Assembly (NCBI GenBank): GCA_963668025.2
Contig: CAXXTH010000018.1
Span: 128,001-192,000, forward strand
Source of the DNA: Candidatus Hydrogenedentota bacterium
Lineage (GTDB): Bacteria; Hydrogenedentota; Hydrogenedentia; Hydrogenedentales; SLHB01
Length of the DNA stretch: 64,000 nt
Reading direction: 5' to 3'
Shown here: piece after piece, positions 1 through 64,000 of the stretch
Position numbering within the stretch: the first letter of the stretch is position 1
Layout: each line of letters opens with the position of its first letter
Notes under the pieces: model-generated
The model's input: the letters and a program-made list of their open reading frames with translations, nothing else
Told to the model about the DNA's origin: nothing
Database searches by the model: none
Made by a program: the position numbers and the translations under genes

Positions 1-1068
1 AGTGTTTCGGGCCACTTCCAATTCATCCTGCTCCAGCTCTTGTTTCGTGACGAAATCTTTCTCCCGAAGCCGTTTCGTGCCTTCTAGATCCGTCTTGGCC
101 AGTTCGAGTTCTTGTTGTGAAAGAAGGGCGTCGCTCTGCAACTTGCGGAGTTTTTCCTGGGCCTCGCCATCTCCTAATTTCGCAGGATCCGCATATTGCA
201 TAAAATTGATCGGCGGATGGGGAATGGCTACCGTGCTCGATATGGAAATGTCCGAATCCACATCCGTATTTTCCTTCTCCTTTAGAACAATATTTTCGCC
301 TTCTTCGTTGCCTGCTTCGTCCCCTTTTTCCTCTTGCTTGCCATTCGAATCATCCGTAGTTTCAAAACTTGCCTTCTGCAATACAAGCCCCGATTCATTT
401 TTTTCGGAGTCTGCCGAATCTTGTTTTACCGTCCGATCCACTGCGATGTTTGAAGGAGGGGTAGGAGTAGAAACCGGAGCCGTATCCTGCCGTGGTTTTA
501 AGATATCGACATTATCTAAACCAATCGTACGTAAAATGTCATTGGCGGATTCCGCGCCAAGGTATTTTTCGAAATCCATTCGAGCGAATTTGACAAGCAA
601 TTCGGCTTCGCGAATATCACTTTCATTTTGTTTGATCTGGATTTCATATTGTTTAGTCGCTTCCGTATAAGACGCAAGGGAACTCTGATATTCGATTTCC
701 TGTTGAGTGGCGCGCTCTTCCAACTCCGAACTATCCAGAGTCACCAAGACCTTTTTGTCTTTTACGTCTTGTTCTGTAACCTGATAACCTTCATCCACAA
801 TCGTGAGAATCTTGGTTTGTCCGGGGACTTCACACACAAGCTTCTGTGATTCTTCTGCTTTGATGCTTCCACCTTCGGTGACCGCGATGGTCAAATCACC
901 TCGTTTGACATCGAAGGTAGTGCCATTCATGTTTTGGGGGCCTGTTTGGCGGAATGGGAGATATATGGCAACGGCAATAGCCGCCAGAATGCCTACTTTT
1001 ACAAATAGGCCTTTGCGCCCCCCGAGAAAGCGTCTCGATAGGCGAGTCTTCTCAGGATTCGATGTCAT
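1..1068 (-). CDS. Efflux RND transporter periplasmic adaptor (HlyD-like), partial; runs off the left window edge
   Basis: Manual minus-strand translation from ATG at 1068: N-terminal TM, then VKRGDLTIAVTEGGSIKA...CEVPGQTKILTIVDEG...LVTLDSSEL and a coiled coil. Overlaps the tolC-like stop. Missing from the ORF track because its stop lies outside the window. Confidence 0.85.
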   Translation of the reverse strand, partial: MTSNPEKTRLSRRFLGGRKGLFVKVGILAAIAVAIYLPFRQTGPQNMNGTTFDVKRGDLTIAVTEGGSIKAEESQKLVCEVPGQTKILTIVDEGYQVTEQDVKDKKVLVTLDSSELEERATQQEIEYQSSLASYTEATKQYEIQIKQNESDIREAELLVKFARMDFEKYLGAESANDILRTIGLDNVDILKPRQDTAPVSTPTPPSNIAVDRTVKQDSADSEKNESGLVLQKASFETTDDSNGKQEEKGDEAGNEEGENIVLKEKENTDVDSDISISSTVAIPHPPINFMQYADPAKLGDGEAQEKLRKLQSDALLSQQELELAKTDLEGTKRLREKDFVTKQELEQDELEVARNT

Positions 1069-2935
1069 CGCTTACGTCCTCCCATTGGCCATTTTCTTTG
1101 ATGAATAGAATGCCCATGTCCCGCCAAAATTCGAGCCGTGCGATCGTGTGGGCCACCAGCGCATTCGTAAGCTCATTTCTGGCGGAGGTCAAGTCATTTT
1201 GGGCGTCTACAAGATTCAAGGCATTGCCCCGGCCGAGTTCGGACAGCAGGGACTGTTCCGCTACACGGTCTTCGTTGATTCGAACGCCAATCTGGCGGAT
1301 ATCGTATGTCTGCCGGGCTTGGTCTAGAGAACGCCATGCGTCACGCACCTCTAGCTTGATATCATCAATGCCAAGCTCCAAATTTCTTTTGGCGCGCTCA
1401 TATTGAATGAGCGCGGAGCGGTATTCGTTTCGCTCTGATTTACGGTCGAGGGGCAGCTCCAGATCGATTCCCACCCCGGCTTTCGTGCGTTGGAAGTCTA
1501 ATTCCTGGAATCGATCTCCAGGCTTGCTGTCAACTTGTGCATCAATGTTTAGGTCCAAGTCGGGAAGCAAGCTGTTTTTTTGCACTTCGACCTGCCTGCT
1601 GGCGTCTTCCACGGCATCCTTCGTGTTATATAAGTCAAGACGGCTGTTGAGGGCCACTTTGATGGCGTCATCGGAAGAGATGCGCCACTCCACGAGGCCT
1701 TGCTCTTTCAAGCGAACCAGCTCGCCCAGATCAAGCGCCAGGCTGCTGTCCACTGGGAGGCCTAGCATAATCTTGAATTCATCCAGGCTCTGTTTATATT
1801 GGCTGATGGAATCGTTCCAGCCGTTTTTCGCGTTCAGTTCCGCTTGCTCGACGCGCCGCAGATCGGATGTTTTTTCCCGTCCTTCGGCGACAAATGCGCG
1901 GTCGCGCTCGGCGCTTTCTTTGAAGGCCAAATAGCTCAAATAGTTATTGTTGAGTTCGTCCCGCTGCTGTAGCACGCTATAATAAGATGACGCGACTTGC
2001 ACCGAGAAAGTCTTCCGATAATGGGTATAGGAACGAAGATCATACAGCACATCGCGTTCCGCTTGCGTGAGCCTTTCCGCGGCCACTTTACTGCCAGCGC
2101 CTCGCAGGATTGGCTGGGTGAATGTGGCGATAAGGGCTGAATTCGTGCTGACACGCGAATCGCCTGTCAGGAAACGTAGAAAATTGGACGTAATATCCAC
2201 GGCTATCCGGCCGCCGCCTTTCAGCAAGAGATCCACCCCGGCATTGGTTTGGCCGCTTACACTGCGTTCATCCCGAATATTCAGATCCGGCTGGTCCAGT
2301 TCCGACACGGCAACGGCTTCTTCTACAAGACTGGAATAACGGGAAAGCAACGCAGCAGGAGTTCCCACCAGGCCTCCAATTTGATTCACCATATCCGGAG
2401 CCGCTTGGGCCATGGCCGCCGTGGTGGATAGTTCATACACGTCGTTGGTGGAACGATCATATGAGCTCGAAGCGCCACCGGAAAAAATAGGGGTGTACTG
2501 GTGCCGGGTCAACGTCAGATTCAATACGGATAGGTACAAGGATTCTTTTTGATTCTGATAGGAACGGTTGTGTTTCACCGCAAGATCAAGGGCTTTCTCC
2601 AACGAGATGATGGATGCGCCTACCTCGGAATCCGCTAATTCACCCAAGGCGTCGTCTTTTTCCGCTACTTTTGGAAGCCCTTCCAAGCCAGGCGGCGGAG
2701 CGGGCTCAATCGTAAATTTGGGTTCCATATTAGGCACATCAGAAGCCTTGTCCTCAACTATCTTATAGACTTCCTTGTCCGCGGATTCCCGGAAATGAGT
2801 AGTCGAGCAGCTCAACGCGCCTAAAAGCACGGACAACACGGCGGCATAAGAAATAACGTTCCTATACAGCCCGTTTGTTCTATTACAGGTCGATCTAATC
2901 ACTTTGGAGAAAATCCTCTCCGTTTGTACGTGCAT
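1052..2935 (-). CDS. TolC-family outer membrane efflux protein (probable lipoprotein)
   Basis: ISLEKALDLAVKHN, FTQPILRGAG, LVDAQNDLTSARN-type OEP repeats; LGALSC lipobox. Start uncertain (ORF is open to 3007). Confidence 0.88.
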   Translation of the reverse strand: MHVQTERIFSKVIRSTCNRTNGLYRNVISYAAVLSVLLGALSCSTTHFRESADKEVYKIVEDKASDVPNMEPKFTIEPAPPPGLEGLPKVAEKDDALGELADSEVGASIISLEKALDLAVKHNRSYQNQKESLYLSVLNLTLTRHQYTPIFSGGASSSYDRSTNDVYELSTTAAMAQAAPDMVNQIGGLVGTPAALLSRYSSLVEEAVAVSELDQPDLNIRDERSVSGQTNAGVDLLLKGGGRIAVDITSNFLRFLTGDSRVSTNSALIATFTQPILRGAGSKVAAERLTQAERDVLYDLRSYTHYRKTFSVQVASSYYSVLQQRDELNNNYLSYLAFKESAERDRAFVAEGREKTSDLRRVEQAELNAKNGWNDSISQYKQSLDEFKIMLGLPVDSSLALDLGELVRLKEQGLVEWRISSDDAIKVALNSRLDLYNTKDAVEDASRQVEVQKNSLLPDLDLNIDAQVDSKPGDRFQELDFQRTKAGVGIDLELPLDRKSERNEYRSALIQYERAKRNLELGIDDIKLEVRDAWRSLDQARQTYDIRQIGVRINEDRVAEQSLLSELGRGNALNLVDAQNDLTSARNELTNALVAHTIARLEFWRDMGILFIKENGQWEDVSDDIES

Positions 2936-3325
2936 TTGACGATTCAAACGCAGCCCCGGCCTTTGGCCGAAATACTTTTCCACCAGGTTTGGAGTGATTA
3001 GCGCCAATGCGCCCCATCTTGAATTCGAAACACAACTGTGCCTTCCGCCTTATTAATGTCCATTTCATGAAAAAAGTTCCCATATTCATTCAGAATATGG
3101 AGTATTAGCCCAATCTCACAAAAGTGTATTGATTTCAATGGCTTATCCCTGCCAAACGTACAACCGCGCACAGTGTATGCCCGAATAGCAAAGATAATTA
3201 TGATAATTCCACGATTACAGCAGCATGTTCCAGCACACGACTAATTCAAGTATGCCCGAAATGATTGCATGCCATACTGGGCCTGATGGTATGGCGCAGC
3301 ATCCTTACCGATCACGTCGTTATAA

Positions 3326-4125
3326 TCAGGAAACACCATCTTCAGGTTTGCGCGGAATGCCAAGTGATTTGAGAAACGCATCTATATCGAATTCAGGGTT
3401 GGGCGCGCTTTGTTCAGGGTGGAAACGGAGCGGATTACGGATATACGCCCGCTGGCAAGACGGGCATAAATCGAGTTTGAAGCCTTTATATACCGTGGCT
3501 TCGATTTCGCGCGGATCTTTTTCTTTCATGCGTTCGACAAGCTGGGCCATTTCGGTGCGATGATCTCGCAGTAAAAAACCACGCCCAGAGGACGTGGCTT
3601 TGCTTTGGCCACTCAGAGAGTGGCTGAGTGCTTGCACCCAGAGGATGCAAGCGTGGGTTGTGTTCCGCAACGCCGCTTGGTTCAATACTTCATTTTTAGC
3701 TATTCATCGTGACGTTCCGTTTCTTCCTGGAACTTCACGTACTTGCTGCCCACATAACGTTTGGATACAGGTGTAAACCTCCTTGCCCACCGGTCCCGTC
3801 AAAACCCGGTAGCAATATTTGGGAGCCCATACCATGTGATATTGGCAATACCATATCGCATATGATGATTTGCGGAAACGACTCATTGGCATCTCCTTTT
3901 CGGTGTTGCGGAACAACACGAGTGTAGGAGATGCCGATGGGCTTAAACAGGCTGAGCCAAAGGCCCTATGACCACGTCCAAAGGACGTGGGTTTTTAGGT
4001 CGCACTAAATCCAGCAGCGTGATTTCGAGTTGATCATAAGCGGCGCGCACATCGATTTTCACCGTGTACCGCAAATCGCCCTGCTTCATTTCCTTGCCAC
4101 AGCCGTCACAACGGAATCTGATCAT
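3326..4125 (-). pseudogene. Small CxxC...CxxC (Zn-ribbon-like) protein gene split by an IS200-derived element
   Basis: 5' part MIRFRCDGCGK...LLDLVR (4000-4125) joins in frame to DHRTEMAQ...LCPSCQRAYIRNP (3326-3565) once 3571-3999 and one TCGCA copy are removed. Confidence 0.8.
3571..3999 (-). mobile_element. tnpA: Internally deleted, non-autonomous IS200/IS605-family element
   Basis: TnpA N-terminus MSRFRKSSYAIWYCQYHMVWAPKY fused out of frame to C-terminal KYVKFQEE; the HUH core is missing. Subterminal hairpins CCACGCCCAGAGGACGTGG (3579-3597) and CCACGTCCAAAGGACGTGG (3972-3990). Confidence 0.85.
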
Positions 4126-4412
4126 GATACAGCCACTCCACAGCCTGCCTTAACCAGTATACATCAAATGCCGTTCTCGTATCGCGGCTCTAGAAGAACT
4201 ACAAATAGACGCGATCTGCTCATACGAAAGGCAAGGTTTATCTTGAATCCTATTTCACGCGAAACCGCCAAGCACGCGAAGATTTTAAAAAACCAACGGC
4301 AGGAATGCCTCAGTACATCCTATATCGTGGCCATTCGTGGTGCAAAAATGATGAACATGGAAATGTGCGATTGGAGCACGCATAATGAAGGCATCACACA
4401 AACAAGCGGGAT

Positions 4413-5774
4413 TTGAAACGCATGAACATTATTCTGGTTATTTTTGATTCGTTGCGCAAGGATTGTATCAGCGCGTATGGAAAGCCGCCGTGGGGGCGTA
4501 TCGATACCCCACATTTCGAGGCATTTTCTAGAGAATCACTCATTATGACTCGGGCGTTCCCAGAATCGCTGCCGGGCCTCCCGGCGCGCCGGGCCATTTA
4601 CACAGGGAAGCGGGCGTATCCATTCCATCCTGGCGGCATGCCTCCGAAAAACTGCTCGCCTGGATGGGGGCCTATTCCGGAAAACCAAGCCACATTGGCG
4701 GAAATTCTCAGCGAGGCCGGTTACCGTACTGGACTCATCTCGGACATGTACCACCAATTCGCGCCATCCGGGAATTACTGGCGGGGTTTCGACCAATGGA
4801 TGTTCTTGCGCGGCCAGGAACTTGATCCCGCGCGCTCGGGGCCCGAGCTTTCGCAAGCGGAACTGGATCAATGGCTTCCTCGGGAAATGCAGCACGACGA
4901 CAGCATCCGGTTCATCCGCCATTGCGTCCTCAACATGCGTGACCGGCGGTATGAAGAGGATTACTTTGCTCCACGGGTGTTTCGTGAGGCCGCGTTATGG
5001 CTCGAACAAAATCAGGACGCCGCCCGCTTCTTTCTCACGGTCGAGTGTTTTGATCCCCATGAGCCATGGCTTACGCCTCCGCATTATCTCCGGCGGTATA
5101 TGCCTAGCCCATCGCATGAGGCGCTGCGTTCGAACTACGCGGATGATGCGTTAAACGCGGAATTATATCAGCGCACCCAGGCCAACTACAGCGCGAATGT
5201 GGCGCTCTGCGACCGGTGGTTCGGCTTTTTCCTGGAGCAGATGCGGGTGTTGGGACGGCTTGAGGACACCCTCCTCATTGTCACTTCCGATCATGGGCAT
5301 TCCATCGGCGAGCAAGGCTATTGCGGAAAACGGGGGCATCCATCCCGGCCGGAAGTGCTTGAAACGCCGCTCTTGCTGCGGTTCCCTAGCGGCGACCATG
5401 GCGGCAAAACGAGCGATATGCTCGTGCAGCATGTAGACATCGCCGGGGTCATTCTCAAAGCGGCCGACGTCTTGCCGCCGCGTCCCATTGATGGCGAATC
5501 GTTTGTCGAGAATGCTTTACTGGGCAATCCCGGCCCACGCACTCACGTCACCATAGGATGGGGCGCGGACGTAACCGTTATCACCAAACGCTGGTGGTTC
5601 AATTGCACGGTATTGGGAACCAAACGGCTCTTGTACGATTTACAATCGCCACGGCCTTTCGATGCGAATGTGGCCGAACACTATCCAGATGTGCTGGAAA
5701 AGTTATTCGCCATCGCCGTGCAAGACGCGGGCGGCGCGTTCCCGAGCTCGCTGCTGGAAGAAGCGCGGCGTTAG
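4413..5774 (+). CDS. Sulfatase-like (alkaline phosphatase superfamily) protein
   Basis: NIILVIFDSLRKD, PARRAIYTG, FDPHEPW, VTSDHG motifs. The usual Cys/Ser nucleophile position is Gly. Confidence 0.85.
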   Translation: MKRMNIILVIFDSLRKDCISAYGKPPWGRIDTPHFEAFSRESLIMTRAFPESLPGLPARRAIYTGKRAYPFHPGGMPPKNCSPGWGPIPENQATLAEILSEAGYRTGLISDMYHQFAPSGNYWRGFDQWMFLRGQELDPARSGPELSQAELDQWLPREMQHDDSIRFIRHCVLNMRDRRYEEDYFAPRVFREAALWLEQNQDAARFFLTVECFDPHEPWLTPPHYLRRYMPSPSHEALRSNYADDALNAELYQRTQANYSANVALCDRWFGFFLEQMRVLGRLEDTLLIVTSDHGHSIGEQGYCGKRGHPSRPEVLETPLLLRFPSGDHGGKTSDMLVQHVDIAGVILKAADVLPPRPIDGESFVENALLGNPGPRTHVTIGWGADVTVITKRWWFNCTVLGTKRLLYDLQSPRPFDANVAEHYPDVLEKLFAIAVQDAGGAFPSSLLEEARR

Positions 5775-5777
5775 GCA

Positions 5778-5807
5778 GGGTTTAGGGTTTAGGGTTTAGG
5801 GTTTAGG
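5778..5807. repeat. (GGGTTTA)4 heptamer tandem repeat; potential G-quadruplex
   Basis: gggtttagggtttagggtttagggtttagg fills the gap between two convergent stop codons. Confidence 0.9.
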
Positions 5808-6673
5808 CTTCGGAGGCTGGCGATGACGCCTCGGGCTGTTCTTCCTTGGGTTCCGCTTTAGGCTCTTCTTTGACTGGTTCTGGCTCGGCTTCGGCTTCCA
5901 TGGGGGCTTTCGCGGCCACTTCCGCGATGTCCGAGGCGGGTATAACAACCGAGGTCATATCAGGGCCGCTCGATGTGTCGCTCGTTGTATCCGTGTAGCG
6001 CTGGACGACCATGCCAATGCAGCCGCCATCGAGTGCGAAAACGGGAGCGCCCAGGAAATTGGGACTGGTCTCAGTCGGCAGCACATAGGTGCGCCGGGGC
6101 TTCTCGACCATGGCCTCGATGCGTGACAGGGAACCCGCGCAAGCGCGCCGGGCGACTTTTCCCAAACGGTGCAGCACAAGGGCATGGTCTAGTACTTGCA
6201 CTTGCCCCGCCTTGGCAAGATCGACATAGGGGAACGGCTCGGCGGCAGGCTGGACCGGGCGGATAAACGCCAAATCGAGATCTTTGTCACGCAGCACAAT
6301 CTTGCCCGGCACTTCCTTGCGGTCGCCCAGCACAATTGTCAATTCCTTCACGCGGGTGTCAATCTGCAAACCTTCCAGTTCTCCAGCCATGGACCCCATA
6401 AAATTCTGCAACGCGCTGGCAGGATCCGTGGAGAATAACGAAACGACCGTCAACCCGTCCGCGCCGATAATGGTTCCCGTGACCTCGGTCACACTCTCTT
6501 CTTCCTGGGTGCCCGTGCCTGGCATGGACATCTTCATGCTCATCACCAAGCGCACCGTGGCGACGGCGTTCGAGGATGCATCGAAAATGGCCCGGCCCGC
6601 TTGTGCGATATCATCCGCAAACGAAACAAACGGCATGCAGACAGCCAACACCACCAGCGCGGAAATCCGCTTC
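5803..6673 (-). CDS. Secreted trypsin-like (S1C-like) domain protein, probably catalytically inactive
   Basis: Signal peptide MKRISALVVLAVCMPFVSFA; GTIIGADGL, DKDLDLAFIRP, GAPVFALDGGCIG. No His or Ser at the expected positions. Confidence 0.7.
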
Positions 6674-6928
6674 ATAAGGCTCATCCTCTCAGGGGGAAAA
6701 TTCGCCGGGAATACCGGCATGTATTCAGGCCGCGCCCCATACGCTATAGCCATCTCCCGTGCGCCATCACACGGGAAACTCCATACTACAGGGTTTGCAC
6801 GGATGGTTCAATTAGTCAAATCCATCCCTGCTCGCCACATAAATGGAATGTTTTCAAGCGTATGCACATAATAACCATAGATATCTACACGTATGTATTC
6901 AACGGCTCCATCATTTTGGGTGAAAGCA

Positions 6929-6978
6929 CGTAGCATGGGCGTCCCGCCCATGCACATGGCCGGGACGGCCATGCTACG
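6929..6978. repeat. GTAG-type REP doublet (palindrome)
   Basis: cgtagcatgggcgtcccgcccatg / catggccgggacggccatgctacg form an inverted pair. Confidence 0.75.
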
Positions 6979-7063
6979 AGGAGTGCATATCTCTGCTCTC
7001 TTATCTGATGATCAGGGATCCATGTAATCTAAAACAACTCGATCTTTATCTTTTTTTTGCCTC

Positions 7064-7100
7064 TTGACAAATAGTCACTGTTTATATAAGTTATACACAG
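7064..7100 (+). promoter_or_regulatory. Sigma70-type promoter overlapped by a YtrA/GntR-type operator
   Basis: TTGACA at 7064; inverted repeat CTGTTTATA-N5-TATACACAG (7078-7100) just before the GntR ATG. Confidence 0.7.
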
Positions 7101-7103
7101 CAT

Positions 7104-7502
7104 ATGGACCAAGCTAAGCACATAACGTTGCCCCCCGTTTCCGCGGCGGCTCCGGGGCCCCTCTACGTGCAGATCGTCGAGGGCGTCAAACGCGAGGTGA
7201 GCGAAGGCCGGCTACAGCCCGGCCAGGCGCTGCCGTCGTTCCGCGCCTTGGCCGAGGAGCTCATGGTCAGCCTCATCACCGTGAAGCGGGCTTATGAGGA
7301 ATTGGAACGAGCGGGCATCATCTACCGCAAACAAGGCCTGGGCACGTATGTCAGTGACAACGGCGCGGCGCGCAGCCGTTCGGAGAAGGAGGCGCGCGCG
7401 GCCGAGTGGATTCGGGAAGGGCTTCGGGAAGGCCGCGAAGCCGGTTTATCACACGAGGAATTGGAGGCGCTCATCCAGCGGGAGCTGGACGAATGGGAGT
7501 AA
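7104..7502 (+). CDS. GntR family transcriptional regulator, YtrA subfamily
   Basis: PLYVQIVE...LPSFRALAEEL.VSLITVKRAYEELERAGIIYRKQGLGTYV; short C-terminal domain; followed by an ABC ATPase. Confidence 0.93.
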   Translation: MDQAKHITLPPVSAAAPGPLYVQIVEGVKREVSEGRLQPGQALPSFRALAEELMVSLITVKRAYEELERAGIIYRKQGLGTYVSDNGAARSRSEKEARAAEWIREGLREGREAGLSHEELEALIQRELDEWE

Positions 7503-7518
7503 CCATAAGGAGGCGGTC

Positions 7519-8403
7519 ATGAGCAATCAAGCAGTACTAGAAATTCGCGGACTCGAGAAACGGTTCGGGGCCTTCCATCTGGGGCCGATGGACATGACGG
7601 TGCCCGAGGGGGCCATCTATGGCTACGTGGGCCCGAACGGTGCGGGCAAGACCACCACCATCGACCTCATCATGGGCATGGGCGCGAAGGACGCCGGGAG
7701 CATCCGTGTCTTCGGGATGGACCACCTTCAAGAGGAAGTGGCCGTCAAACTGAAGGTGGGGTATGTCAGCCCCGACCTGTCGTACAACGCCTGGGGCAAG
7801 GTCTACAAGCTCATCGCGTTCGTGCGCACCTTCTATCCCGATTGGGACGACGCCTATTGCGAGCAACTCCTCAAGCGCTTCCAGATCGGCTGGCGCGACC
7901 GCATCTCGACGCTCTCCTTCGGCTCGCGCACGAAACTCGCCCTCGTCGTGGCCCTCTCCCACCGGCCCACCCTGCTCCTACTCGACGAACCGACCTCCGG
8001 CCTCGACGCCGTGGCGAAACGGGAACTCTTCGAGGAACTGCTCGACGCCGTACAGGACGAACAACGCACCGTCCTTATTTCCTCGCACAACCTCGACGAC
8101 GTGGAACGCTTCACGGACCATCTCGGCATCCTCTACAAAGGCCGCCTCATGCTCGAAGGCTCCACGTCCGAGTTGGTGTCGCGCTACCGCCTCATCGACT
8201 GCACCGTACCCGAGCTATTCAATCCCAGGGCCTTCGAAGCATTACGTCCCCAGCGGCAAGACGGCTCCCGCTGGCGTTTCCTCGCCGACATCACCAATGG
8301 CGCTCTGGAACAACTCAAAAACGCCGGCGCGACCCACATCACCGAAACGCCCGTGACCCTCGAAGACCTCTTCGTGGCGCTGGTCCGGGAAGACAACGCA
8401 TGA
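7519..8403 (+). CDS. ABC-2 type transporter ATP-binding protein (YtrB-like)
   Basis: Walker A GPNGAGKTT, signature LSFG, Walker B LLLLDEPT, ISSH; AAGGAGG RBS before ATG 7519. Confidence 0.93.
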   Translation: MSNQAVLEIRGLEKRFGAFHLGPMDMTVPEGAIYGYVGPNGAGKTTTIDLIMGMGAKDAGSIRVFGMDHLQEEVAVKLKVGYVSPDLSYNAWGKVYKLIAFVRTFYPDWDDAYCEQLLKRFQIGWRDRISTLSFGSRTKLALVVALSHRPTLLLLDEPTSGLDAVAKRELFEELLDAVQDEQRTVLISSHNLDDVERFTDHLGILYKGRLMLEGSTSELVSRYRLIDCTVPELFNPRAFEALRPQRQDGSRWRFLADITNGALEQLKNAGATHITETPVTLEDLFVALVREDNA

Positions 8404-8427
8404 ATGCGCATGCTGTGGCAATAGCTT

Positions 8428-8510
8428 CTCTGCGTCCTCAGTGTCTCTGTGGTGAAAACTCCGGATTATTCACCACAGAGACACAGAGAAACACATGCGA
8501 AACACAGAGG
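8428..8510. repeat. CACAGAG-family hairpin element, junction 1 of the permease array
   Basis: Arms gtgtctctgtggtgaa (8441-8456) and ttcaccacagagacac (8469-8484) around a tccgga loop. Confidence 0.85.
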
Positions 8511-8535
8511 AATTCAAACTGGAGCGGTAGAGCAA

Positions 8536-9873
8536 ATGCTAGTTCGTTTGATATTCGATACCTGGAAAAGATCGGTTATTCATTATGTAATAGCCTTTTG
8601 TATTTATTCCGTCATCGGATACTTCATTTTCAAAGCTGCTACAGAATGGAATACAGACTATATAGACATGTTCTTTTTTTTCACCTTTATTTTCTTGCCA
8701 GAGTCAGTTATAGGAGATCTAAGAGCATTTAAAGTTTTGCGTTCTTTGCCCATTTCAGTTTCCATGCTTGCTGTTTATAGATTTGCTCATTGTTTGGTTG
8801 GACCATTGACTTGGCTGCTCTTTGGAATTGGCTATCATTGCATAGCGCCAGAAACGCTTTCATTATTCTTTGTTTTTATAAGTACTTGCTTATTATCTTG
8901 TATTGCTCCTATTATATATTCTATGTTTTCTTGTTACCGTGAAACTATAATATATGCAATGTCACAAAGCAGAGCAATGATAAAAATTGCCGTCTTTCTT
9001 GTTATGTTTTCCCTCCTAATGAGCATGGTTATGGTGTCCGCTGTTTATTTAAGAAATGTTTTCTTAAGCTCTCAAACAATTAGCAGCTTTGGATGGCTCA
9101 AATTCTCTTTATTGTGTATCGGTTCCTTGATCTGTTTGCCAGTAGCGTTCACATATTATAGAAAGAGCTTACAAACATATAGTCCTGTATCTACAAAATT
9201 GGCATCTTCTTGTGGAAATCCTAACGTAAATGAAGAGATGTCCAGTTGTAACACCTTAGAACGTGATGAGGGGGTTATATTAGGTGTTTTTGGCGGAATG
9301 CTTTTTATTATATTTGAAGAGATTTTGTTAGCTATTTCTGCATATTGCATTCATTTCCTATATTTGGCCTCGATTTACATGATATCTTTGAGCACATCAC
9401 TTCTTATTGGCTATCTAAATTCGTTACGTACATATAGAAGCTTGCCGATTACGATCCAGTATCCCATATACCGATCACTCAAATTGCCCTTGATCTTCAC
9501 AGGGATATTTATCGTGGGATGTATTCCGTGGCTATTCATTTCAACGGATATAGCCATTGATGCGATACTAATCGCTATCATCAGTTTCTGCATGATGCTT
9601 GCATCTGCCCCTTTTAATTTTTCCCACCGTCGCCTTTACTCAGTCTCTATCGTAACGGGGACAATTGCTATAACATATCTCATATCCAGATTTGAACCAC
9701 ACATAGCTTTTCTGCAGCTTTATGAAGAAAATGGCCTGGTAGCCGCCATTTTGCTTGTTCTAGTATCACTAGGATTTCTAGTCTCGATAGCCATTTGGGG
9801 AGTCTATTCGCTCAAGCAAACGTGTTTAAAAAGCAGCGCTCCCTATAAAAACCAATTACCTGATAATCTGTAG
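8536..9873 (+). CDS. Multi-TM ABC permease-like membrane protein 1
   Basis: Two hydrophobic halves, each with an RSLP motif; C-terminal KSSAPY; visibly more AT-rich than the ATPase gene. Confidence 0.65.
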   Translation: MLVRLIFDTWKRSVIHYVIAFCIYSVIGYFIFKAATEWNTDYIDMFFFFTFIFLPESVIGDLRAFKVLRSLPISVSMLAVYRFAHCLVGPLTWLLFGIGYHCIAPETLSLFFVFISTCLLSCIAPIIYSMFSCYRETIIYAMSQSRAMIKIAVFLVMFSLLMSMVMVSAVYLRNVFLSSQTISSFGWLKFSLLCIGSLICLPVAFTYYRKSLQTYSPVSTKLASSCGNPNVNEEMSSCNTLERDEGVILGVFGGMLFIIFEEILLAISAYCIHFLYLASIYMISLSTSLLIGYLNSLRTYRSLPITIQYPIYRSLKLPLIFTGIFIVGCIPWLFISTDIAIDAILIAIISFCMMLASAPFNFSHRRLYSVSIVTGTIAITYLISRFEPHIAFLQLYEENGLVAAILLVLVSLGFLVSIAIWGVYSLKQTCLKSSAPYKNQLPDNL

Positions 9874-9919
9874 GCGATGCAACTTATGCATGATTGAGAA
9901 TTTGACAATAATAGATTGG

Positions 9920-9993
9920 CCTCTGTGGCTCTCTGTGTCTCTGTGGTGAACATTCCGGATCATTCACCACAGAGACACAGAGAAGCACAGAGG
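9920..9993. repeat. CACAGAG-family hairpin element, junction 2
   Basis: cctctgtggctctctgtgtctctgtggtgaa-cattccggatca-ttcaccacagagacacagagaagcacagagg. Confidence 0.88.
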
Positions 9994-10026
9994 AATTGCC
10001 GCTCAGCCTAGATAGGGAGATATTGC

Positions 10027-11538
10027 ATGATTAAGCACATCGTGATGGACTGCATACGCCGGTGGTGGTTTCTTCTTTTCATCACCTTATTTTGCGCGGT
10101 GCCGGATATGTTGTTTACACTTGATTCAATGAGCACCGTTGTCGACGATTACGAATTAGCCTATGGGCTCAAGACCTTTGCTGTGCATAGAGTAAACCAT
10201 AGTATCGGCGTTATACCCCTAGTTTTTGCTTACAATATTACAGCACTTGGCTATATGATTTTCTATTCGGATAGCTTTCGAGGCGTTTACCGCGTCCTTA
10301 CGACATTGCCTGTTACCTTTCGCCGCCGCCAAGTGTCCAAATTCATCGCATGCACCGTGATGTTTCCTTGTCTCTGGGGAATTCCATCTGTCGAAATAGA
10401 ACTACTAGCGTACCTGATCGGCCCATACTCGGTTGGCCGCAATTTCCTCGATACTGCGCTCATGATCTGGATTCTTATCGGCGCTTCCGCATATCTCGTT
10501 GCGCTCACGGATTGGGTAGGACCTCAAACGCTGAACCGGTTTACTCTACGCAATTTCGTTTTTCTGCCTGGCTATGTTGCGCCGATTATTGTTGCATTTC
10601 TGTTGGGCAAGGCGAGTGGATACCAGCCTGGTGATTTGCTTATTGACGCTCCACTGCCCTACGTGTTCATTTTCATGGCATTGCCGTTGGCGGCGATGGT
10701 TGTGTGCTTCCGAAGGTTCATGAAACAAGATAAGCGCCCAAAACAGGCCAAATCTGGTGCGGCATCGCATAACGCGGCAATAGAAAAAACCGATAAACCC
10801 GCACCAAGGGCATCCATATTATCCTCCCATTGGTTTTTCATCATGTTTTTTCCGCTCCTCATGACGGGCGTTTTGATTTGCTTCACTTTAACAGTAATCA
10901 CACTATGCCCTATTGCTGTTTTTACAGTTTTTGATCCGTCCATGGCGACTAGCCCAGCGTATTCGCTTTTCCTAGGCTATGCATATATTTTCTTACCATT
11001 CATATCAGTTACTTGCAACTATATGATTTATACCCCTTTTATGTTTAGCATGCGGTCTTTTCGCGCGCTGCCGTTCACAACGCATCACCTAGCCAGACTG
11101 TTTGCAGCACTTCCCGTCATCCTTCTTCTCATCAACTCACTCATGACGGTATTGGCCGTTAAACTCAGTGGATTGCCTTTGAACCTCGAGTTAATCCTGA
11201 CATCAACTCTTGTATTGTGGAGTTTGACGTATTTCTATTACTCCTTGGCCATGCGATATGGCTTGAAAGGACGTATAACGGCCGGCGTCCTTGTATTGCT
11301 ATGTCTCGGCATTTTTGGAGGACTCCAATACACGTATGAAGCCATTTTAAAACACGAACCTGCCTTTACCCAGTATTACTCGTTCAACTGCTTTTCGAGC
11401 CAATGGGCGCTCCTTGTGTCTATCGCCATTTCATTGTCATTCGCAAGCCTGGGCATCTGGATGATGCATCGGGTGTTGGCGAAGAGCAGCAGCGTTTACC
11501 AACATCGACAACCGCCACAATATGGCGGCTACCGTTGA
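10027..11538 (+). CDS. Multi-TM ABC permease-like membrane protein 2
   Basis: Two TM bundles with LTTLP and RALP motifs; C-terminal KSSSVYQ; GGGAGA RBS. Confidence 0.7.
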   Translation: MIKHIVMDCIRRWWFLLFITLFCAVPDMLFTLDSMSTVVDDYELAYGLKTFAVHRVNHSIGVIPLVFAYNITALGYMIFYSDSFRGVYRVLTTLPVTFRRRQVSKFIACTVMFPCLWGIPSVEIELLAYLIGPYSVGRNFLDTALMIWILIGASAYLVALTDWVGPQTLNRFTLRNFVFLPGYVAPIIVAFLLGKASGYQPGDLLIDAPLPYVFIFMALPLAAMVVCFRRFMKQDKRPKQAKSGAASHNAAIEKTDKPAPRASILSSHWFFIMFFPLLMTGVLICFTLTVITLCPIAVFTVFDPSMATSPAYSLFLGYAYIFLPFISVTCNYMIYTPFMFSMRSFRALPFTTHHLARLFAALPVILLLINSLMTVLAVKLSGLPLNLELILTSTLVLWSLTYFYYSLAMRYGLKGRITAGVLVLLCLGIFGGLQYTYEAILKHEPAFTQYYSFNCFSSQWALLVSIAISLSFASLGIWMMHRVLAKSSSVYQHRQPPQYGGYR

Positions 11539-11582
11539 AGAAAAGAGGCAACACTAATGACGTACATACATTGGTAAAACGC

Positions 11583-11655
11583 TCTCTGTGGCCCTCTGTG
11601 TCTCTGTGGTGAGCATTCCGGATCCTTCACCACAGAGACACAGAGAATCACAGAG
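11583..11655. repeat. CACAGAG-family hairpin element, junction 3
   Basis: ctctgtggccctctgtgtctctgtggtga-gcattccggatcct-tcaccacagagacacagagaatcacagag. Confidence 0.88.
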
Positions 11656-11714
11656 AAATGAAATCGGGATCTTAGCATTGCAGGAGGAACGTGCATGGTT
11701 CGGAAATAGCTTCC

Positions 11715-11756
11715 GATTTTGAACCACGGGGAGCACGGGGCGGCACGGGGACCGGG
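11715..11756 (+). repeat. CACGGGG-type single-arm repeat; first 39 bp identical to 15849-15887
   Basis: gattttgaaccacggggagcacggggcggcacggggacc. Confidence 0.88.
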
Positions 11757-11806
11757 CAGTACAGTTTATGGTGTTCAATATGAATACTGGCTGGAAAGAA
11801 CAATAG

Positions 11807-13081
11807 GTGAATCGTATGGGAAAGAACGCTGGTAGCCAGACCGCTGAACGCTTCAAAACATGTGTGACGTTCGGGTGGGGCGTCATGCGGTGTAATCAGT
11901 GGCGATGGATTCTCATTACTTTGATGCTATTCATCCCGCTCAACGGCTTTTCGTTGGTGATGCCTGCTTTCGTTTCGGTACTCGTGACTAAGCGATTCAT
12001 GGAAATGCCTGGTGCGGGCAGTTCCATCCGCGCTCTCCCAATAAGCCGCAACGACGTAGCCCGCGTATTTTGGGTGCTGTCAGTGATTCTGGCACCCGTG
12101 GCATGGTTTCTCATACAAACCATCAAGCACGTTTTGCTTGATGGAGGGCGCACCTACCCCTTCCTCTTTTTGGCTAAATCGACACTGGCAACCATGGGTT
12201 TTACATCACTTTGCTATATATACTATGTCCTTCCTCTTTCCACGGGGATTAAGTCCCCCTACACCAAGACTCTAGGTGATAGTCCAATACTTGCTGTCAC
12301 GCTTCTTCTTGTTACCCAGTTCAAAAGAATAGAGGACTGGTTCGGGAGGCCCATCATATGGCTGGTGTTGGCAGTAGCAGCAGGACTCACCGTGGCTGCA
12401 TATGGGCTTCCGCTGTACATCATGCGCGGCGGGGAAAAGAGAAAGAGGGCCGCTCGACCCGAAACAGGGAAGATCGGTCCACTGGGCGGCTTGCCGTGGC
12501 GTTCAAAGCGCCTTGGCGCTTGGGGTGTTCCTGCCTCGGCTTGCTGCCTTACTCTGCTTTATTTCTCTTTTGGTTTTATGTATTTACTATACATATATAT
12601 TACTAATATTAAACAGGACGCCTTTCCTGGCTATATAGTCCTCTTTCTTTTAACCAGCGCCGCAGGTCTCCATTTTATGAATACGTGGAGAAAAGCGGTC
12701 ATGGCGTTGCGCGCCTTGCCTTTAGGCCCAAACAGGCTTGTTCGATTCTATCTCATGCTGATTGCGCCTGGGGCGGGTCTTCTACTTTGCGGCGCCCTCG
12801 CCGCCTACACATTTGGCACTAGACTGGCCTTGCCGTTTGCTCAATGTACAGCAGCCTATATGCTGTGGATTCCATTACTTTGCTCACTTTCTCTCCGATT
12901 TGGCAAAAACGGTGTATTCCTTGTCACTCTATCCGTTTCTGCATGCTTTTTCGCACCTAGATTTATGTTCGGTCCAGTCGAGATAACATCATGGGCGCTA
13001 ATCGGAATCGTCGGCTGGCTGTATCTGCGATATAGCCTCATCCACAATAGCGTCATCTACCGGTCGCCGGGCAACCTATAG
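11807..13081 (+). CDS. Multi-TM ABC permease-like membrane protein 3
   Basis: FGWGVMRCN N-terminus, two RALP motifs, C-terminal HNSVIYRSPGNL; paralog of the next two genes. Confidence 0.72.
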   Translation: MNRMGKNAGSQTAERFKTCVTFGWGVMRCNQWRWILITLMLFIPLNGFSLVMPAFVSVLVTKRFMEMPGAGSSIRALPISRNDVARVFWVLSVILAPVAWFLIQTIKHVLLDGGRTYPFLFLAKSTLATMGFTSLCYIYYVLPLSTGIKSPYTKTLGDSPILAVTLLLVTQFKRIEDWFGRPIIWLVLAVAAGLTVAAYGLPLYIMRGGEKRKRAARPETGKIGPLGGLPWRSKRLGAWGVPASACCLTLLYFSFGFMYLLYIYITNIKQDAFPGYIVLFLLTSAAGLHFMNTWRKAVMALRALPLGPNRLVRFYLMLIAPGAGLLLCGALAAYTFGTRLALPFAQCTAAYMLWIPLLCSLSLRFGKNGVFLVTLSVSACFFAPRFMFGPVEITSWALIGIVGWLYLRYSLIHNSVIYRSPGNL

Positions 13082-13101
13082 TGACGACATATCGGGTTTT
13101 C

Positions 13102-13136
13102 CACCGCAGAGGAGCACGGGGCAGCACAGGGAACGG
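13102..13136 (+). repeat. Degenerate CACGGGG-type repeat, junction 4
   Basis: caccgcagaggagcacggggcagcacagggaacggg. Confidence 0.75.
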
Positions 13137-13176
13137 GCAGTGCGGTTTATCGGACTGAAAAGTTTGGGAGGTGGAC

Positions 13177-14463
13177 ATGATGAGTGAGACTATGAAAGTC
13201 CGCCGTGTAGAACGGCTTCATACCTGCATGGCGTTTGGGTGGGGCGTCATGCGGTGCAATATAAAAACTTGGATACTCATAATTCTGCTAATGTTTATTC
13301 CAGCGAGATTCTTTGGTTTTTCTTTAGTTTCTTCCGCTAGTCTTGCCGTAGCTTTGGTCAACAGACTCATGAGAACACCGGGCACGGGTAATTCGCTGCA
13401 TATTCTCCCCATGAGCTTCACGGAAAAAGCCCGCGTATTCTGGGTTGAATCGGTGTTTTTCGTTCCGATGACATGGTTTGTCGTACAAGTCATCGAGCGA
13501 ATTTGCATCGGAGGATACTATACATGCCCAATCCTGTTTCTGGCTCAATTGACACTGGCAACCATGGGTCTGGCGTCGCTTTGCCATCTACCCTTTATTT
13601 ACCCTTTTTTTATCGCAGTTAATTCCCCCTATACCAAAAATCTTAAAGAACTCAATCCCATATTTTGGGCTTGTTTTTACGGTCTCGTTTTGCATGATGA
13701 GTCTCGGCGAATAGAAATCTGGTTCCATAGCCCATCCATATGGCTTGTGTTGGCGCTGGCGGTAGGAGTGACTGTATTTGCATATGTATTGCCAAAACGA
13801 ATCATACGCAGTGGAAAGAGGGGCGTGCGAAGTCCCCGGCCCGAGATCAGCCAGGCCCGTTTGTCAGGCGGCTTGCCTTTGAGTGCCAGCTCTTTTGGTG
13901 CTTTGGGCGTTTCTGTCAGAGCTTGTTGTCTCATATCGAGTTTTTTCGCATTTGGCCTTGTTTTTCTGCTATATACGTATAATCCAGAAGTCAAACGGGA
14001 CATATTTTCTAGCTCTATCATTTCCTTTGTATTCCCCGGCGTTGCGGGTATCTATTTGATGAATACATGGGGGAAAACAATCCGGGCTTTACGCGCCCTG
14101 CCTTTTGATCCGAACAGGCTTGTTCGATTCTATATCATGCTGATTGCACCTGCGGCGTGCCTTCTATTGTTCTGTGCTCTCTCTGCGTATGCATTTGGAC
14201 TTACGATGGTGCTGCCTTTTATCAAATACATTGTCTCCTATATTCTGTGGATTCCATTGCTCTACTCCCTTTCTCTCCGATTTGTCAAAGCTGGTGCGCC
14301 TCTTGTCAGCATATCAGTGTTTGCATGCTTTTTTGTTCCCAGCTTTGTTTTTAGTCCTCTCAGCATTATGTTATGGGCGCTAATCGGAATCGTCGGCTGG
14401 CTGTATCTACGATATAGCCTTATTAACAATAGCGTCATCTACCGGTCGCCGGCTAACCTATAG
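13177..14463 (+). CDS. Multi-TM ABC permease-like membrane protein 4
   Basis: GGGAGGT RBS; paralog of proteins 3 and 5; C-terminal NNSVIYRSPANL. Confidence 0.72.
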   Translation: MMSETMKVRRVERLHTCMAFGWGVMRCNIKTWILIILLMFIPARFFGFSLVSSASLAVALVNRLMRTPGTGNSLHILPMSFTEKARVFWVESVFFVPMTWFVVQVIERICIGGYYTCPILFLAQLTLATMGLASLCHLPFIYPFFIAVNSPYTKNLKELNPIFWACFYGLVLHDESRRIEIWFHSPSIWLVLALAVGVTVFAYVLPKRIIRSGKRGVRSPRPEISQARLSGGLPLSASSFGALGVSVRACCLISSFFAFGLVFLLYTYNPEVKRDIFSSSIISFVFPGVAGIYLMNTWGKTIRALRALPFDPNRLVRFYIMLIAPAACLLLFCALSAYAFGLTMVLPFIKYIVSYILWIPLLYSLSLRFVKAGAPLVSISVFACFFVPSFVFSPLSIMLWALIGIVGWLYLRYSLINNSVIYRSPANL

Positions 14464-14483
14464 TGACAGCATATCGGGTTTTC

Positions 14484-14518
14484 CACCGCAGAGGAGCACG
14501 GGGCGGCACGGGGAACGA
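14484..14518 (+). repeat. Degenerate CACGGGG-type repeat, junction 5
   Basis: caccgcagaggagcacggggcggcacggggaac; whole intergenic region nearly identical to junction 4. Confidence 0.75.
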
Positions 14519-14558
14519 GCAGTGCGGTTTATCGGACTGAAAAGTTTGGGAGGTGGAC

Positions 14559-15836
14559 ATGATGAGTGAGAACATGAAAAACCGCCGTGTAGAACGGCTT
14601 CATACCTGCATGGCGTTCGGCTGGGGCGTCATGCAGTGCAATATAAAAACTTGGATACTCATACTTCTGCTAATGTTCATTCCGGCGAAAGTACGGGGCT
14701 TTTCTATCATACAACCTGCCTTGTTTGCCGCCATTTTACCCACCATATTCATAGCAAAACCCGGAACAGGCCGTTCAGTGCGTACTTTACCAGTAAAATT
14801 TGATGAAATAAACCGCACATTTTGGACTATATCGGTACTTCTCGTACCCGTGGCATGGTTCATCATACAGGTTATCGAGCGTATCTGCATGGGCGAGCAG
14901 TATACCTACCCAATCCCTTTCCTGGCAGAATTAGCCCTGTCCGCCATAGGCCTCGCATCCCTTTTCTATATACTCATGGTTTTTCGACTGCTAATCTCGG
15001 TTCGGCCGTCCAAAGCAACAGAATCCTTTATAGCTTGCCAGATAGTCATGATTCTCTATTTTGGATCATCCGACTACTTATGGCGAATAGAAACTTGGTT
15101 TATTCCACCTATCACATGGCTAGTTCTGCCGGTATCATCAGTATTATGCGTGTATGCCTACGTATTTCCGAGGCGTCTCATGCGAGTAAGGAAGAATAGA
15201 GAAAAAGCTGCTCCACTTAAAATCAAACAAGCATGGGGTGCGGACGGCTTGCCTTGGAGAGCAAGGTGTTTGGGCGCTTGGAGCATTCCTCTCTGGACTT
15301 GCGGCTGCATACTAACCAATCTGACAGTTGGCTGCCTATGCTTCCTGTATATATGCAGTGCGCTAGTTCGTGAAAACGCGTTGCTTTGCTCCCTCGTTTT
15401 ATTCATGTCGTTTGGCGTGGCGGCTATGTTCATTATGCATACATGGGGGAAATCCGTGCGGGCGTTGCGAACTCTTCCTTATGGTCCAAACCGGCTTATC
15501 CAGTTCTACTCCATGCTCATTGCGCCTACGGCGTGTTTCCTAGTGGCGTGCGCCATCGCCGCCTACGCAGGTGGAATCCCCACGGTTCCTTTCATCAAAT
15601 CTGTTTTGGCCTTCATTGTTTGGATTCCGTTTCTGTATGCACTCTATTTCCGGCTGGGCAAAATCCGTACGCCTTTTGTCATGCTGGCCTTGATTGCATG
15701 TATTCTTGTTCCCTATTTCGCCTTCAATCTTTGGATCGCCACGTTATGGTTGTTGGCCGGAGTCGTCGGCTACCTGTATCTGCGGCATACGCTCATTCAC
15801 AATAGCGTCATTTATCGTTTGCCAGCCAATGAGTAA
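14559..15836 (+). CDS. Multi-TM ABC permease-like membrane protein 5
   Basis: N-terminus nearly identical to protein 4; C-terminal HNSVIYRLPANE. Confidence 0.72.
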   Translation: MMSENMKNRRVERLHTCMAFGWGVMQCNIKTWILILLLMFIPAKVRGFSIIQPALFAAILPTIFIAKPGTGRSVRTLPVKFDEINRTFWTISVLLVPVAWFIIQVIERICMGEQYTYPIPFLAELALSAIGLASLFYILMVFRLLISVRPSKATESFIACQIVMILYFGSSDYLWRIETWFIPPITWLVLPVSSVLCVYAYVFPRRLMRVRKNREKAAPLKIKQAWGADGLPWRARCLGAWSIPLWTCGCILTNLTVGCLCFLYICSALVRENALLCSLVLFMSFGVAAMFIMHTWGKSVRALRTLPYGPNRLIQFYSMLIAPTACFLVACAIAAYAGGIPTVPFIKSVLAFIVWIPFLYALYFRLGKIRTPFVMLALIACILVPYFAFNLWIATLWLLAGVVGYLYLRHTLIHNSVIYRLPANE

Positions 15837-15848
15837 AATGGATTTCCG

Positions 15849-15887
15849 GATTTTGAACCACGGGGAGCACGGGGCGGCACGGGGACC
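15849..15887 (+). repeat. CACGGGG-type repeat closing the permease array
   Basis: Exact copy of 11715-11753. Confidence 0.88.
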
Positions 15888-15982
15888 AGGAAAGATAGTT
15901 CACGATTCTTATCCGAAATAAGCGGCTTAAACGCTGGAAATTTGATTTTTTGGAGGAATGCGAATAAAATATCTTTCGCTAA

Positions 15983-16058
15983 TGCCGGATGGCCAAATTG
16001 GTAAGGCTCCTGACTCTGGATCAGGTAACTCTAGGTTCGAATCCTAGTCCGGCAACCA
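15983..16058 (+). tRNA. tRNA-Gln (anticodon CTG)
   Basis: Acceptor stem TGCCGGA/TCCGGCA, anticodon arm CCTGA-CTCTGGA-TCAGG, T-arm GGTTCGAATCC, encoded CCA; 76 nt. Confidence 0.95.
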
Positions 16059-16068
16059 TGATCTGGAT

Positions 16069-16102
16069 ACGGCCTGCCGGAGTTTGGCGGGCCGTTTTTT
16101 TT
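16069..16102 (+). terminator. Rho-independent terminator after the tRNA
   Basis: acggcctgcc-ggagtt-tggcgggccgt followed by a T run. Confidence 0.8.
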
Positions 16103-16403
16103 GTTTTGATTTTTTCTGTAAAATGGGGTACAAATTGTATGAAGGCGCATGGCGACGAAGGGCCTTGGTCGGAAGCGTCCCGGGATGCGCTATGAAGTGC
16201 CGGAAAGGAGGTGGTCCGCCTATGGAGAGTCCGGATACGAGTCCTGACGCCATAGCTGGATCCTCAATTTATATGATACATACCATGAGGATGCGCTTGG
16301 GTTAGCCAGGATAGTCCGTTTATCTGGACAGATCGGGCGGCGGCCGCGATGGGCACGCCGCCCGGTTTTTTTTGGTGCGGGCGGCGTTTCCGCCGAAAAC
16401 GGA

Positions 16404-17825
16404 TTAGGAGCGCAACACGCGTTCCAATTGGCTGAGCACTTGGCGGGTCTCGGCGTTTTCCTTGGATTCCCGTTCGACTTTTTGGCAGGAATAGAGCACG
16501 GTGGTGTGGTCTTTTCCGCCAAAGGCCTCCCCCACTTCGTTGAGTGACAGGTTGGGGATGAGGGTCTTGCAGAGGTACATGGCGACTTGTCGGGGCAGGG
16601 CGACTTGGCGCTGGCGGCTGCGGCCGCGCAAGTCGGAGATGCGCACGTCGAAGTATTCCGCCACGGCGCGCTGGACGGCTTCGATAGTGACCGGGCGGAT
16701 CTGGTCGCGCCCGATGAGGTCGCGCAAGACTTCTTCCGCCAGCGCGACGTTGATTTTTTGTTCCGTCAATTTGCTGTACGCCAGCACCGTGATGAGCGCG
16801 CCTTCGAGTTCGCGGATATTGGTGGTGATGAAATTGGCGATGTATTTGAGCACTTCCTGCGGCACGGGTGTGTTTTCTTCGGCGGCGCGGCTTTGTAGAA
16901 TCGCGACGCGCGTCTCGATGTCTGGCGCTTGAATATCGGTGACCAGGCCCCACTCGAAGCGTGACACCAGGCGTTCCTCGAGCCCGCGAATTTCCTTGGG
17001 CTGGCGGTCGCTCGAAATCACGATTTGTTTGTGCTTATCGAACAGGTCGTTGAAGGTATGGAAAAACTCTTCCTGGGTGGCTTCCTTGCCTGCGATGAAT
17101 TGGATATCATCGATCAGCAGAATGTCCACTTTGCGGTATTTCGCGCGGAACCGGGCGGTGGATTTTTTGGCGATGCTTTCGATGAGTTCGTTCGTAAAAT
17201 ATTCCGAGGAGATAAATGCGACGTTGGCATCGGGGCGGCGTTCGAGCACCTCATGGCCGATGGCTTGCATGAGATGCGTTTTGCCGAGTCCGGTGCCGCC
17301 GTAGAGGAACAGGGGATTGTAGGCGCGCGAGGGATTTTCCGCCACGGCCTTGGAAGCGGCATGGGCGAAGCGGTTTCCCGCGCCCACTACAAATCTATCG
17401 AATACATATCGAGGATTAAAACCATCGAAGCGCCTGCCGTCGCCGTTGCCGCCTGCGCCGGGGTGCATATCCTTGCGCCGGGGCATTTGGGGGCGGTGTT
17501 TGGGGCTAAGCTCATCTTCTTCCGTATCGAGCGTCGGCAACGGCACTTCGGAAGATGGCACGAACCGCACTTCGCGCAGGCCTGGGATCAGCTCCTGTGC
17601 GCACGCATGTACGGTTTCCAAGTAATGGGTTTTCATCCATTCGGCGAAAAAGGGGCTGGGCACGCCGATGATGAGGCAGCCGTCTTCGCAGGCCTCGAAT
17701 TTTGTTTGGGAGAACCAGTTTTTATAGCTGTGTTCATCCAGAATTTGCCTGAGCCGGATCTGTGTTTGGTCCCAGGGATTGTTTTGCCCCTGGGCTGCAA
17801 GCATTTGACGTTCCGCTGTAGCCAA
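16404..17825 (-). CDS. dnaA: Chromosomal replication initiator DnaA
   Basis: YNPLFLYGGTGLGKTHL, LLIDDIQF, TQEEFFHTFN, SRFEWGL, NIRELEGAL, GGKDHTTVLY. Confidence 0.98.
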   Translation of the reverse strand: MATAERQMLAAQGQNNPWDQTQIRLRQILDEHSYKNWFSQTKFEACEDGCLIIGVPSPFFAEWMKTHYLETVHACAQELIPGLREVRFVPSSEVPLPTLDTEEDELSPKHRPQMPRRKDMHPGAGGNGDGRRFDGFNPRYVFDRFVVGAGNRFAHAASKAVAENPSRAYNPLFLYGGTGLGKTHLMQAIGHEVLERRPDANVAFISSEYFTNELIESIAKKSTARFRAKYRKVDILLIDDIQFIAGKEATQEEFFHTFNDLFDKHKQIVISSDRQPKEIRGLEERLVSRFEWGLVTDIQAPDIETRVAILQSRAAEENTPVPQEVLKYIANFITTNIRELEGALITVLAYSKLTEQKINVALAEEVLRDLIGRDQIRPVTIEAVQRAVAEYFDVRISDLRGRSRQRQVALPRQVAMYLCKTLIPNLSLNEVGEAFGGKDHTTVLYSCQKVERESKENAETRQVLSQLERVLRS

Positions 17826-17927
17826 ACCGTATACTCCCTTTCCGCATAAATAGAACGTGCATAAAGGCGGTAAAACCTGGCTTGCCGGTCCCGCAAGCCA
17901 GGCTTACAGATTGATCGTTAAAAGGCC

Positions 17928-17999
17928 TTTTGCACAGCGCCCTCTGGTTGCCCCCACGTTTTCCACAACACGAAACAAGTTATCCACAATTCATCAACA
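17928..17999. promoter_or_regulatory. DnaA-box cluster (dnaA autoregulation and/or oriC)
   Basis: TTWTNCACA matches: TTTTGCACA 17928, TTTTCCACA 17959, TTATCCACA 17980; degenerate TCATCAACA 17991. Confidence 0.8.
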
Positions 18000-18015
18000 C
18001 CCCTATAAATAGGGA

Positions 18016-18483
18016 TTATTCGCGTATTTGGGGGCAGCAGTCTGCATGAAGCCCGCCCCCTTTGTCAAGGCCTATCGATTGGGCCATCATCTCCGCTTTC
18101 ACCTGTTCCCAAACCGCATCCAGTTCTTCCAGGCTGCATTGTTCAATAGAACGGCCCGACTGTAGAACTGCTTCGTTGAGGCGCTGGAATCGCGCCTGGA
18201 AACGTTCCGTGGAACGTTTCAATTCGGCGGGCCCATCCGCATCCAGGAACCGGGCTAAATTGATAACAGAGAACAGGACATCCCCCAATTCGCTCCGGGC
18301 ATGCATGGGATCGCCTTCGGCAAGCGCTTGGCGGATTTCATCTACTTCCTCGAATAGCTTTTCGAGAACGCCTTCGATATGGGGCCAATCGAACCCGAGA
18401 GCTGCCGCATCACATTGGACTTTCCACGCAGTGGCCCATGCATCACCCTGAATGCCTTGGGATAAGCCCCCTGATGCGGCCAT
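18016..18483 (-). CDS. MazG-like nucleotide pyrophosphohydrolase, single domain (C-terminal half type)
   Basis: AAALGFDWP...LEKLFEEVDE...ELGDVLFSVINLARFL...SLEELDAVWEQVK. Start uncertain. Confidence 0.8.
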   Translation of the reverse strand: MAASGGLSQGIQGDAWATAWKVQCDAAALGFDWPHIEGVLEKLFEEVDEIRQALAEGDPMHARSELGDVLFSVINLARFLDADGPAELKRSTERFQARFQRLNEAVLQSGRSIEQCSLEELDAVWEQVKAEMMAQSIGLDKGGGLHADCCPQIRE

Positions 18484-18890
18484 AATACGCAGCCCTCCTG
18501 CGTCTGGACACACTTCTCCTGTCGTGCGAAGACGGCCACGCAAAATTAGAAAATAGCCCCGAGAACTGAGCCTTTTTCCAGTCCGTACTCCCAGCAGATG
18601 GCGTCCAAACTGATGAGTATTTAGTATAGCACCCAGCGGCGTTTCCCGCAAGGGAAAACCTTTTTTCAGGGGCTAACGCCTAAACTCAAGCCCCACAAGG
18701 CATTCGCAGGCATTATGCCCCACCGCTCAAAAAATAAAAAAGAGCGCTTGCCACAAATTTACGATGAATTCCGGGGAAAAAGCGTTATGTTTGCGCACAA
18801 GAATAGTTCAAAATAGCCTGGCGTCCGCCTGATAGCTTTGACGAAACGCCAGGCCAAGTTTAATGTATGCCTAACTCTATGGGCTATATA

Positions 18891-19970
18891 TTACCCGATA
18901 TATTCCTTGCGGTTGCATTCAGCGGATACCAGAACGGGCGTATCCGGCATAACGCGCGCCAATTCATCGAGTTCTGGCGGCCCATCCGGAAGCGGCAAGC
19001 TGATTTGACCTCGCTGGACCACGGACCGGCATAGCCCCATCATGATCTCGAAGCCTTTATAAGCCTCTTCGCCATTGCATGGATGGACCGCGCTGTCGTC
19101 GTCCAGCCACCGGGCCATGTCGGCGATATACGGGGGCATATCGAGGTCATAGTTCATGCATCCCGGGCCGCTGATGACGCCGCCGGAATCACGGGTGATG
19201 GCGCGCCAGCCTCCGCCAGTGAGGACTTCCGCGAAGCCTTCCGTTCCTTGGGCGCCAATGCGGCACTTGCGCCACCAATAATCCACTTCGGGGACATCGG
19301 GCGCTCCGGCTCCGGTTTCGATGATCCCGCGCACCCCATTAGAAAACTGGATAAATCCAGCAATATAATCGGGCGAGACGTGGACATCGGAGAACTTGCC
19401 TTTTCCCGCGGCCTGGCCCATGACCCACACCGCGCCGACGTTATCGTTATACCACCGGCAATAGTCGATCATATGGGTCATCATATGCATCATCCAGCCG
19501 GAAGAATGGCCGTACACCGTATGCACCCGGCCGATGGCGCCACTGGCGATGATCTCCTTAACCTTTTGATAATGCTCGCCATACCGGTGCTGGTGGGAAA
19601 CGACAGTCTTCACTCGGGCCTGGCGCACGAGCGCCATGATCTCGATGGCCTCGCGCATGCTGGTGGCGATGGGCTTCTCATAGGCGATGAGCTTTGCCCC
19701 GCTTTCCACGCCAATGCGCACCATGGGCAGCCGGAGGCTCGGAAGGGTGCAGAAGCAAAACACATCCGGCTGAACCGCCTTCGACAATGCGGCGGCGTCA
19801 TCGCTGGCCTCGGGATTGCCCAAGGCAGCCGCCGCGCTTTCCGCGCGGCCGCGGTCGATATCACATACGCCCGCGACTTCGAATTGAGGATGGGCATGGA
19901 ATGCAGCCGCATGGTGCTTTCCGCGCTTTCCCATGCCCACCACCATCACTTTGTATTTTTTTTGGCTCAT
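18891..19970 (-). CDS. Gfo/Idh/MocA family oxidoreductase
   Basis: VVGMGKRG Rossmann motif, YEKPIA, IIASGAIG. Confidence 0.92.
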   Translation of the reverse strand: MSQKKYKVMVVGMGKRGKHHAAAFHAHPQFEVAGVCDIDRGRAESAAAALGNPEASDDAAALSKAVQPDVFCFCTLPSLRLPMVRIGVESGAKLIAYEKPIATSMREAIEIMALVRQARVKTVVSHQHRYGEHYQKVKEIIASGAIGRVHTVYGHSSGWMMHMMTHMIDYCRWYNDNVGAVWVMGQAAGKGKFSDVHVSPDYIAGFIQFSNGVRGIIETGAGAPDVPEVDYWWRKCRIGAQGTEGFAEVLTGGGWRAITRDSGGVISGPGCMNYDLDMPPYIADMARWLDDDSAVHPCNGEEAYKGFEIMMGLCRSVVQRGQISLPLPDGPPELDELARVMPDTPVLVSAECNRKEYIG

Positions 19971-19981
19971 GTTCCTACCCC

Positions 19982-21100
19982 TTATATATTGGCTTTACAC
20001 CACTCGAGGGTCTTGGCGATGGAGAAATCTATCTCTTCGGCGGTCAGTTCTGGGAACATCGGAAGAGATACGCAGTTGGCGGCATTGCGTTCCGTGTTGG
20101 CAAGGCTGCCCGAAATGCGCGCTTCTTTGCCCCAAGGATATCCCTCTTGCTGGTGTATCGCGATGGGATAGTGGCACTTGGCGTCCACTCCATTGGCGTT
20201 CAAGAACTCGATCATCGCATCGCGTTTGCCGCTGGGGGTTTCCACCACGTAGAGATGGTATACATGCCGGTATCCGGGAATCTCGTATGGCAGCACCAAT
20301 CCGCTTTGCGCGAGCGCTTTGGTGTATATGGCGGCGATTTCGCGGCGTCGGTCACTCCACTGCGTGATATGCTTGAGCTTGACGCTCAATATGCCCGCAT
20401 GCAAATCATCCAGGCGGCTGTTGAATCCGAAGGAATGCACGGACCGCTTGAGCGAGCCGTGGTTGCGCAAACGTTTGACTTCAGACGCTATACCGCCGTT
20501 ATTAGTAACGACCGCGCCGCCATCGCCGAATGTGCCCAGGTTCTTCTGGATAATGAAGCTGGTGCATACGGCGTCGGACAATTCGCCCATCTTGAAACCC
20601 GCGCCGCGCGCGTCTATGGCTTGGGCGTTGTCTTCAATGACGCGCAAGTTGTGCTTTTTGGCAATAACGGCGATCTTATCCATTTCGGCGCATTGGCCAT
20701 ACAGATGAACCGGAATAATGGCTTTGGTCTTGGAGGTAATGGCGGCCTCGATCTTCGTGGCATCAATGGCATTGGTCTTTGCGTCCGAATCCACGAAAAC
20801 GGCGGTTGCTCCCGCGACCCAAATCGCTTCCGCCGTCGCGAAAAAGGTGTTCGATGTCGTGATCACTTCGTCGCCAGGGCCGATGCCGAGGGCCATGAGC
20901 ACCAGCCAAAGGGCGTCCGTACCCGAGTTGACGCCTATGGCATGCTCCATGCCATGGTACGCGGCCAATTCTTTCTCGAAGCGGGAAAGAGCCGGACCCA
21001 TTACATACTGTCCCGACTCGAGCACATCAGAAATCGCCTGGTCGAGTTCTTTTTTCAGATTGTGATACTGCCTGACATGTCCATAGAATGAAACGTTCAT
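19982..21100 (-). CDS. DegT/DnrJ/EryC1/StrS family PLP-dependent aminotransferase
   Basis: VNSGTDAL, IIPVHLYGQ, IEDNAQA, QKNLGTFGDGG, GFNSRLD. Confidence 0.95.
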   Translation of the reverse strand: MNVSFYGHVRQYHNLKKELDQAISDVLESGQYVMGPALSRFEKELAAYHGMEHAIGVNSGTDALWLVLMALGIGPGDEVITTSNTFFATAEAIWVAGATAVFVDSDAKTNAIDATKIEAAITSKTKAIIPVHLYGQCAEMDKIAVIAKKHNLRVIEDNAQAIDARGAGFKMGELSDAVCTSFIIQKNLGTFGDGGAVVTNNGGIASEVKRLRNHGSLKRSVHSFGFNSRLDDLHAGILSVKLKHITQWSDRRREIAAIYTKALAQSGLVLPYEIPGYRHVYHLYVVETPSGKRDAMIEFLNANGVDAKCHYPIAIHQQEGYPWGKEARISGSLANTERNAANCVSLPMFPELTAEEIDFSIAKTLEWCKANI

Positions 21101-21376
21101 CGATTCCTCCTTGGCGGAATTGCCCCTATTCAGTACACCGGTTTATACAGATCACAGTTCCTTTTCAATCCATTGGGATTGCATGATGGATGGAATCATC
21201 ATACCTGAAACCGCACCGCAACCCAACACTCATGTTAAGCGTTTTCTATTGCCAAATTATGCGAAATCCTACTATGAAATGACAGCAACTGATAGGCGGG
21301 AAATGGGCGGAACGCTTCTCTGGAGTCCTCGGAATTCTCGATGAAGCTGTATAGGCGGGCAGGCGTATTGGACCTT

Positions 21377-21952
21377 TTACGCACGCTTGCTGCTGCTTCC
21401 AAGCAAGGACAGCAATTTATCCCAATACGCAAGCACAATCCACAGCAAAAACGGCAAGGTAATAAAAACCTCGCCCAGGGCGTTGGCCACTTCAGACACC
21501 TGGTAGATCTCTTTTCGGAAATAGAATGCAAGCACCAGAAATGCGAAATGGCAAGCGCACAAAACACCCAGCCCAATGGCGAGTATCACGCCCCGGCGCT
21601 TCCAGGTAATCCCTCCCGTGGCCAGCACCAGCGCGATATATGGCGCAATATTATCCACCAGCCGGCCAATAGAAGAAGGGCTGGCTTTCCCCCCCATGAC
21701 AAAGGCTAAAGTCGTCTCGGTGTTGAATATGCCGCCCGACTCCACTTGAACCCCTTCAATGGGCACGCCGAGTATGAAATGTAAAAATGACGCGGCCACC
21801 CACCCGAGCGCCCAGGCATAGTACGGCATTATTTGCCAAAAGACATAAAGGCAAAACGGTACGATCAGCACGAACCGCAATACCAGAAAAAGCAGCTCCC
21901 TTAGTTGGAAGCCGCTTTCGCTGGTTTTTCCTTCACCAGTAGTTCCACCCAT
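21377..21952 (-). CDS. Exosortase-associated membrane protein
   Basis: About 4 TM segments; PYIALVLAT...WKRR..ILAIGLGVL resembles a degenerate exosortase core without the Cys; overlaps the exosortase 3' end. Start uncertain. Confidence 0.65.
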   Translation of the reverse strand: MGGTTGEGKTSESGFQLRELLFLVLRFVLIVPFCLYVFWQIMPYYAWALGWVAASFLHFILGVPIEGVQVESGGIFNTETTLAFVMGGKASPSSIGRLVDNIAPYIALVLATGGITWKRRGVILAIGLGVLCACHFAFLVLAFYFRKEIYQVSEVANALGEVFITLPFLLWIVLAYWDKLLSLLGSSSKRA

Positions 21953-23208
21953 AACAGCCATACCACCACCACAAAAATGATAAAAATCCCTTGCCACACA
22001 TATTCATGCACAAATTTAAAAATCTGGCCGCCACGGTCCACGGCCCCAATATATCCCAAACAGGTCAAGCGCCCCACATTGACCAAATATAGGAGCGGCA
22101 CGCCGAGAATAATGCCCACTAGGCGTTTCCAGTAGCGGGCGGGAAACGCCAGCACCGCCGCTACAAAAATGGCCATGGAGGGGATCGCGCCGCAATCGGG
22201 CACTAGCGTGAATGAAAAGGCCACAGGACGGCGTTCGTCACTGCTGGGCGGCAACGACGTAATATATGCTTGAACCGTATCCAGTTCCTGCTGAATGGCC
22301 GCTTGTTGCGCGGACCGCTCCTCTTCCGAAAGCTCCGTATCTTTCCCGATAGCCTCCAGCCGGTTCTGGAGTTCCGCCGTTTGCTGGGAAGGAGAGCGCT
22401 CTTTGATGAAACCGACCAGCGGGCCATTGTTTTTAAGCTTCTCTTGGAGCTGCACCAAGCGGCTCCTCAGGAACTCCTTCTCCTTTATACGCAATTCGGC
22501 AACCTGTTCTTGCAGCCGCTCCAGCGTCGAAGTGAAAGACTGGAAATCCAAACCGCCCTGGCCAAGCGACACCCCTGTTTCATTCAGCACTTGATTAATG
22601 TTGGGAAGCGCTTCGGTTATTTCCTTAGGTGCGGACGATTCACCCAGCGTGGAAGAGCGCGTCTCGCGAATCACATTCTCCAGCTCGCCGACTTCGATGC
22701 GGATTGCCGCCAAATGGTCTTCCGGGGTAGTGACCACTGTGCTCTTTGGCTCAAGCGTTTTTAACGCTTCTTTGTGTTTTTGGATCGATTTTAATAAAAC
22801 AACCGTCTTGTACCGGCAAGATTCCCATGCCGTCAATGCAGGCGCACTTTCACCTTCCGCGCCTGGGTCCGATTGGGCGGCTTGCCGTCCGTCCCATTGC
22901 TGCAACACACTTCGAATCTCTTGCTCCCGGCCGGAATAGGCCGAAGCCGGTTCCACTTGGCACGAATCCCCAAACAAACGAAGCGCCCAACTGGTATGCG
23001 TGCCAACCAGATAAAGATAATAATCGTTCGCTTTCGAGCCAATTACATATCGATAACCTGCCAGCATCGCCAATACCGCTACCAGAAACACCACCACGAA
23101 CATTATGGTGCGGCGTTTTCGATCATCCGGCTCCTGCGGAGCCTTCACCGGCTCTGGCTTCGGAAACGATACATATCCACTTACTTTGACGTCGTTTGCG
23201 TCAGGCAT
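21901..23208 (-). CDS. Exosortase/archaeosortase family protein (XrtH-like) with large soluble insertion
   Basis: Cys-Arg-His triad context: VPDCGAI..MAIFVAAVLAFPA, VNVGRL, FVHEYVWQGIF. Start uncertain (ORF open to 23394). Confidence 0.88.
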   Translation of the reverse strand: MPDANDVKVSGYVSFPKPEPVKAPQEPDDRKRRTIMFVVVFLVAVLAMLAGYRYVIGSKANDYYLYLVGTHTSWALRLFGDSCQVEPASAYSGREQEIRSVLQQWDGRQAAQSDPGAEGESAPALTAWESCRYKTVVLLKSIQKHKEALKTLEPKSTVVTTPEDHLAAIRIEVGELENVIRETRSSTLGESSAPKEITEALPNINQVLNETGVSLGQGGLDFQSFTSTLERLQEQVAELRIKEKEFLRSRLVQLQEKLKNNGPLVGFIKERSPSQQTAELQNRLEAIGKDTELSEEERSAQQAAIQQELDTVQAYITSLPPSSDERRPVAFSFTLVPDCGAIPSMAIFVAAVLAFPARYWKRLVGIILGVPLLYLVNVGRLTCLGYIGAVDRGGQIFKFVHEYVWQGIFIIFVVVVWLLWVELLVKEKPAKAASN

Positions 23209-23465
23209 GCGCGCGGTACTCCCGAATAAAAAGCCTGCTTCACCCTGTGAGGCGAAGCACGGCCTGTGAAGCGTTTCAAGGGCATCAAAGCATATCATGT
23301 TCAAAGCCATGGGGCAACCATCAAATACCTGCGTAAAATGGTCACAATGCGAGACATACGATAACGCGGAATAAAAACAGGAAGGCGTTTTCAACGAAGA
23401 ATGGACTTAACTATGACTTTAACCTTCAGTGGAATTTTTCCGTAGATAAAGCATGCACATTTCAT

Positions 23466-23533
23466 CCAGGCGCATGGACTCCCCGTTTCCCGGTGGGCGT
23501 CCATGCGTCTGGGCGGTTTTGTTTGGGGCATGG
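23466..23533. repeat. 68-bp hairpin-containing block identical to 29351-29418
   Basis: ccaggcgcatggac...gtccatgcgtctgg stem directly after the last beta-helix gene. Confidence 0.85.
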
Positions 23534-25048
23534 CTATTTTCTCATCCGCCGCGCACGCCATAGGGCAACGAGGAGGAGGCCGGTGAGGGCGGCTCCGGCG
23601 GCGAGGGGCAATATGGGCGGCGTGCTCGATGGATCGAGCGGATCCGTGCCGTATTGGATCTCGATGCCGTCGGGCACATGGTCACCGTCCGTGTCGGCCT
23701 TGTAGAGGTGGGTGTGATACGTGGTCCACTCGGTGTTGTTCGTGAGGCCGTCGCCGTCTGAATCCGCTTCCGGGTCGTACTCGTACGCGCCAAAATCGTA
23801 TTTTTCATTAATAGGGCGCGCCGTGCCCGCCAAATCGGGAGTAAAAAGCTCCGGCACGGTCGAGTAGAGCAGCTCATTTCCGTCTATGGCTGGGCTATCG
23901 GGCATCAGGCGGTAATCTCCGTGTTCCGCATCCACGAAATGAGGGTCGCCACTGAACAACACCCCCCATTGGCGATACACTCCCTGTTCGACCTTTACAG
24001 GCTCATCCCCGGCATCGGGCATCAAATTGGTCTCCGCGTTTATCTCGCCATACAAATATATCGTCGGCCCTTCCGGAGCCTGGTTGTTTATAAATGTGCA
24101 GTGAGAGACATTGTAAGTGTTAATCCATATCTCTGTCTGGGCATCTCTCGAAGAATGCAGCCAAAGAGCCCCGCCTTGTTCATCCGCTGCATTATCAATG
24201 AACAAGCAATTGGAAATTCCGCCGCCGCCAAACATATCTAGCGCACCTCCATATGCGGCGCTATTGTTACGAAAAATGCATCTGACAAAATAGCAGCTAT
24301 CCCCACATCGAGCCACTCCTCCATGCCCGTCTGAAGAAAGCGCCTTATTGTATTCAAAAATACAGTCATAAAAGGATGCTATCCCAGGCGCATCTTTCAC
24401 GCCACCCCAAGGCGCCTCGTTTTGTGTGAATTTTGTGTTTCTAACCGTTATCGTTCCACCACGTTGACCAATGGCCCCTCCCGCACTTGACGCTTGATTG
24501 TTTGTGAAAAGACAGTTGCGTATTTCCACTTGCGCGTATGCTTGAGTGCTTAGGCCTCCTCCGGATTTACCCAACGAACCCGAACCTGGTTTGTTTGCAA
24601 ATCCGCCAGTAATAGTAAATCCGTCCAAAATAGAATTATTTCCCGCATTGACAACCGAATATGCGGGAGAGCCTTGGAAGGATTTTGAACCATCTATTAC
24701 CGTGGATTCTGGCAGGATATCTCTCTCTTCAACGGAAGTCTCATCCCCGTTGAATCCACCAAATAACTGTATTTCATCGGACAATTTCAGACAGCCTGCC
24801 GGTATGTCTTGAATCATCCCGGTTCTTTCCTCATCATAGAAGCCTTTCGCAACCCAAACCTCACCCGCTCCCGAAACGCTAGCGGCATCAATTGCGGGCT
24901 GAATTGTTTTGAACGCCGTCTGCCACGACGTTCCATCCTCCACATCGGATAGGTTGTCTTTATCGACGTACCACACATCCGCTATGGCGGGTAGCGCGAC
25001 GATAAATGCACTCGAGAAGCATAGGCAGAGCAAAAGACGTTGGCTCAT
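23534..25048 (-). CDS. Secreted parallel beta-helix protein P5 with Ca-binding repeats and C-terminal sorting tail
   Basis: Signal peptide, VWYVD..W.TAF.TIQ.AI, GGA/N repeats, DPHF..DYRL..DSPAID...GAYE, DSDGDGL/GTDPLDP, tail LPLAAGAALTGLLLVALWRARR; GGAGG RBS, ATGA-coupled to P4. Confidence 0.85.
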   Translation of the reverse strand: MSQRLLLCLCFSSAFIVALPAIADVWYVDKDNLSDVEDGTSWQTAFKTIQPAIDAASVSGAGEVWVAKGFYDEERTGMIQDIPAGCLKLSDEIQLFGGFNGDETSVEERDILPESTVIDGSKSFQGSPAYSVVNAGNNSILDGFTITGGFANKPGSGSLGKSGGGLSTQAYAQVEIRNCLFTNNQASSAGGAIGQRGGTITVRNTKFTQNEAPWGGVKDAPGIASFYDCIFEYNKALSSDGHGGVARCGDSCYFVRCIFRNNSAAYGGALDMFGGGGISNCLFIDNAADEQGGALWLHSSRDAQTEIWINTYNVSHCTFINNQAPEGPTIYLYGEINAETNLMPDAGDEPVKVEQGVYRQWGVLFSGDPHFVDAEHGDYRLMPDSPAIDGNELLYSTVPELFTPDLAGTARPINEKYDFGAYEYDPEADSDGDGLTNNTEWTTYHTHLYKADTDGDHVPDGIEIQYGTDPLDPSSTPPILPLAAGAALTGLLLVALWRARRMRK

Positions 25049-26544
25049 CTCGCATACCTCCAACATTTCGTCTCATATATCCGCCATAAGGCTATGAATA
25101 AAAAGCTGATTAGTACGGCTCCGGCGGCAAGGGGAAGAATGGGCGGCGTGCTCGATGGATCGAGCGGATCCGTGCCGTATTGGATCTCGATGCCGTCGGG
25201 GACATGGTCACCGTCCGTGTCGGCCTTGTAGGGATGAGTGTGATAGGTGGTCCACTCCGTATCATTCGTGAGGCCGTCGCCGTCCGAATCCGCCTGCGGG
25301 TCGTATTCATACGCGCCGAAATCGTATTTTTCATTAATCGGGCGCACCGTGCCCGCCAAGTCGGGAGTAAAAAGCTCCGGCACGGTCGAGTAGAGCAGCT
25401 CATTTCCGTCTATGGCCGGGCTGTCGGGCATCAGGCGGTAATCTCCGTGTTCCGCATCCACGAAATGAGGGTCGCCACTGAACAACGTACCAAACCAATT
25501 ATACGCGCCTCGTTCCACCTTTACAGGCTCGTCTCCGGCATCGGGCATCAAATTGCTCTCCGCGTTCACCTGGCCATACAGATATATTGTAGGTCCCTCT
25601 GGAGCTTGGTTGTTGACAAATGTGCAATACAATATATTATGTGAGCCTATCCACCCTTCCGTTTGGGCATCTATACCGCAACTCAGACTTAATGCTCCTC
25701 CCTTTTCATCAGCTACATTGCCAATAAACATACAATTCTCCACTAGACTTGTGGAGTATATCTTTAATGCCCCACCAATAGCAGCATGATTCTCCCGGAA
25801 AATACAACGTACAAACTTAGGTTGCCAGTTTGTCGAACCTCCTGCATAGGCTCCCCTATTTTTCTCAAAAACGCAGTCATAGAAGTCGGCGTCTCCACTT
25901 GCACCTACCGCATCGTTACTTCGGAAGATGCAGTTACGCACTTCCAATATGGATTGCAAGTTGACTGCTGAACGACCTTCGGCTGCCTGATTGCCCTCAA
26001 ATATACAGTTGTTGACATGACTAACGAAGACCTCTCTATTTGCCTCAGTCAGCAAAGCCGCCCCGGAATAGCCCCATTCCCGGGCGTCTCCTCCCGTAAC
26101 CGTGAATCCGTCGATTGTGGAGTTTGCGCTGAGGAACACCACACATATGGCTGGTTGTCCATCAAGTGCATTAGAGCCATCAATTATGGACCTAGACGCT
26201 CCTGACGACCTTTCAGGATGTTCCAGCTCATTTCCTACAAATCCGCCGTAAAGTGATACATTCTCATGTACCATGAGCGAACCGGTCACTACTTGATCAT
26301 ATTGATAATACAAAACCCCATTTCTTGTTTCATTATAGTTGCCTTCCGCCACCCACACTTCTCCGCCTCCATCTGCTTCAGCGGCATCAATCGCGGGCTG
26401 AATTGTTTTGAACGCCGTCTGCCATGATGCTCCATTTTCCACTCCCGATAAGCTGTTTATGTCAACATACCAAACATCCGCTGCGCTGTGAAGTCCGAAA
26501 AGAGCAGCGGTTATCATACTTATCCCTATCTGTCTACAGTTCAT
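25045..26544 (-). CDS. Secreted parallel beta-helix protein P4
   Basis: Same architecture; GGAGGA RBS before ATG 26544; tail variant LPLAAGAVLISFLFIALWR. Confidence 0.85.
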   Translation of the reverse strand: MNCRQIGISMITAALFGLHSAADVWYVDINSLSGVENGASWQTAFKTIQPAIDAAEADGGGEVWVAEGNYNETRNGVLYYQYDQVVTGSLMVHENVSLYGGFVGNELEHPERSSGASRSIIDGSNALDGQPAICVVFLSANSTIDGFTVTGGDAREWGYSGAALLTEANREVFVSHVNNCIFEGNQAAEGRSAVNLQSILEVRNCIFRSNDAVGASGDADFYDCVFEKNRGAYAGGSTNWQPKFVRCIFRENHAAIGGALKIYSTSLVENCMFIGNVADEKGGALSLSCGIDAQTEGWIGSHNILYCTFVNNQAPEGPTIYLYGQVNAESNLMPDAGDEPVKVERGAYNWFGTLFSGDPHFVDAEHGDYRLMPDSPAIDGNELLYSTVPELFTPDLAGTVRPINEKYDFGAYEYDPQADSDGDGLTNDTEWTTYHTHPYKADTDGDHVPDGIEIQYGTDPLDPSSTPPILPLAAGAVLISFLFIALWRIYETKCWRYAR

Positions 26545-26802
26545 GGTAGGAATCCTCCATTCAGAAAATTCTGGCCACAGATCAGTATTGCTCGTACCAG
26601 AAATAGTATTCCCCAATAGAAGGAGTAGGCACTTCATCCGCACCTATGTCTCGTTCTTCATCGATGAGGTATGGACTCGCGTAGATCTCAGGCATAGTGA
26701 TGTTACCCAACGGGTAGGAATCTCTTGGCGCGACGGAATGATCAATGTCGAAGTAGGTAGTCGCGCCGTATACATTGCGCTCTGTATCATGATAAATAAT
26801 TG

Positions 26803-28330
26803 GTAACACTTTAGCCGTCTGGCGCAACTATAAGTAGCGTTTCGGTATAATATAGTTACAAGATGTTGTGGTTTTGGGCCAAGACGCCATGGCGACGGCA
26901 ATAAGTGGCATTCCATTGGGACCGCTGCTCTCGGAGGAGCAAGCCCGAGCGATCTACGCATTGGGCGAAGATGCCGTGGTGTTTGCCCTGTTGGCGCAAT
27001 CCAAGCTGCTGTCGGAGCAGCAGGCCGAGGCGGCGTTCACTTCCCACCAAACGCCCTCCACCCCTTCGGGCATGCAGCCAGTTTACGGGAAACCCCAGAC
27101 GCCTGTGCGCGGCAAGAAAAAGCCGGGACGCAAGATGGGCCACCCCGGCAGCCGGCGCGTGCCGCCCGAACGTATCGACCGGCGTGAAACACACCGCACC
27201 AAGGTGTGTCCCGACTGCGGCGGGCCGCTGGACCGCCGCGCGGAGACCCGCACGCGCTACACCGAAGACATACCCGAAGGCATCCGTCCGGAAATCACCG
27301 AGCATACCATTCACCGCGACTGGTGTCCGCGATGCAAGAAGAAAGTCGAGCCGGTTGTGGCGGCGGCCTTGCCGGGCGCGACCCTGGGCAACCGGGTGCT
27401 GGTCCTCAGCGCGTGGCTGCACTATGTGTTGGGCAACACGCTTTCGCAAATCGTGGAGGTCTTCGATTTCCACCTGCTTTTCCAGGTCACGCCGGGCGGG
27501 CTGCTGCACATGTGGCGCAGGCTGGCGGAGATTCTCCTGCCTTGGTACGAGGCCATTCACCAGGAAGCGCTGGACTCGGCGGTGCTCAACGCCGACGAGA
27601 CCGGCTGGCGCGTGAATGGCAAGACCCGATGGCTGTGGTGTTTCGCCACCAAAGGGCTGAGCTTTTTCCTGATCGACCATTCGCGGGGGAGTCCGGCGCT
27701 CCAGCAGTTCTTCACGCGGGAATTCGCCGGAACGCTGGTGGCCGACTTCTGGGCCGCGTACAACGCCGTGGCGTGCGCCGCCCGGCAGAAGTGCCTCGTG
27801 CATTTGTTGCGCGAACTCGAGCACGTGGAGAAATACAAATCGCCCAGCCCGGCCTGGCCCGCCTTCGCCAAAAAGCTGCGCCGCCTGATTGCCGACGCCA
27901 TCCGGCTGTGGCGGCGGCGCGGCGAGCTCGAACCGGAGGCGTACGACTCGCGCCGCGCGCGCTTCGCCCGGCGCTTGCGGGACTTGTGCGATACGCCCTG
28001 GGAGGACGCCAACGCCAAGCGCCTCATAAAAAGGCTGCGCCGACACCAGGATGAACTCTTCACTTTTCTCGGCCAATCAGATGTTCCCTTCGACAACAAC
28101 TTGGCGGAACGCTCCATCCGTCCTGCCGTTATCCTGCGCAAAAACAGTTACTGCAACCGCAGCGACCAAGGAGCCGCCATACAAGCGGTGCTCATGAGCG
28201 TCTTCTTTACTTTGAAAAAACGCGGGCAAAACCCCGTCTGCACCGTCTGCAACGCCCTGGTCCACTACCTCAACACCGGCCAATTGCCTCCCCTGCCACC
28301 GGAAAACACTTCAGTCGGCTAAAGTGTTAC
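26803..28330 (+). mobile_element. IS66-family element, single-ORF (ISBst12-like organisation), 1528 bp
   Basis: Terminal inverted repeats GTAACACTTTAGCCG at both ends; 8-bp target duplication AATAATTG (26795-26802 and 28331-28338). Confidence 0.95.
26868..28322 (+). CDS. tnpA: IS66 family transposase
   Basis: CPDCG/CPRC zinc finger, NADETGWRV, QKCLVHLLR, DNNLAERSIR. This is the TnpC-type DDE enzyme; no accessory ORFs are present. Confidence 0.93.
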   Translation: MVLGQDAMATAISGIPLGPLLSEEQARAIYALGEDAVVFALLAQSKLLSEQQAEAAFTSHQTPSTPSGMQPVYGKPQTPVRGKKKPGRKMGHPGSRRVPPERIDRRETHRTKVCPDCGGPLDRRAETRTRYTEDIPEGIRPEITEHTIHRDWCPRCKKKVEPVVAAALPGATLGNRVLVLSAWLHYVLGNTLSQIVEVFDFHLLFQVTPGGLLHMWRRLAEILLPWYEAIHQEALDSAVLNADETGWRVNGKTRWLWCFATKGLSFFLIDHSRGSPALQQFFTREFAGTLVADFWAAYNAVACAARQKCLVHLLRELEHVEKYKSPSPAWPAFAKKLRRLIADAIRLWRRRGELEPEAYDSRRARFARRLRDLCDTPWEDANAKRLIKRLRRHQDELFTFLGQSDVPFDNNLAERSIRPAVILRKNSYCNRSDQGAAIQAVLMSVFFTLKKRGQNPVCTVCNALVHYLNTGQLPPLPPENTSVG

Positions 28331-29284
28331 AATAATTGTATACCCCCGATCGATGCACGACGACATGGGATCCGTGTCAAGATGCAGGAAATCATGGAAA
28401 TTCGTGCCATCGAAGGACTGGGTGATAAACCCGGGGCCATTTGCGTCGCCTATGCAACCGCTATGATTGGCGCCTACTAGAGTCGTGAGGTTTTGTATCG
28501 TGTAGCAATTTCTGATGTTCGTGGTTGAAGGGACCCCAAGATCATCATACGCGTATGTAGTGCTGTCACTATTATCCCAGAAGATAAAGTTCGTGATCCC
28601 GTTCACGCCGTTAGGGCCTTCATCGGTTCCATAACTATCATATATGGCCCCGCCCTCTCCATATGGCCCGTTAGCGGTGTTGGACACGAACGTGTTTTGT
28701 TTTAGTTTCAACGGATAATAATACGACATTGCTCCACCCGTTGTGTAAGCATAAATGACCTCATTTTTCCAGAACATGTTACTCATGATGGTGTTTCCAT
28801 TGCACATATCCATCGCGCCGCCGCCACCGTAGACACTAGCGCTACGGTTCTTGATAAACCAGTTCGATAGAATGAAACCATGGCGTGTGTCGCCTGCGGT
28901 CACGGTATCTCCGCAATAGGCCAGCGCCCCGCCGGAACTTGCCTGGTTACACCAGAAAATGTTCAGCCTGATGATCCCGTCGCAATCGTAGCACGCCCCG
29001 CCCGCGCCACTGGCGATATTGCTGGAAATCCAAGACTCATTGACATCATATGCGCCGAAGACATTGCGGTCGATGATGCCGTCCACGTTGTTGATGCATG
29101 CGCCATTGCCGGAAATGCTGTTGTTAATGAACTTGCAGTACATGATGGAGGCCTCGCAGCCATTACCCGCGATGCCGCCGCCATAGGCATACGCCGAATT
29201 CTTCTGAATCGTGAACCCTTGCAGCGAACAATCCCAGTTTTCCGTCCCACTGAACGTGACCGCACGGCCATTGTTGGCGGAGTT

Positions 29285-29323
29285 TAACCACGGGGACACG
29301 GGGCGGCACGGGGATATTTTGGG
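29285..29323 (+). repeat. CACGGGG-type repeat abutting the 5' end of the headless cassette
   Basis: taaccacggggacacggggcggcacggggatattttggg; same family as 11715 and 15849. Confidence 0.85.
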
Positions 29324-29350
29324 CGATGATTTTAGTCGATGCCCAAACGC

Positions 29351-29418
29351 CCAGGCGCATGGACTCCCCGTTTCCCGGTGGGCGTCCATGCGTCTGGGCG
29401 GTTTTGTTTGGGGCATGG
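29351..29418. repeat. 68-bp hairpin-containing block identical to 23466-23533
   Basis: Direct comparison of the two copies. Confidence 0.85.
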
Positions 29419-30918
29419 CTATTTTCTCATCCGCCGTGCACGCCATAGGGCAACGAGGAAGAGGCCGGTGAGGGCGGCTCCAGCGGCGAGGGGCAATATG
29501 GGCGGCGTGCTCGAGGGATCGAGCGGGTCCGTGCCATATTGGATCTCGATGCCGTCGGGGACATGGTCGCCGTCCGTGTCGGCCTTGTAGGGATGAGTGT
29601 GATAGGTGGTCCACTCCGTATCATTCGTGAGGCCATCACCGTCCGAATCCGCCTGCGGGTCGTATTCATACGCGCCTAGGTCGTAGTTCGCACCGAGGGG
29701 ACGTTGCGTGCCCGCCAAGTCAGGGGTATAAATTTCGGGAACATTTGTGTCCAGGCCATTCGCATCAATGGCAGGGCTGTCGGGCATGAGCCGGTAGTCA
29801 CCGTTCTCCGGATCGGCAAAATGGGGATCAATGTAGAGCACGCCAGTCTGATTAAGCTCGCTCACCGAATAGGTGCCGCTCGTTAATTTAAAGGGTTCAT
29901 CCCCGGCGTCCGGCACTAGATTATTCTGCGCATTCACAACTCCACGGAGGTACAAAACCGGCCCTTCCGGAGCTTGGTTGTTGATAAAGGTGCAGTGATC
30001 GACGGTATGGGAGCCCGCCCAGGTCTCCAATTGGACGTTTTCTCCTGAACTCAGGTACAACGCGCCGCCTTTTTCATCGGCCACATTATCTATGAATAGG
30101 CAACCGATGATGGCGCTAGCAAAGTGTATACCTAAGGCGCCGCCAATCGTGGCATGGTTGCCTCGAAAAATACAACGAATAAAAAGGGGCGCCGCTGCTT
30201 TGTTTGGAGAACCTCCTGAGTAAGCTCCATTATTATTCTCAAAAATGCAGTCATAGAAATAGGAGTTTCCGCTCGCACTTCTTGCATTGTTATTTCGGAA
30301 AAAACAGTTGCGGACGTTCACGATGGACCCAAGACCAACTGCCGAATGACCGTCGATTGCGTGATTTTCTTCAAAGATACAGTTTTCAATGACAATACCA
30401 ATGTCGTAATCGCTGCTTTTCGTTGTTAATGCCGCTGGCGGATCTTTAAACTCCCGAGAGTCTCCTCCCGTAATGGTGAATCCATCGATTGTGGAGTTCG
30501 CGTCGAGATAGACCACGCATGCGGCCGGCTTTCCCTCCAGCGTGTTGGAGCCATCAATTATGGTTTTGTAGAGAGAAAGAGACCGCTCGGAACGAGCGGC
30601 CTCCGTTCCCGAAAATCCGCCATAGAGGGCGATGCCTTCATATACCATGAGCGTGCCCGTTTCGACTTCGTCGTAACGGACAGAGGTGCCTCTTCTTGGC
30701 TCATTGTAAACGCCTTCCGCCACCCACACTTCTCCGCCGCCATCTGCTTTAGCTGTATCAACGGCAGGCTGAATGGTTGTGAAGGCTGTTTGCCACGTCG
30801 TTCCATCCTCCACGCCAGAATGGTTGTCTTTATCGACGTACCAGACATCCGCTATGGCATGCAGTGCGAAGGTGGAAACAAACAGGTAAAGCATGCAGTT
30901 CGAAATGCGCAGTATCAT
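29419..30918 (-). CDS. Secreted parallel beta-helix protein P3
   Basis: Same architecture and LPLAAGA tail; AAGGAGG RBS. Confidence 0.87.
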   Translation of the reverse strand: MILRISNCMLYLFVSTFALHAIADVWYVDKDNHSGVEDGTTWQTAFTTIQPAVDTAKADGGGEVWVAEGVYNEPRRGTSVRYDEVETGTLMVYEGIALYGGFSGTEAARSERSLSLYKTIIDGSNTLEGKPAACVVYLDANSTIDGFTITGGDSREFKDPPAALTTKSSDYDIGIVIENCIFEENHAIDGHSAVGLGSIVNVRNCFFRNNNARSASGNSYFYDCIFENNNGAYSGGSPNKAAAPLFIRCIFRGNHATIGGALGIHFASAIIGCLFIDNVADEKGGALYLSSGENVQLETWAGSHTVDHCTFINNQAPEGPVLYLRGVVNAQNNLVPDAGDEPFKLTSGTYSVSELNQTGVLYIDPHFADPENGDYRLMPDSPAIDANGLDTNVPEIYTPDLAGTQRPLGANYDLGAYEYDPQADSDGDGLTNDTEWTTYHTHPYKADTDGDHVPDGIEIQYGTDPLDPSSTPPILPLAAGAALTGLFLVALWRARRMRK

Positions 30919-30946
30919 GTGCTAAACCTCCTTTTACAATGTATGT

Positions 30947-32440
30947 CTACATTTGTTGCTTCATCCGCCGCGCACGCCATAGGGCAACGAGGAGGAGGCC
31001 GGTGAGGGCGGCTCCGGCGGCGAGGGGCAAGATGGGCGGGGTGCTCGATGGATCGAGCGGGTCCGTGCCATATTGGATCTCGAGGCCGTCGGGGACATGG
31101 TCACCGTCCGTGTCGGCCTTGTAGGGGTGGGTGTGATACGTGGTCCACTCGGTGTTGTTCGTGAGGCCGTCGCCGTCTGAATCCGCTTCCGGGTCGTACT
31201 CGTACGCGCCAAAATCGTATTTTTCATTAATCGGGCGCGCCGTGCCCGCCAAGTCAAGTAACACAAATTCCGGATCGGTGTTTTCGAGATCATTTGAATC
31301 AATAGCCGGACTGTCAGGCATAAGACGGTAATCACCGTTTTCCGGATCCGCAAAATGGGGATCACCATTAAATAAACTGCCAAACCAGTGATATTCACCC
31401 TGTTCGACGGTAACGAGTTCATTTTCGGCGCTGGAAATCAAATTGTTCTCGATGTACAACAGTCCATACAGATACACTGTGGGCCCTTCCGGAGCTTGAT
31501 TATTCACGAATGTACAATGAGATATGTCGTGGGAACCTATCCACCCTCCTGTTTGGGCATCTGTTCCATTGTTCAGCCTTAAAGCTCCACCTTGTTCTTC
31601 TGCTGTATTACTTACAAAAAGGCAATTGGACACATGGCTGCCATTGGTAAGCCTCAATGCTCCGCCTTCTACGGCGTGATTGCCTCGAAAAATGCAGCGA
31701 ACAAACATCGGCGACCAATTGGTGGAGCCTCCTACGTAAGCGCCTTTGTTATTCTCAAAGACGCAGTCATAAAAGGAAGCATCTCTTTCCGCACCTAATG
31801 CGCTGTTGTTTCGAAATATGCATTTACGCACTTCCACAATAGACAAAAAGCTCACCACCGCTCCAGTTCCGTCGGACTTATTATTCTCGAAAATGCAGTT
31901 GCTAATATTAATGTTGTCTTTTTTGCGTGCCGTTAGTATCGCCGCTCCTGACCTGCCCAATGAGTTATGGGGATCAATCGATCGGGCGTATCCACCTGTA
32001 ATGGTAAACCCATCAATTGTCGTAGTTGCGTCAAGAAAAACAACACATGCGGCGGGTTCTCCCGAAAGCGACGTAGAGCCATCAATTATAGACTTATGTA
32101 ATGCGGGAGCTCTTGCATCACGTTCGGTTTCATCTCCTGCAAAACCGCCGTAAAGCGATGCATTCTCATGCACCATGAGAGAACCTGTCGCTACTTCGTC
32201 ATACAGAACTCCATTTCTCACTTCATTATAGTTACCCTCGGCCACCCATACTTCTCCGCCGCCATCTGCTTTAGCTGTATCAACGGCAGGCTGAATGGTT
32301 GTGAAGGCCGTCTGCCACGACATTCCATCCTCCACGCCGGAATGGTTGTCTTTATCGACGTACCACACATCCGCTATGGCGGGTAGTGAAAAGATGAAAA
32401 CAAACAGGTAAAGCATGCAGCTCGAAATGCGCAGTATCAT
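30947..32440 (-). CDS. Secreted parallel beta-helix protein P2
   Basis: Same architecture; N-terminus and upstream spacer nearly identical to P3. Confidence 0.87.
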   Translation of the reverse strand: MILRISSCMLYLFVFIFSLPAIADVWYVDKDNHSGVEDGMSWQTAFTTIQPAVDTAKADGGGEVWVAEGNYNEVRNGVLYDEVATGSLMVHENASLYGGFAGDETERDARAPALHKSIIDGSTSLSGEPAACVVFLDATTTIDGFTITGGYARSIDPHNSLGRSGAAILTARKKDNINISNCIFENNKSDGTGAVVSFLSIVEVRKCIFRNNSALGAERDASFYDCVFENNKGAYVGGSTNWSPMFVRCIFRGNHAVEGGALRLTNGSHVSNCLFVSNTAEEQGGALRLNNGTDAQTGGWIGSHDISHCTFVNNQAPEGPTVYLYGLLYIENNLISSAENELVTVEQGEYHWFGSLFNGDPHFADPENGDYRLMPDSPAIDSNDLENTDPEFVLLDLAGTARPINEKYDFGAYEYDPEADSDGDGLTNNTEWTTYHTHPYKADTDGDHVPDGLEIQYGTDPLDPSSTPPILPLAAGAALTGLLLVALWRARRMKQQM

Positions 32441-32468
32441 GTGCTAAACCTCCTTTTACAATGTATGT

Positions 32469-33965
32469 CTACATTTGTTGCTTCATCCGCCGCGCGCGCC
32501 ATAGGGCAACGAGGAGGAGGCCGGTGAGGGCGGCTCCGGCGGCGAGGGGCAAGATGGGCGGGGTGCTCGATGGATCGAGCGGGTCCGTGCCGTATTGGAT
32601 CTCGAGGCCGTCGGGGACATGGTCACCGTCCGTGTCGGCCTTGTAGGGGTGGGTGTGATACGTGGTCCACTCGGTGTCATTCGTGAGGCCGTCGCCGTCC
32701 GAATCCGCCTCCGGGTCGTATTCATACGCGCCTAGGTCGTAGTTCGCACCGAGGGGACGTTGCGTGCCCGCCAGGTCTGGGTTATAAAGCTCGGGCACAC
32801 CGGTATCCAAGCCATTGGCGTCAATCGCCGGGCTGTCAGGCATAAGACGGTAGTCCCGATTTTCTGGATCAACAAAGTGAGGATCTATGTAGAGAACTCC
32901 TGACTGCTCAAACCTACTCAATTCATATTTTCCGTCTGTTAATTTTACAGATTCATCACCGGCATCGGGCATCAAATCATTCTGTGCATCCACAACTCCA
33001 TAGATATACATAACTGAACCTTCTGGAGCTTTATTATTGATGAACGTACATTGGCTGACATGATGAATGCCAGCCCATCCCTCCCATTGAATGTTTTCTT
33101 CTGAACGAAGATACAGGGCACCCCCTTTCTCGTCAGCAATATTGTCTACAAAAACACAATTGAATACCGCACTATTCGGAAATAAACTCAGGGCACCACC
33201 TTTCGCGGCATGGTTACCTCGAAAAATACATCGAATAAACATAGGTTGCCAATTTGTCGAACCTCCCGCATAAGCTCCTTTATTATTCTCAAAAACGCAG
33301 TCATAAAAGGAAGAGTCTCCGCTCGCACCTAACGCATCGTTGTTTCGGAAGATGCAGTTACGTACCTCTAATATGGATTGCAGGCGAACTGCTGACCGGT
33401 CTTCGTTTGCTTGATTACCCTCAAATATGCAGTTATTGATATGAATAATGTAAACATCTTGATCTGCTTCGGTCAGCAAAGCCGCCCCCGAATCGCCCCA
33501 TTCACGTGCGTCTCCTCCCGTGATAGTAAACCCGTCAATTGTTGCGTTCACACTGACAAAAACTACACAAACGGCTGGCTTCCCTTCGAGCGCGTTGGAG
33601 CCATCGATTATGGTATTGTATAGAGAAGGAGACCGCTCCGCGCGAGCGGCCTCCTTTCCCGAAAATCCACCATAAAGCGGGATTCCTTCATGCACCATGA
33701 GCGTTCCCGTCTCGACTTCGTCATATCGGACAGAGGTGCCTCTTCTAGGCTCATTGTAAACGCCTTCCGCCACCCACACTTCTCCCTTGTAATCCTCCAC
33801 GGCGGCATTTATGGCTGGTTGAATAGTTGTGAACGCTGTTTGCCATGTCGTTCCGTCCTCCATGCCGGATTGGTTGTCTTTATCAACATACCACACGTCC
33901 GCCATACCTGGAATAGCAGCTAAACACATTAACCCTATTATCAAACCCACATGCATGTATCGCAT
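32469..33965 (-). CDS. Secreted parallel beta-helix protein P1
   Basis: Same architecture; GGAGGA RBS before ATG 33965. Confidence 0.87.
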   Translation of the reverse strand: MRYMHVGLIIGLMCLAAIPGMADVWYVDKDNQSGMEDGTTWQTAFTTIQPAINAAVEDYKGEVWVAEGVYNEPRRGTSVRYDEVETGTLMVHEGIPLYGGFSGKEAARAERSPSLYNTIIDGSNALEGKPAVCVVFVSVNATIDGFTITGGDAREWGDSGAALLTEADQDVYIIHINNCIFEGNQANEDRSAVRLQSILEVRNCIFRNNDALGASGDSSFYDCVFENNKGAYAGGSTNWQPMFIRCIFRGNHAAKGGALSLFPNSAVFNCVFVDNIADEKGGALYLRSEENIQWEGWAGIHHVSQCTFINNKAPEGSVMYIYGVVDAQNDLMPDAGDESVKLTDGKYELSRFEQSGVLYIDPHFVDPENRDYRLMPDSPAIDANGLDTGVPELYNPDLAGTQRPLGANYDLGAYEYDPEADSDGDGLTNDTEWTTYHTHPYKADTDGDHVPDGLEIQYGTDPLDPSSTPPILPLAAGAALTGLLLVALWRARRMKQQM

Positions 33966-34012
33966 TTGAAGATCCTCCATTTTCAAAAGGTCTAGGTCAT
34001 CCAAACACAGGC

Positions 34013-37000
34013 TTATAAGTCTTCGTACCAGAAATTATACTCGCCTGTAGGTGGCGTAGGAGCTTCATCCGCTCCTATATCACGATCAAACAAGTTGTTC
34101 TGTATAGGAGCTTGTGCAGGCACTCCCTCTGCACCGTCTCTTGGAGCGACGGAATGGTCAATATCAAAATAGGTGTAAATATAACCTGTTTCTGCATCGT
34201 AAGGAGTAAATCCCCTGTCCACGCATGGTGACGCATAGTCAGGAACCCCATCATCATCGCTATCCGGTCCAATCATGAGATGCAGGAAATCATGGAAATT
34301 TGAACCGTTAAATGTCTGTGTGACGAAGCCAGGTGTGGCATATGCAACAGGATCCACCCATGGACCGATTGTAGTCCCCCAATACACAATTTCTAGACCG
34401 GAGGCATCGAGATCCTGTTCGGTGAAGCAGTGCCCAAGTGACTCTGTTGAAGAAGATAAGTAGACATCTTCCCAATCAGGTGCGTCGTTCTGCCAGTAGA
34501 TGCAATTCATTTGATTGTCATAATCAACGCCATAACTATACGCCGCGCCTCCACCTTCAGCCGTCGCGGTGTTCTCCACAAAGGTGTTTTGTTGAAGATA
34601 ACAAGGAGTGCAGCCGCTCATTCCTCCTCCATCCGAATACCAACCTTCTGCTTTGTTTTTCCATAAGATATTGCCCGAAATCAGATATCCATTGCAGTTT
34701 GCCATGCCGCCCCCGCCGCCAGTCGGATAAATGATCTTATTTTTGATAAACCAATTACAGGTGATGTAGCCATTGTAACGATCATTTGTAGCGCCAGTAT
34801 CACCGCAATACGCCAATGCGCCGCCATAACTCGCTTGGTTGCACCAGAATATGTTCAGCCGGATAATCCCGTCACAATCGTAGCACGCCCCACCCGCGTC
34901 GCTGGCGATATTGCTGGAGGCCCAAGACGCGCTCGAATCATACGCACCGAACACATTGCGGTCGATAATGCCGTCCACGTTGTTTATGCACGCTCCGCTC
35001 CCGGAGATGCTGTTGTTGATGAACTTGCAGTACATGATGGAGGCATCACAGCCATTTCCCGCGATGCCGCCGCCGTAGGCGTACGATGAATTCTTTTGAA
35101 TCGTGAAGCCCTGCAAAGAGCAATCCCATGTCTCGGTTCCGCTGAAGGTTACCGCCCGGCCATTGTTGGCGGAATTTTGGATAAATGTACGATTACGCAC
35201 ATCCGTACGATAGAGATTGTAGGGTTCAGCAGAACGAATAACCAGATTCTTACCTCCGAAATTGATGGCGCTGTACGTTCCAGGCCTGACTTCAATAATA
35301 TCACCAGCAGTGGCCGCATTGATGGCGGATTGTATGCCCGAGGCGCCGTTGAAGTCGATGTCGTCGCCTGCAGTAGGAGCTACTGTCCAGAGATGGCCTT
35401 GTCCGGGATCCTGGTCCGCGCCTTGAGGCCTGCAACCCTGATATACACTGCCGCGAATGAACAAGGAGCCTCTCGGCGCCGTGAGCGTTTGATGAGGCGA
35501 ATTCGGATTTGTATATTGTAGTCCATTAACAGTGGTAATATATCCTACAATAGTATTCGCGTCATCCCGGAAGACATGTGCTGAACCAGGCGGTGAGGGG
35601 AAATTGTACTGTGTATTGAAATCTTTTACGACTTGGCCCGCCAAATAGAGCACGGGGAAGGGAGGCTTCGCCGGATCCCATGCTTTTGCGGAATAAGAAG
35701 GGCACAGGGCAGCAACTGGCGTATTATCCGACGCACGGACGGTGAAAAGAGGTGAATCGCCCGCCGCGGAAGTTACACAAGTCGAGTTCTCATCGATTTT
35801 TCCATCAATATACAGGCCAATATAGGTATGCTCCGAATCTATATGATCGAGTGGCCGGAGCAATGTGTTTCCTTTTCCGTCGTCGCTGGCAACGGCGGAG
35901 CCAATGATGGACATGATATTCCGGACTCCGCTAGCTCCGGGAGCGCGGCAATCGTCCGGAATGGTACTGTTATAACCGTCTTGAATATGCTTAGCCAGTT
36001 TGACAGCTCCGTACATGTTGATCATGCCCCATCCCGTGTATTTGTTCGGATGGGTGGTGGCGTGATCAAAACGCCTCTGATCATTGGCCAGCCAATCCTG
36101 TTCCGTGGAATCCGGCCAATACACATTGTACGGTGATGGGTTCCAAACACCATACCGATAGGGATACAAAGGGTTGTTTACATCCGTAATGCTGTAATCA
36201 TATTTCAGCGGCAGTGCGCTCAGTTTCATGAGCCATTCGATCTCGGTGGGGGAAAGGGCGGGATTCTTGGTGAGCATAAGCGCCGCGAGACCCACTCCAG
36301 CGGGAGCGGTGTTCGAGTTAGAAGCATTCAGTTTAACCTGGAATATTTCATCGGCATTGTCACCAGGATCATATAGTTTCAAATACATTGTAGCAGTTCG
36401 ATAATCATAATCGTTTTGACCATTCGGTATAAAATCCTCGTCAAAATTAGGGATACTGCCAGGCCGATTTGGGTCTCCAGCCGCCATCACATCGATAATG
36501 CTGCCATAACTTGAGCCCATACCGGCGGTCATGAACCGGCTTCGCCTGCCTTTGGCGTCTCCAGCGCTTAAAATGATCATCTCATTAAAGCTCTGGGGAA
36601 AATAGGGATGTGCGTCCATATCGACATTGTAATTGGCACACCAGATCACCGTGACGCCCCGGGCGCGCGCCAGCAAAATGGCTTCATACAATTCAGGATC
36701 ATAAGTTTGGGAAAAGGTGCATAAGGAAAGGATATGAGCGATATCGCCCAATTCCATTGCCGAGTAATTGGCGAATTGATACTGCCCTACAGTGGAATCG
36801 CGTTCTCCTATCGCGTAACGAATACCATCAACCACTAAAGCTGGATAATGGATATTGGATTCGTTCAGTACTGCTTCAGAAAAATCCCATGTATTGTAAT
36901 GATATCGAATGGGCATTATCTCAGCACTAGGACAAAGCCCGACACTTTCGGTGCCATCCATATTATCCAAGTCTGCCGGATCTGGATTATTGAAAGGCCT

Positions 37001-38482
37001 TGCTGCTTCGATGACTGCTGCAGCGAATCCATGTCCTCGTAAGGAATTAGCCACGTACCATCTAGAGTAATCTGAAAAGGGAATAGCATCTCCATCTGGA
37101 AAATCCGGATCTGTTCCGACAAAATCCCATCCAAATATATCTTTAGCTCCGGCGTTATATGCCTTGATGTTAAACCATTGGTTGGGCGTAAGGTCAGGAC
37201 AGCCCGCTTTATAGAGGGAAAAAGCATTTGCATATTCAGGACCTGTAAGTTGCATATTATCGTTTTGCACTGGAACCCATGCGGCATTATAAGGGTGATA
37301 TGGCGGGCTTAGGCTGGGCTGCAGATTATAGTATTGTCCTCGGTAAAAATGATTCGCTTGTTCATAATCCAAGGGCACGCCATCGTCTAGCGAAGCGATG
37401 ATGGTTTTTGGATAATTCTGCCACCATGCATTGCCCGTCGGCCAACTGCTTCCATACACCTCTGTCCACGCTTTGACTGCATTCATGTGGTTCGCATCCC
37501 AATACCACCGAACAGGCTTAGGAGCAGGCCGCTCCGTGTCTACGAATTGTTCATCTGTTGGAGCTGGGATGTCCGTCTGCGTCTTGTATAGCGGCGCGAA
37601 CACGGGGGCGGCGGCTTTCACGAGGCCGCTGCGCTGATACTTGTTGGCGTAGTCGTTGGTGAGAAGGGGGAAACCGGAGGCGTCCACCGCGCGGGCGTGG
37701 TAGGGGATGCGGATGCGGTAGGTGACCGAGCCTATCTCCTTGTAGTCCACCCGTTTAAGGATTTCGGCTCCGTCTTCGGCGAAGAGCGCCAGTACTTTTT
37801 CTTCATTGTCGTCTTTCCGAATAACAACGGTGAGCATTTCGGTCATAAGTGACTTCATCTCGGTGCCGCAGGTCCAGGCGGTCATGACGGCATCGACATC
37901 GTCCCGTTTGCTTAGTTCGGCGACTAAGGTGCGGATATCGTCTTTCGTTTTCGCGCCGGAGACTTTCATGACGGCCGCGCCGTTGAAGTTGATGTCCATC
38001 GGGATAAGTGTATCGCCCACTTGGACATAGGAGCTTTTATCCTGTACCGCGTCCGCCTTCAGGGCGAGTTCGCCCGCGCGGGCCTTGGCCTGTTCGCCGG
38101 AAACGATTTTATCGGCGGTGATGGCCGTGAGGCGGGCGTCGCTATTGAGAAATTGGACCACCTCTTCAACCCGTTTTTTTTCACGAAATGAAACGCCGAT
38201 GGTGTCCGTACACATCTCGATGGGGACGCGCTTGCCCTGCCATCCATAATAGTAGGGGCCGATATCCTCCTCTTCCGGGGCGAACATGGCGCGGGTTTCG
38301 GCGCGGCGCTGCTCGATTTCCTCGCGCGTGAGGGCGGCAGGGGCTTGCGAATCGTTGGAACTGGTGAATTCTGTAGGAGTTATGCTTTCGGTGGATTGGG
38401 CGGAAATGGGGGATTCATTGATGATGAATCCCAGGCAGACAACCAGAACGACACTTAAGACGGACCACACGATACGGCGCAT
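34013..38482 (-). CDS. Large secreted protein: prodomain, divergent S8 (subtilase-like) domain and C-terminal beta-helix
   Basis: Signal peptide; IIASLDDG, DIFGWDF, RGHG, AEIMPIR, SSYGSIIDVMAAG, SNSNTAPAGVGLAALMLTKNP, TGWGMIN; then IQSAINAATAGDIIEVRPGTY and GGG/N beta-helix repeats. Confidence 0.8.
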   Translation of the reverse strand: MRRIVWSVLSVVLVVCLGFIINESPISAQSTESITPTEFTSSNDSQAPAALTREEIEQRRAETRAMFAPEEEDIGPYYYGWQGKRVPIEMCTDTIGVSFREKKRVEEVVQFLNSDARLTAITADKIVSGEQAKARAGELALKADAVQDKSSYVQVGDTLIPMDINFNGAAVMKVSGAKTKDDIRTLVAELSKRDDVDAVMTAWTCGTEMKSLMTEMLTVVIRKDDNEEKVLALFAEDGAEILKRVDYKEIGSVTYRIRIPYHARAVDASGFPLLTNDYANKYQRSGLVKAAAPVFAPLYKTQTDIPAPTDEQFVDTERPAPKPVRWYWDANHMNAVKAWTEVYGSSWPTGNAWWQNYPKTIIASLDDGVPLDYEQANHFYRGQYYNLQPSLSPPYHPYNAAWVPVQNDNMQLTGPEYANAFSLYKAGCPDLTPNQWFNIKAYNAGAKDIFGWDFVGTDPDFPDGDAIPFSDYSRWYVANSLRGHGFAAAVIEAARPFNNPDPADLDNMDGTESVGLCPSAEIMPIRYHYNTWDFSEAVLNESNIHYPALVVDGIRYAIGERDSTVGQYQFANYSAMELGDIAHILSLCTFSQTYDPELYEAILLARARGVTVIWCANYNVDMDAHPYFPQSFNEMIILSAGDAKGRRSRFMTAGMGSSYGSIIDVMAAGDPNRPGSIPNFDEDFIPNGQNDYDYRTATMYLKLYDPGDNADEIFQVKLNASNSNTAPAGVGLAALMLTKNPALSPTEIEWLMKLSALPLKYDYSITDVNNPLYPYRYGVWNPSPYNVYWPDSTEQDWLANDQRRFDHATTHPNKYTGWGMINMYGAVKLAKHIQDGYNSTIPDDCRAPGASGVRNIMSIIGSAVASDDGKGNTLLRPLDHIDSEHTYIGLYIDGKIDENSTCVTSAAGDSPLFTVRASDNTPVAALCPSYSAKAWDPAKPPFPVLYLAGQVVKDFNTQYNFPSPPGSAHVFRDDANTIVGYITTVNGLQYTNPNSPHQTLTAPRGSLFIRGSVYQGCRPQGADQDPGQGHLWTVAPTAGDDIDFNGASGIQSAINAATAGDIIEVRPGTYSAINFGGKNLVIRSAEPYNLYRTDVRNRTFIQNSANNGRAVTFSGTETWDCSLQGFTIQKNSSYAYGGGIAGNGCDASIMYCKFINNSISGSGACINNVDGIIDRNVFGAYDSSASWASSNIASDAGGACYDCDGIIRLNIFWCNQASYGGALAYCGDTGATNDRYNGYITCNWFIKNKIIYPTGGGGGMANCNGYLISGNILWKNKAEGWYSDGGGMSGCTPCYLQQNTFVENTATAEGGGAAYSYGVDYDNQMNCIYWQNDAPDWEDVYLSSSTESLGHCFTEQDLDASGLEIVYWGTTIGPWVDPVAYATPGFVTQTFNGSNFHDFLHLMIGPDSDDDGVPDYASPCVDRGFTPYDAETGYIYTYFDIDHSVAPRDGAEGVPAQAPIQNNLFDRDIGADEAPTPPTGEYNFWYEDL

Positions 38483-38652
38483 GTGACGATACCTCCCGCC
38501 TTTGATAAAGGGGTTTTACTTCCCAACGGACACGGCGCGGCTTCTCCTTTTCATCTATCTATAGCCTGTTGTGTGAGGATTTCAGTTGACAGAGGCGTGT
38601 ATTATGTCCCCAAGCGAAGCTCTCTGCATGCCTGAATCCCTAGTACACATAC

Positions 38653-38681
38653 AATGTACCACCGATTGGGAGCGGTGTCAA
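38653..38681 (-). promoter_or_regulatory. Sigma70-type promoter for the subtilase/beta-helix operon
   Basis: Minus strand TTGACA-N17-TACATT with an extended TG. Confidence 0.6.
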
Positions 38682-38935
38682 GAAAAATATCGACATATTA
38701 GTTAAGTGATTTTTGGGGATATTATGGATATCCTAACGGCAAGGATGCCCTATTTTGGTGAACATGGAACGCATATGATAAAACTAGTTACAATTTCTTT
38801 TATTTTCTATTATTGCCACGTTGTTGGCAAACTATGGTTTTACAGAGGTCGGCTGTTTGCGTGAACATGGCTGGTGGATATTTTTTATCGGCGGCCGAAG
38901 GATTTAGCGGGGATTGATCAATACATGTCGTAGAT

Positions 38936-39322
38936 ATGGCGAAGGAGGTGGGGTTGGGCGAGGGGCCTCATGCGATAGACAGGCGGGAAGACCAGCGGCT
39001 GGCCCGTGGATTGCAGGCGGGGCGTCGGCGTGCGTGGAGCCATTTTTGCGCGCTATATGCGGCTCCGCTGTACCGTTTCACTGCTGCCCGCTGCGAAACG
39101 CCTCTCTCCGTGGAGGATGTATCGCAGGAGGCGTTAGCGGAAGCGGTCGAGCACATCCGCCGGTATGATGCATCGAAAGGAGCGCTTTGGACATGGCTGT
39201 GCGGCATCGCCATGAACAAGATTCGGGAACACCGGTGCGCCCTCACGCGGGAGGACCGGCTTCGGGAAAAACTGGCCGTTGAGCCGGAACGGGGTGCGGC
39301 AAATGAGCCGGAGGAATCATAA
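38936..39322 (+). pseudogene. Truncated ECF sigma factor (region 2 only)
   Basis: LYAAPLYRF...EDVSQEAL...LWTWLCGIAMNK; stops before any region 4. Confidence 0.7.
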
Positions 39323-39846
39323 GAGGCTCCATCCCTTTGCGAACCCAAGCCGCGGTAGCTCTCTATTACTTAGGTGATAATACAAGCAGGCCCATGATCG
39401 ACTTATTCCGACGCCATGCGGAGCGAGAAGATCCCGATTTTGCTGAGCATTTTTATATAATGGGAGCCACTAGCGAATTCCAGCATACGATTACGTATCT
39501 CCGTTCACCGGAAACAGACGCCTTGTTTCTTGAGCGGCTCCAATATGGATTGGACAATTCAGATAACGACCTCTTGGTTAATTGTGAATTCTTGCTGGAG
39601 CACGCATCAGAAGTGATCGAACGGTTAATGTACTACCTTGATAACCGTGATGCAATGTCTCGAACAACGGCTGCATCCGCGCTCCAACAAATCACTGGCT
39701 TGCAAGTTCCCTGGGACGACTCGGCTACGGCGGCGGGCAACGTCGAATCCGCCGCCCGGTTGAGGGCTGAAGCGGAATGGCTGCTTTCGCAATACTCCCC
39801 TGTTGTAACGGGAGGCTCGCTTGCAGACCAGCAAGATGCCCCTTAG
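39322..39846 (+). pseudogene. Headless C-terminal fragment paralogous to 40030-42363
   Basis: AAVALYYLGD.TS.P.IDLFRR, YLRSPETDAL and TAAGN.ES.ARLR.EAE..LSQY are shared with the downstream protein. Confidence 0.8.
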
Positions 39847-40029
39847 CACCAAGATAGTCCTTCGCCGCCTTCTCTAGCCGTTAGTATAGAGACTCTGTGA
39901 TAATTTTCTTCTACCTCTAGAAACTTTTCTGGCGGCAGAGGTATTCATATTATTGTCTGGCGTTATGATTATAATATAGCATGGGCGAATTTTGCGGCAA
40001 TTCCTGATAAACAGTTCAAGAGGATATAA

Positions 40030-42363
40030 ATGATGCATAATAAGACACTACGGGCGTTCTTGTCTTTTATTTTGGCGTGGAGTATCTTTGAACTTATAAC
40101 GCTCAATTGCTCGAATCTAGGATTATTCCAGCGCCCTATTGCGTCTGCCTCTTATTGGTTCCATCCAATCACCATCAGCATAGAAAACTGCGATCTTATG
40201 ATACAAGGGAAAGTAAAAAAAATCGTCCAGCGTAATCGCAACAGAGAATCTCTTAAAACTCCAACCACCATTACATTCACTGTTATGAATAGTTATCCTT
40301 TCATATCTTCTAAAACTATAAGAATATCTGCTTCTGGTTCTCTCGAACTTGGCAAAGAATATATTTTCCCGCTAAAAAAAGTAAATAACCAATACATTCT
40401 TCAATGGGGCTTCAGCCAACAGGAAGACTACCTTATAAAAAACACGGATAACGGACCCGTTGTTTATGATTTCTTTGATATGCATACCCCTATTCCTCTA
40501 GATGAAGGATGGAAGATCATACGAACCATTTATGACGCTACCCATGGCATAAAACCGGCCAATCGCACAGAGATTGAGCACTATAAAAATGATCTCCAAA
40601 ATGGCACACTGGAAGAAGCCTGTCTCGCGAGTGAATTCCTTTTATTATATCCACAAGAAACAATTACTGATATTGAGCTTATAGACGCCCTTGAGGCGCA
40701 GTATTACCCAGAACGGCATCAAATGCCTGATATGATGGATGCATCCAAATCACCCATGCATTTCTCGATAGGCCAAACGCAAGTTTTTTGCAGGTTCGCC
40801 AAAAATGTAGTCACTATGATGATGAAAAGGCCATCCGAAGAAAGCGCAGATCGCCTTGTCGCTCTTTACCTGAAAGATTGCACACCACCTAGCGCTTGCG
40901 TATTTAGCGATTACATAGAGACTTTTATTTTGAGGTATGTAGTTGAACGCCCAAGCCCAGACCGCATCCAACGCTTACATAAGCTTTTTGAGCATTACCC
41001 CGATAGCATTATCGAACAAGATCGCTTAGGAAGCGAGCTTGGAATGACACTTGATGAGAAAACCATGCGTATTCTCGCTGAGACGCCCGGTGAAGATATC
41101 GATGCTTTTATTCAGGAAATATTCAATACGCCCAGGCGATTTCACTTAACAGAAGAACAACTTATGACCTTAACCAGCTTACGCGAAGGACTGTTGCAGT
41201 ACAGAAAGAGTATATTGCGCCAAGGCAATGCCGCTCCCGAGCTATGCCTGAATAATGATTTAAACCGTTTCGCGGCAGGTGAGATTAATCTCAGCACCAG
41301 CATCCTCTTGCGCTTAAAAAAAGGTGATACGAGCGCTATTCCCTATCTGCAAAAAGCGGATTTGCGATACAGCCTGGATATCATCCGCTGGAAAATTCCA
41401 GATCCAGCTTTCGTTCCCATGCTCTATGAAGCACTTCATGACAAAGAAAAATCACAGGATCTAGAATATCCATTATTATCATCTCTCTATTGTTGCGGAG
41501 AAAAAGACGCAGCTTTGAAATATGCCCGTGATATCCTTGCGGAGCCAATGAACGCAGATAGTCTGGGAGCATATGCAAAGGCGTTTGCTGACAAAGATAG
41601 CGCCATACAGTTTTTGGGCGAGTTTGGCGATACGTCCGATATATTGTTATTAAAGCGCTATACCAGCCGTTCACGCGTCCAGGCCTACCGGAATGTACGC
41701 GTGTCTTTCCCTGTGAAGGGCGTTATGTTTCCCAGTTCTCCAAGTTATCGACAAAAAACCTCAGAGATTGATAAACTCTATTTATCCGCATTACTAGCTC
41801 GCACCCGGTTGCATGACCTTTCCACCATTGCCAAATGGAAAAAGCTCTACCGAACAGGAAACACTTCCTTGCACATAACGGCCGCCGTCGCGCTTTTTTA
41901 TCTTGATGATGACACCAGCGCACCTTTGATTGATCTCTTCCGAAGATCGGGAGAACTATCGAAGCCAAGATATTCGGCCCATTTCTACCGCGAAGGCTCC
42001 ACGACAGAATTTTCACAGACCATTTCATATCTCCGCTCACCAGAGACAGATGCATTATTGATCGAACGCATGCAGCATGGAGCCAGTTATTTCGATTATG
42101 ACATGACACGTAATGGCGCTTTTATGCTGGAACATGCATCGACTATTATACCATTAATGGAGAAATACCTTAATGACCGAAATCACAGATCCCGTGATAT
42201 TGCGAAAGGCACCCTCGAATTGATCATCCCGCTCAAACTGCCTTGGGATATAAACACCACCGCGGCAGGCAATGCCGAGTCCGTTGCCCGGTTGCGCATC
42301 GAGGCGGAACGATTCCTTTCACAATACACGCCTCTTTCTACGAGTGGAGCAGTACATAACTGA
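40030..42363 (+). CDS. Exported hypothetical protein, helical (HEAT-like) C-terminal region
   Basis: 777-aa ORF, N-terminal hydrophobic segment, GAGG RBS. Function not recognised. Confidence 0.7.
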   Translation: MMHNKTLRAFLSFILAWSIFELITLNCSNLGLFQRPIASASYWFHPITISIENCDLMIQGKVKKIVQRNRNRESLKTPTTITFTVMNSYPFISSKTIRISASGSLELGKEYIFPLKKVNNQYILQWGFSQQEDYLIKNTDNGPVVYDFFDMHTPIPLDEGWKIIRTIYDATHGIKPANRTEIEHYKNDLQNGTLEEACLASEFLLLYPQETITDIELIDALEAQYYPERHQMPDMMDASKSPMHFSIGQTQVFCRFAKNVVTMMMKRPSEESADRLVALYLKDCTPPSACVFSDYIETFILRYVVERPSPDRIQRLHKLFEHYPDSIIEQDRLGSELGMTLDEKTMRILAETPGEDIDAFIQEIFNTPRRFHLTEEQLMTLTSLREGLLQYRKSILRQGNAAPELCLNNDLNRFAAGEINLSTSILLRLKKGDTSAIPYLQKADLRYSLDIIRWKIPDPAFVPMLYEALHDKEKSQDLEYPLLSSLYCCGEKDAALKYARDILAEPMNADSLGAYAKAFADKDSAIQFLGEFGDTSDILLLKRYTSRSRVQAYRNVRVSFPVKGVMFPSSPSYRQKTSEIDKLYLSALLARTRLHDLSTIAKWKKLYRTGNTSLHITAAVALFYLDDDTSAPLIDLFRRSGELSKPRYSAHFYREGSTTEFSQTISYLRSPETDALLIERMQHGASYFDYDMTRNGAFMLEHASTIIPLMEKYLNDRNHRSRDIAKGTLELIIPLKLPWDINTTAAGNAESVARLRIEAERFLSQYTPLSTSGAVHN

Positions 42364-42419
42364 CATCGACGTTGCAAACAGTCTAGTGAGAAGACATAAC
42401 ATTGTCTATTCTCGTTTAC

Positions 42420-42524
42420 CTTTGCGTTTTGGCGGCTTTGTGTGCGTATCAATCGAATGGGATTCCTGTTGGCGGTACAGTGCGCCAGCCTTGCTCATAT
42501 ATTTCACACAAAGTCGCCGTAAAG
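42420..42524. repeat. Short intergenic inverted-repeat element
   Basis: ggcggctttgtgtg (42431-42444) pairs with cacacaaagtcgcc (42505-42518), 13/14. Confidence 0.5.
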
Positions 42525-42761
42525 AATGCAACCATATAGAGCGCGACATACCTGCAATGCAACAGCTTCTCGTTTTCTTGTTGAAACTGGGGCTAAGGCA
42601 GTGGCATGGAGGTTGCCCATACCCAAGATCACTGAAATAACCGCAGCAGTTTTGTAACATTATAAACCTAGGCTTATCAAGATGTTACGCAAATCGATTC
42701 AAAACTTCTTTTCGTTTTCTACAGAAGCTGGAGCTTAAGGTGCTGAACTCTGTTATCCCAT

Positions 42762-44636
42762 TTATGGCTGCACGTTCGTTTCTTTTTGCATGGCCAGCAA
42801 GGACGCTCCGGCATCGTTGGCCACCAGGAGGACATCCCGGCTGCCTACGGAATCCGCCTGCACCAGCGGGAAATGGCGCAGTTCAGGGCCAAACACCAAG
42901 AACCAGCGCCAGTCATTTTCTTTCACGAACAGAAACGCCGGTTCGGGCTTCTCGAAGGCTTGGGAGAAGGAGCGCACCTCTTTCGTCAAGACCCACTGGA
43001 AATCCGCCGCCATTTGCGAATCCACCTTCTTGTCTTCAAGGACCGTTTTGCGGATGGCCTCACGCAAGGCTTCCATCTCGGCATCCGCCACCGTGCCCAG
43101 ATCGGCGATGGAAACTTTTTTCACGGCCTTCACGATATCCTCGCGCAGCCGTTTCTGGGTCAGGGCCATTTTGAGCGGGCTCATGCCTTCCGGCAGCTCC
43201 ATGGGCACCACATCCGTGAAGACGGCTTCGTGAGAATGCTTTGAATAATACACATAGGCCTCGCGTGTGAAGCCCACGGAGTAAAGACGGTACGGTACGG
43301 ATTTTTCACTAAGACGCCGCAACGGCGTGCAGAACGAGCGAGCGCCCTTGAATTCATTCACGACGGGGAATACAAACAAGGCGATAAGAATCGACATGGC
43401 CGCGAAATGGACCGCCACCAGGCGGTGAATCCCCTCACCGCCGGTCATCTTGGCCCGCCGGAAGGCGTCTGCCGCCAATACAGCCGTGAATGTGCTGAAA
43501 ATCAGAAGCCCGCTCGTCCATTCATCCCGGTATTCCGTGGCCAGCAAGGCAAAAGGCGCCGCCGCGAGCAGGGCAAGCAACACGCCCCAGGCAAATAGCG
43601 TTCTTTTCCGCCAGCGAATACGCTCCGAATCAACCAAGTCGGTGACGCTGCGGGCCAAGAGTATGGCGAAGCCGGGATACAACGGCAGTAGATAGAGCTC
43701 TCGCTTATCCATGGCAATGGTGAAGAGGATGAATGCGGGAATAATCCAGCTCAGCACGAAGCGCATGCGTTCATCTTCCTTGCGCCGCAGCCAAACCCAT
43801 GGCAAGGTCCAGGGCAAAAAGAGCGTCCATGGGAACAGGTCCATGGGCAGGGCGATGAGGTAATACCATGGCCATTCCCGGTGGCTCACGCCAAGGAACA
43901 GGCGTCCAATAGTCTGGCGAAGCAAATTAGAGGCTACGGTCTGCTGCGTCGAGGCGGCGCGTTCGATGGACGCCGCATGCCACGCAGGGATAAGCCACAG
44001 CGAGATGAGCGCCGCGATGGCCAGCACGCCCCAGAGCAAATGCATCTGCCGCCGTTCTTCCCGCCGCCGCCAGTAGAACGTGAAGGCGAACAACAGCGGC
44101 AAAATGACGCCTGGCGGGCCTTTCGCGAATACCGCGGCGGCCACAGCCCCATAAAACGCCATCAACCAAGCCGTACGGCGGCCCTCATGCCAGCGCCAGA
44201 AAGCATACAATGCCGCCGTGAGGCATCCCGTAAGGGCCATATCGGTCTGGGCGCTGCGCGCCTGCCACCAGAAGCGCAAACAGGTGATAAGAATCACGCC
44301 CGACCAAAGGGCTATGCGGGGGCCGTAGAGGCGTTTCGCCAGCGAATAGGTGAGCAACACCGTGATGATGCCGAACAATATCGAAGGGATGCGCGCGGTC
44401 GTTTCCGAGACATCGCCAAAGGGGTAGGAAATAATGGCCATGGCCCAGAATAACAACGGCGGTTTTTCCATGTACGGCTCGCCATTGACATGCAGGGTGA
44501 GCCAGTCGCCGGATTGAAGGATTTCACGGCCCACCTGCCCGAATCGGGGCTCGTCGGCCGGCCATAAATCATATCCGCCAATGTTGATGCTGAACAGGAC
44601 AGCACTAAATACCAACAAGAACAAAATCGGTCGCAT
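42762..44636 (-). CDS. ArnT-like glycosyltransferase family 39 membrane protein
   Basis: LWPADEPRF, EKPPLLFW, AKGPPG, H.EWPWYY, YLLPLYP. Confidence 0.9.
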   Translation of the reverse strand: MRPILFLLVFSAVLFSINIGGYDLWPADEPRFGQVGREILQSGDWLTLHVNGEPYMEKPPLLFWAMAIISYPFGDVSETTARIPSILFGIITVLLTYSLAKRLYGPRIALWSGVILITCLRFWWQARSAQTDMALTGCLTAALYAFWRWHEGRRTAWLMAFYGAVAAAVFAKGPPGVILPLLFAFTFYWRRREERRQMHLLWGVLAIAALISLWLIPAWHAASIERAASTQQTVASNLLRQTIGRLFLGVSHREWPWYYLIALPMDLFPWTLFLPWTLPWVWLRRKEDERMRFVLSWIIPAFILFTIAMDKRELYLLPLYPGFAILLARSVTDLVDSERIRWRKRTLFAWGVLLALLAAAPFALLATEYRDEWTSGLLIFSTFTAVLAADAFRRAKMTGGEGIHRLVAVHFAAMSILIALFVFPVVNEFKGARSFCTPLRRLSEKSVPYRLYSVGFTREAYVYYSKHSHEAVFTDVVPMELPEGMSPLKMALTQKRLREDIVKAVKKVSIADLGTVADAEMEALREAIRKTVLEDKKVDSQMAADFQWVLTKEVRSFSQAFEKPEPAFLFVKENDWRWFLVFGPELRHFPLVQADSVGSRDVLLVANDAGASLLAMQKETNVQP

Positions 44637-44838
44637 GGATTCCCGCATGGACGAGATAGGCCTTTCCTGGCTGAACATATTGGCACACACAAACACAAGG
44701 CGCTATCCTAGCAGAACCATTCGGAACGCCGCCAATTTACGGGGCTCGCTCATGATTAAGTGAATGCCATATGGTATGATGCCATGTATGCAAGGGGGGC
44801 CTTGCACCAATATCCAAAAACAGACAGGAGTGTATGTC

Positions 44839-46179
44839 GTGTTACGTCTAGTCAGTTTGTTTGGGCTGGTATGCATGATGGCGTTGGCGTGGGCATTGTC
44901 GGAGCGCAGGCAGCGCATCCCATGGAGGATCGTGCTATGGGGGCTCGGGCTTCAATTCGCCGTGGGACTATTGCTACTGCCCACGCCCGTGCAGACCTAT
45001 GTGTTGCAGCCTATGTTCAAAGCCTTTGTTTGGCTTATCACCTTCGGATGCATCGAAACGCAATCCACGCCGGGCGAAATCGTATTCGTGGGCATGGCCA
45101 AGGTGGTGGATTTGCTCACGGGCGCCACCATCGAAGGGGCGAAGTTCATCTTCGGCACCCTCTCGACGGATTACAACATTGGCGCAGTGATGGCCTTCCA
45201 AGTGCTGCCGGTGATCATTCTAGTGTCATCCATCGCGGGCATCCTGTTTCATTTCCACATCATCCAGGCGGTTGTATGGTTCATGGCGTGGCTCATGCGC
45301 CGCACGCTCAAGACCTCCGGCGCGGAGACCTTCGGCACGGCCTTGCTGGTGTTCATGGGCATTGAATCCATGACCGCCATCCGGGCGTATATCGCCGCCA
45401 TGACCCGCTCCGAATTATGCACGGTCATGACCGCATTCATGGCCACCATCGCGGGCAGCGTCATGGTGGTCTACGCCACCTTCGGCGCGGAGCCTGGCAA
45501 TCTGCTTGCCGCCTCGCTCATGAGCGCGCCCGCGGCCATCCTCATCTCGAAACTCATGGTGCCCGAAACGGAGACTCCCGCCACACAGGGATTCGGAGGA
45601 ATAAAGGTCGAGGTCGAGAGCACTAATGTCGTGGACGCCGCCGCGCGCGGCGCGGCGCAGGGCCTAAATCTGGCATTGAACGTCGCCGCCATGATCATTG
45701 CGTTCCTCGGGCTCGTGTACATTCTTAACATGGCACTTGAAACAATGTCGCGCCCCTTGCTCGCCATGCTGTATGCCCCCATGGCCGCAAGCCACGGGTG
45801 GCCCGCGCTGGAATCCATTTCACTGCAAAGCCTGTTCGGATTTCTGTTCACGCCTTTCGCGTTTCTCATGGGTGTGCCCCGCGCCGACCTGCTCGAAGCG
45901 GGCCAGTTGCTGGGCGTCAAGACGGTAATGAACGAGTTTCTGGCGTATGCCCAATTGAAAGATTTACGCGATGTGATGTCTCCACGCGGCGTCACGATTA
46001 TCACATATGCATTATGCGGCTTCGCCAATCCGGGCAGCCTCGCCATCATTATCGCCGGCATGACGGGGCTTGCGCCCGAACGGCAAAAAGATATCGTCCA
46101 ACTAGGCCTCAAGGCCTTTATCGGCGGCACGCTGGCATGTTTCATGACGGCGTGCGTCGCGGGAGTCATTTATGCCTAA
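44839..46179 (+). CDS. Concentrative nucleoside transporter (CNT/NupC family)
   Basis: AFQVLPVII, MATIAGSV, AASLMSAPAA, KTVMNEFLAY, YALCGFAN; AGGAG RBS before GTG 44839. Confidence 0.93.
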   Translation: MLRLVSLFGLVCMMALAWALSERRQRIPWRIVLWGLGLQFAVGLLLLPTPVQTYVLQPMFKAFVWLITFGCIETQSTPGEIVFVGMAKVVDLLTGATIEGAKFIFGTLSTDYNIGAVMAFQVLPVIILVSSIAGILFHFHIIQAVVWFMAWLMRRTLKTSGAETFGTALLVFMGIESMTAIRAYIAAMTRSELCTVMTAFMATIAGSVMVVYATFGAEPGNLLAASLMSAPAAILISKLMVPETETPATQGFGGIKVEVESTNVVDAAARGAAQGLNLALNVAAMIIAFLGLVYILNMALETMSRPLLAMLYAPMAASHGWPALESISLQSLFGFLFTPFAFLMGVPRADLLEAGQLLGVKTVMNEFLAYAQLKDLRDVMSPRGVTIITYALCGFANPGSLAIIIAGMTGLAPERQKDIVQLGLKAFIGGTLACFMTACVAGVIYA

Positions 46180-46978
46180 TCCTCAACAGATGCCGCGCGC
46201 ACTGACCATCGCTGGAAGCGATTCTAGCGGCGGCGCGGGCATTCAAGCCGATATCAAAACCTTCACCGCCCTGCGCGTTTATGGCATGAGCGCGATCACC
46301 TCCGTGACGGCCCAAAACACCGTAGGCGTCACGGGCGTGCATGACCTGCCTCCCGCGTTCGTGGCGGAACAGATCGACGATGTCGCGGGCGATATCGGCG
46401 TAGACGCCGCCAAGACAGGCATGCTATCGAACGCCGCCATCATCGAAGCTGTGGCGGACGCCATTGCGCGCCACCACATCGAGAGGCTCGTTGTGGATCC
46501 GGTCATGGTGGCCAAGAGCGGCGACCGCCTCCTCCAGGAACAAGCGCGCGAAGCCCTGGTCCAGCGCATACTGCCTCTTGCCTATATGGTGACTCCCAAT
46601 GCTCCCGAAGCGGCCATCCTCGCGGGCATCCCAGTCGAAACGCCCAAAGACGCCAGGGAAGCGGCGCACCGCATCGCGGCCCTCGGGCCGAAATATGTGC
46701 TCATGAAGGGCGGCCATCTCCATATGGAGGAGGCGGTGGATTACCTATTTGACGGTGAAGACATCATAGAATTCGCCGCACCGCGTTTCGCCACTAAAAA
46801 CACCCATGGCACCGGCTGCACCTATTCCGCGGCCATTGCAGCCCATCTCGCCAAAGGCGCAACCGCCTTGGCTGCGGTCCGCGCCGCGAAGAGCTATTTG
46901 ACGGAAGCCATCCGCCATTCCCTTAACCTGGGCAAAGGCCACGGCCCGTTGAATCATTTTTGGGAGTTTATAAAATAA
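46172..46978 (+). CDS. thiD: Hydroxymethylpyrimidine/phosphomethylpyrimidine kinase
   Basis: TIAGSDSSGGAGIQADIKTF, KTGML, DPVMVAKSG, THGTGCT, GKGHGPLNH. Confidence 0.97.
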   Translation: MPNPQQMPRALTIAGSDSSGGAGIQADIKTFTALRVYGMSAITSVTAQNTVGVTGVHDLPPAFVAEQIDDVAGDIGVDAAKTGMLSNAAIIEAVADAIARHHIERLVVDPVMVAKSGDRLLQEQAREALVQRILPLAYMVTPNAPEAAILAGIPVETPKDAREAAHRIAALGPKYVLMKGGHLHMEEAVDYLFDGEDIIEFAAPRFATKNTHGTGCTYSAAIAAHLAKGATALAAVRAAKSYLTEAIRHSLNLGKGHGPLNHFWEFIK

Positions 46979-47033
46979 CTAGAACTGTGACAACGATATA
47001 GTAACACAGTAGGACAAAAAATAGCTTTTTCGG

Positions 47034-47311
47034 CATGATTTACAAGATGAACAAGATCTTTTCGGATCACTATTCCGCCGCATCAGAAAAAACACCCAAA
47101 CAATCATGGATTAGCGCACTACGCTCCAGCTTCTACAAGAAAAACAAGAAGTTTTTTCGCCTACAGACGCAAGTAACTTTTTTGCAAGAGTTTAGCGAAT
47201 GCGAAAACCGCCAGATTCATGCCGTTCCATTGGGTGGTGGGCAACGCCCATGTCCGCTTTTCGAGACTCGTTGACAGATTTTATCCAATCTTATTCATCA
47301 TGTAAATCCTG
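47034..47311. repeat. MITE-like element bounded by 24-bp imperfect inverted repeats
   Basis: catgatttacaagatgaacaagat (47034-47057) vs atcttattcatcatgtaaatcctg (47288-47311), 21/24 complementary. Confidence 0.55.
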
Positions 47312-47425
47312 TCCAAAAAGATGTCCTTGCTTCAGCCGGCTTAGGCGCTATTCGAATTCTTGCTGGCCCAATTGCCCTATCACGCCAGCCTTGCATCGGA
47401 GGCGCTTACGCTTTACGATCAGTAC

Positions 47426-48283
47426 ATGAAAACAATATGCTTGAAACGATATGCCGCGCCGTGGGCGCTGGCGTTTGCCCTCTGTCTCGTAGCAGGATGC
47501 GCCTCGACGGCAAAACCCAAACCGGAACCGGATACCGCATCCATGCCTCCACGCGAACGGCTGGAACACCGCGTAGGCGAACTCCACGAGCAGCTCGCCC
47601 AAACGCCGGACGACGCTACGCTGCAATACCAGCTCGGCAATGCGTACTTCGACCTGATGGACTACCCAGCCGCGAAGGAGGCTTACGCCGCCGCCGTGAA
47701 GCTCAAACCAGATTACGCCAGCGCCTATTGCAATCTCGGCCTTACCCTGCGCCATCTTAAGGATTATAAGTCCGCCATTGCCGCTTATCGGCATGCCCTC
47801 GAACTCGTACCGGATGATATGGCCACACTGGGCAATCTGGCTGCGGCGCAGGAACTTGATGGCGATATAGAAGGAGCCGTCATGACGATGAGGCGCATGC
47901 TGGAAAAAGACTCCCGCGCCGCCGTCGTGTTGGATAAACTAGGCGAACTCGAATTCCGCATGGGAAACTATGCGGGCGCCTCGGACGCGTATGAAAAACT
48001 GCTTCAGCTTGACCCTGGCCATCCAGACGATTATTACTACCTAGGCCTTGCCCGCTACAATCTAGGAGACGATGACGGCGCGCTGTCGGCATGGAAGCTA
48101 GGCCTGGCTAAGGATCCCGAACACCTCCAAATCCTCAAGGCCATGCCGGAAGCGTATTACCGCAAACACGATTACGACAATGCATGGAACGCCGTGAAAG
48201 AATGTGAACGGCGTGGGCTGTTGCTCGAAGACGCCTTTATTCGAAAGTTACAAACCGATTCAGGGCGCTTAGGGCCCAGGTGA
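47426..48283 (+). CDS. TPR-repeat lipoprotein
   Basis: Lipobox LVAGC; multiple TPR motifs such as AYCNLGLTL..A..AY..AL.L.P. Confidence 0.88.
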   Translation: MKTICLKRYAAPWALAFALCLVAGCASTAKPKPEPDTASMPPRERLEHRVGELHEQLAQTPDDATLQYQLGNAYFDLMDYPAAKEAYAAAVKLKPDYASAYCNLGLTLRHLKDYKSAIAAYRHALELVPDDMATLGNLAAAQELDGDIEGAVMTMRRMLEKDSRAAVVLDKLGELEFRMGNYAGASDAYEKLLQLDPGHPDDYYYLGLARYNLGDDDGALSAWKLGLAKDPEHLQILKAMPEAYYRKHDYDNAWNAVKECERRGLLLEDAFIRKLQTDSGRLGPR

Positions 48284-48308
48284 GAGATAGCGAAGAGGGG
48301 GCGAAATC

Positions 48309-49124
48309 ATGTGGTTCAACATCAAGCGGGCAATTGTGAGCTTGCTGCGGGGTGCTTTGGGGCCTTTCCTCGACCGTCGCGTCTATACCGTCCGCCATGG
48401 CATCGCAGCCGGGCTCAAACGGCGAGGGGGCATTGGCTTCATCCGCCGCCCGCTCTGCCGCGAAGAGCAATTCATCCAAAGCCTCGATTTCGCTGGAAAA
48501 ACCTGTTACGACATCGGCGCATACCATGGCGTGTTTACCCTGTTCTTCGCCCGCGCCGTGGGGCCTGAAGGCCATGTGGCCGCCTTCGAGCCGAATCCGG
48601 ACAACCATGCGCATGTCGCGGAGAATATCCGGCTCAATGGCTTTGAGAATGTGCAGGTTTTCCCACTGGGCCTGGGGCGCGAACGCACTATGGCTTCCAT
48701 GGTCTTCCGGCCCTCTGAACGCTCCATGGGCAGCCTGCAAGCCGATCTCCAAGAGGAACTGCGCCAGCGCGGCGATACGCGGCGCATCACCATCGAAGTG
48801 GATACCCTCGACCATGTAATCGAGGCCCACGGGCTTCCCAAACCGGATTTCATCAAGATCGATGTGGAAGGCCTGGAAGGCGATGTGCTCGAGGGCATGG
48901 CGGACACTCTCGAACGCCACGCCCCCAGCCTATTCATCGAAGTCCATGGCGCAGGCCCCGAACGTAAAAAAGCTAATGCCCACTGCCTCGTTAATTATCT
49001 CCTTCCGCGCGGTTATGCCATTCAACATGTGGAATCCGGCAAATCAATCAGCGTTAACAACACCTCGGACGCCATGGAAGGGCATATGTACTGCACGAAA
49101 GCCCACGCTAATTCGCCGCGTTGA
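48309..49124 (+). CDS. FkbM family methyltransferase
   Basis: [24 protein letters not shown]. Confidence 0.92.
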
Positions 49125-49983
49125 CGATAAAAGCCATATACGGATTGACGGGGAATTTATCGCCTGGCCAGCGGTTGAAGCTCACATGGCCATCCATGTA
49201 TAACACGTTCGCGCCGCCGGGTACATGGTTGTAATCTTCCGGCGTGGAGCTGAGCATATCCCACATGACCGCGAGAGTGGATTGTCCCATGCTAGAGGCA
49301 GCCGGGTTATTGATGTCCGTGATGAAATAGCGTTCTATCCCCGTCCGCAGGCGCATGACCGGAACCGTGCCCAACGTGGGATGCACCAGCGTCTGATCAC
49401 GGCCGGGTTGTTCGAATAGAGGTACAACGGCCCGAATCACATCATCGATTTGGCTCTGGTCCGTGGGATCAAATCCAGGCCAGCCCAGCAGGAAGCGATT
49501 ATCTTCTGGAACGGCATATCCCATATAGCAATAGGAAGCATCGCCAAGCAAGGCGAACGCACCGCATCCCGTGCTAGAGTCCAGGGCAAGGTTCCCGTTC
49601 TTCCCATACCACGTATCGCCGCTCGAACTGGGCTCCAACATTTGTCCGCCATTAGAGTCCGATGGACAGACCAGAATATGGACATCATTTAGATATTCGG
49701 GGTAAATATCGAGAGCATCGGGCATCCAAACATAATTGCGAGCTAGTATATCCGTATTCCAGTCGCATAACCGGACCTTGGGTGGGTAATACCCTTTGTT
49801 CTCATCGGCATACATCGCACAGGACAAGCCCAATTGCCTAAGGTTGTTCTGGCAAGAAGCCCGGCGGGCGGCTTCCCTGGCGCGCGAAAGAGCGGGAAGC
49901 AGAATGGCGGCCAAGACCGCGATAATGCCAATCACGACCAGCAATTCGATGAGTGTGAAACCTTTGAATCGATTCGTATACAT
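49108..49983 (-). CDS. Prepilin-type N-terminal / DUF1559 / H-X9-DG domain protein
   Basis: [41 protein letters not shown]; C-terminal [16 protein letters not shown]. Confidence 0.93.
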
Positions 49984-50062
49984 GGAAGCCTCCTCTATGA
50001 GTGTTGCGAGATATGTAAAGACAGGGATCTCTTGTTGATGCTGGGATTTTCAGAAATGGCGT

Positions 50063-50869
50063 TTATTGAGTTTGGTGGGCCGATGATGTCTGGCCATCTC
50101 TCTCATAAGAGAGAATGGCGTCCACCAAAATGCCCTCGCGGCTGTCCTGGTAAAACACACGCATCGGCAAGCGGCTTTTGCGCAGCGCATGAATGCGGAT
50201 ATGCTCTTCCCCTGAATCGTCATACATATCGAAAACGGCTAAATCCGGGGATATAGTTGCCTCCATGCTCTCCAAAGGCGTGGTGAGATGCGTCGAACCG
50301 CGAAGCGCGGAAACAAGCTCGTCAAATGTGAATCCATCCACGGAACGAAAACGCTCCAGTACGGATTGCACCATTAACCGGGCATTGCGCATATCTTCAC
50401 CTGGATCAGGCGCACCAGGAATCTTGTTCACTACCGCGGACCCATCCGGCCCGATGAGCACGGACTCATCGCCAGCAAGCAGGCGCATCCCGCCATCTGG
50501 CGACATAGCCAGTTCCAAACGGACCGGATGGGCCTTCCCAGAGGAGACGACATATATCGATGCATCAAATGTTTGGATCGACGCCAGTGATTCCATGACT
50601 TGCGCCCAGGTAGGCTTGGGAGCGGGCAAGAGCACCGCCACCATGAGGAATGCGAAGCCCGCCATTGCGACCGCCATCGCGGGACGCAACAACGCCCAGA
50701 TTCGGGATGCGCGGCGTTCGGGGTAGCGTTCCTTCGCAGCGAGATGCGCCGTGAAAAACCGCAGCTCTTGCGCCATGGCCTGTCGCACTTCTTCTGGGAT
50801 TTCCTTGCTCATATTCGTGTCCAGCATGTCTTGCAGTGAATCATTTTCATTCATTGGGAATAACCTCAT
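50063..50869 (-). CDS. Putative membrane-anchored anti-sigma factor
   Basis: Single TM followed by TWAQV; directly downstream of an ECF sigma. Confidence 0.6.
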   Translation of the reverse strand: MRLFPMNENDSLQDMLDTNMSKEIPEEVRQAMAQELRFFTAHLAAKERYPERRASRIWALLRPAMAVAMAGFAFLMVAVLLPAPKPTWAQVMESLASIQTFDASIYVVSSGKAHPVRLELAMSPDGGMRLLAGDESVLIGPDGSAVVNKIPGAPDPGEDMRNARLMVQSVLERFRSVDGFTFDELVSALRGSTHLTTPLESMEATISPDLAVFDMYDDSGEEHIRIHALRKSRLPMRVFYQDSREGILVDAILSYERDGQTSSAHQTQ

Positions 50870-51383
50870 CCGTCGCGGAAGACCAGGGCCTCAACAATTC
50901 ACGCAATCGCGCGCGGCCCCGCTCCAGATGCTTGCGCACTGTGGAGCATTTGCATCCCAACACCTGTGCAATGGCCTCGAAATCCTCACCTTGAATAAGC
51001 CGCATGACAACCGCCGCTGCCTGGTTTCGCGAAAGCTGGCCAATCGCCTTCGTGATAGCGCTTCGTTTTTCGGCCAGCTCCAGCAGCACGTCCGCGCCTC
51101 GCGTATGCAACGGTTCTCCATACTGCGCCTTCGCTTCTTTCGTGCGGCGGCGCGCATTACGCCGGACCGTGTCGTACCCCGCGTTGATGCAGATACGCAA
51201 GATCAGTGCGTGCGGATTCGGATGCTTGCAAACGTGCTCGAAACGCCGCCAAATCACGCCCAGCGCCTCCTGAAAGGCCTCTTCCGCGTCATGCCGGTCC
51301 TGCGTAACCTGCCAGACCGCCCGCATCATCTTCTCTTCGATGGGAGCAATCAGCCTCTCATATTCGGATTGGGACAAACCCAA
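50847..51383 (-). CDS. ECF RNA polymerase sigma factor
   Basis: DAEEAFQEA region 2; IAQVLGCKCSTVRKHLERGRARLR region 4. Confidence 0.9.
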   Translation of the reverse strand: MGLSQSEYERLIAPIEEKMMRAVWQVTQDRHDAEEAFQEALGVIWRRFEHVCKHPNPHALILRICINAGYDTVRRNARRRTKEAKAQYGEPLHTRGADVLLELAEKRSAITKAIGQLSRNQAAAVVMRLIQGEDFEAIAQVLGCKCSTVRKHLERGRARLRELLRPWSSATDEVIPNE

Positions 51384-51823
51384 GGTCTCCTATGGTGAAG
51401 GCCTCCTGCGGCCCGTTTATATAATAGACGCTGGAAGCGAAGCATTTGTGTACAAAGAAATCCCCATAATCGGGAGCTGCACTAAAATTATTATAATCAT
51501 AATTCCTGGAAATATTTATTTATTGCTATTTATTAATATTATCTATTTCATCCAAAATACAGTATAATACACCTAAGGCTTGGCAGAAATTTCGCCGCAC
51601 AAAAAGACGTGAGAGGTGTCTCTTTACGACGGAATATCAAAACACGACAGTTGAACAACCCCATCCGACAATCCTCAAAGCTTGTTACGCCAAGGATGTC
51701 CGCGCATGCCTGTGTGGGAGCAGCATGTGCTTGCATGAATGCAACTCATTTTGGGACACATGGACTGAGACCCAAAACGCCCAATTGTCCACTGGGCAGG
51801 GTCGCAACCGGGAGGATGGTACA

Positions 51824-54800
51824 ATGCATGCCGATTCGATGGGAACACGCCAAACGAAATGGCTGGCGTGGCAACACAACTCAATTGCAGCCTGCACTGG
51901 GTTAGTATTTTTCGTGATGCTTGGACTAGCGGCGTGGAGCGGCACAGCCACGGCTGCCAGTTACCCTGGGATCATCGAGTCCTACGAGCAACTGCAGAAA
52001 AACCTGTCTGGCGTCTCGGAAGACTACATTTCCGCTGACATAAACAAACAGCTCCAGTCTATGCTTGCATCGTCTCAAGGAGCCTTCGAGAAAGGGGATT
52101 ACTGCAGCGCCATTGGTTATCTCGAAGAATTCAAACAATTGCTTCAAGAGATTCGGGGAAGAAGCAATTCGGAAGTGGTGGACCAGCTCTACAATGAAGC
52201 CAGCCGGCTGCGGTATGACATCCGGGTGCAAACGGGCGTGCAATGCGACGATAATGCCCGAACCGGCCAGCCCGCCGCCATGGACTTCGATGCGCGAGCA
52301 TCTGGCAATAGCGGCCTTCAAGGGATAGTCTATTTTAGCGAGCCCCTGCTTCAGACTATCGAAATGGAAGGCAATGTATACACCGCACTGCATATTCCCG
52401 GAACCGATTCCGCCACGGGCAATCCAGGATATCCCCACATCCCCATCTACCGGCGCTTATTCGCCGTTCCCCATGGCGCTCAAGTCTTTTTGCGCTATTC
52501 TGTTAAAAACGGCGAGTTGCTGAATACTTTGTTGTTTCCAAGCCAGTTGCTCCCTGTGGATGGATATCCTCCTGATCCGCCGGATCCCAACAATATTTTC
52601 GCCGACATGCCTTTCGAATTGAACAAAGAAGCGTATCAAAGCGATAGCCCCTATCCTGAGGCCCCTGCTCAATTGATAGATCTCGGCCAAGTCCGTGACT
52701 TAAGAGTTTTTATGCTTGAAGTAGCCACGGGACAATACAACCCGAGCGCGCAAGAGCTTCAATTATTTGACTCGGTGGAAGTGGATGCCGCATTCGAGGG
52801 CGGCGATGGCAATTTCGCCACAAAAGCATCCACCCATGGCTTCGACCCACTTTCGGAAACGATAACGGCAAGCTTAGTGAATGGAAGCTTAGTGAGCCGG
52901 TATATAGGTGAATGGGAAATAAAGCCAATTTATATGGGTGAAGAATTGCTAATCCTCACCCACCCGGATTTTCTCGCCGCCGCGAACACCCTTGCCGACT
53001 GGAAACGCACTAAAGGTTTCGTGACCTCCGTTGTCGAGGTGAATGATGGCGCGGGGCCTGGTCCGGACACCAATACAGCCATTGACGCCTTGATCGAGGA
53101 TCATTATGCAAACAATCGGATACGGCCTTCGTATGTGCTGCTCATGGGCGACACGCCGTTTATCCCTACTTTCTATTTCACCAGTGTCGCGGGAACACCC
53201 GCATGGGCGCTGGGAAGCTCGACCATCGGCTCCGATTGGCCATATTCCCTGTACCCGGATTACGAGTTCGACTATCTGCCGGATATGGCGGTCGGACGTA
53301 TTTCCGTGGACACGCTGGACGAAGCAAACACGGTTGTAGATAAAATCATCAACTATGAAAAGAATCCGCCCGACAAATATTCGTTTTATTACAACGCCGC
53401 TCTGGCGGCTCAATTCGAATGCTGCCGGGAAGGCGCGCCGCTGCCTGGAACTGCCGCGCGCACCTTCACGGAAGTGGCTGAATTCACCCGCGCGGCCATC
53501 GCAGGTTATGGCAAAACCGGTGAACGCATCTATCAGCGGACAGGCTCGCAAACGCCTGCCTACTACTTTGATGGCACACCTCTTCCAGCCGATATCGGCC
53601 CCGGCAGCGGATTCGCATGGAATGGCTCCACTGCGAATATCACTAACGCCTGGAATGACGGGCGTTTCCTCGTCATTCACCGGGATCACGGATGGTCTGG
53701 CGGCTGGTCGCATCCCCCATACGAGTCGGCTAATGTCGACGCCCTCACCAATGGCAGCCTTCTCCCTGTGCTTTTCAGCGTCAATTGCGCAAGCGGCTGG
53801 TTCGACGCGGAAACAGCCGCAGGCGGTCCTTTGGGATTCGAGTCGCTATGCGAACGTGCGCTGCGCAAAGCAGACGGCGGCGCGGTGGGCGTGCTCGGTG
53901 ATTCACGCAACAGCCCAAGCTGGCCCAACACCGCGTTGCTCAAGGGATTCATCGACGCCATATGGCCGAATGCCTTGCCCGCATATGGCGGCTCTACGCG
54001 TACACGGCGGTTGGGCGATATCCTTAACTATGGGAAATACTACATGATGACTCAAGTAGGAGTCGCTGGCTCAGGAGTAGCCTATGGCGACGCCTTCGAT
54101 GAAATCATGATGTGGCATGTCATCGGAGATCCCACACTCGAGATGTGGACCCATTACCCGTATCTCCTCACCTTGCCCAGAGAGTTCATCATCGGCCTGC
54201 TCGAAAACCAACTGCGCGTGGTGTATAAGTGTGAAGGTGCATGCATCACCGTGTTCCAAAATTCCGGTAAAGCAAGTGAAAAGACGCCGATAGCCCGTGG
54301 AGTGATCAAGGGTGGTGAGGCGTTGATGCCTTTCCTAGATGCCGCACCCGATCCGAGCGGGATATTCTACCTTGCCATTACGGATCCCATGGCCCCGCCC
54401 ATCGAACTCGCCGGTGCCGCCAGTGGTGACGCCGACGGCGATGGCATTCCGGATTCCGTGGAGGGAGTCGGCGATCCCGATGAGGATGGCATCCCGAATA
54501 TGGAAGATACCGACTCCGACGGCGACGGCATTCCAGACGCCACCGAAGGCGCTGGCGATTGGGATGGCGATAACACGCCGGATTATCTCGATATCGACAC
54601 GGATAATGACGGCATCGGCGACACCCTCGAGGGTACGGGAGATCCCGACCAAGACGGCACACCCAATTACCGGGATAACGACTCCGATGGCGACGGCAAA
54701 TGGGACCGCGGAGAAGGCGTCGGAGATATCGATAATGACCAAATCATGAATTTCCTGGATGAGGATTCGGATGGCGACGCCATACCGGATGAAGTCGATG

Positions 54801-54892
54801 AAACCACCCCTGGCGTTCCACTGGTGATTTGGCCAATTGCTGCGTGCATGCTGTTACTGGTTATAGTCTCATGGAGAAAACGCGCACACTAG
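51824..54892 (+). CDS. C25 (gingipain-like) cysteine peptidase with propeptide, Ca-binding repeats and C-terminal TM tail
   Basis: GYPHIP propeptide, YVLLMGD, DMAVGRI, catalytic HRDHG and SVNCASG, VIGDPTL; DxDGDG repeats; tail PGVPLVIWPIAACMLLLVIVSWRKR. Confidence 0.9.
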   Translation: MHADSMGTRQTKWLAWQHNSIAACTGLVFFVMLGLAAWSGTATAASYPGIIESYEQLQKNLSGVSEDYISADINKQLQSMLASSQGAFEKGDYCSAIGYLEEFKQLLQEIRGRSNSEVVDQLYNEASRLRYDIRVQTGVQCDDNARTGQPAAMDFDARASGNSGLQGIVYFSEPLLQTIEMEGNVYTALHIPGTDSATGNPGYPHIPIYRRLFAVPHGAQVFLRYSVKNGELLNTLLFPSQLLPVDGYPPDPPDPNNIFADMPFELNKEAYQSDSPYPEAPAQLIDLGQVRDLRVFMLEVATGQYNPSAQELQLFDSVEVDAAFEGGDGNFATKASTHGFDPLSETITASLVNGSLVSRYIGEWEIKPIYMGEELLILTHPDFLAAANTLADWKRTKGFVTSVVEVNDGAGPGPDTNTAIDALIEDHYANNRIRPSYVLLMGDTPFIPTFYFTSVAGTPAWALGSSTIGSDWPYSLYPDYEFDYLPDMAVGRISVDTLDEANTVVDKIINYEKNPPDKYSFYYNAALAAQFECCREGAPLPGTAARTFTEVAEFTRAAIAGYGKTGERIYQRTGSQTPAYYFDGTPLPADIGPGSGFAWNGSTANITNAWNDGRFLVIHRDHGWSGGWSHPPYESANVDALTNGSLLPVLFSVNCASGWFDAETAAGGPLGFESLCERALRKADGGAVGVLGDSRNSPSWPNTALLKGFIDAIWPNALPAYGGSTRTRRLGDILNYGKYYMMTQVGVAGSGVAYGDAFDEIMMWHVIGDPTLEMWTHYPYLLTLPREFIIGLLENQLRVVYKCEGACITVFQNSGKASEKTPIARGVIKGGEALMPFLDAAPDPSGIFYLAITDPMAPPIELAGAASGDADGDGIPDSVEGVGDPDEDGIPNMEDTDSDGDGIPDATEGAGDWDGDNTPDYLDIDTDNDGIGDTLEGTGDPDQDGTPNYRDNDSDGDGKWDRGEGVGDIDNDQIMNFLDEDSDGDAIPDEVDETTPGVPLVIWPIAACMLLLVIVSWRKRAH

Positions 54893-54920
54893 TTTGGCTT
54901 TAACGCATATGTAGGATATC

Positions 54921-54965
54921 CGTCGTGATCGTTGTGTTGAACTTCAAAACACAACGATCATGACG
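54921..54965. terminator. Long hairpin between convergent genes (probable terminator)
   Basis: cgtcgtgatcgttgtgtt / aacacaacgatcatgacg 18-bp stem. Confidence 0.6.
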
Positions 54966-55013
54966 GGTACAATAAAAACTGGATTTTGCCTCAGCAAGAC
55001 TTGCCATCTTAAA

Positions 55014-58000
55014 CTAGCCATTTGGCCAGTTCCACGTATCGCTCTTGACCGTCTCGTAGTTTTTATCGAGTTCAGGCTGCAACAAGAGCAGGGCGGCGAT
55101 GCGGCGGATCATCTCCGTCACATACTCCGCTTCCTCCATGGTCAAGCCGCGCCCTAATACCGCCTTTTCACGGTAGCTCAGCCATTTCTTGATCACTTGA
55201 TACCCGCCGATGGTGTAGTCCCACACCGCTTGCGGCACATTAGACCAATAGGCCACGTCATTCAAATAAATATCGAGCCCCGGAGTATCTCCATCATTCC
55301 GCGCCACCGCCTTCCCGCGCCCCGGCATGCATACCCCACCCTGCCCCGCATGCCCCCCATCCGGCAGTCAGGTCCAGATGGCCTTGAGCCGGATCAAGCG
55401 CGGACGCAGGACCGAAGTCCTGATATGTGTAATCAGTAGTTGGTGTGGGACCGACGCCCGGTGTGGGACCGACGCCCTCGTCGGTCATTCTGGCTTTTCC
55501 TCTTCGAGTCCTATGCTCTCCCATTCCTTTCGGAGAGACCGGCGAGGGCGCCGGTCCCACACAGAGCTCCTGATTCACACATTGTACCCGGCGAATGACG
55601 CCCAGCGCCCGCAATTCGGGCCGAATGGCGCCCTACCGTCACCCCCTCGACAGGCTTTTCGGTTATCGAGCAGCGCCGCTACGCGCTTCCCCAACGCGGC
55701 GGAATCCAGCAGCGCCTGCTTCGATGCGGGCAACGGAATCCGTGGCCAATCCTGGCGCAAAGTGAATTGATTGTTCTCGATGTACTTATGTGAAAAGAAC
55801 AGGGCTATTGTATGATTCAGTAAATCGATGGGCTTAATATTGAATTCGCTTAGGTAATGTCTAGCACTATCTGTCAGATTTGGTGATATGGGTTCATTGT
55901 TTGTTTCAAATAAGTCATCTGATTGAGCATTTTGACGTAATTGCAGTGGAAACAGGTTTGTACCTCGTTCGTATAAATGCATGGAACCTATCTTGGTGAT
56001 AATTGATGGCGGATCAAACTTACGCCGATGGTGTCTTGCAGCAGCAATAGCGATATTTCCTTCAAACACATGAGGAAAATACTCGCTTCGTTTCTCATCA
56101 AGCATTTTTGTTTCAGGTTCCCAATAGAGCCAGCGCACATCAAAAGGCCGATAGGCATATCGTATAATCTCGCCTTTCGTTTGCCCACGCCGCATCAGGT
56201 AATTACGAATGTTATATGCTGCATATCTTCCGCGTTCTTCCATAACGATAGGCCAACGCTGAGCGATTTCTTCATGAGAAATAGTTGGATTGAAGTAAGT
56301 GGCGATGCGTTGCTCCAACGCTTCGCGGTCGATATCTACCAAAAACTCGTCCCGGCTCGTATTTACTCCGGGAAACGAAACCGGGAACAACTCGGGAAGT
56401 TGCGGCCAAGATAGATACTCTTCAGCGACTTGGGCAGGTTTGAGAGGATAACCGATCTGAACATTGGGCATCAGTTTGTTGTAATTTTCGTTTATATTCT
56501 TCAAAGAAGCACTTTCGCGCAGATTCTTTCTGCGTTCTGATGCTCTGGCTGCCTCAAAATCTCTGTAATAAACTCTCGCCTGTTTCGGTACTTTGTGCGC
56601 TGAACAGGTTAATAACAGATTGATTGCTGTTCCAATTTTGATACCTGTAGCCTGTCCGCCCATCGCAAATACAGTTTCACTTGTTCGTCCATCAGGGGCA
56701 TATTCTGAAATCTTTCGGTCGCCATGTAGATTATCAATCCATATCTTGTCAAACACTTCCAGATACCGTTCCCGCATGCCTGTGTGGGAAAGACCTTCTA
56801 GCCATGAGTAATTTGAGATGAAGCAGATCACCCCTTTGCCGGATTTCTCCACAATGCGGCGCTCGGCCATGCGAAAGAAACGCACATATAAGTCGTTCAG
56901 GCCTTGCCCTTCGGGCTTGGGAGCGCGTTTTGTGGTGCGGTAAGCCGTCACTAGGTCGCGCTCTTCTTCCATTGCCATTCCCGCAAAACCGTTATATGGC
57001 GGATTGCCGAGAATAACGAGGATCGGCGCTTCCTGCTTGACCCGGTTGGCGGCGTCCCGCTCCTCCATCAATTCTGGAAACAGCGGAAGTTGATTCTTCG
57101 GTTCTTTTGGCGGCTCCCAGCCCGTCAGCGCGTTGGTGAGGTAGACACCGGCGCGCTGGTCGCTGTCATGATCGAGCGGCGCGCCCAGCAATCGGAGCAT
57201 CAACCCGAGTTGGAGATGGGAGACGACGAAGGGAGCGGGCAGGATCTCGAAACCGAAGACGCGGCTCGTGGCGGCTTTCTTGAGTTTCTGCGCGGTAAGG
57301 GCGCTGCCGCCTTTCTCTTCGAGCGTCGCATGGATGCGCCGGAGCGTCTCGACCAGATAGGCCCCCGTGCCGCAGCAGGGATCGAGTATGACGACGTGTT
57401 CATCGGCCAGGCCATCGGCGATGCCGAGTTCTTCCCGCAGCACACGGTCCACGCGTTCGACTTGGTATCGCACGATCTCGGGCGGGGTGTACCACACGCC
57501 AAGGTCTTTACGCAATTCGGGATCATAGGCCTTCAGGAATGGTTCATAGAAATACTGCACCGCGTGCTCTTCCTCGAACTTCTGGAAGAATGCGGCCCGG
57601 TCGACTCGGTTGAGCGCGGCCCCTGTCCAATCAAGGACTTCGGCTATGCCAAGGGGCTTTAGTTTCTGCGGTGTGGCGATTTGATCGAACAGGCTGGCCA
57701 CCATCGGAACGTGCAGCGTCCAGGCGGCATTACGCCAATCAAAGCGAGCGGCGGGCTGCCCTATATTGTCGCGGTGCCAAAGCACCCAGGACGAGAAAAC
57801 GCCATAAAACAAGGTTTGCACCAGCGTGGAGCGGAAGAAATGCTCGCCTTTATCGCCTTCAAACTTCATGCCCAGGGCTTCTTCAAGCCCTTTTTTGAGT
57901 CCATCGAGTGCGGGCAGATCAGCAGCGGCCTCGACACGGAAGCGGGCCTCCCGCGCATAGGAGGCAAGAAACCAGGCCAATTCTTCCGGATCGGCCAATG

Positions 58001-58541
58001 CGGCCTCGTAAAGCAAGACGCGGCGCAAGAATTCGAGCAGGCGCTCGCCTTGCTCGATAGCGGCCCTGCGCGGGTGCGCCAGCAGCGCGCGGAAGGAGGC
58101 GGCGGATTCAGCCATGCGGTAGATTTCGAGGCGGACAGGGTTCCCTATTTCATCGCGGCCAACGAGCACGAAATCACGGTAGTTGGTGACTAATACCAGG
58201 CGGTAATGCTTCCAGTATTTCGACACCTGCCCGGACTCCGCCGTGACAAAGGAGTCATCATCCCAGCCCTTGACCTCGACGACGCCCCGTTCCGGCTTCG
58301 CGCCCGCGATAGGGTGTTCATCTCTGGTGTTTTGAAACTGGCTGGCGCTGTATAGGCCGAAATCAGGAGATCCCGCGCCCGTATTGGCGAGTTGTGAAAC
58401 GGCCCGCACCCTGGGTTTCAACTTGGAGCCTACTTCGTTTAGTAAAACTTCCAAAGCGGCATAGTACGACGTTTCTACCCTGGCGCCGCCTGTGCTGTGA
58501 ATCTCGGAGAGCGTGTCTATATAATGTTCTACGGGATGCAT
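55014..58541 (-). pseudogene. Type IIG-like fused restriction-modification enzyme (N6-adenine MTase plus Type ISP-like C-terminal specificity region), frameshifted near the 3' end
   Basis: PDF..EVK nuclease motif, ILDPCCGTG, GNPPY, YAYRPFD.RW, DWPRIP. The C-terminal VWDYTIGGYQVIKKWLSYRE lies in a separate ORF (55014-55328) that joins after removing three single bases. Confidence 0.85.
55442..55562. repeat. REP-like palindrome pair inside the R-M coding region
   Basis: gtgtgggaccgacgccctcgtcggtc (55461-55486) / gaccggcgagggcgccggtcccacac (55537-55562), plus a partial tandem copy at 55442-55459. Confidence 0.75.
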
Positions 58542-58674
58542 GCTTACTCCTGTTTGCTGTTCGTAGATTCAGATAAATCATATATGAAACACACAAACAA
58601 AGCATACAGGATTTTTACAGAATTCCAAATTCACACGTTCTATAGCGAATGCTCAGATGTAATAGACGTCCACA

Positions 58675-61080
58675 TTACTCTTTCGGCGCAAGCAGCCGAA
58701 GCGGGAACCTGCACATGGCGATATCTTCTTTGGCCACGGAATAGAACACCACCACGGTATCGTCCACGACGGCCATGTAGGGGTACCCGTACCGGCCCCC
58801 TTTGAATAAACCCGATACGCGCTGTGGATGATCAGGAGCGTTCCCCACGATGAAATGGCGGTCAAACACATATCCATCCTTGCTGAGCGCGATGACCAGC
58901 GGCGTCCGAGTCCACATATTCTTGGGATCGGGCGTGCTCAAGGCAAAATAACGCCCATCCGGCAGGCGGCCAAATTGATGGCGGCTGCCATTATCGGAAA
59001 ACTGGGTCTGTTGGACTTCCGACCACGTCTCACCCTGGTCGAAACTTTTCGTTACGGCAAGGTGATCTTGATTGGTCCGCAGCATCATGTGAATGGTTCC
59101 ATCGGGCAACTGATACATCGAGCCTTCACAATATCCGAAACGCCCGGGATTGGTCTCTTTCATCAAGGCGAATCCAGCGGAATCATCCACATGCCCCGGC
59201 GGCAGCCCCGGCAATCCGCGCACCTGCCATCCGCCCAGGCCCGTGGGATCATCGGTATAGGGAAACATGCTGCCACAAGGAAAGACCAGCCTTCCCGAGA
59301 GAAGCTTCTGCGGGCTGATATTGGCGATGGCGTTCTCGAACATCACCGCAGGCTCGCTCCAGGTTTCCCCGCCATCACGCGAGAAAATGGCCATGCAGCG
59401 CGTGTTCATATGGGCGGCGTCTTTGGGTTTGCGCTGGCCATTCTCTTCCAAGCCTTCTTTGGAATATTCATATTGGCCGTAATAGGCGGCCAGCACCGCC
59501 TGGCCTGTATCAGGCTCGCGGTACGCATGCAAGCCCGTTGCTGTGCAGACGCAAGGGGCAAATTGTCCCATGGGCGGCTTGACGATGCAGCGCGGCTGGT
59601 CCCAAGTTAAGCCTGTATCCGTCGAGCGTGTAAACCATACCTCCTGCCCGATATCATCTTCATTCGCATATCCGCTTGAAAACGTGGCATAAAGCTGCCC
59701 ATCGAAAGCGAGGACATGCGAATGGTGGTGATACGAGCGGCCCTCCACCGCTTGCTGAATGATTACCTCATTCGTATGAAGATCCATTTTTTCCGTGGCA
59801 TCCCATTGATTCGTAATGGGCTGCGCCGCACGTACGTTATCCGTAGCCACTGGCTGCACCTCCACTTCCGCGCTTGCATCTCCAGATAGACAAGAGAGCG
59901 GAATAATAGACAACTCGCAGTCTTCTTTGTTCACCGAATACACGACATAGAGTTTGCCTTCGTACTCGAAAGCATTCGGATAAGACCACGAGCCGCCTTT
60001 GTATTTTCCGGGGAAACGCATAGCAGGAGCCGAGCCATACCGGATGCGGTATAAGTTTGAGAAGGCCGCCGCGCCGGGCTTGGACACGGCTATAACGATA
60101 GAATCGCGCTGCTTGGACCAGTCTTCAGCCGCCGCCGCATCGTCACTCCAATCGTAGATGAGATAATGCTGCCCCGTGCTTAGTGTGCCCGACAGTGGCT
60201 TCGATGGAGCCATGGGCAGATTGGACGGCCCGACAGAGGACCAGGTCTTTCCAAGATCGCGGCTCACGGAAACCAGCGCCACTTCCGGCGTAGGCGGGCG
60301 AATAATCGCCACAAGGTCATTTCCATTCACAAGCACCGTGGTTTCCGCATACAACACGCTCAACGGCGGCTCGACCAGCAGCTTCACCGTGTCCCATGCG
60401 CCCGCCGGGTCTTCGGCCTGGCTGATGGCCACCACCGGCTGCGAATGATCATCCACGCCGCCTTGCACCCATTTGCCGTTGGCCATTCGTTTGGGCGTTT
60501 CCAGGGGCCAAAAATCATCGATCCACTTCCCTTTCGACGCCCAATCCTTTGTTTCCGGCCGCCATACAAACAGCTCCGACGATAGCCCTACGAAACCACC
60601 CTCGATAGGCTCACCCAAACCGAAACGGCAGACAGGGGCATACAGCGCATCCTGCCAGACAAAGAATGCGCCATGGCTATGGCGCTCCTCGCCAGGAAAA
60701 CCAGGGGCAATGATCTCCACGGGTCCCCAAGTCATGCCGCCATCCATCGAGCGCCGCCCTTGGCAGGTCTCGCTCTCACTGTTTTCATCCACCAAACTAT
60801 TGGCCCAAGAGGAGAAGAACTCGCCATGAAACGCATATATGGCGGGCCCATGTAAAAAAGTGTAGCCGCCTTTTTGCGCTCGATGCACCGTGACATGGGT
60901 AATCATGCGAGGAAATGGCGCGGCATTCGCGGAAGGCGCAGGAGCAGAGCTATCCCATAATGGGTAGGCTTCCGGCGCAGTATTCCCCCCCTTTGATTCA
61001 TTTTGCGCCGCCGCACAGGCGCACGCCCCCAGAAACAACGAAAATACTGCCAGCTTGTACATGATACGTTGCCTCCCCAT
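58675..61080 (-). CDS. Secreted tandem BNR/Asp-box (sialidase-like) protein, two domains
   Basis: Asp boxes SMDGGMTW, SRDLGKTW, STDTGLTW, SRDGGETW, SFDQGETW; SYP and GYP motifs ending each half. Confidence 0.85.
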   Translation of the reverse strand: MGRQRIMYKLAVFSLFLGACACAAAQNESKGGNTAPEAYPLWDSSAPAPSANAAPFPRMITHVTVHRAQKGGYTFLHGPAIYAFHGEFFSSWANSLVDENSESETCQGRRSMDGGMTWGPVEIIAPGFPGEERHSHGAFFVWQDALYAPVCRFGLGEPIEGGFVGLSSELFVWRPETKDWASKGKWIDDFWPLETPKRMANGKWVQGGVDDHSQPVVAISQAEDPAGAWDTVKLLVEPPLSVLYAETTVLVNGNDLVAIIRPPTPEVALVSVSRDLGKTWSSVGPSNLPMAPSKPLSGTLSTGQHYLIYDWSDDAAAAEDWSKQRDSIVIAVSKPGAAAFSNLYRIRYGSAPAMRFPGKYKGGSWSYPNAFEYEGKLYVVYSVNKEDCELSIIPLSCLSGDASAEVEVQPVATDNVRAAQPITNQWDATEKMDLHTNEVIIQQAVEGRSYHHHSHVLAFDGQLYATFSSGYANEDDIGQEVWFTRSTDTGLTWDQPRCIVKPPMGQFAPCVCTATGLHAYREPDTGQAVLAAYYGQYEYSKEGLEENGQRKPKDAAHMNTRCMAIFSRDGGETWSEPAVMFENAIANISPQKLLSGRLVFPCGSMFPYTDDPTGLGGWQVRGLPGLPPGHVDDSAGFALMKETNPGRFGYCEGSMYQLPDGTIHMMLRTNQDHLAVTKSFDQGETWSEVQQTQFSDNGSRHQFGRLPDGRYFALSTPDPKNMWTRTPLVIALSKDGYVFDRHFIVGNAPDHPQRVSGLFKGGRYGYPYMAVVDDTVVVFYSVAKEDIAMCRFPLRLLAPKE

Positions 61081-61112
61081 GAAACGTTAACGCGCTCAAT
61101 AGAGCGGTCGCG

Positions 61113-63689
61113 TTAGTCATGCCGAACCCAAACGGCCATGGCTCCTCCCGCCGTGTATGGATTTCGTTCCGACACAATGAAACGAATAGCGGTCTCAGGC
61201 GGCCCATATTTTTGTGAATCGGCATTATAATACGCCCCCATATCCGTTTGAGCGAATTTTATGCGATACTGTCCTTTCTGATTGTTGCTCATAGGCCGCC
61301 ACTCAAGCGTTCCAGGAACCTGCCTAGCAAAAAGCGGCAAGTCTTTCGCTGGCGCTCCATTTGTATCAAACGCTTCAGCGGATATTGCAAAACAGCCTGT
61401 TTCTTCTCGTTCGCACGAAATTTTCAATCCTTTCGATGCCAGCACCCGGCGCGCCAGGGCATATGCTTTGGGCAACGGCGCATTATTCGCCAGCGCTTCC
61501 GCAAAAGGATTGAACGGCTGGACATCGCAGCCCAGTTCTTTCCAACGCGCAATCGCTTCCTGGGCGGAAGCAATACAATCGCATGTTTCTTCCTCGGGTG
61601 CTTGAGGCGTCATCCATACCAAGGCCGTGCCCCACGGTTTCAAACTACACGCATAATATCCATTGCCTTCTTTTGCTAATTCCTCATTGGTTAAGGCATC
61701 CATGGCCTGTAAATCGTTTCCAGCATCGAGCGCTGGCTTAAGCTTCACCTGTGCGTTCTCGCCTGTACGATTGATCAACACACTCAGCAGTGTCACGCCA
61801 TCCGTAAGCGTCAGTATATGCGCCCGCGCCATGCCGCTATCCATTTCGATGGGGCGCAACACATCAGCAGAAAAGTGTTTCAAAACAGCACTTTCCACAT
61901 TTTCTATAGGAACAGGATAATATGGGTGCTCCCAATGCCAAGCTCCTTCGCCGGTTTGAAACGAATTCACGAGGGTCCGCTGTAGATCAGCCGGTGGGAA
62001 TTCCATCTTAATCCACCGGGACGCCGCCTTCCCGGAAGGCTTGAAACCTTCCGGCGTCGGCCGTACAAACTCGTCATATTGGGCGAAATCGCCCCATGTA
62101 AACAGCGTGCCGCCTGCCTTGAGATAGGCTTGCAGATTCCGCCGGGCTTGGCCAGACACCTTCGGATTATCGATGCTGATCAGCACCGGCATGCGCTTGG
62201 CCAAATCCGCCGAAACCAACTCATCTCCCACGAGCGTCAGTTGCCAATGCCGGTCCATGGCGTCTTGGAAGAATCCCGTCCAGCGCGGCTCCCACGAGGA
62301 CAGCCACGTATTATCCGAGATGTAGAGCCCTACTTGGGGCTGGAGGCGGCTCATACCCGTCAGCACAGGCCATGCCTGCCGTATTTCACCAAATACTTCC
62401 TTGACCGCAGGCTCCGTGGCCGTGTCTTTGATGAACCATTCCCCATCACCCAAGGAAGACCGCCAATGAATGGGGCCGATATGCCAGAGTCCCATGCCGA
62501 GGCATTCGTAGATCAGCCGCCGCGCCATCTTGGGCGTAAATGTCCGGCCGCCGCCGCGCGCCGTGGTGTCAAGCGTCTTGTTGCCCAAGCGGGGCGCAAT
62601 CACGGGAACGCCGTAGGCCGTGAAATTCGACAAATAGAGCATATTGAGCGATTCGGTGTCCTCGTCGATCATGATATGGCCCATCTCGAAGCCATCACAC
62701 GCCTTCGCCAACAGCGAGGGAGGCTGCCCGAGCGTCTTGCGTTTATCACCCCCAAACGGATTTCCGTGGGTGGGATAGCAGACTGGCCTGCTGGGATCGG
62801 CGTACAGAAAATCTTGCATATGCCGGGCGGCGCGGTCCGCGATGGCCTGTTCGCGGAAACGGTACCAAGCCGCTTGAGACATATTCGGAATCGACGAAAG
62901 AATGCGCTGGGTGTCGATCGGAATCTTCAATCCCCACTGTTTGCAGTAGGCGTCATAGTGCGCGCGGGACGCGGGCCGGAAATCACCCACGGGCAGCGTA
63001 AAGTAATCAGGATATGCTTCTTCCGTTCCAATGCCCCATGCCGACACGAAAGGATTGCCGCGCAGTCCGGATGCGTTCCGCCGGATCAACTCGGAGGCAA
63101 GCCCCATCAATGTGGGATCATCCACGGCAGGCACTGCGCTCTCGATATTGCGGATGGGATTGCTCACCACGGATATGCGCTTGCCCTCGGCATCCAACAT
63201 ATACGCTTCCGGGTGGGCTTTCTGGAAAGCGTCCGAATAATACGTGAAATAGGGATTATTCCGGTCGCCCAGCATGACACACGCATGCGCCTGTTCCTGC
63301 CGCAACAATGCATCGGTATTTTTCAGCCATTCACGGCTTCTATTGCTATCAACAAACCGGGAAACTCCGTCCTGTTCTTCCGCCGGGACAGGATCAATGC
63401 TGGAAATAGCCTCGGTGGCATTGGCTCCCGTGCGCGTTTTACAATCTGGGAGATCGGAAAGATTATCGAACACGCTGAGATGCTCGCCGGGCCGGATGAT
63501 CCATCGCTGGTAGACGGCATCCAATTCAGAAGGAAAAACCAACGTCTTTTGAGATGAAACAGATGATTCCGCTTGTGCGGAGCCAGCGGTAAACAACATG
63601 CCCGCGAGAATCAATGCGCTTACGAAAAACAAACAACCGGTGATAACGCCTTCCGCTGTCCACTCCATCGAACTTAATCCTTTCCTCAT
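61113..63689 (-). CDS. Exported hypothetical protein, possibly glycoside-hydrolase-like
   Basis: 858 aa with N-terminal signal; HPEAY..D..G, GTEE, W.RFR pattern and PQVGLYIS loosely recall GH42-like barrels. Family not certain. Confidence 0.55.
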   Translation of the reverse strand: MRKGLSSMEWTAEGVITGCLFFVSALILAGMLFTAGSAQAESSVSSQKTLVFPSELDAVYQRWIIRPGEHLSVFDNLSDLPDCKTRTGANATEAISSIDPVPAEEQDGVSRFVDSNRSREWLKNTDALLRQEQAHACVMLGDRNNPYFTYYSDAFQKAHPEAYMLDAEGKRISVVSNPIRNIESAVPAVDDPTLMGLASELIRRNASGLRGNPFVSAWGIGTEEAYPDYFTLPVGDFRPASRAHYDAYCKQWGLKIPIDTQRILSSIPNMSQAAWYRFREQAIADRAARHMQDFLYADPSRPVCYPTHGNPFGGDKRKTLGQPPSLLAKACDGFEMGHIMIDEDTESLNMLYLSNFTAYGVPVIAPRLGNKTLDTTARGGGRTFTPKMARRLIYECLGMGLWHIGPIHWRSSLGDGEWFIKDTATEPAVKEVFGEIRQAWPVLTGMSRLQPQVGLYISDNTWLSSWEPRWTGFFQDAMDRHWQLTLVGDELVSADLAKRMPVLISIDNPKVSGQARRNLQAYLKAGGTLFTWGDFAQYDEFVRPTPEGFKPSGKAASRWIKMEFPPADLQRTLVNSFQTGEGAWHWEHPYYPVPIENVESAVLKHFSADVLRPIEMDSGMARAHILTLTDGVTLLSVLINRTGENAQVKLKPALDAGNDLQAMDALTNEELAKEGNGYYACSLKPWGTALVWMTPQAPEEETCDCIASAQEAIARWKELGCDVQPFNPFAEALANNAPLPKAYALARRVLASKGLKISCEREETGCFAISAEAFDTNGAPAKDLPLFARQVPGTLEWRPMSNNQKGQYRIKFAQTDMGAYYNADSQKYGPPETAIRFIVSERNPYTAGGAMAVWVRHD

Positions 63690-63691
63690 GC

Positions 63692-64000
63692 TTATTTATT
63701 TCCATCATCAGGTGATGTGTCAGGCACGGGATCATTCGCCAAAGGCAGCACGGTATAAACTAACGCACCACTCTGGATTCTCCCTGGCCTAGATACCCGT
63801 ATCACGAGCCGGACCGGGCCTTCCATCGGCTTATACGCTTGGGTGTTTACATCATACATAACAGGCCGTTCGGCTGCCGGCAACGAAATCGAGTATTTCC
63901 CCTCGCCTTCATCGCGGCATAGCCGCCACATATACGCCCCCGACGTTATACGCGCCTGCACCCGGCCGTCCGTCACAGGCTGGCCTTGCGCATCGAGCAG
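63692..64000 (-). CDS. 3' end of a gene entering from outside the window; probable paralog of 61113-63689
   Basis: ARITSG..WR...GKYSI...YDVNTQAYKP..GPVRLVI resembles ARQVPG..WR...GQYRI...YNADSQKYGP...IRFIV. Confidence 0.6.
   Translation of the reverse strand: MLDAQGQPVTDGRVQARITSGAYMWRLCRDEGEGKYSISLPAAERPVMYDVNTQAYKPMEGPVRLVIRVSRPGRIQSGALVYTVLPLANDPVPDTSPDDGNK

What the first reader, a model, noticed from the sequence alone, without database searches (positions are those of the whole stretch)
21377..38482. Candidate undescribed surface-display and variation system: subtilase-beta-helix, spare C-terminus, five anchored beta-helix paralogs and a dedicated exosortase in one operon
Seen: one minus-strand run arranged as two units, [full 1489-aa protein, P1, P2, P3, 68-bp hairpin] and [headless C-terminus, P4, P5, the same 68-bp hairpin], followed by an exosortase and its partner gene. 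Known: exosortases process C-terminal motif-TM-basic tails, and 'full gene then orphan alternative C-terminus then partner genes' is the layout of recombination-diversified polymorphic loci. Inference: this is a non-toxin version in which a secreted protease with an exchangeable beta-helix tip is co-expressed with a variable set of exosortase-anchored beta-helix proteins that may act as its docking or substrate-binding partners.
Basis: partly seen in the sequence, partly recalled or inferred. Interest (0 to 1): 0.88.

Follow-up and report, generated by a model that had tools for sequence, protein, structure and literature searches.

The report
Exosortase-linked beta-helix gene array, one broken
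A Hydrogenedentota bacterium carries a tandem array of a secreted protease and five anchor-tailed beta-helix surface proteins next to a sorting enzyme, and the supposed spare protease end is an old truncated gene copy now split by a jumping gene, not a working switch.

Summary
The genes are there: a 1489-aa secreted S8-type protease with a C-terminal beta-helix, five paralogous beta-helix proteins (P1-P5) that share a motif/TM/basic tail, an 80-nt identical stretch with a hairpin after P3 and P5, a headless copy of the protease's beta-helix domain, and an XrtH-like exosortase with its partner gene.

- The headless copy is split by a 1528-bp IS66-family element with an 8-bp target duplication.
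- A dispersed repeat abuts the copy's 5' break.
- The exosortase pair occurs across the order. In 10 of 10 relatives' loci examined it stands without protease or P genes.

The protease-then-P gene pair is a conserved Hydrogenedentota module whose P anchor varies (dockerin in one relative).

Cassette exchange is not supported. Synonymous divergence between the headless copy and the protease gene is above 1, and the longest identical run is 26 nt. No fused form was seen, but the laid contigs were too fragmented to show one.

The copy is not neutral junk either. dN/dS is 0.04-0.1 and its frame has no stop in 388 codons. Headless copies with their own start sites recur in another genus.

Verdict: a lineage-specific paralog array beside a housekeeping sortase, with one open puzzle. 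Moderate interest.

The parts
34013..38482 (-). Secreted S8-family subtilase (1489 aa). It has a signal peptide, a divergent catalytic domain with D366/H484/N617/S723, and a C-terminal P-like beta-helix domain from about residue 1040.
   Evidence: ORF. Pfam gives no hit for the window's own protein, and NCBIfam gives only a weak mycosin hit. In alignment A1 the triad and oxyanion columns are invariant. 7 of 8 A1 members hit PF00082. The A1 profile hits thermitase and subtilisin chains at E 1e-32 to 1e-20. The C-domain is homologous to P: hhalign probability 99.3%, E 7e-21.
32469..34004 (-). P1, a beta-helix surface protein with a TSP3 repeat and the sorting tail. The likely start is the ATG at 33965.
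   Evidence: Pfam Beta_helix, Chlam_PMP and TSP3_bac. NCBIfam choice_anch_Q 34.8 bits against a cutoff of 25. Tail.
30947..32440 (-). P2, a paralog of P1. It is preceded by a 28-nt spacer with an AAGGAGG ribosome-binding site.
29419..30918 (-). P3, a paralog. The P2-to-P3 junction is identical to the P1-to-P2 junction.
29351..29418 (-). 68-nt stretch after the P3 stop, with a hairpin. The stem extends to about 29338.
   Evidence: 100% identical to 23466-23533. MFE -48.1 kcal/mol for 29320-29418. No T-run on the coding strand.
29286..29314 (-). Copy of a dispersed intergenic repeat (three CCCCGTG units). It ends 2 nt before the point where homology to the protease gene starts.
   Evidence: blastn-short gives 24 hits genome-wide, counting this copy. 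Loose ends of run X3 contigs sit at 29283 and 29314.
28331..29284 (-). Headless copy C', 5' piece. It corresponds to protease residues 1103 to about 1426.
   Evidence: tblastn 59% identity, E 4e-104. Homology starts abruptly at 29284. dN/dS.
26803..28330 (+). IS66-family insertion sequence with a single 484-aa transposase ORF (26868-28322).
   Evidence: NF033517 274.6 bits against a cutoff of 180; Pfam DDE_Tnp_IS66. Inverted repeats and an 8-bp duplication at 26795-26802 and 28331-28338. 13 blastn hits in the genome, 12 of them at 99.5% identity or more.
26582..26802 (-). Headless copy C', 3' piece. It corresponds to protease residues about 1437-1489 and includes the stop.
   Evidence: tblastn 57% identity. 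It is in the same frame as the 5' piece, because the IS plus its duplication is 1536 nt, or 512 codons. The joined frame has 0 stops in 388 codons.
25045..26643 (-). P4, a paralog. The likely start is the ATG at 26544. The tail's basic end is degenerate, and the stop overlaps the P5 start (ATGA).
23534..25066 (-). P5, a paralog. The likely start is the ATG at 25048.
23466..23533 (-). Second copy of the 68-nt stretch after the stop. Here the hairpin lacks the outer 3' stem.
21901..23394 (-). XrtH-like exosortase. It has N-terminal TM segments, a variable coiled-coil insert of about 240 aa, and a catalytic C-terminal part.
   Evidence: TIGR04178 51.3 bits against a cutoff of 23. TIGR04177 XrtH is the best subfamily at 72.4 bits, below its cutoff of 86. 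C401, N439, R442 and H463 are invariant in 8 sequences. Found in 34 of 41 genomes.
21377..21997 (-). Membrane partner of the exosortase.
   Evidence: NF041730 XrtH_assoc 22.1 bits, below the cutoff of 35. A homolog lies next to the exosortase in 10 of 10 relatives' loci.

Best explanation
The region is a lineage-specific tandem expansion of a two-gene module that occurs in Candidatus Hydrogenedentota. The module is a secreted S8 subtilase whose C-terminus is a PbH1-type beta-helix, followed by a signal-peptide-bearing 'choice-of-anchor Q' beta-helix protein (P).

In this genome the array has come to lie directly upstream of the XrtH-like exosortase and its membrane partner, a pair found across the order. 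The five P paralogs carry a species-specific tail: an ILPLAAG-type motif, a TM helix and a basic cluster. Inferred: P1-P5 are exported by Sec, and the neighbouring XrtH-like enzyme most likely cleaves and attaches them at this tail. The protease itself has no anchor.

The 'spare C-terminus' (C') is a 5'-truncated paralog of the protease's beta-helix domain. A tandem duplication with one breakpoint inside the protease gene would produce exactly this layout. Shown: C' diverged long ago, was kept under purifying selection for most of its history, and was recently split by an active IS66-family element. Shown: there is no sign of sequence exchange between C' and the protease gene.

Diversity in the array comes from ordinary paralog divergence. 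Gene conversion keeps the ends of the P genes alike. It is not a programmed switch.
For: - Phylum: record titles of relatives' contigs.
- Module: in relatives' loci where the protease gene carries the beta-helix C-domain and sequence continues, a P homolog follows in 8 of 8 (G009 C259, C47, C287, C73; G069 C97, C29; G015 C212; G122 C305). The protease C-domain and P are homologous.
- Anchors differ: Dockerin_1 in a G009 P, other TM-basic tails in G069.
- Lineage-specific expansion: P1-P5 are 59-75% identical to P1, against 34-38% for relatives. C' is sister to the window's own protease C-domain with 100/100 support.
- Exosortase: it scores above the family signature cutoff and its Cys/Asn/Arg/His columns are invariant. 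It is present in 34 of 41 genomes. Its partner is adjacent in 10 of 10 loci, and none of these has protease or P hits.
- Tail: only these five of 31491 ORF C-termini in the genome match the tail HMM.
- Old divergence under constraint: in the first 125 codons dS is 1.18, dN 0.044, ratio 0.04. In the rest, dS is saturated and dN is 0.50. The frame has 0 stops in 388 codons, against 4-33 stops in the other five frames.
- No exchange: about 85% DNA identity in the best block, and the longest exact match is 26 nt.
- IS recency: intact 8-bp duplication and 99.5-100% identity to 11 other copies.
- The junction from the hairpin through C' to the IS end lies on one independent contig of run X1 (28303-29380, 0 differences).
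- P mosaicism: the ends are up to 96-100% identical in 90-nt windows, while core windows fall to 35-60% in most pairs.
Against: - A truncated by-product of duplication should have decayed, yet C' stayed open and constrained. Changes at conserved sites are only 9 on the C' branch against 4 on the protease branch.
- Headless C-domain ORFs recur in another genus: G009 C259 (437 aa) and G009 C287 (360 aa). Each lies after a P gene plus hairpins and before another P. Each has a Shine-Dalgarno-like site and a start codon, and dN/dS against the full copy is about 0.1-0.2. The three 5' ends fall within about 55 codons of one another. This argues that headless copies are, or were, functional, which the statement leaves unexplained.
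- Which of the two exosortases in the genome processes P1-P5 is not shown. No curated C-terminal sorting model fits the tail. No relative has this tail: 0 convincing hits in 53 family genomes, best E 0.015.
- The window's protease is too divergent for Pfam S8, so its activity is inferred.
Confidence: 0.6

Rival explanations
1. The headless beta-helix ORFs are genuine leaderless genes of the module. A unit of C-domain protein plus P protein is duplicated and retained because the leaderless C' protein works with the P protein encoded after it, for example in folding, assembly or docking. In this genome that gene was knocked out only recently by the IS.
For: - Three headless copies in two genera are all open, with dN/dS of about 0.04-0.2.
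- Both G009 copies have a ribosome-binding site and a start codon.
- The layout is the same each time: P, hairpin, C', P.
- The 5' ends cluster within about 55 codons.
- The gene caller of a public source also calls the window's piece as a 356-aa protein.
Against: - None has a signal peptide, while every homologous domain is extracytoplasmic by context.
- All three lack part or all of the beta-helix N-terminal cap.
- The window's copy has no ribosome-binding site near the point where homology starts. Its only in-frame ATGs lie within and just upstream of the hairpin, at 29416 and 29389.
- Headless copies were seen in 3 of 5 loci that could be judged, from 2 of 3 genomes. Only 7 near-length relatives exist among 5.8 billion proteins.
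Confidence: 0.28
2. C' is a silent alternative C-terminus that recombines into the protease gene through the shared 5' block. This swaps the beta-helix tip and the set of co-expressed P partners, as in Rhs/CdiA orphan modules or pilS cassettes.
For: - The layout is a full gene followed by a 5'-truncated alternative end followed by partner genes.
- The aligned 5' block is 93% identical in protein and the rest about 45%.
- The frame is open and under constraint.
- The same layout occurs in G009.
Against: - Synonymous sites in the 5' block are near saturation (pS 0.59), which repeated conversion would have erased. The longest identical run is 26 nt.
- That block is also the most conserved part of the domain across the whole family (A1 and A2 consensus), so ordinary constraint explains the identity pattern.
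- There is only one cassette.
- In G009 the full and headless copies share only 68% DNA identity over 354 nt.
- Direct-repeat recombination here would delete P1-P3 irreversibly.
- The cassette is now IS-disrupted.
Confidence: 0.07
3. Assembly artefact. The headless junction and the unit structure result from mis-joining of repeats during assembly.
For: - The region is repeat-rich, with five paralogs, a multi-copy IS and a dispersed repeat at the junction.
- Public contigs of the runs are fragmented here.
Against: - One contig of run X1 covers 28303-29380 without a difference. It spans the IS end, the whole 5' piece of C', the dispersed repeat and part of the hairpin. That run may be the source sample.
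- The reading frame continues precisely across the IS with a perfect target duplication.
Confidence: 0.03

Closest known systems
Exosortase H (XrtH) with its XrtH-associated membrane protein and IPTL-CTERM or midcut-by-XrtH substrates (NCBIfam TIGR04177, NF041730, TIGR04174, NF033207)
   Same: - XrtH is the best-scoring exosortase subfamily for the window's enzyme and for 4 of 4 relatives tested. One relative reaches the cutoff.
- A small multi-TM partner gene lies directly downstream.
- The substrates have a short motif, a TM helix and a basic cluster at the C-terminus.
   Different: - The window's enzyme scores 72.4 bits, below the cutoff of 86, and only the C-terminal half of the model is matched.
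- The protein is about three times longer, with a variable insert of about 240 aa.
- The P tails do not match IPTL-CTERM or any other curated sorting-signal model.
- 41 other proteins in the genome carry a different, weakly IPTL-like tail.
PEP-CTERM/XrtA systems, with many scattered substrates and one housekeeping sortase
   Same: - The logic is a membrane sortase plus tripartite C-terminal tails.
- The genome also has a true XrtA/EpsH-type exosortase with PrsT-like TPR neighbours, and 5 PEP-CTERM proteins above the cutoff.
   Different: - The enzyme in the window is not of the 8-TM EpsH type.
- P1-P5 do not match PEP-CTERM.
Orphan C-terminal modules of polymorphic toxin loci (Rhs, CdiA) and silent cassettes of antigenic variation (pilS). 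This comparison rests on recalled knowledge, not on a call.
   Same: A full-length gene is followed by a promoterless, 5'-truncated alternative C-terminus, and a small set of partner genes follows each end.
   Different: - There is no toxin domain.
- There is no near-identical recombination block (dS 1.18, longest match 26 nt).
- There is a single cassette.
- No exchanged alleles were seen.
Choice-of-anchor Q beta-helix surface proteins and Chlamydia Pmp-like PbH1 repeat proteins (NF041518, PF02415, PF13229)
   Same: - P1-P5 score above the choice_anch_Q cutoff and carry Beta_helix and Chlam_PMP repeats.
- The anchor differs between relatives, as the family name implies.
- The domain type is very common: 39721 representative proteins at E up to 0.001, many with several tandem copies.
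   Different: - Here the module is consistently paired with an S8 protease that carries the same beta-helix at its own C-terminus.
- It is expanded as separate genes, including leaderless copies.
IS66-family insertion sequences
   Same: Transposase above the NF033517 cutoff, terminal inverted repeats and an 8-bp target duplication.
   Different: It has a single ORF and is only 1528 bp long, without the accessory ORFs of classical IS66. That three-ORF structure is recalled, not tested.

Membership tests
Exosortase/archaeosortase superfamily (TIGR04178 signature) | Score above the curated signature cutoff over the catalytic region | tested here: met
   51.3 bits against a cutoff of 23, residues 397-483. 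Whole-genome scan: 56 bits.
Exosortase/archaeosortase superfamily (TIGR04178 signature) | Conserved Cys, Arg and His in TM segments. That these are the catalytic residues is recalled. | tested here: met
   C401, R442 and H463, plus N439, are invariant in 8 aligned Hydrogenedentota sequences.
Exosortase H proper (TIGR04177) | Score at or above the curated cutoff (86 bits) over the full 158-position model | tested here: not met
   72.4 bits, with model positions 64-154 only. Relatives score 71.6, 75.8, 86.1 and 71.6 bits.
XrtH-associated membrane protein (NF041730) | Score at or above 35 bits | tested here: not met
   22.1 bits. Of three relatives' partners, one scores 22.0 bits and two give no hit.
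XrtH-associated membrane protein (NF041730) | Encoded next to the exosortase | tested here: met
   Adjacent or overlapping in the window and in 10 of 10 relatives' loci.
IPTL-CTERM sorting domain (TIGR04174) | Tail matches the model | tested here: not met
   None of P1-P5 is among the 7 genome hits at E up to 1. No hit when 3 of the 5 tails (P1, P5, P4) are scanned alone at E up to 10.
Exosortase substrate (generic) | C-terminal signature motif, then a hydrophobic helix, then a basic cluster at the very end, on a protein with a signal peptide | tested here: met
   Read directly from the translations and alignment A3. P4's basic cluster is degenerate.
Exosortase substrate (generic) | Cleavage and attachment by the enzyme | not testable with these tools
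   Needs proteomics or genetics.
Peptidase S8 (PF00082) | Match to the family model | tested here: inconclusive
   The window's protein has no Pfam hit at E up to 0.01. The 7 other members of alignment A1 all hit, best E 2.6e-28. The A1 profile hits subtilases in the PDB.
Peptidase S8 (PF00082) | Asp-His-Ser triad and oxyanion Asn | tested here: met
   D366, H484, S723 and N617 are invariant columns of A1. The surrounding motifs are atypical in the window's protein.
Choice-of-anchor Q domain proteins (NF041518) | Score at or above 25 bits | tested here: met
   34.8, 29.3, 32.4, 28.4 and 30.9 bits for P1-P5.
Recombination-diversified loci with orphan C-termini | Orphan shares a near-identical block with the expressed gene | tested here: not met
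   About 85% DNA identity, pS 0.59, longest exact match 26 nt.
Recombination-diversified loci with orphan C-termini | Alleles or strains with exchanged ends | tested here: inconclusive
   No such joint was listed among the contigs of 4 runs, but contigs drop rare forms. No close relative was found in two metagenome scans.
IS66 family | Transposase above the cutoff, inverted repeats, 8-bp duplication | tested here: met
   274.6 bits against a cutoff of 180. Ends and duplication.

The most novel reading that the evidence does not exclude
Units of a leaderless beta-helix C-domain ORF plus a P gene are a selected, recurrently generated building block of a Hydrogenedentota surface module. The signal-less copies are kept under purifying selection in at least two genera. 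Either they are made and act with the anchored P proteins, or they serve as rarely used exchange cassettes for the protease's tip. The anchor of P is swapped between lineages (exosortase tail, dockerin, others).
Probability: 0.2. Interest if true: 0.65.

Novelty: new variant of a known kind. Interest (0 to 1): 0.38.

Why it matters
If the reading holds, the locus is mainly a clean example of three things:
- A poorly known phylum builds surface-protein diversity by tandem paralog expansion.
- A 'choice-of-anchor' protein family has picked up a species-specific exosortase-type tail next to the sortase gene.
- An active IS is eroding such an array.

It also defines a conserved pairing of an S8 protease and a beta-helix protein in Hydrogenedentota that has no assigned role.

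The one point that could matter more widely is the repeated retention of leaderless, cap-less beta-helix ORFs under purifying selection. This is not explained by any known sorting or variation system.

Tried and rejected
- Complex prediction (protease C-domain with P1) was not available, so docking between the protease tip and P remains untested.
- The search for related loci with the C-domain alignment A2 failed for lack of a conserved stretch. With A1 it gave 12 genome loci and 11 metagenome loci, mostly ones already seen or distant S8 proteins. The single-protein metagenome scan found nothing.
- Sequencing runs: no RNA holder was listed. The laid contigs were too fragmented to judge structural variants. 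The listed joints have short sides (21-40 nt) and join paralogous P sequences or lie within the IS, as expected from repeats. No joint linking the protease gene to C' and no IS-free joint was listed.
- Co-occurrence of the genome's 41-member tail class with the XrtH-like gene across 40 relatives was uninformative. The class is present in 21 of 33 genomes with the enzyme and 3 of 7 without, and three of the latter are 83-86% complete.
- The profile search of 1.84 billion representatives was swamped by generic multi-domain beta-helix giants, so it could not count headless forms.
- The small ORF that stands beside the protease gene (upstream in most loci) in relatives has no homolog in this genome.
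- Literature: two full-text searches found no paper on XrtH, IPTL-CTERM or a Hydrogenedentota subtilase-beta-helix module in the held library. I saw listings and abstract starts only. The 2012 exosortase/archaeosortase paper (PMC3256604) is not held. What is said about catalytic residues and XrtH substrates beyond the NCBIfam names is recalled.
- Earlier findings of this scan: three look-ups returned nothing.

Full report
**What is in the sequence.** On the minus strand of 21377-38482 lie, in order of transcription:
- a 1489-aa ORF (34013-38482);
- three ORFs of about 500 aa, P1-P3;
- a stretch homologous to the end of the first ORF;
- two more ORFs of about 500 aa, P4 and P5;
- a 497-aa ORF and a 206-aa ORF.

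P1-P5 hit Beta_helix, Chlam_PMP and bacterial TSP3 repeats in Pfam. They score above the NCBIfam cutoff for the choice-of-anchor Q domain. All five end with the same tail: an invariant PPILPLAAGA motif, a hydrophobic helix and a basic cluster. The basic cluster is degenerate in P4. The P1-to-P2 and P2-to-P3 junctions are identical 28-nt spacers with an AAGGAGG site, and P4 and P5 overlap by ATGA.

The 12 last coding bases and the 68 bases after the stop of P3 are 100% identical to those of P5. This stretch forms a strong hairpin and occurs nowhere else in the 6.1-Mb genome.

Between the headless copy and P4 sits a plus-strand ORF that is an IS66-family transposase (274.6 bits against a cutoff of 180). 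The element is 1528 bp long (26803-28330). It has 15-bp terminal inverted repeats and a perfect 8-bp target duplication. blastn gives 13 hits for it in the genome, 12 of them (counting this one) at 99.5% identity or more, so it is active or recently active.

The IS lies inside the headless copy. Residues 1103 to about 1426 of the protease are matched by 28331-29284, and residues about 1437-1489 by 26582-26802. IS plus duplication is 1536 nt, so the frame is preserved across it. The joined frame has no stop in 388 codons, while the other five frames have 4 to 33.

Homology to the protease gene starts abruptly at 29284. That is 2 nt after a copy of a dispersed intergenic repeat (three CCCCGTG units), which gives 24 blastn-short hits in the genome counting this copy.

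**The protease.** Pfam gives nothing for the window's protein, and NCBIfam gives only a weak mycosin hit. phmmer against PDB sequences finds nothing. Relatives found in the same order settle it:
- In an alignment of eight proteins, D366, H484, N617 and S723 are invariant.
- The seven other members hit PF00082.
- The profile hits thermitase and subtilisins at E 1e-32 to 1e-20.

The window's protein keeps the triad but has atypical surrounding motifs, so activity is inferred. Its C-terminal 450 residues are homologous to the P proteins (hhalign probability 99.3%, E 7e-21, 281 columns). The array therefore holds seven copies of one beta-helix module: one fused to the protease, five with a signal peptide and tail, and one headless. 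This module type is very common. 39721 representative proteins match at E up to 0.001, and many of them are giants with several tandem copies.

**Relatives.** Record titles of matching contigs place the family in Candidatus Hydrogenedentota. Protease homologs were found in 15 of 133 genomes of the order. The C-domain was found in 12 of 135 genomes of the phylum.

In every locus where the protease gene has the beta-helix C-domain and the contig continues, a P homolog follows. This is 8 of 8 loci, from G009, G069, G015 and G122. Two further loci end too soon to judge. Two others (G105, G106) have a protease without this C-domain and a different downstream gene. The protease-then-P pair is thus a conserved module.

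The anchor of P varies. A G009 P has a type I dockerin, and G069 P proteins have other TM-basic tails. The window's tail was not found in 53 other genomes of the family (best E 0.015). It is carried by only these five of 31491 ORF C-termini in its own genome.

**The exosortase.** The 497-aa protein scores above the exosortase/archaeosortase signature cutoff. Its best subfamily is XrtH, at 72.4 bits, below the cutoff of 86, and only the C-terminal half of that model is matched. C401, N439, R442 and H463 are invariant in eight Hydrogenedentota sequences. A stretch of about 240 residues between the N-terminal TM segments and the catalytic part varies and is absent from the shortest form. The downstream gene weakly matches the XrtH-associated membrane protein (22.1 bits against a cutoff of 35).

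Homologs of the enzyme occur in 34 of 41 genomes searched. In 10 of 10 relatives' loci fetched, the partner gene is adjacent, and no protease or P homolog lies within the 12-39 kb examined. The pair is therefore a conserved, stand-alone feature of the order, and its adjacency to substrates is peculiar to this genome.

The genome has a second exosortase of the XrtA/EpsH type with PrsT-like neighbours and five PEP-CTERM proteins. It also has 41 further proteins with a [D/S][L/V]P[V/A]AG...basic tail. A few of these weakly resemble IPTL-CTERM and midcut-by-XrtH signals. An HMM of that class does not hit P1-P5 at E up to 0.1. Co-occurrence across relatives did not resolve which enzyme serves which class. 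Assigning P1-P5 to the neighbouring enzyme rests on adjacency and tail architecture only.

**Is the headless copy a spare, exchangeable end?** The aligned 5' block looks conserved in protein (93% identity against about 45% for the rest). In DNA, however, it is only about 85% identical. Synonymous sites are near saturation (pS 0.59, dS 1.18), dN is 0.044, and the longest exact match is 26 nt.

That block is also the most conserved part of the domain across the whole family. Constraint therefore explains the identity pattern without invoking recombination. Repeated gene conversion would have homogenised synonymous sites. There is one cassette only, and it is now IS-disrupted. No joint linking the protease gene to C' appeared among contigs of four public runs, although contigs cannot exclude rare forms. 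The exchange model is therefore disfavoured.

**Is it a decaying one-off duplication?** No. dN/dS is 0.04 in the first 125 codons and about 0.1 overall, and the frame is open. At sites where outgroups agree, C' has 9 derived changes against 4 in the protease copy. In a tree of ten C-domains, C' is sister to the window's own protease domain (100/100), so it arose within this lineage.

Another genus shows the same thing independently. G009 has two loci with the order protease end, P, headless C-domain, P. Its headless ORFs are 437 and 360 aa long. Each has a Shine-Dalgarno-like site and a start codon but no signal peptide, and each follows hairpins that stand after the preceding P gene. Against the full copy, their pS is 0.70-0.75 and dN 0.36-0.47.

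The three 5' ends fall within about 55 codons and cut into the N-terminal cap of the beta-helix. Of five loci that could be judged, three have a headless copy, from two of three genomes.

A tandem duplication with one breakpoint inside the protease gene yields this layout directly. Why the product stays constrained is not explained. I keep two possibilities open: a functional leaderless protein (rival, 0.28) and, less likely, a rarely used cassette (0.07).

**The P paralogs.** Codon-aligned P genes are mosaics. The ends are up to 96-100% identical in 90-nt windows, while core windows fall to 35-60% in most pairs. High-identity tracts switch partners along the gene. This fits gene conversion at the signal-peptide and tail ends, together with divergence of the exposed beta-helix. 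It is evolutionary diversification, not a switch.

What remains of interest:
- a conserved Hydrogenedentota pairing of S8 protease and beta-helix protein, with lineage-specific anchors;
- a new tail motif beside a long XrtH-like enzyme;
- the unexplained retention of leaderless beta-helix copies.

Noticed in passing
window 29286-29314; also about 11722-11751, 14497-14514 and 15856-15885; further copies on other contigs of G000: A dispersed intergenic repeat made of three CCCCGTG units followed by GTGGT and an A-run. blastn-short gives 24 hits. Some stand as inverted pairs about 100 nt apart, around a shared palindromic core. One copy abuts the 5' break of the headless copy.
   Followed up: partly
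window 26803-28330 and 12 other places in G000: A single-ORF IS66-family element of 1528 bp. blastn gives 13 hits in the genome, and two of them are adjacent on contig C13.
   Followed up: partly
window 21901-23394 and relatives (alignment A6): The XrtH-like exosortases of this order carry a variable, partly coiled-coil insert of up to about 240 residues between the first TM segments and the catalytic part. A 230-aa form in G039 lacks it.
   Followed up: partly
L052 (G009 C259) 287-8544: In G009 the protease-P module lies directly downstream of type II secretion genes: a GspH-like pseudopilin, a GspK-like protein and a secretin.
   Followed up: no
window 38936-39322 (+); L075 5433-7499: An ECF-type sigma factor gene stands divergently upstream of the protease gene in the window. 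An ECF sigma fused to a solute-binding domain follows the module in G009 C287.
   Followed up: no
relatives: L052 9483-9902, L055 1114-1506, L057 2945-3406, L058 3307-3753, L056 5212-5589: A small secreted-looking ORF (about 125-150 aa) with a conserved C-terminal ...V(I/V)xxLG end stands beside the protease gene in relatives, upstream in four of these five loci and downstream in G008 (L056). tblastn finds no homolog in G000.
   Followed up: partly
window 8449-15836 (+): Five consecutive same-strand ORFs of 424-503 aa have no Pfam hit at E up to 1e-4; two of them were rescanned at 0.01 with the same result. Copies of the CCCCGTG repeat lie at three spots among the last three. Whether the ORFs are paralogs was not checked.
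   Followed up: no
window 24000-26000 and 30000-38000: The array has lower G+C (about 0.50) than its flanks and the contigs (0.53-0.58).
   Followed up: no
window 16404-17825 (-), 51725-54892 (+), 55575-58541 (-): dnaA, a C25 (gingipain-type) peptidase with propeptide, and a Type ISP restriction-modification enzyme are in the window.
   Followed up: no

Follow-up and report, generated by a model that had tools for sequence, protein, structure and literature searches.

With confidence a little above even, we read the stretch between positions 26582 and 29284 of the window, here called the cassette, as the orphaned C-terminal module of a recently translated sister copy or allele of a 1489-aa S8-like gene, and as currently inert. 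The window is the whole stretch of 64,000 nt analyzed here, taken from the plus strand of contig CAXXTH010000018.1 (positions 128,001-192,000; GCA_963668025.2) of a Candidatus Hydrogenedentota bacterium. The sister copy would survive as its 3' third, a right-handed beta-helix and a conserved tail, with its own P4 and P5 still behind it. The N-terminal 1100 codons, the start and the signal peptide would have been lost; the break lies where a MITE-like repeat ends, past the terminal hairpin of P1-P3. In a later step, a currently active IS66-family element would have inserted into the cassette tail. We infer from the sequence that the cassette was once part of a complete gene and that truncation preceded the IS. 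The relevant features are:

34013-38482, minus strand: expressed full gene for a large secreted protease-like (S8-like) protein of 1489 aa
34013-35176, minus strand: full-gene counterpart of the cassette (residues 1103-1489), a predicted right-handed beta-helix
34796-35176, minus strand: full-gene counterpart of the conserved head block
32469-33956, minus strand: P1, P gene of the expressed unit
30947-32440, minus strand: P2, P gene of the expressed unit
29419-30918, minus strand: P3, P gene of the expressed unit
28331-29284, minus strand: 5' part of the cassette, 318 codons from NSANNGRAVTF (E 6.3e-107 to the full gene)
28904-29284, minus strand: conserved head block, cassette codons 1-127
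26582-26802, minus strand: 3' part of the cassette, the tail with FDIDHSVAPRD, RDIGADE and FWYE; stop codon at 26582-26584
25045-26544, minus strand: P4, intact gene for a beta-helix surface protein, the first one behind the cassette, with a strong Shine-Dalgarno site
23534-25048, minus strand: P5, second P gene of the downstream unit

The anatomy of the cassette is directly observed and agrees with the original prediction. Homology to the full gene begins abruptly at NSANNGRAVTF, with no DNA or protein similarity between the sequences 5' of 29284 and 5' of 35176. The cassette has neither a signal peptide nor a protease domain and is a 5'-truncated copy of the C-terminal beta-helix part only. 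Without the IS and one 8-bp target copy, the minus strand reads through from 29284 to 26582 with no internal stop and gives 388 codons plus stop, compared with 387 plus stop in the full gene (predicted as 389 against 388). Along the first 120 residues, protein identity in 30-residue windows is 0.97, 0.90, 0.87, and 0.93; further on it is 0.10-0.57, so the middle is strongly diverged as had been claimed, and the anchors NFHDFLHL, FDIDHSVAPRD, RDIGADE, and FWYE are all kept. A remnant of the N-terminal 1102 residues was found neither elsewhere in the genome nor 5' of the cassette nor in the spacer of the relative G009. On the strand that it shares with the full gene, the cassette is located downstream and has P genes of its own behind it, P4 being the positional counterpart of P1. 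This layout fits the proposal that recombination would fuse the N-terminus of the full gene to the cassette tail and delete P1-P3.

It is very improbable that the stretch is an assembly artefact or a chance similarity. The locus is filled with repeats (five P paralogs, the IS, MITE-like ends), and short-read contigs break there. However, a Logan contig of run X1 spans 28303-29380 without a break and includes both the repeat end and the cassette start, other Logan contigs cover the full gene unbroken, and the within-genome match between cassette and full gene (E 6e-107) is far beyond chance.

The product of the full gene matches nothing in Pfam at E 0.01, and a mycosin match is sub-threshold (E 5e-8, 32 bits against a cut-off of 279). 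Four of its relatives pass PF00082 (peptidase S8; E 1e-21 to 1e-26), and D366, H484, and S723 are invariant in the family alignment. A PDB sequence search with the whole protein returned no match. The P genes encode beta-helix, TSP3 or choice-of-anchor-Q proteins with signal peptides (Pfam, NCBIfam), and no toxin family in these databases matches the tail or the P genes. In the modeled structure, the cassette would begin at residue 64 of the domain, past the cap helix and the first three strands, and would therefore be an incomplete fold unit. A fold search with the tail model, whose last 145 residues are of low confidence, matched right-handed beta-helices of a generic kind only (best E 1.9e-3, TM at most 0.34). 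The predicted complex of the tail domain with P1 scores 0.01 against a mark of 0.32 and carries no weight either way.

The cassette is split by an insertion element, the junctions of which are directly visible:

26803-28330, plus strand: IS66-family element of 1528 bp with a single transposase ORF, splitting the cassette
26795-26802 and 28331-28338: direct copies of the 8-bp target-site duplication CAATTATT

The element ends in 15-bp perfect inverted repeats (GTAACACTTTAGCCG). Its ORF (26868-28322, plus strand, 484 aa) carries DDE_Tnp_IS66 (E 2.8e-42) and zf-IS66, and tnpA/tnpB accessory genes are absent from the element. The transposase domain, the terminal inverted repeats, and the 8-bp target duplication place it in the IS66 family, where it presumably resembles the one-ORF ISBst12 group. 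Elsewhere in the genome, the element recurs in 11 copies of 99-100% identity and one of 94%, and perfect 8-bp target duplications flank five of the eight other copies examined. The near-identity of the 11 copies indicates that the insertion into the cassette is recent.

Judged from its substitution pattern, the cassette was translated coding sequence for nearly all its history; the age and selection figures behind this are direct measurements. Outside the head block, synonymous sites are saturated (pS 0.83) at a pN of 0.34. The cassette keeps 54 of the 59 residues invariant among five full-length family members, against 60% overall identity, and all 11 indel events relative to the full gene are in frame. 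Lineage-specific changes number 14 in the cassette and 18 in the full gene (p 0.60; outgroup P0106, 162 columns). Hallmarks of pseudogene decay are not seen: the frame is open, dN/dS is 0.037 in the head block, replacement changes are not in excess, and truncation and IS are the only lesions. In simulated neutral drift, the frame was still open in 30 of 4000 runs at 0.1 substitutions per site and in 314 of 4000 at 0.05. Since drift seldom leaves the frame open, the silent phase should be short relative to the divergence.

The 5' edge of the cassette is formed by two repeated elements:

29286-29314, minus strand: solo end of a dispersed MITE-like repeat with three CCCCGTG units, 0-4 nt from the homology start
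29351-29425, minus strand: 75-nt element that spans the P3 stop codon and a strong hairpin and separates P3 from the cassette

The repeat junction, too, is directly observed. The repeat core occurs in 29 copies in the 6.1-Mb genome, with eight inverted pairs spanning 152-174 bp and 13 solo ends, and no copy lies in the full gene. A site-specific swap via the edge repeat is ruled out, as the motif (up to 3 mismatches) occurs once in the window and is absent from the full gene. The 75-nt element recurs with 100% identity at 23466-23540 behind P5, with no tail after it there, and its hairpin has a fold z-score of -3.7. The open cassette frame reaches back to 29614, with an ATG 2 nt past the P3 stop. 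A fusion of the cassette to P3 by frameshifting or reinitiation is nevertheless unlikely, as this ATG lies within the element that is repeated behind P5 and the arrangement has no parallel in G009.

Today, the cassette is probably neither transcribed nor translated. Each of the six real genes in the locus carries a GGAGG-type motif 6-9 nt 5' of its ATG; no Shine-Dalgarno site precedes the in-frame ATGs upstream of the cassette (29416 and 29389), and no sigma-70-like site was found between P3 and the cassette. These signals bear on the idea that the tail alone was made as a separate protein from a small gene of its own that the IS has only just knocked out, which we consider improbable. Purifying selection as strong as on the full gene would suit such a gene, and a gene caller made a 356-aa protein (P0001) of the cassette. 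Among relatives, P0046 (619 aa) consists of beta-helix and tail with no S8 part, and short tail-bearing frames lie 5' of P-like genes in G014 and on three metagenome contigs. Both orphan tails of G009 have a start codon and a Shine-Dalgarno-like motif exactly at the homology start, namely a GTG 8 nt behind GGGAG and an ATG about 5 nt behind AGAGG. The two ATGs of the cassette, however, are unlike the starts of all six neighboring genes, and the one at 29416 belongs to the 75-nt element that recurs behind P5 with no tail there. Moreover, the fragment has no signal peptide, begins past the modeled cap helix and first strands, and lies directly behind the strong hairpin.

Next, we focus on the head block because the original prediction held it to be kept as a recombination handle. 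Its first ~120 codons, said to be near-identical, are so as protein (92%) and not as DNA: the alignment of the two head blocks gives 83.7% identity over 381 nt, with 95, 94, and 62% at codon positions 1, 2, and 3. With dS about 1.19, dN 0.044, and dN/dS 0.037, synonymous sites are near saturation. The block is conserved only as protein and thus makes a poor handle, which does not support the proposed role. Recent gene conversion of the head block is ruled out, as the longest identical run is 26 nt where 23 is expected by chance at that identity. Outside the block, a single identical run of 23 nt is found, at the FDIDHSVAP anchor. The 3' ends of the P genes in the locus are 89-99% identical to each other, which indicates that conversion is active here, yet it has not touched the head block recently. 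An older event is nevertheless visible: identical synonymous codons make up 69 of 113 in the head block and 45 of 108 in the rest (Fisher p 0.005), and the shift falls at codon 108 in a breakpoint test (reached by 30 of 2000 permutations). Together, these data show that an old exchange ended there. The conserved head, diverged middle and short anchors would reflect both protein-level constraint on the first beta-helix rungs and the tail motifs and one old recombination breakpoint near codon 108-127, and not DNA similarity maintained as a recombination substrate. In its present state, the cassette is only an inefficient partner for recombination with the expressed gene.

These figures also weigh on a second reading, which we regard as tentative: the tail and its P genes would be kept under selection as a silent reserve that can replace the expressed tip together with P1-P3 or patch it by gene conversion, the IS being a recent accident. 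The experimentally demonstrated handle of an Rhs locus comprises 522 bp at 95% identity (PMC3967940), whereas identical runs here do not exceed 26 nt. Use frequent enough for selection to keep the cassette open should leave a homogenized handle, like the P-gene 3' ends, and dS is instead ~1.2. Furthermore, the genome holds a single cassette, now split by the IS, and its 5' edge is set by the end of a mobile element and not by a conserved motif. The breakpoint at the end of the head block and the full-strength purifying selection on the cassette point in the opposite direction, toward a reserve. The cassette may thus have a selected role.

The relatives provide parallels to such a reserve. The S8/beta-helix family is carried by 10 of the 135 genomes examined and is restricted to few Hydrogenedentota-type genomes; a contig scan of genomes yields five family loci, three of them from the G009 MAG. 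G009 has two intact orphan tails in the order full gene, P gene, orphan, P gene, with open frames of 438 and 375 codons. The layout of full gene, partner genes, start-less 5'-truncated tail, and own partner genes thus occurs twice more with intact frames. In the family tree, each of the three orphan tails (the cassette and the two of G009) is sister to the full gene just upstream (support 100/100, 100/99, and 84/84, respectively), as a reserve would have it. All three are open after deep divergence and have their starts no more than about 60 residues from where the beta-helix begins, and this clustering at the beta-helix head likewise favors storage. In G009, a tract of ~180 nt shared by orphan and full gene is ~98% identical against a background of 72%, with identical runs of 92, 42, and 24 nt where 17 is expected. 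This fresh conversion tract indicates that exchange does occur in this S8/beta-helix family. A contig break falls at the tract. In favor of an orphaned sister copy, G014 and G075 carry tail remnants of the family that have decayed.

For our preferred reading of an orphaned sister copy, three recent truncations that arose independently at almost one position are not parsimonious. Among the 10 family-carrying genomes, most contigs of which are short, no tandem pair of two full-length copies was found. The branch of the cassette in the family tree (0.48) is only 2.3 times that of the full gene (0.21). We count these two observations, the G009 tract, and the past exchange at the head block against the preferred reading. 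Import of the cassette-type tail from elsewhere is unsupported: P0106, a 190-aa fragment on an 834-bp contig without context, shares some cassette-specific motifs and is equidistant from both copies (48% and 45%).

A reserve in use should leave recombinant alleles, and we searched for the S8 part joined to the cassette tail. No such allele was found, with thin sampling. No protein that combines the two was found: among 1.84 billion representatives, and likewise among the longer proteins of 5.8 billion clusters, only the window's own two proteins exceed 50% identity. This counts against a reserve, although the organism is barely sampled, with each of its two proteins in a one-member cluster. 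Neither the joint of 34796-35176 with 28904-29284 nor an IS-free joint occurs among Logan contigs of 4 runs from 2 studies; rare variants are dropped in such contigs, so that this carries no weight on absence. No RNA run is listed among those that contain the sequence. A JGI metagenome scan returned nothing with the cassette and three short contigs of a tail-only subtype with the tail profile.

Orphan modules of polymorphic toxin loci are reportedly a subject of Jackson et al. 2009 (cited in PMC5361080). Orphan rhs-CT/rhsI and cdiA-CT/cdiI modules are "silent cassettes" for C-terminal displacement at such loci (PMC3150448, PMC3967940, PMC5361080), and the layout here matches the one described for cdiA-CT and rhs-CT orphans (PMC3150448, PMC3967940). 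Shared features are a 5'-truncated copy of the variable C-terminal part, co-oriented downstream of the full gene, which lacks translation-initiation and export signals, begins with part of the conserved region, and has its own downstream gene or genes. In both cases, recombination with the main gene would load the tail and delete what lies between. In contrast to the Rhs/CdiA orphans, the tail here forms a beta-helix that lacks a toxin domain, beta-helix surface proteins take the place of immunity proteins as partners, and the handle is 84% and not about 95% identical. Demarcating motifs of the VENN or PxxxxDPxGL type are absent, and the 5' edge coincides with a mobile-element end. Main gene and orphan are mutually closest relatives rather than unrelated imported modules, and the cassette tail did not turn up loaded on a full gene in the protein and contig collections searched, in which the organism is barely sampled.

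Silent cassettes also underlie antigenic variation by pilE/pilS in Neisseria, vlsE in Borrelia, and the MgPa repeats. Like pilS or vls copies, the cassette is a promoterless partial copy of a surface protein gene and a potential conversion donor in which conserved and variable segments alternate. It differs in that it is single instead of part of an array, its conserved segments are alike as protein only, and no population variants were seen in contigs of 4 runs from 2 studies, which drop rare variants. Moreover, its orientation and distance would give deletion and not non-reciprocal conversion. With an ordinary truncated paralog or pseudogene, as mobile elements produce them in IS-rich genomes, it shares the lost start, the repeat-element edge, and the interruption by a multi-copy IS, whereas it shows no stop, frameshift, or excess of replacements and its layout recurs in G009. 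The parent gene resembles the subtilase autotransporter Ssp (PMC9977779) in combining an S8-type protease region with a right-handed beta-helix; here, however, the protease precedes the beta-helix, which is C-terminal and closes with a family-specific tail, and an autotransporter barrel is absent.

The main lesson at present is that a partial copy with a conserved head and a diverged tail can arise from protein-level constraint and truncation by a mobile element. Protein identity alone badly overstates recombination potential, as 92% identity as protein here corresponds to 84% as DNA. Stored orphan C-terminal modules have so far been described for toxin/immunity loci (Rhs, CdiA, MafB, T6SS effectors). 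Hydrogenedentota-type S8/beta-helix loci might be a non-toxin counterpart of polymorphic toxin loci, a view that we hold to be rather doubtful. In this view, a variable beta-helix tip and its partner surface genes would form a module; start-less spares would lie behind the expressed gene and exchange with it by conversion or replacement, as the ~180-nt tract in G009 suggests, and the cassette would be one that the IS disabled only recently. If such storage also occurs in a non-toxic surface protease or adhesin with its partners in this little-studied phylum, surface variation through stored modules would be more general than is known so far.

Once the IS66 element and one target copy are removed, the cassette is a stop-free frame of 388 codons plus stop that aligns, from NSANNGRAVTF onward, with the final 387 codons of the full gene, the 1489-aa subtilase-like (S8-like) gene whose C-terminal third it copies. 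Upstream of this abrupt start there is no similarity to the full gene, and the first 1102 residues of the full gene have no other trace anywhere in the genome. All four anchors named in the original prediction are present, and protein identity drops to 0.10-0.57 after the first 120 residues. The predicted near-identity of the first ~120 codons holds for the protein (0.87-0.97 over 120 residues) but not for the DNA (83.7% over 381 nt). With this restriction, the underlying sequence observation is confirmed.

Features of the locus and related repeats
G000:C18:128001-192000, location of the window in its genome
34013-38482, minus strand, full gene, 1489 aa
32469-33956, minus strand, P1
30947-32440, minus strand, P2
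29419-30918, minus strand, P3
29286-29314, solo end of the dispersed CCCCGTG repeat, between the P3 stop and the cassette
26582-29284, minus strand, cassette, interrupted at 26803-28330
25045-26544, minus strand, P4
23534-25048, minus strand, P5
11722-11751 and 15856-15885, other solo CCCCGTG ends in the window
G000:C23:214198-214354 and C9:35948-36100, examples of inverted CCCCGTG pairs elsewhere in the same genome (G000)

Full-length relatives of the full gene clearly belong to S8, four of them matching PF00082 at E 1e-21 to 1e-26. For the window's own protein (34013-38482) the Pfam S8 model failed and only a weak mycosin match was obtained; its D366, H484, and S723 fall at the catalytic-triad positions of the alignment, and the residues around the aligned serine depart from the usual G-T-S context. 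Judged by sequence, this may be a degenerate protease or one that has diverged strongly. The products of the P genes are beta-helix proteins of ~500 aa that all combine a signal peptide with a choice-of-anchor-Q domain, a TSP3 repeat, and a C-terminal hydrophobic anchor. As a separate observation, a P3-to-P2 joint (30741 to 32227) occurs in Logan contigs from two runs of one sample, its shorter side measuring only 25 nt. The five paralogs (23534-26544, 29419-33956) are mosaics with centres 45-82% identical. Their last ~80 codons, which cover the TSP3 repeat and anchor, share 89-99% DNA identity, and P3 and P5 are followed by the same 75 nt, a pattern indicating that conversion or unequal crossing-over continues at their 3' ends.

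In each of the six real genes of the locus, a GGAGG-type Shine-Dalgarno site lies 6-9 nt upstream of the ATG; none precedes the in-frame ATGs at 29416 and 29389 upstream of the cassette. The gap that separates the cassette from the P3 stop holds a 75-nt strong-hairpin element (z-score -3.7 with 156 nt folded), of which the identical copy lies behind P5, and the solo CCCCGTG end. The core of this repeat has 29 copies in the genome, including eight MITE-like inverted pairs spanning 152-174 bp and 13 solo ends; the terminal inverted repeats contain three CCCCGTG units ~10 nt apart, and no transposase partner was identified. Two further solo copies bracket three tandem ORFs of 424-430 aa at 11807-15836 (plus strand). 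Homology to the full gene begins 0-4 nt from the repeat end, and the repeat itself is absent from the full gene; the 5' edge of the cassette therefore looks like a mobile-element-associated deletion product rather than a designed boundary. Furthermore, the AlphaFold model of residues 1040-1489 forms a right-handed beta-helix (model residues 7-300, pLDDT 83-94), for which a fold search returned generic beta-helix matches only. The cassette starts at model residue 64, past the cap helix and three strands, and is thus predicted to be an incomplete domain.

The interruption is an IS66-family element of 1528 bp with a single transposase ORF (DDE_Tnp_IS66, E 2.8e-42; zf-IS66 also matched). Its terminal inverted repeats are perfect over 15 bp, and it is flanked by an 8-bp target duplication, CAATTATT. 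Of its copies at 12 other places in the genome, 11 are 99-100% identical to it and one 94%. Because the 11 copies are nearly identical and perfect 8-bp duplications flank five of eight others examined, the element is active and its insertion into the cassette recent. The near-identity points to a recent burst, and the three copies that lack matching duplications suggest rearrangements between copies.

The conserved block (28904-29284, the first 127 codons; 34796-35176 in the full gene) had been proposed as a recombination handle. At 83.7% overall, its codon positions 1, 2, and 3 are 95%, 94%, and 62% identical, and the Nei-Gojobori method gives pS 0.60, dS 1.19, dN 0.044, and dN/dS 0.037. Identical runs reach at most 26 nt, where ~23 would be expected at this identity. 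Identity, run length, and dS all speak against a handle; the low dN/dS and near-chance run indicate that protein constraint kept the block alike and that its last DNA exchange is old. For the Rhs orphan of Salmonella LT2, PMC3967940 describes recombination via 522 bp at 95% identity. Conversion is clearly active in the window locus, to judge from the last 80 codons of the P genes, yet has spared the block. Where both copies encode the same residue, codons are identical at 69/113 sites in the block and 45/108 in the rest (Fisher p 0.0047). Since chance predicts 0.39-0.41, the rest is fully saturated, and the block is younger. A maximum chi-square scan places the change at cassette codon 108 (reached by 30 of 2000 permutations). 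Together with the higher codon identity in the block, this indicates that an old recombination or conversion event ended near its 3' edge.

Of 59 positions that do not vary among five full-length family members, the cassette keeps 54, at 60% overall identity, and none of the 11 indel events that separate it from the full gene shifts the frame. With a 190-aa relative fragment (P0106) as outgroup, lineage-specific changes over 162 columns are balanced (14 in the cassette, 18 in the full gene, p 0.60). Under simulated neutral drift the frame stayed open in 314 of 4000 trials at 0.05 substitutions per site and in 30 of 4000 at 0.1, and the two copies actually differ in DNA by 16% within the block and by 44% outside it. 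Hence, the cassette was a working coding sequence for nearly all its history; silence ever since its origin is excluded on these patterns unless selection acted via another route. The best-supported reading, which we consider somewhat probable, is an orphaned C-terminal module. Under this reading, the cassette was once translated as the end of a sister copy, or an allele, of the full gene; repeat-associated loss of its 5' part stranded it recently, an active IS then inserted into it, and it is now silent and inert.

Among 1.84 billion representative proteins there were 443 matches at E up to 1e-3 and none above 50% identity beyond the window's own two proteins; among the longer proteins of 5.8 billion clusters the only close match was the window's full gene, and a JGI metagenome scan found nothing. 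Contigs from four runs of two studies agree with the reference arrangement, one of them running unbroken over 28303-29380, and an assembly artefact is very unlikely. No main-to-cassette joint was seen in these contigs, which hide rare variants. Because, in addition, this species' two proteins occur once each in the protein collection and no other genome of its genus was among those compared, the absence of recombinant alleles is not strong evidence.

Of 135 genomes of the phylum searched with a tail profile, 10 contain the family. The family-level relative G009, labelled as a Hydrogenedentota MAG, has seven tails, two of them orphans, in the layout of the window: full gene, P gene, orphan, P gene.

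Orphans and tail subtype in relatives
L020:12278-13591 (G009 contig C259), orphan, 438-codon open frame
L023:2113-3237 (G009 contig C287), orphan, 375-codon frame, its full gene continuing from contig C22
L024:8403-9377 (related genome G014), L033:527-1621, L034:369-1289, L035:367-876, inserted-domain subtype

In a tree of 14 tails, each of the three orphans is sister to its upstream full gene (support 100/100, 100/99, 84/84), and all three start within ~60 residues of the beta-helix head. The C22/C287 pair (L017/L023; C22 end and C287 1-3237) is 72% identical overall and contains a ~180-nt tract at ~98%, with runs of 92, 42, and 24 nt against 17 expected; this is probably a fresh conversion tract, inside which the contigs break. 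In the C259 pair, which is 61% identical, no such tract is present and the longest run is 14 nt. Unlike the window cassette, both G009 orphans have a start codon and a Shine-Dalgarno-like motif exactly at the homology start. That the tail is a separately expressed small gene fits G009 better than the window genome and is, as a general account, improbable. Both G009 loci also share a two-hairpin element behind the upstream P gene. G014 and G075, another related genome, hold decayed tail remnants beside damaged P genes, and three metagenome contigs carry tail-only frames with an inserted domain, then P-like genes. This subtype has ~150 aa inserted before the conserved tail, in short frames that lack the S8 part and precede a P-like gene. 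A 619-aa relative (P0046) combines beta-helix and tail, with no S8 part.

Rhs and CdiA loci contain exchangeable orphan modules, according to PMC3150448, PMC3967940, and PMC5361080. By analogy, the orphans might be maintained as exchangeable modules, the main rival, which we regard as possible but doubtful. The recurrent layout, clustered start points, intact orphan frames, and G009 conversion tract fit this view, whereas in the window the handle is diverged, the edge is that of a mobile element, the cassette is split by an IS, and no loaded allele was found. The cassette shares the layout of the orphan C-terminal modules of polymorphic toxin loci. Of the features that define such modules, two were tested and are absent: a DNA handle that is nearly identical, and toxin/immunity content. 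The cassette would thus work at most like a polymorphic-toxin orphan module and falls outside those families. The claim of a recombination handle for this single cassette is unsupported; the family-level orphan pattern would merit attention when genomes of nearer relatives become available.
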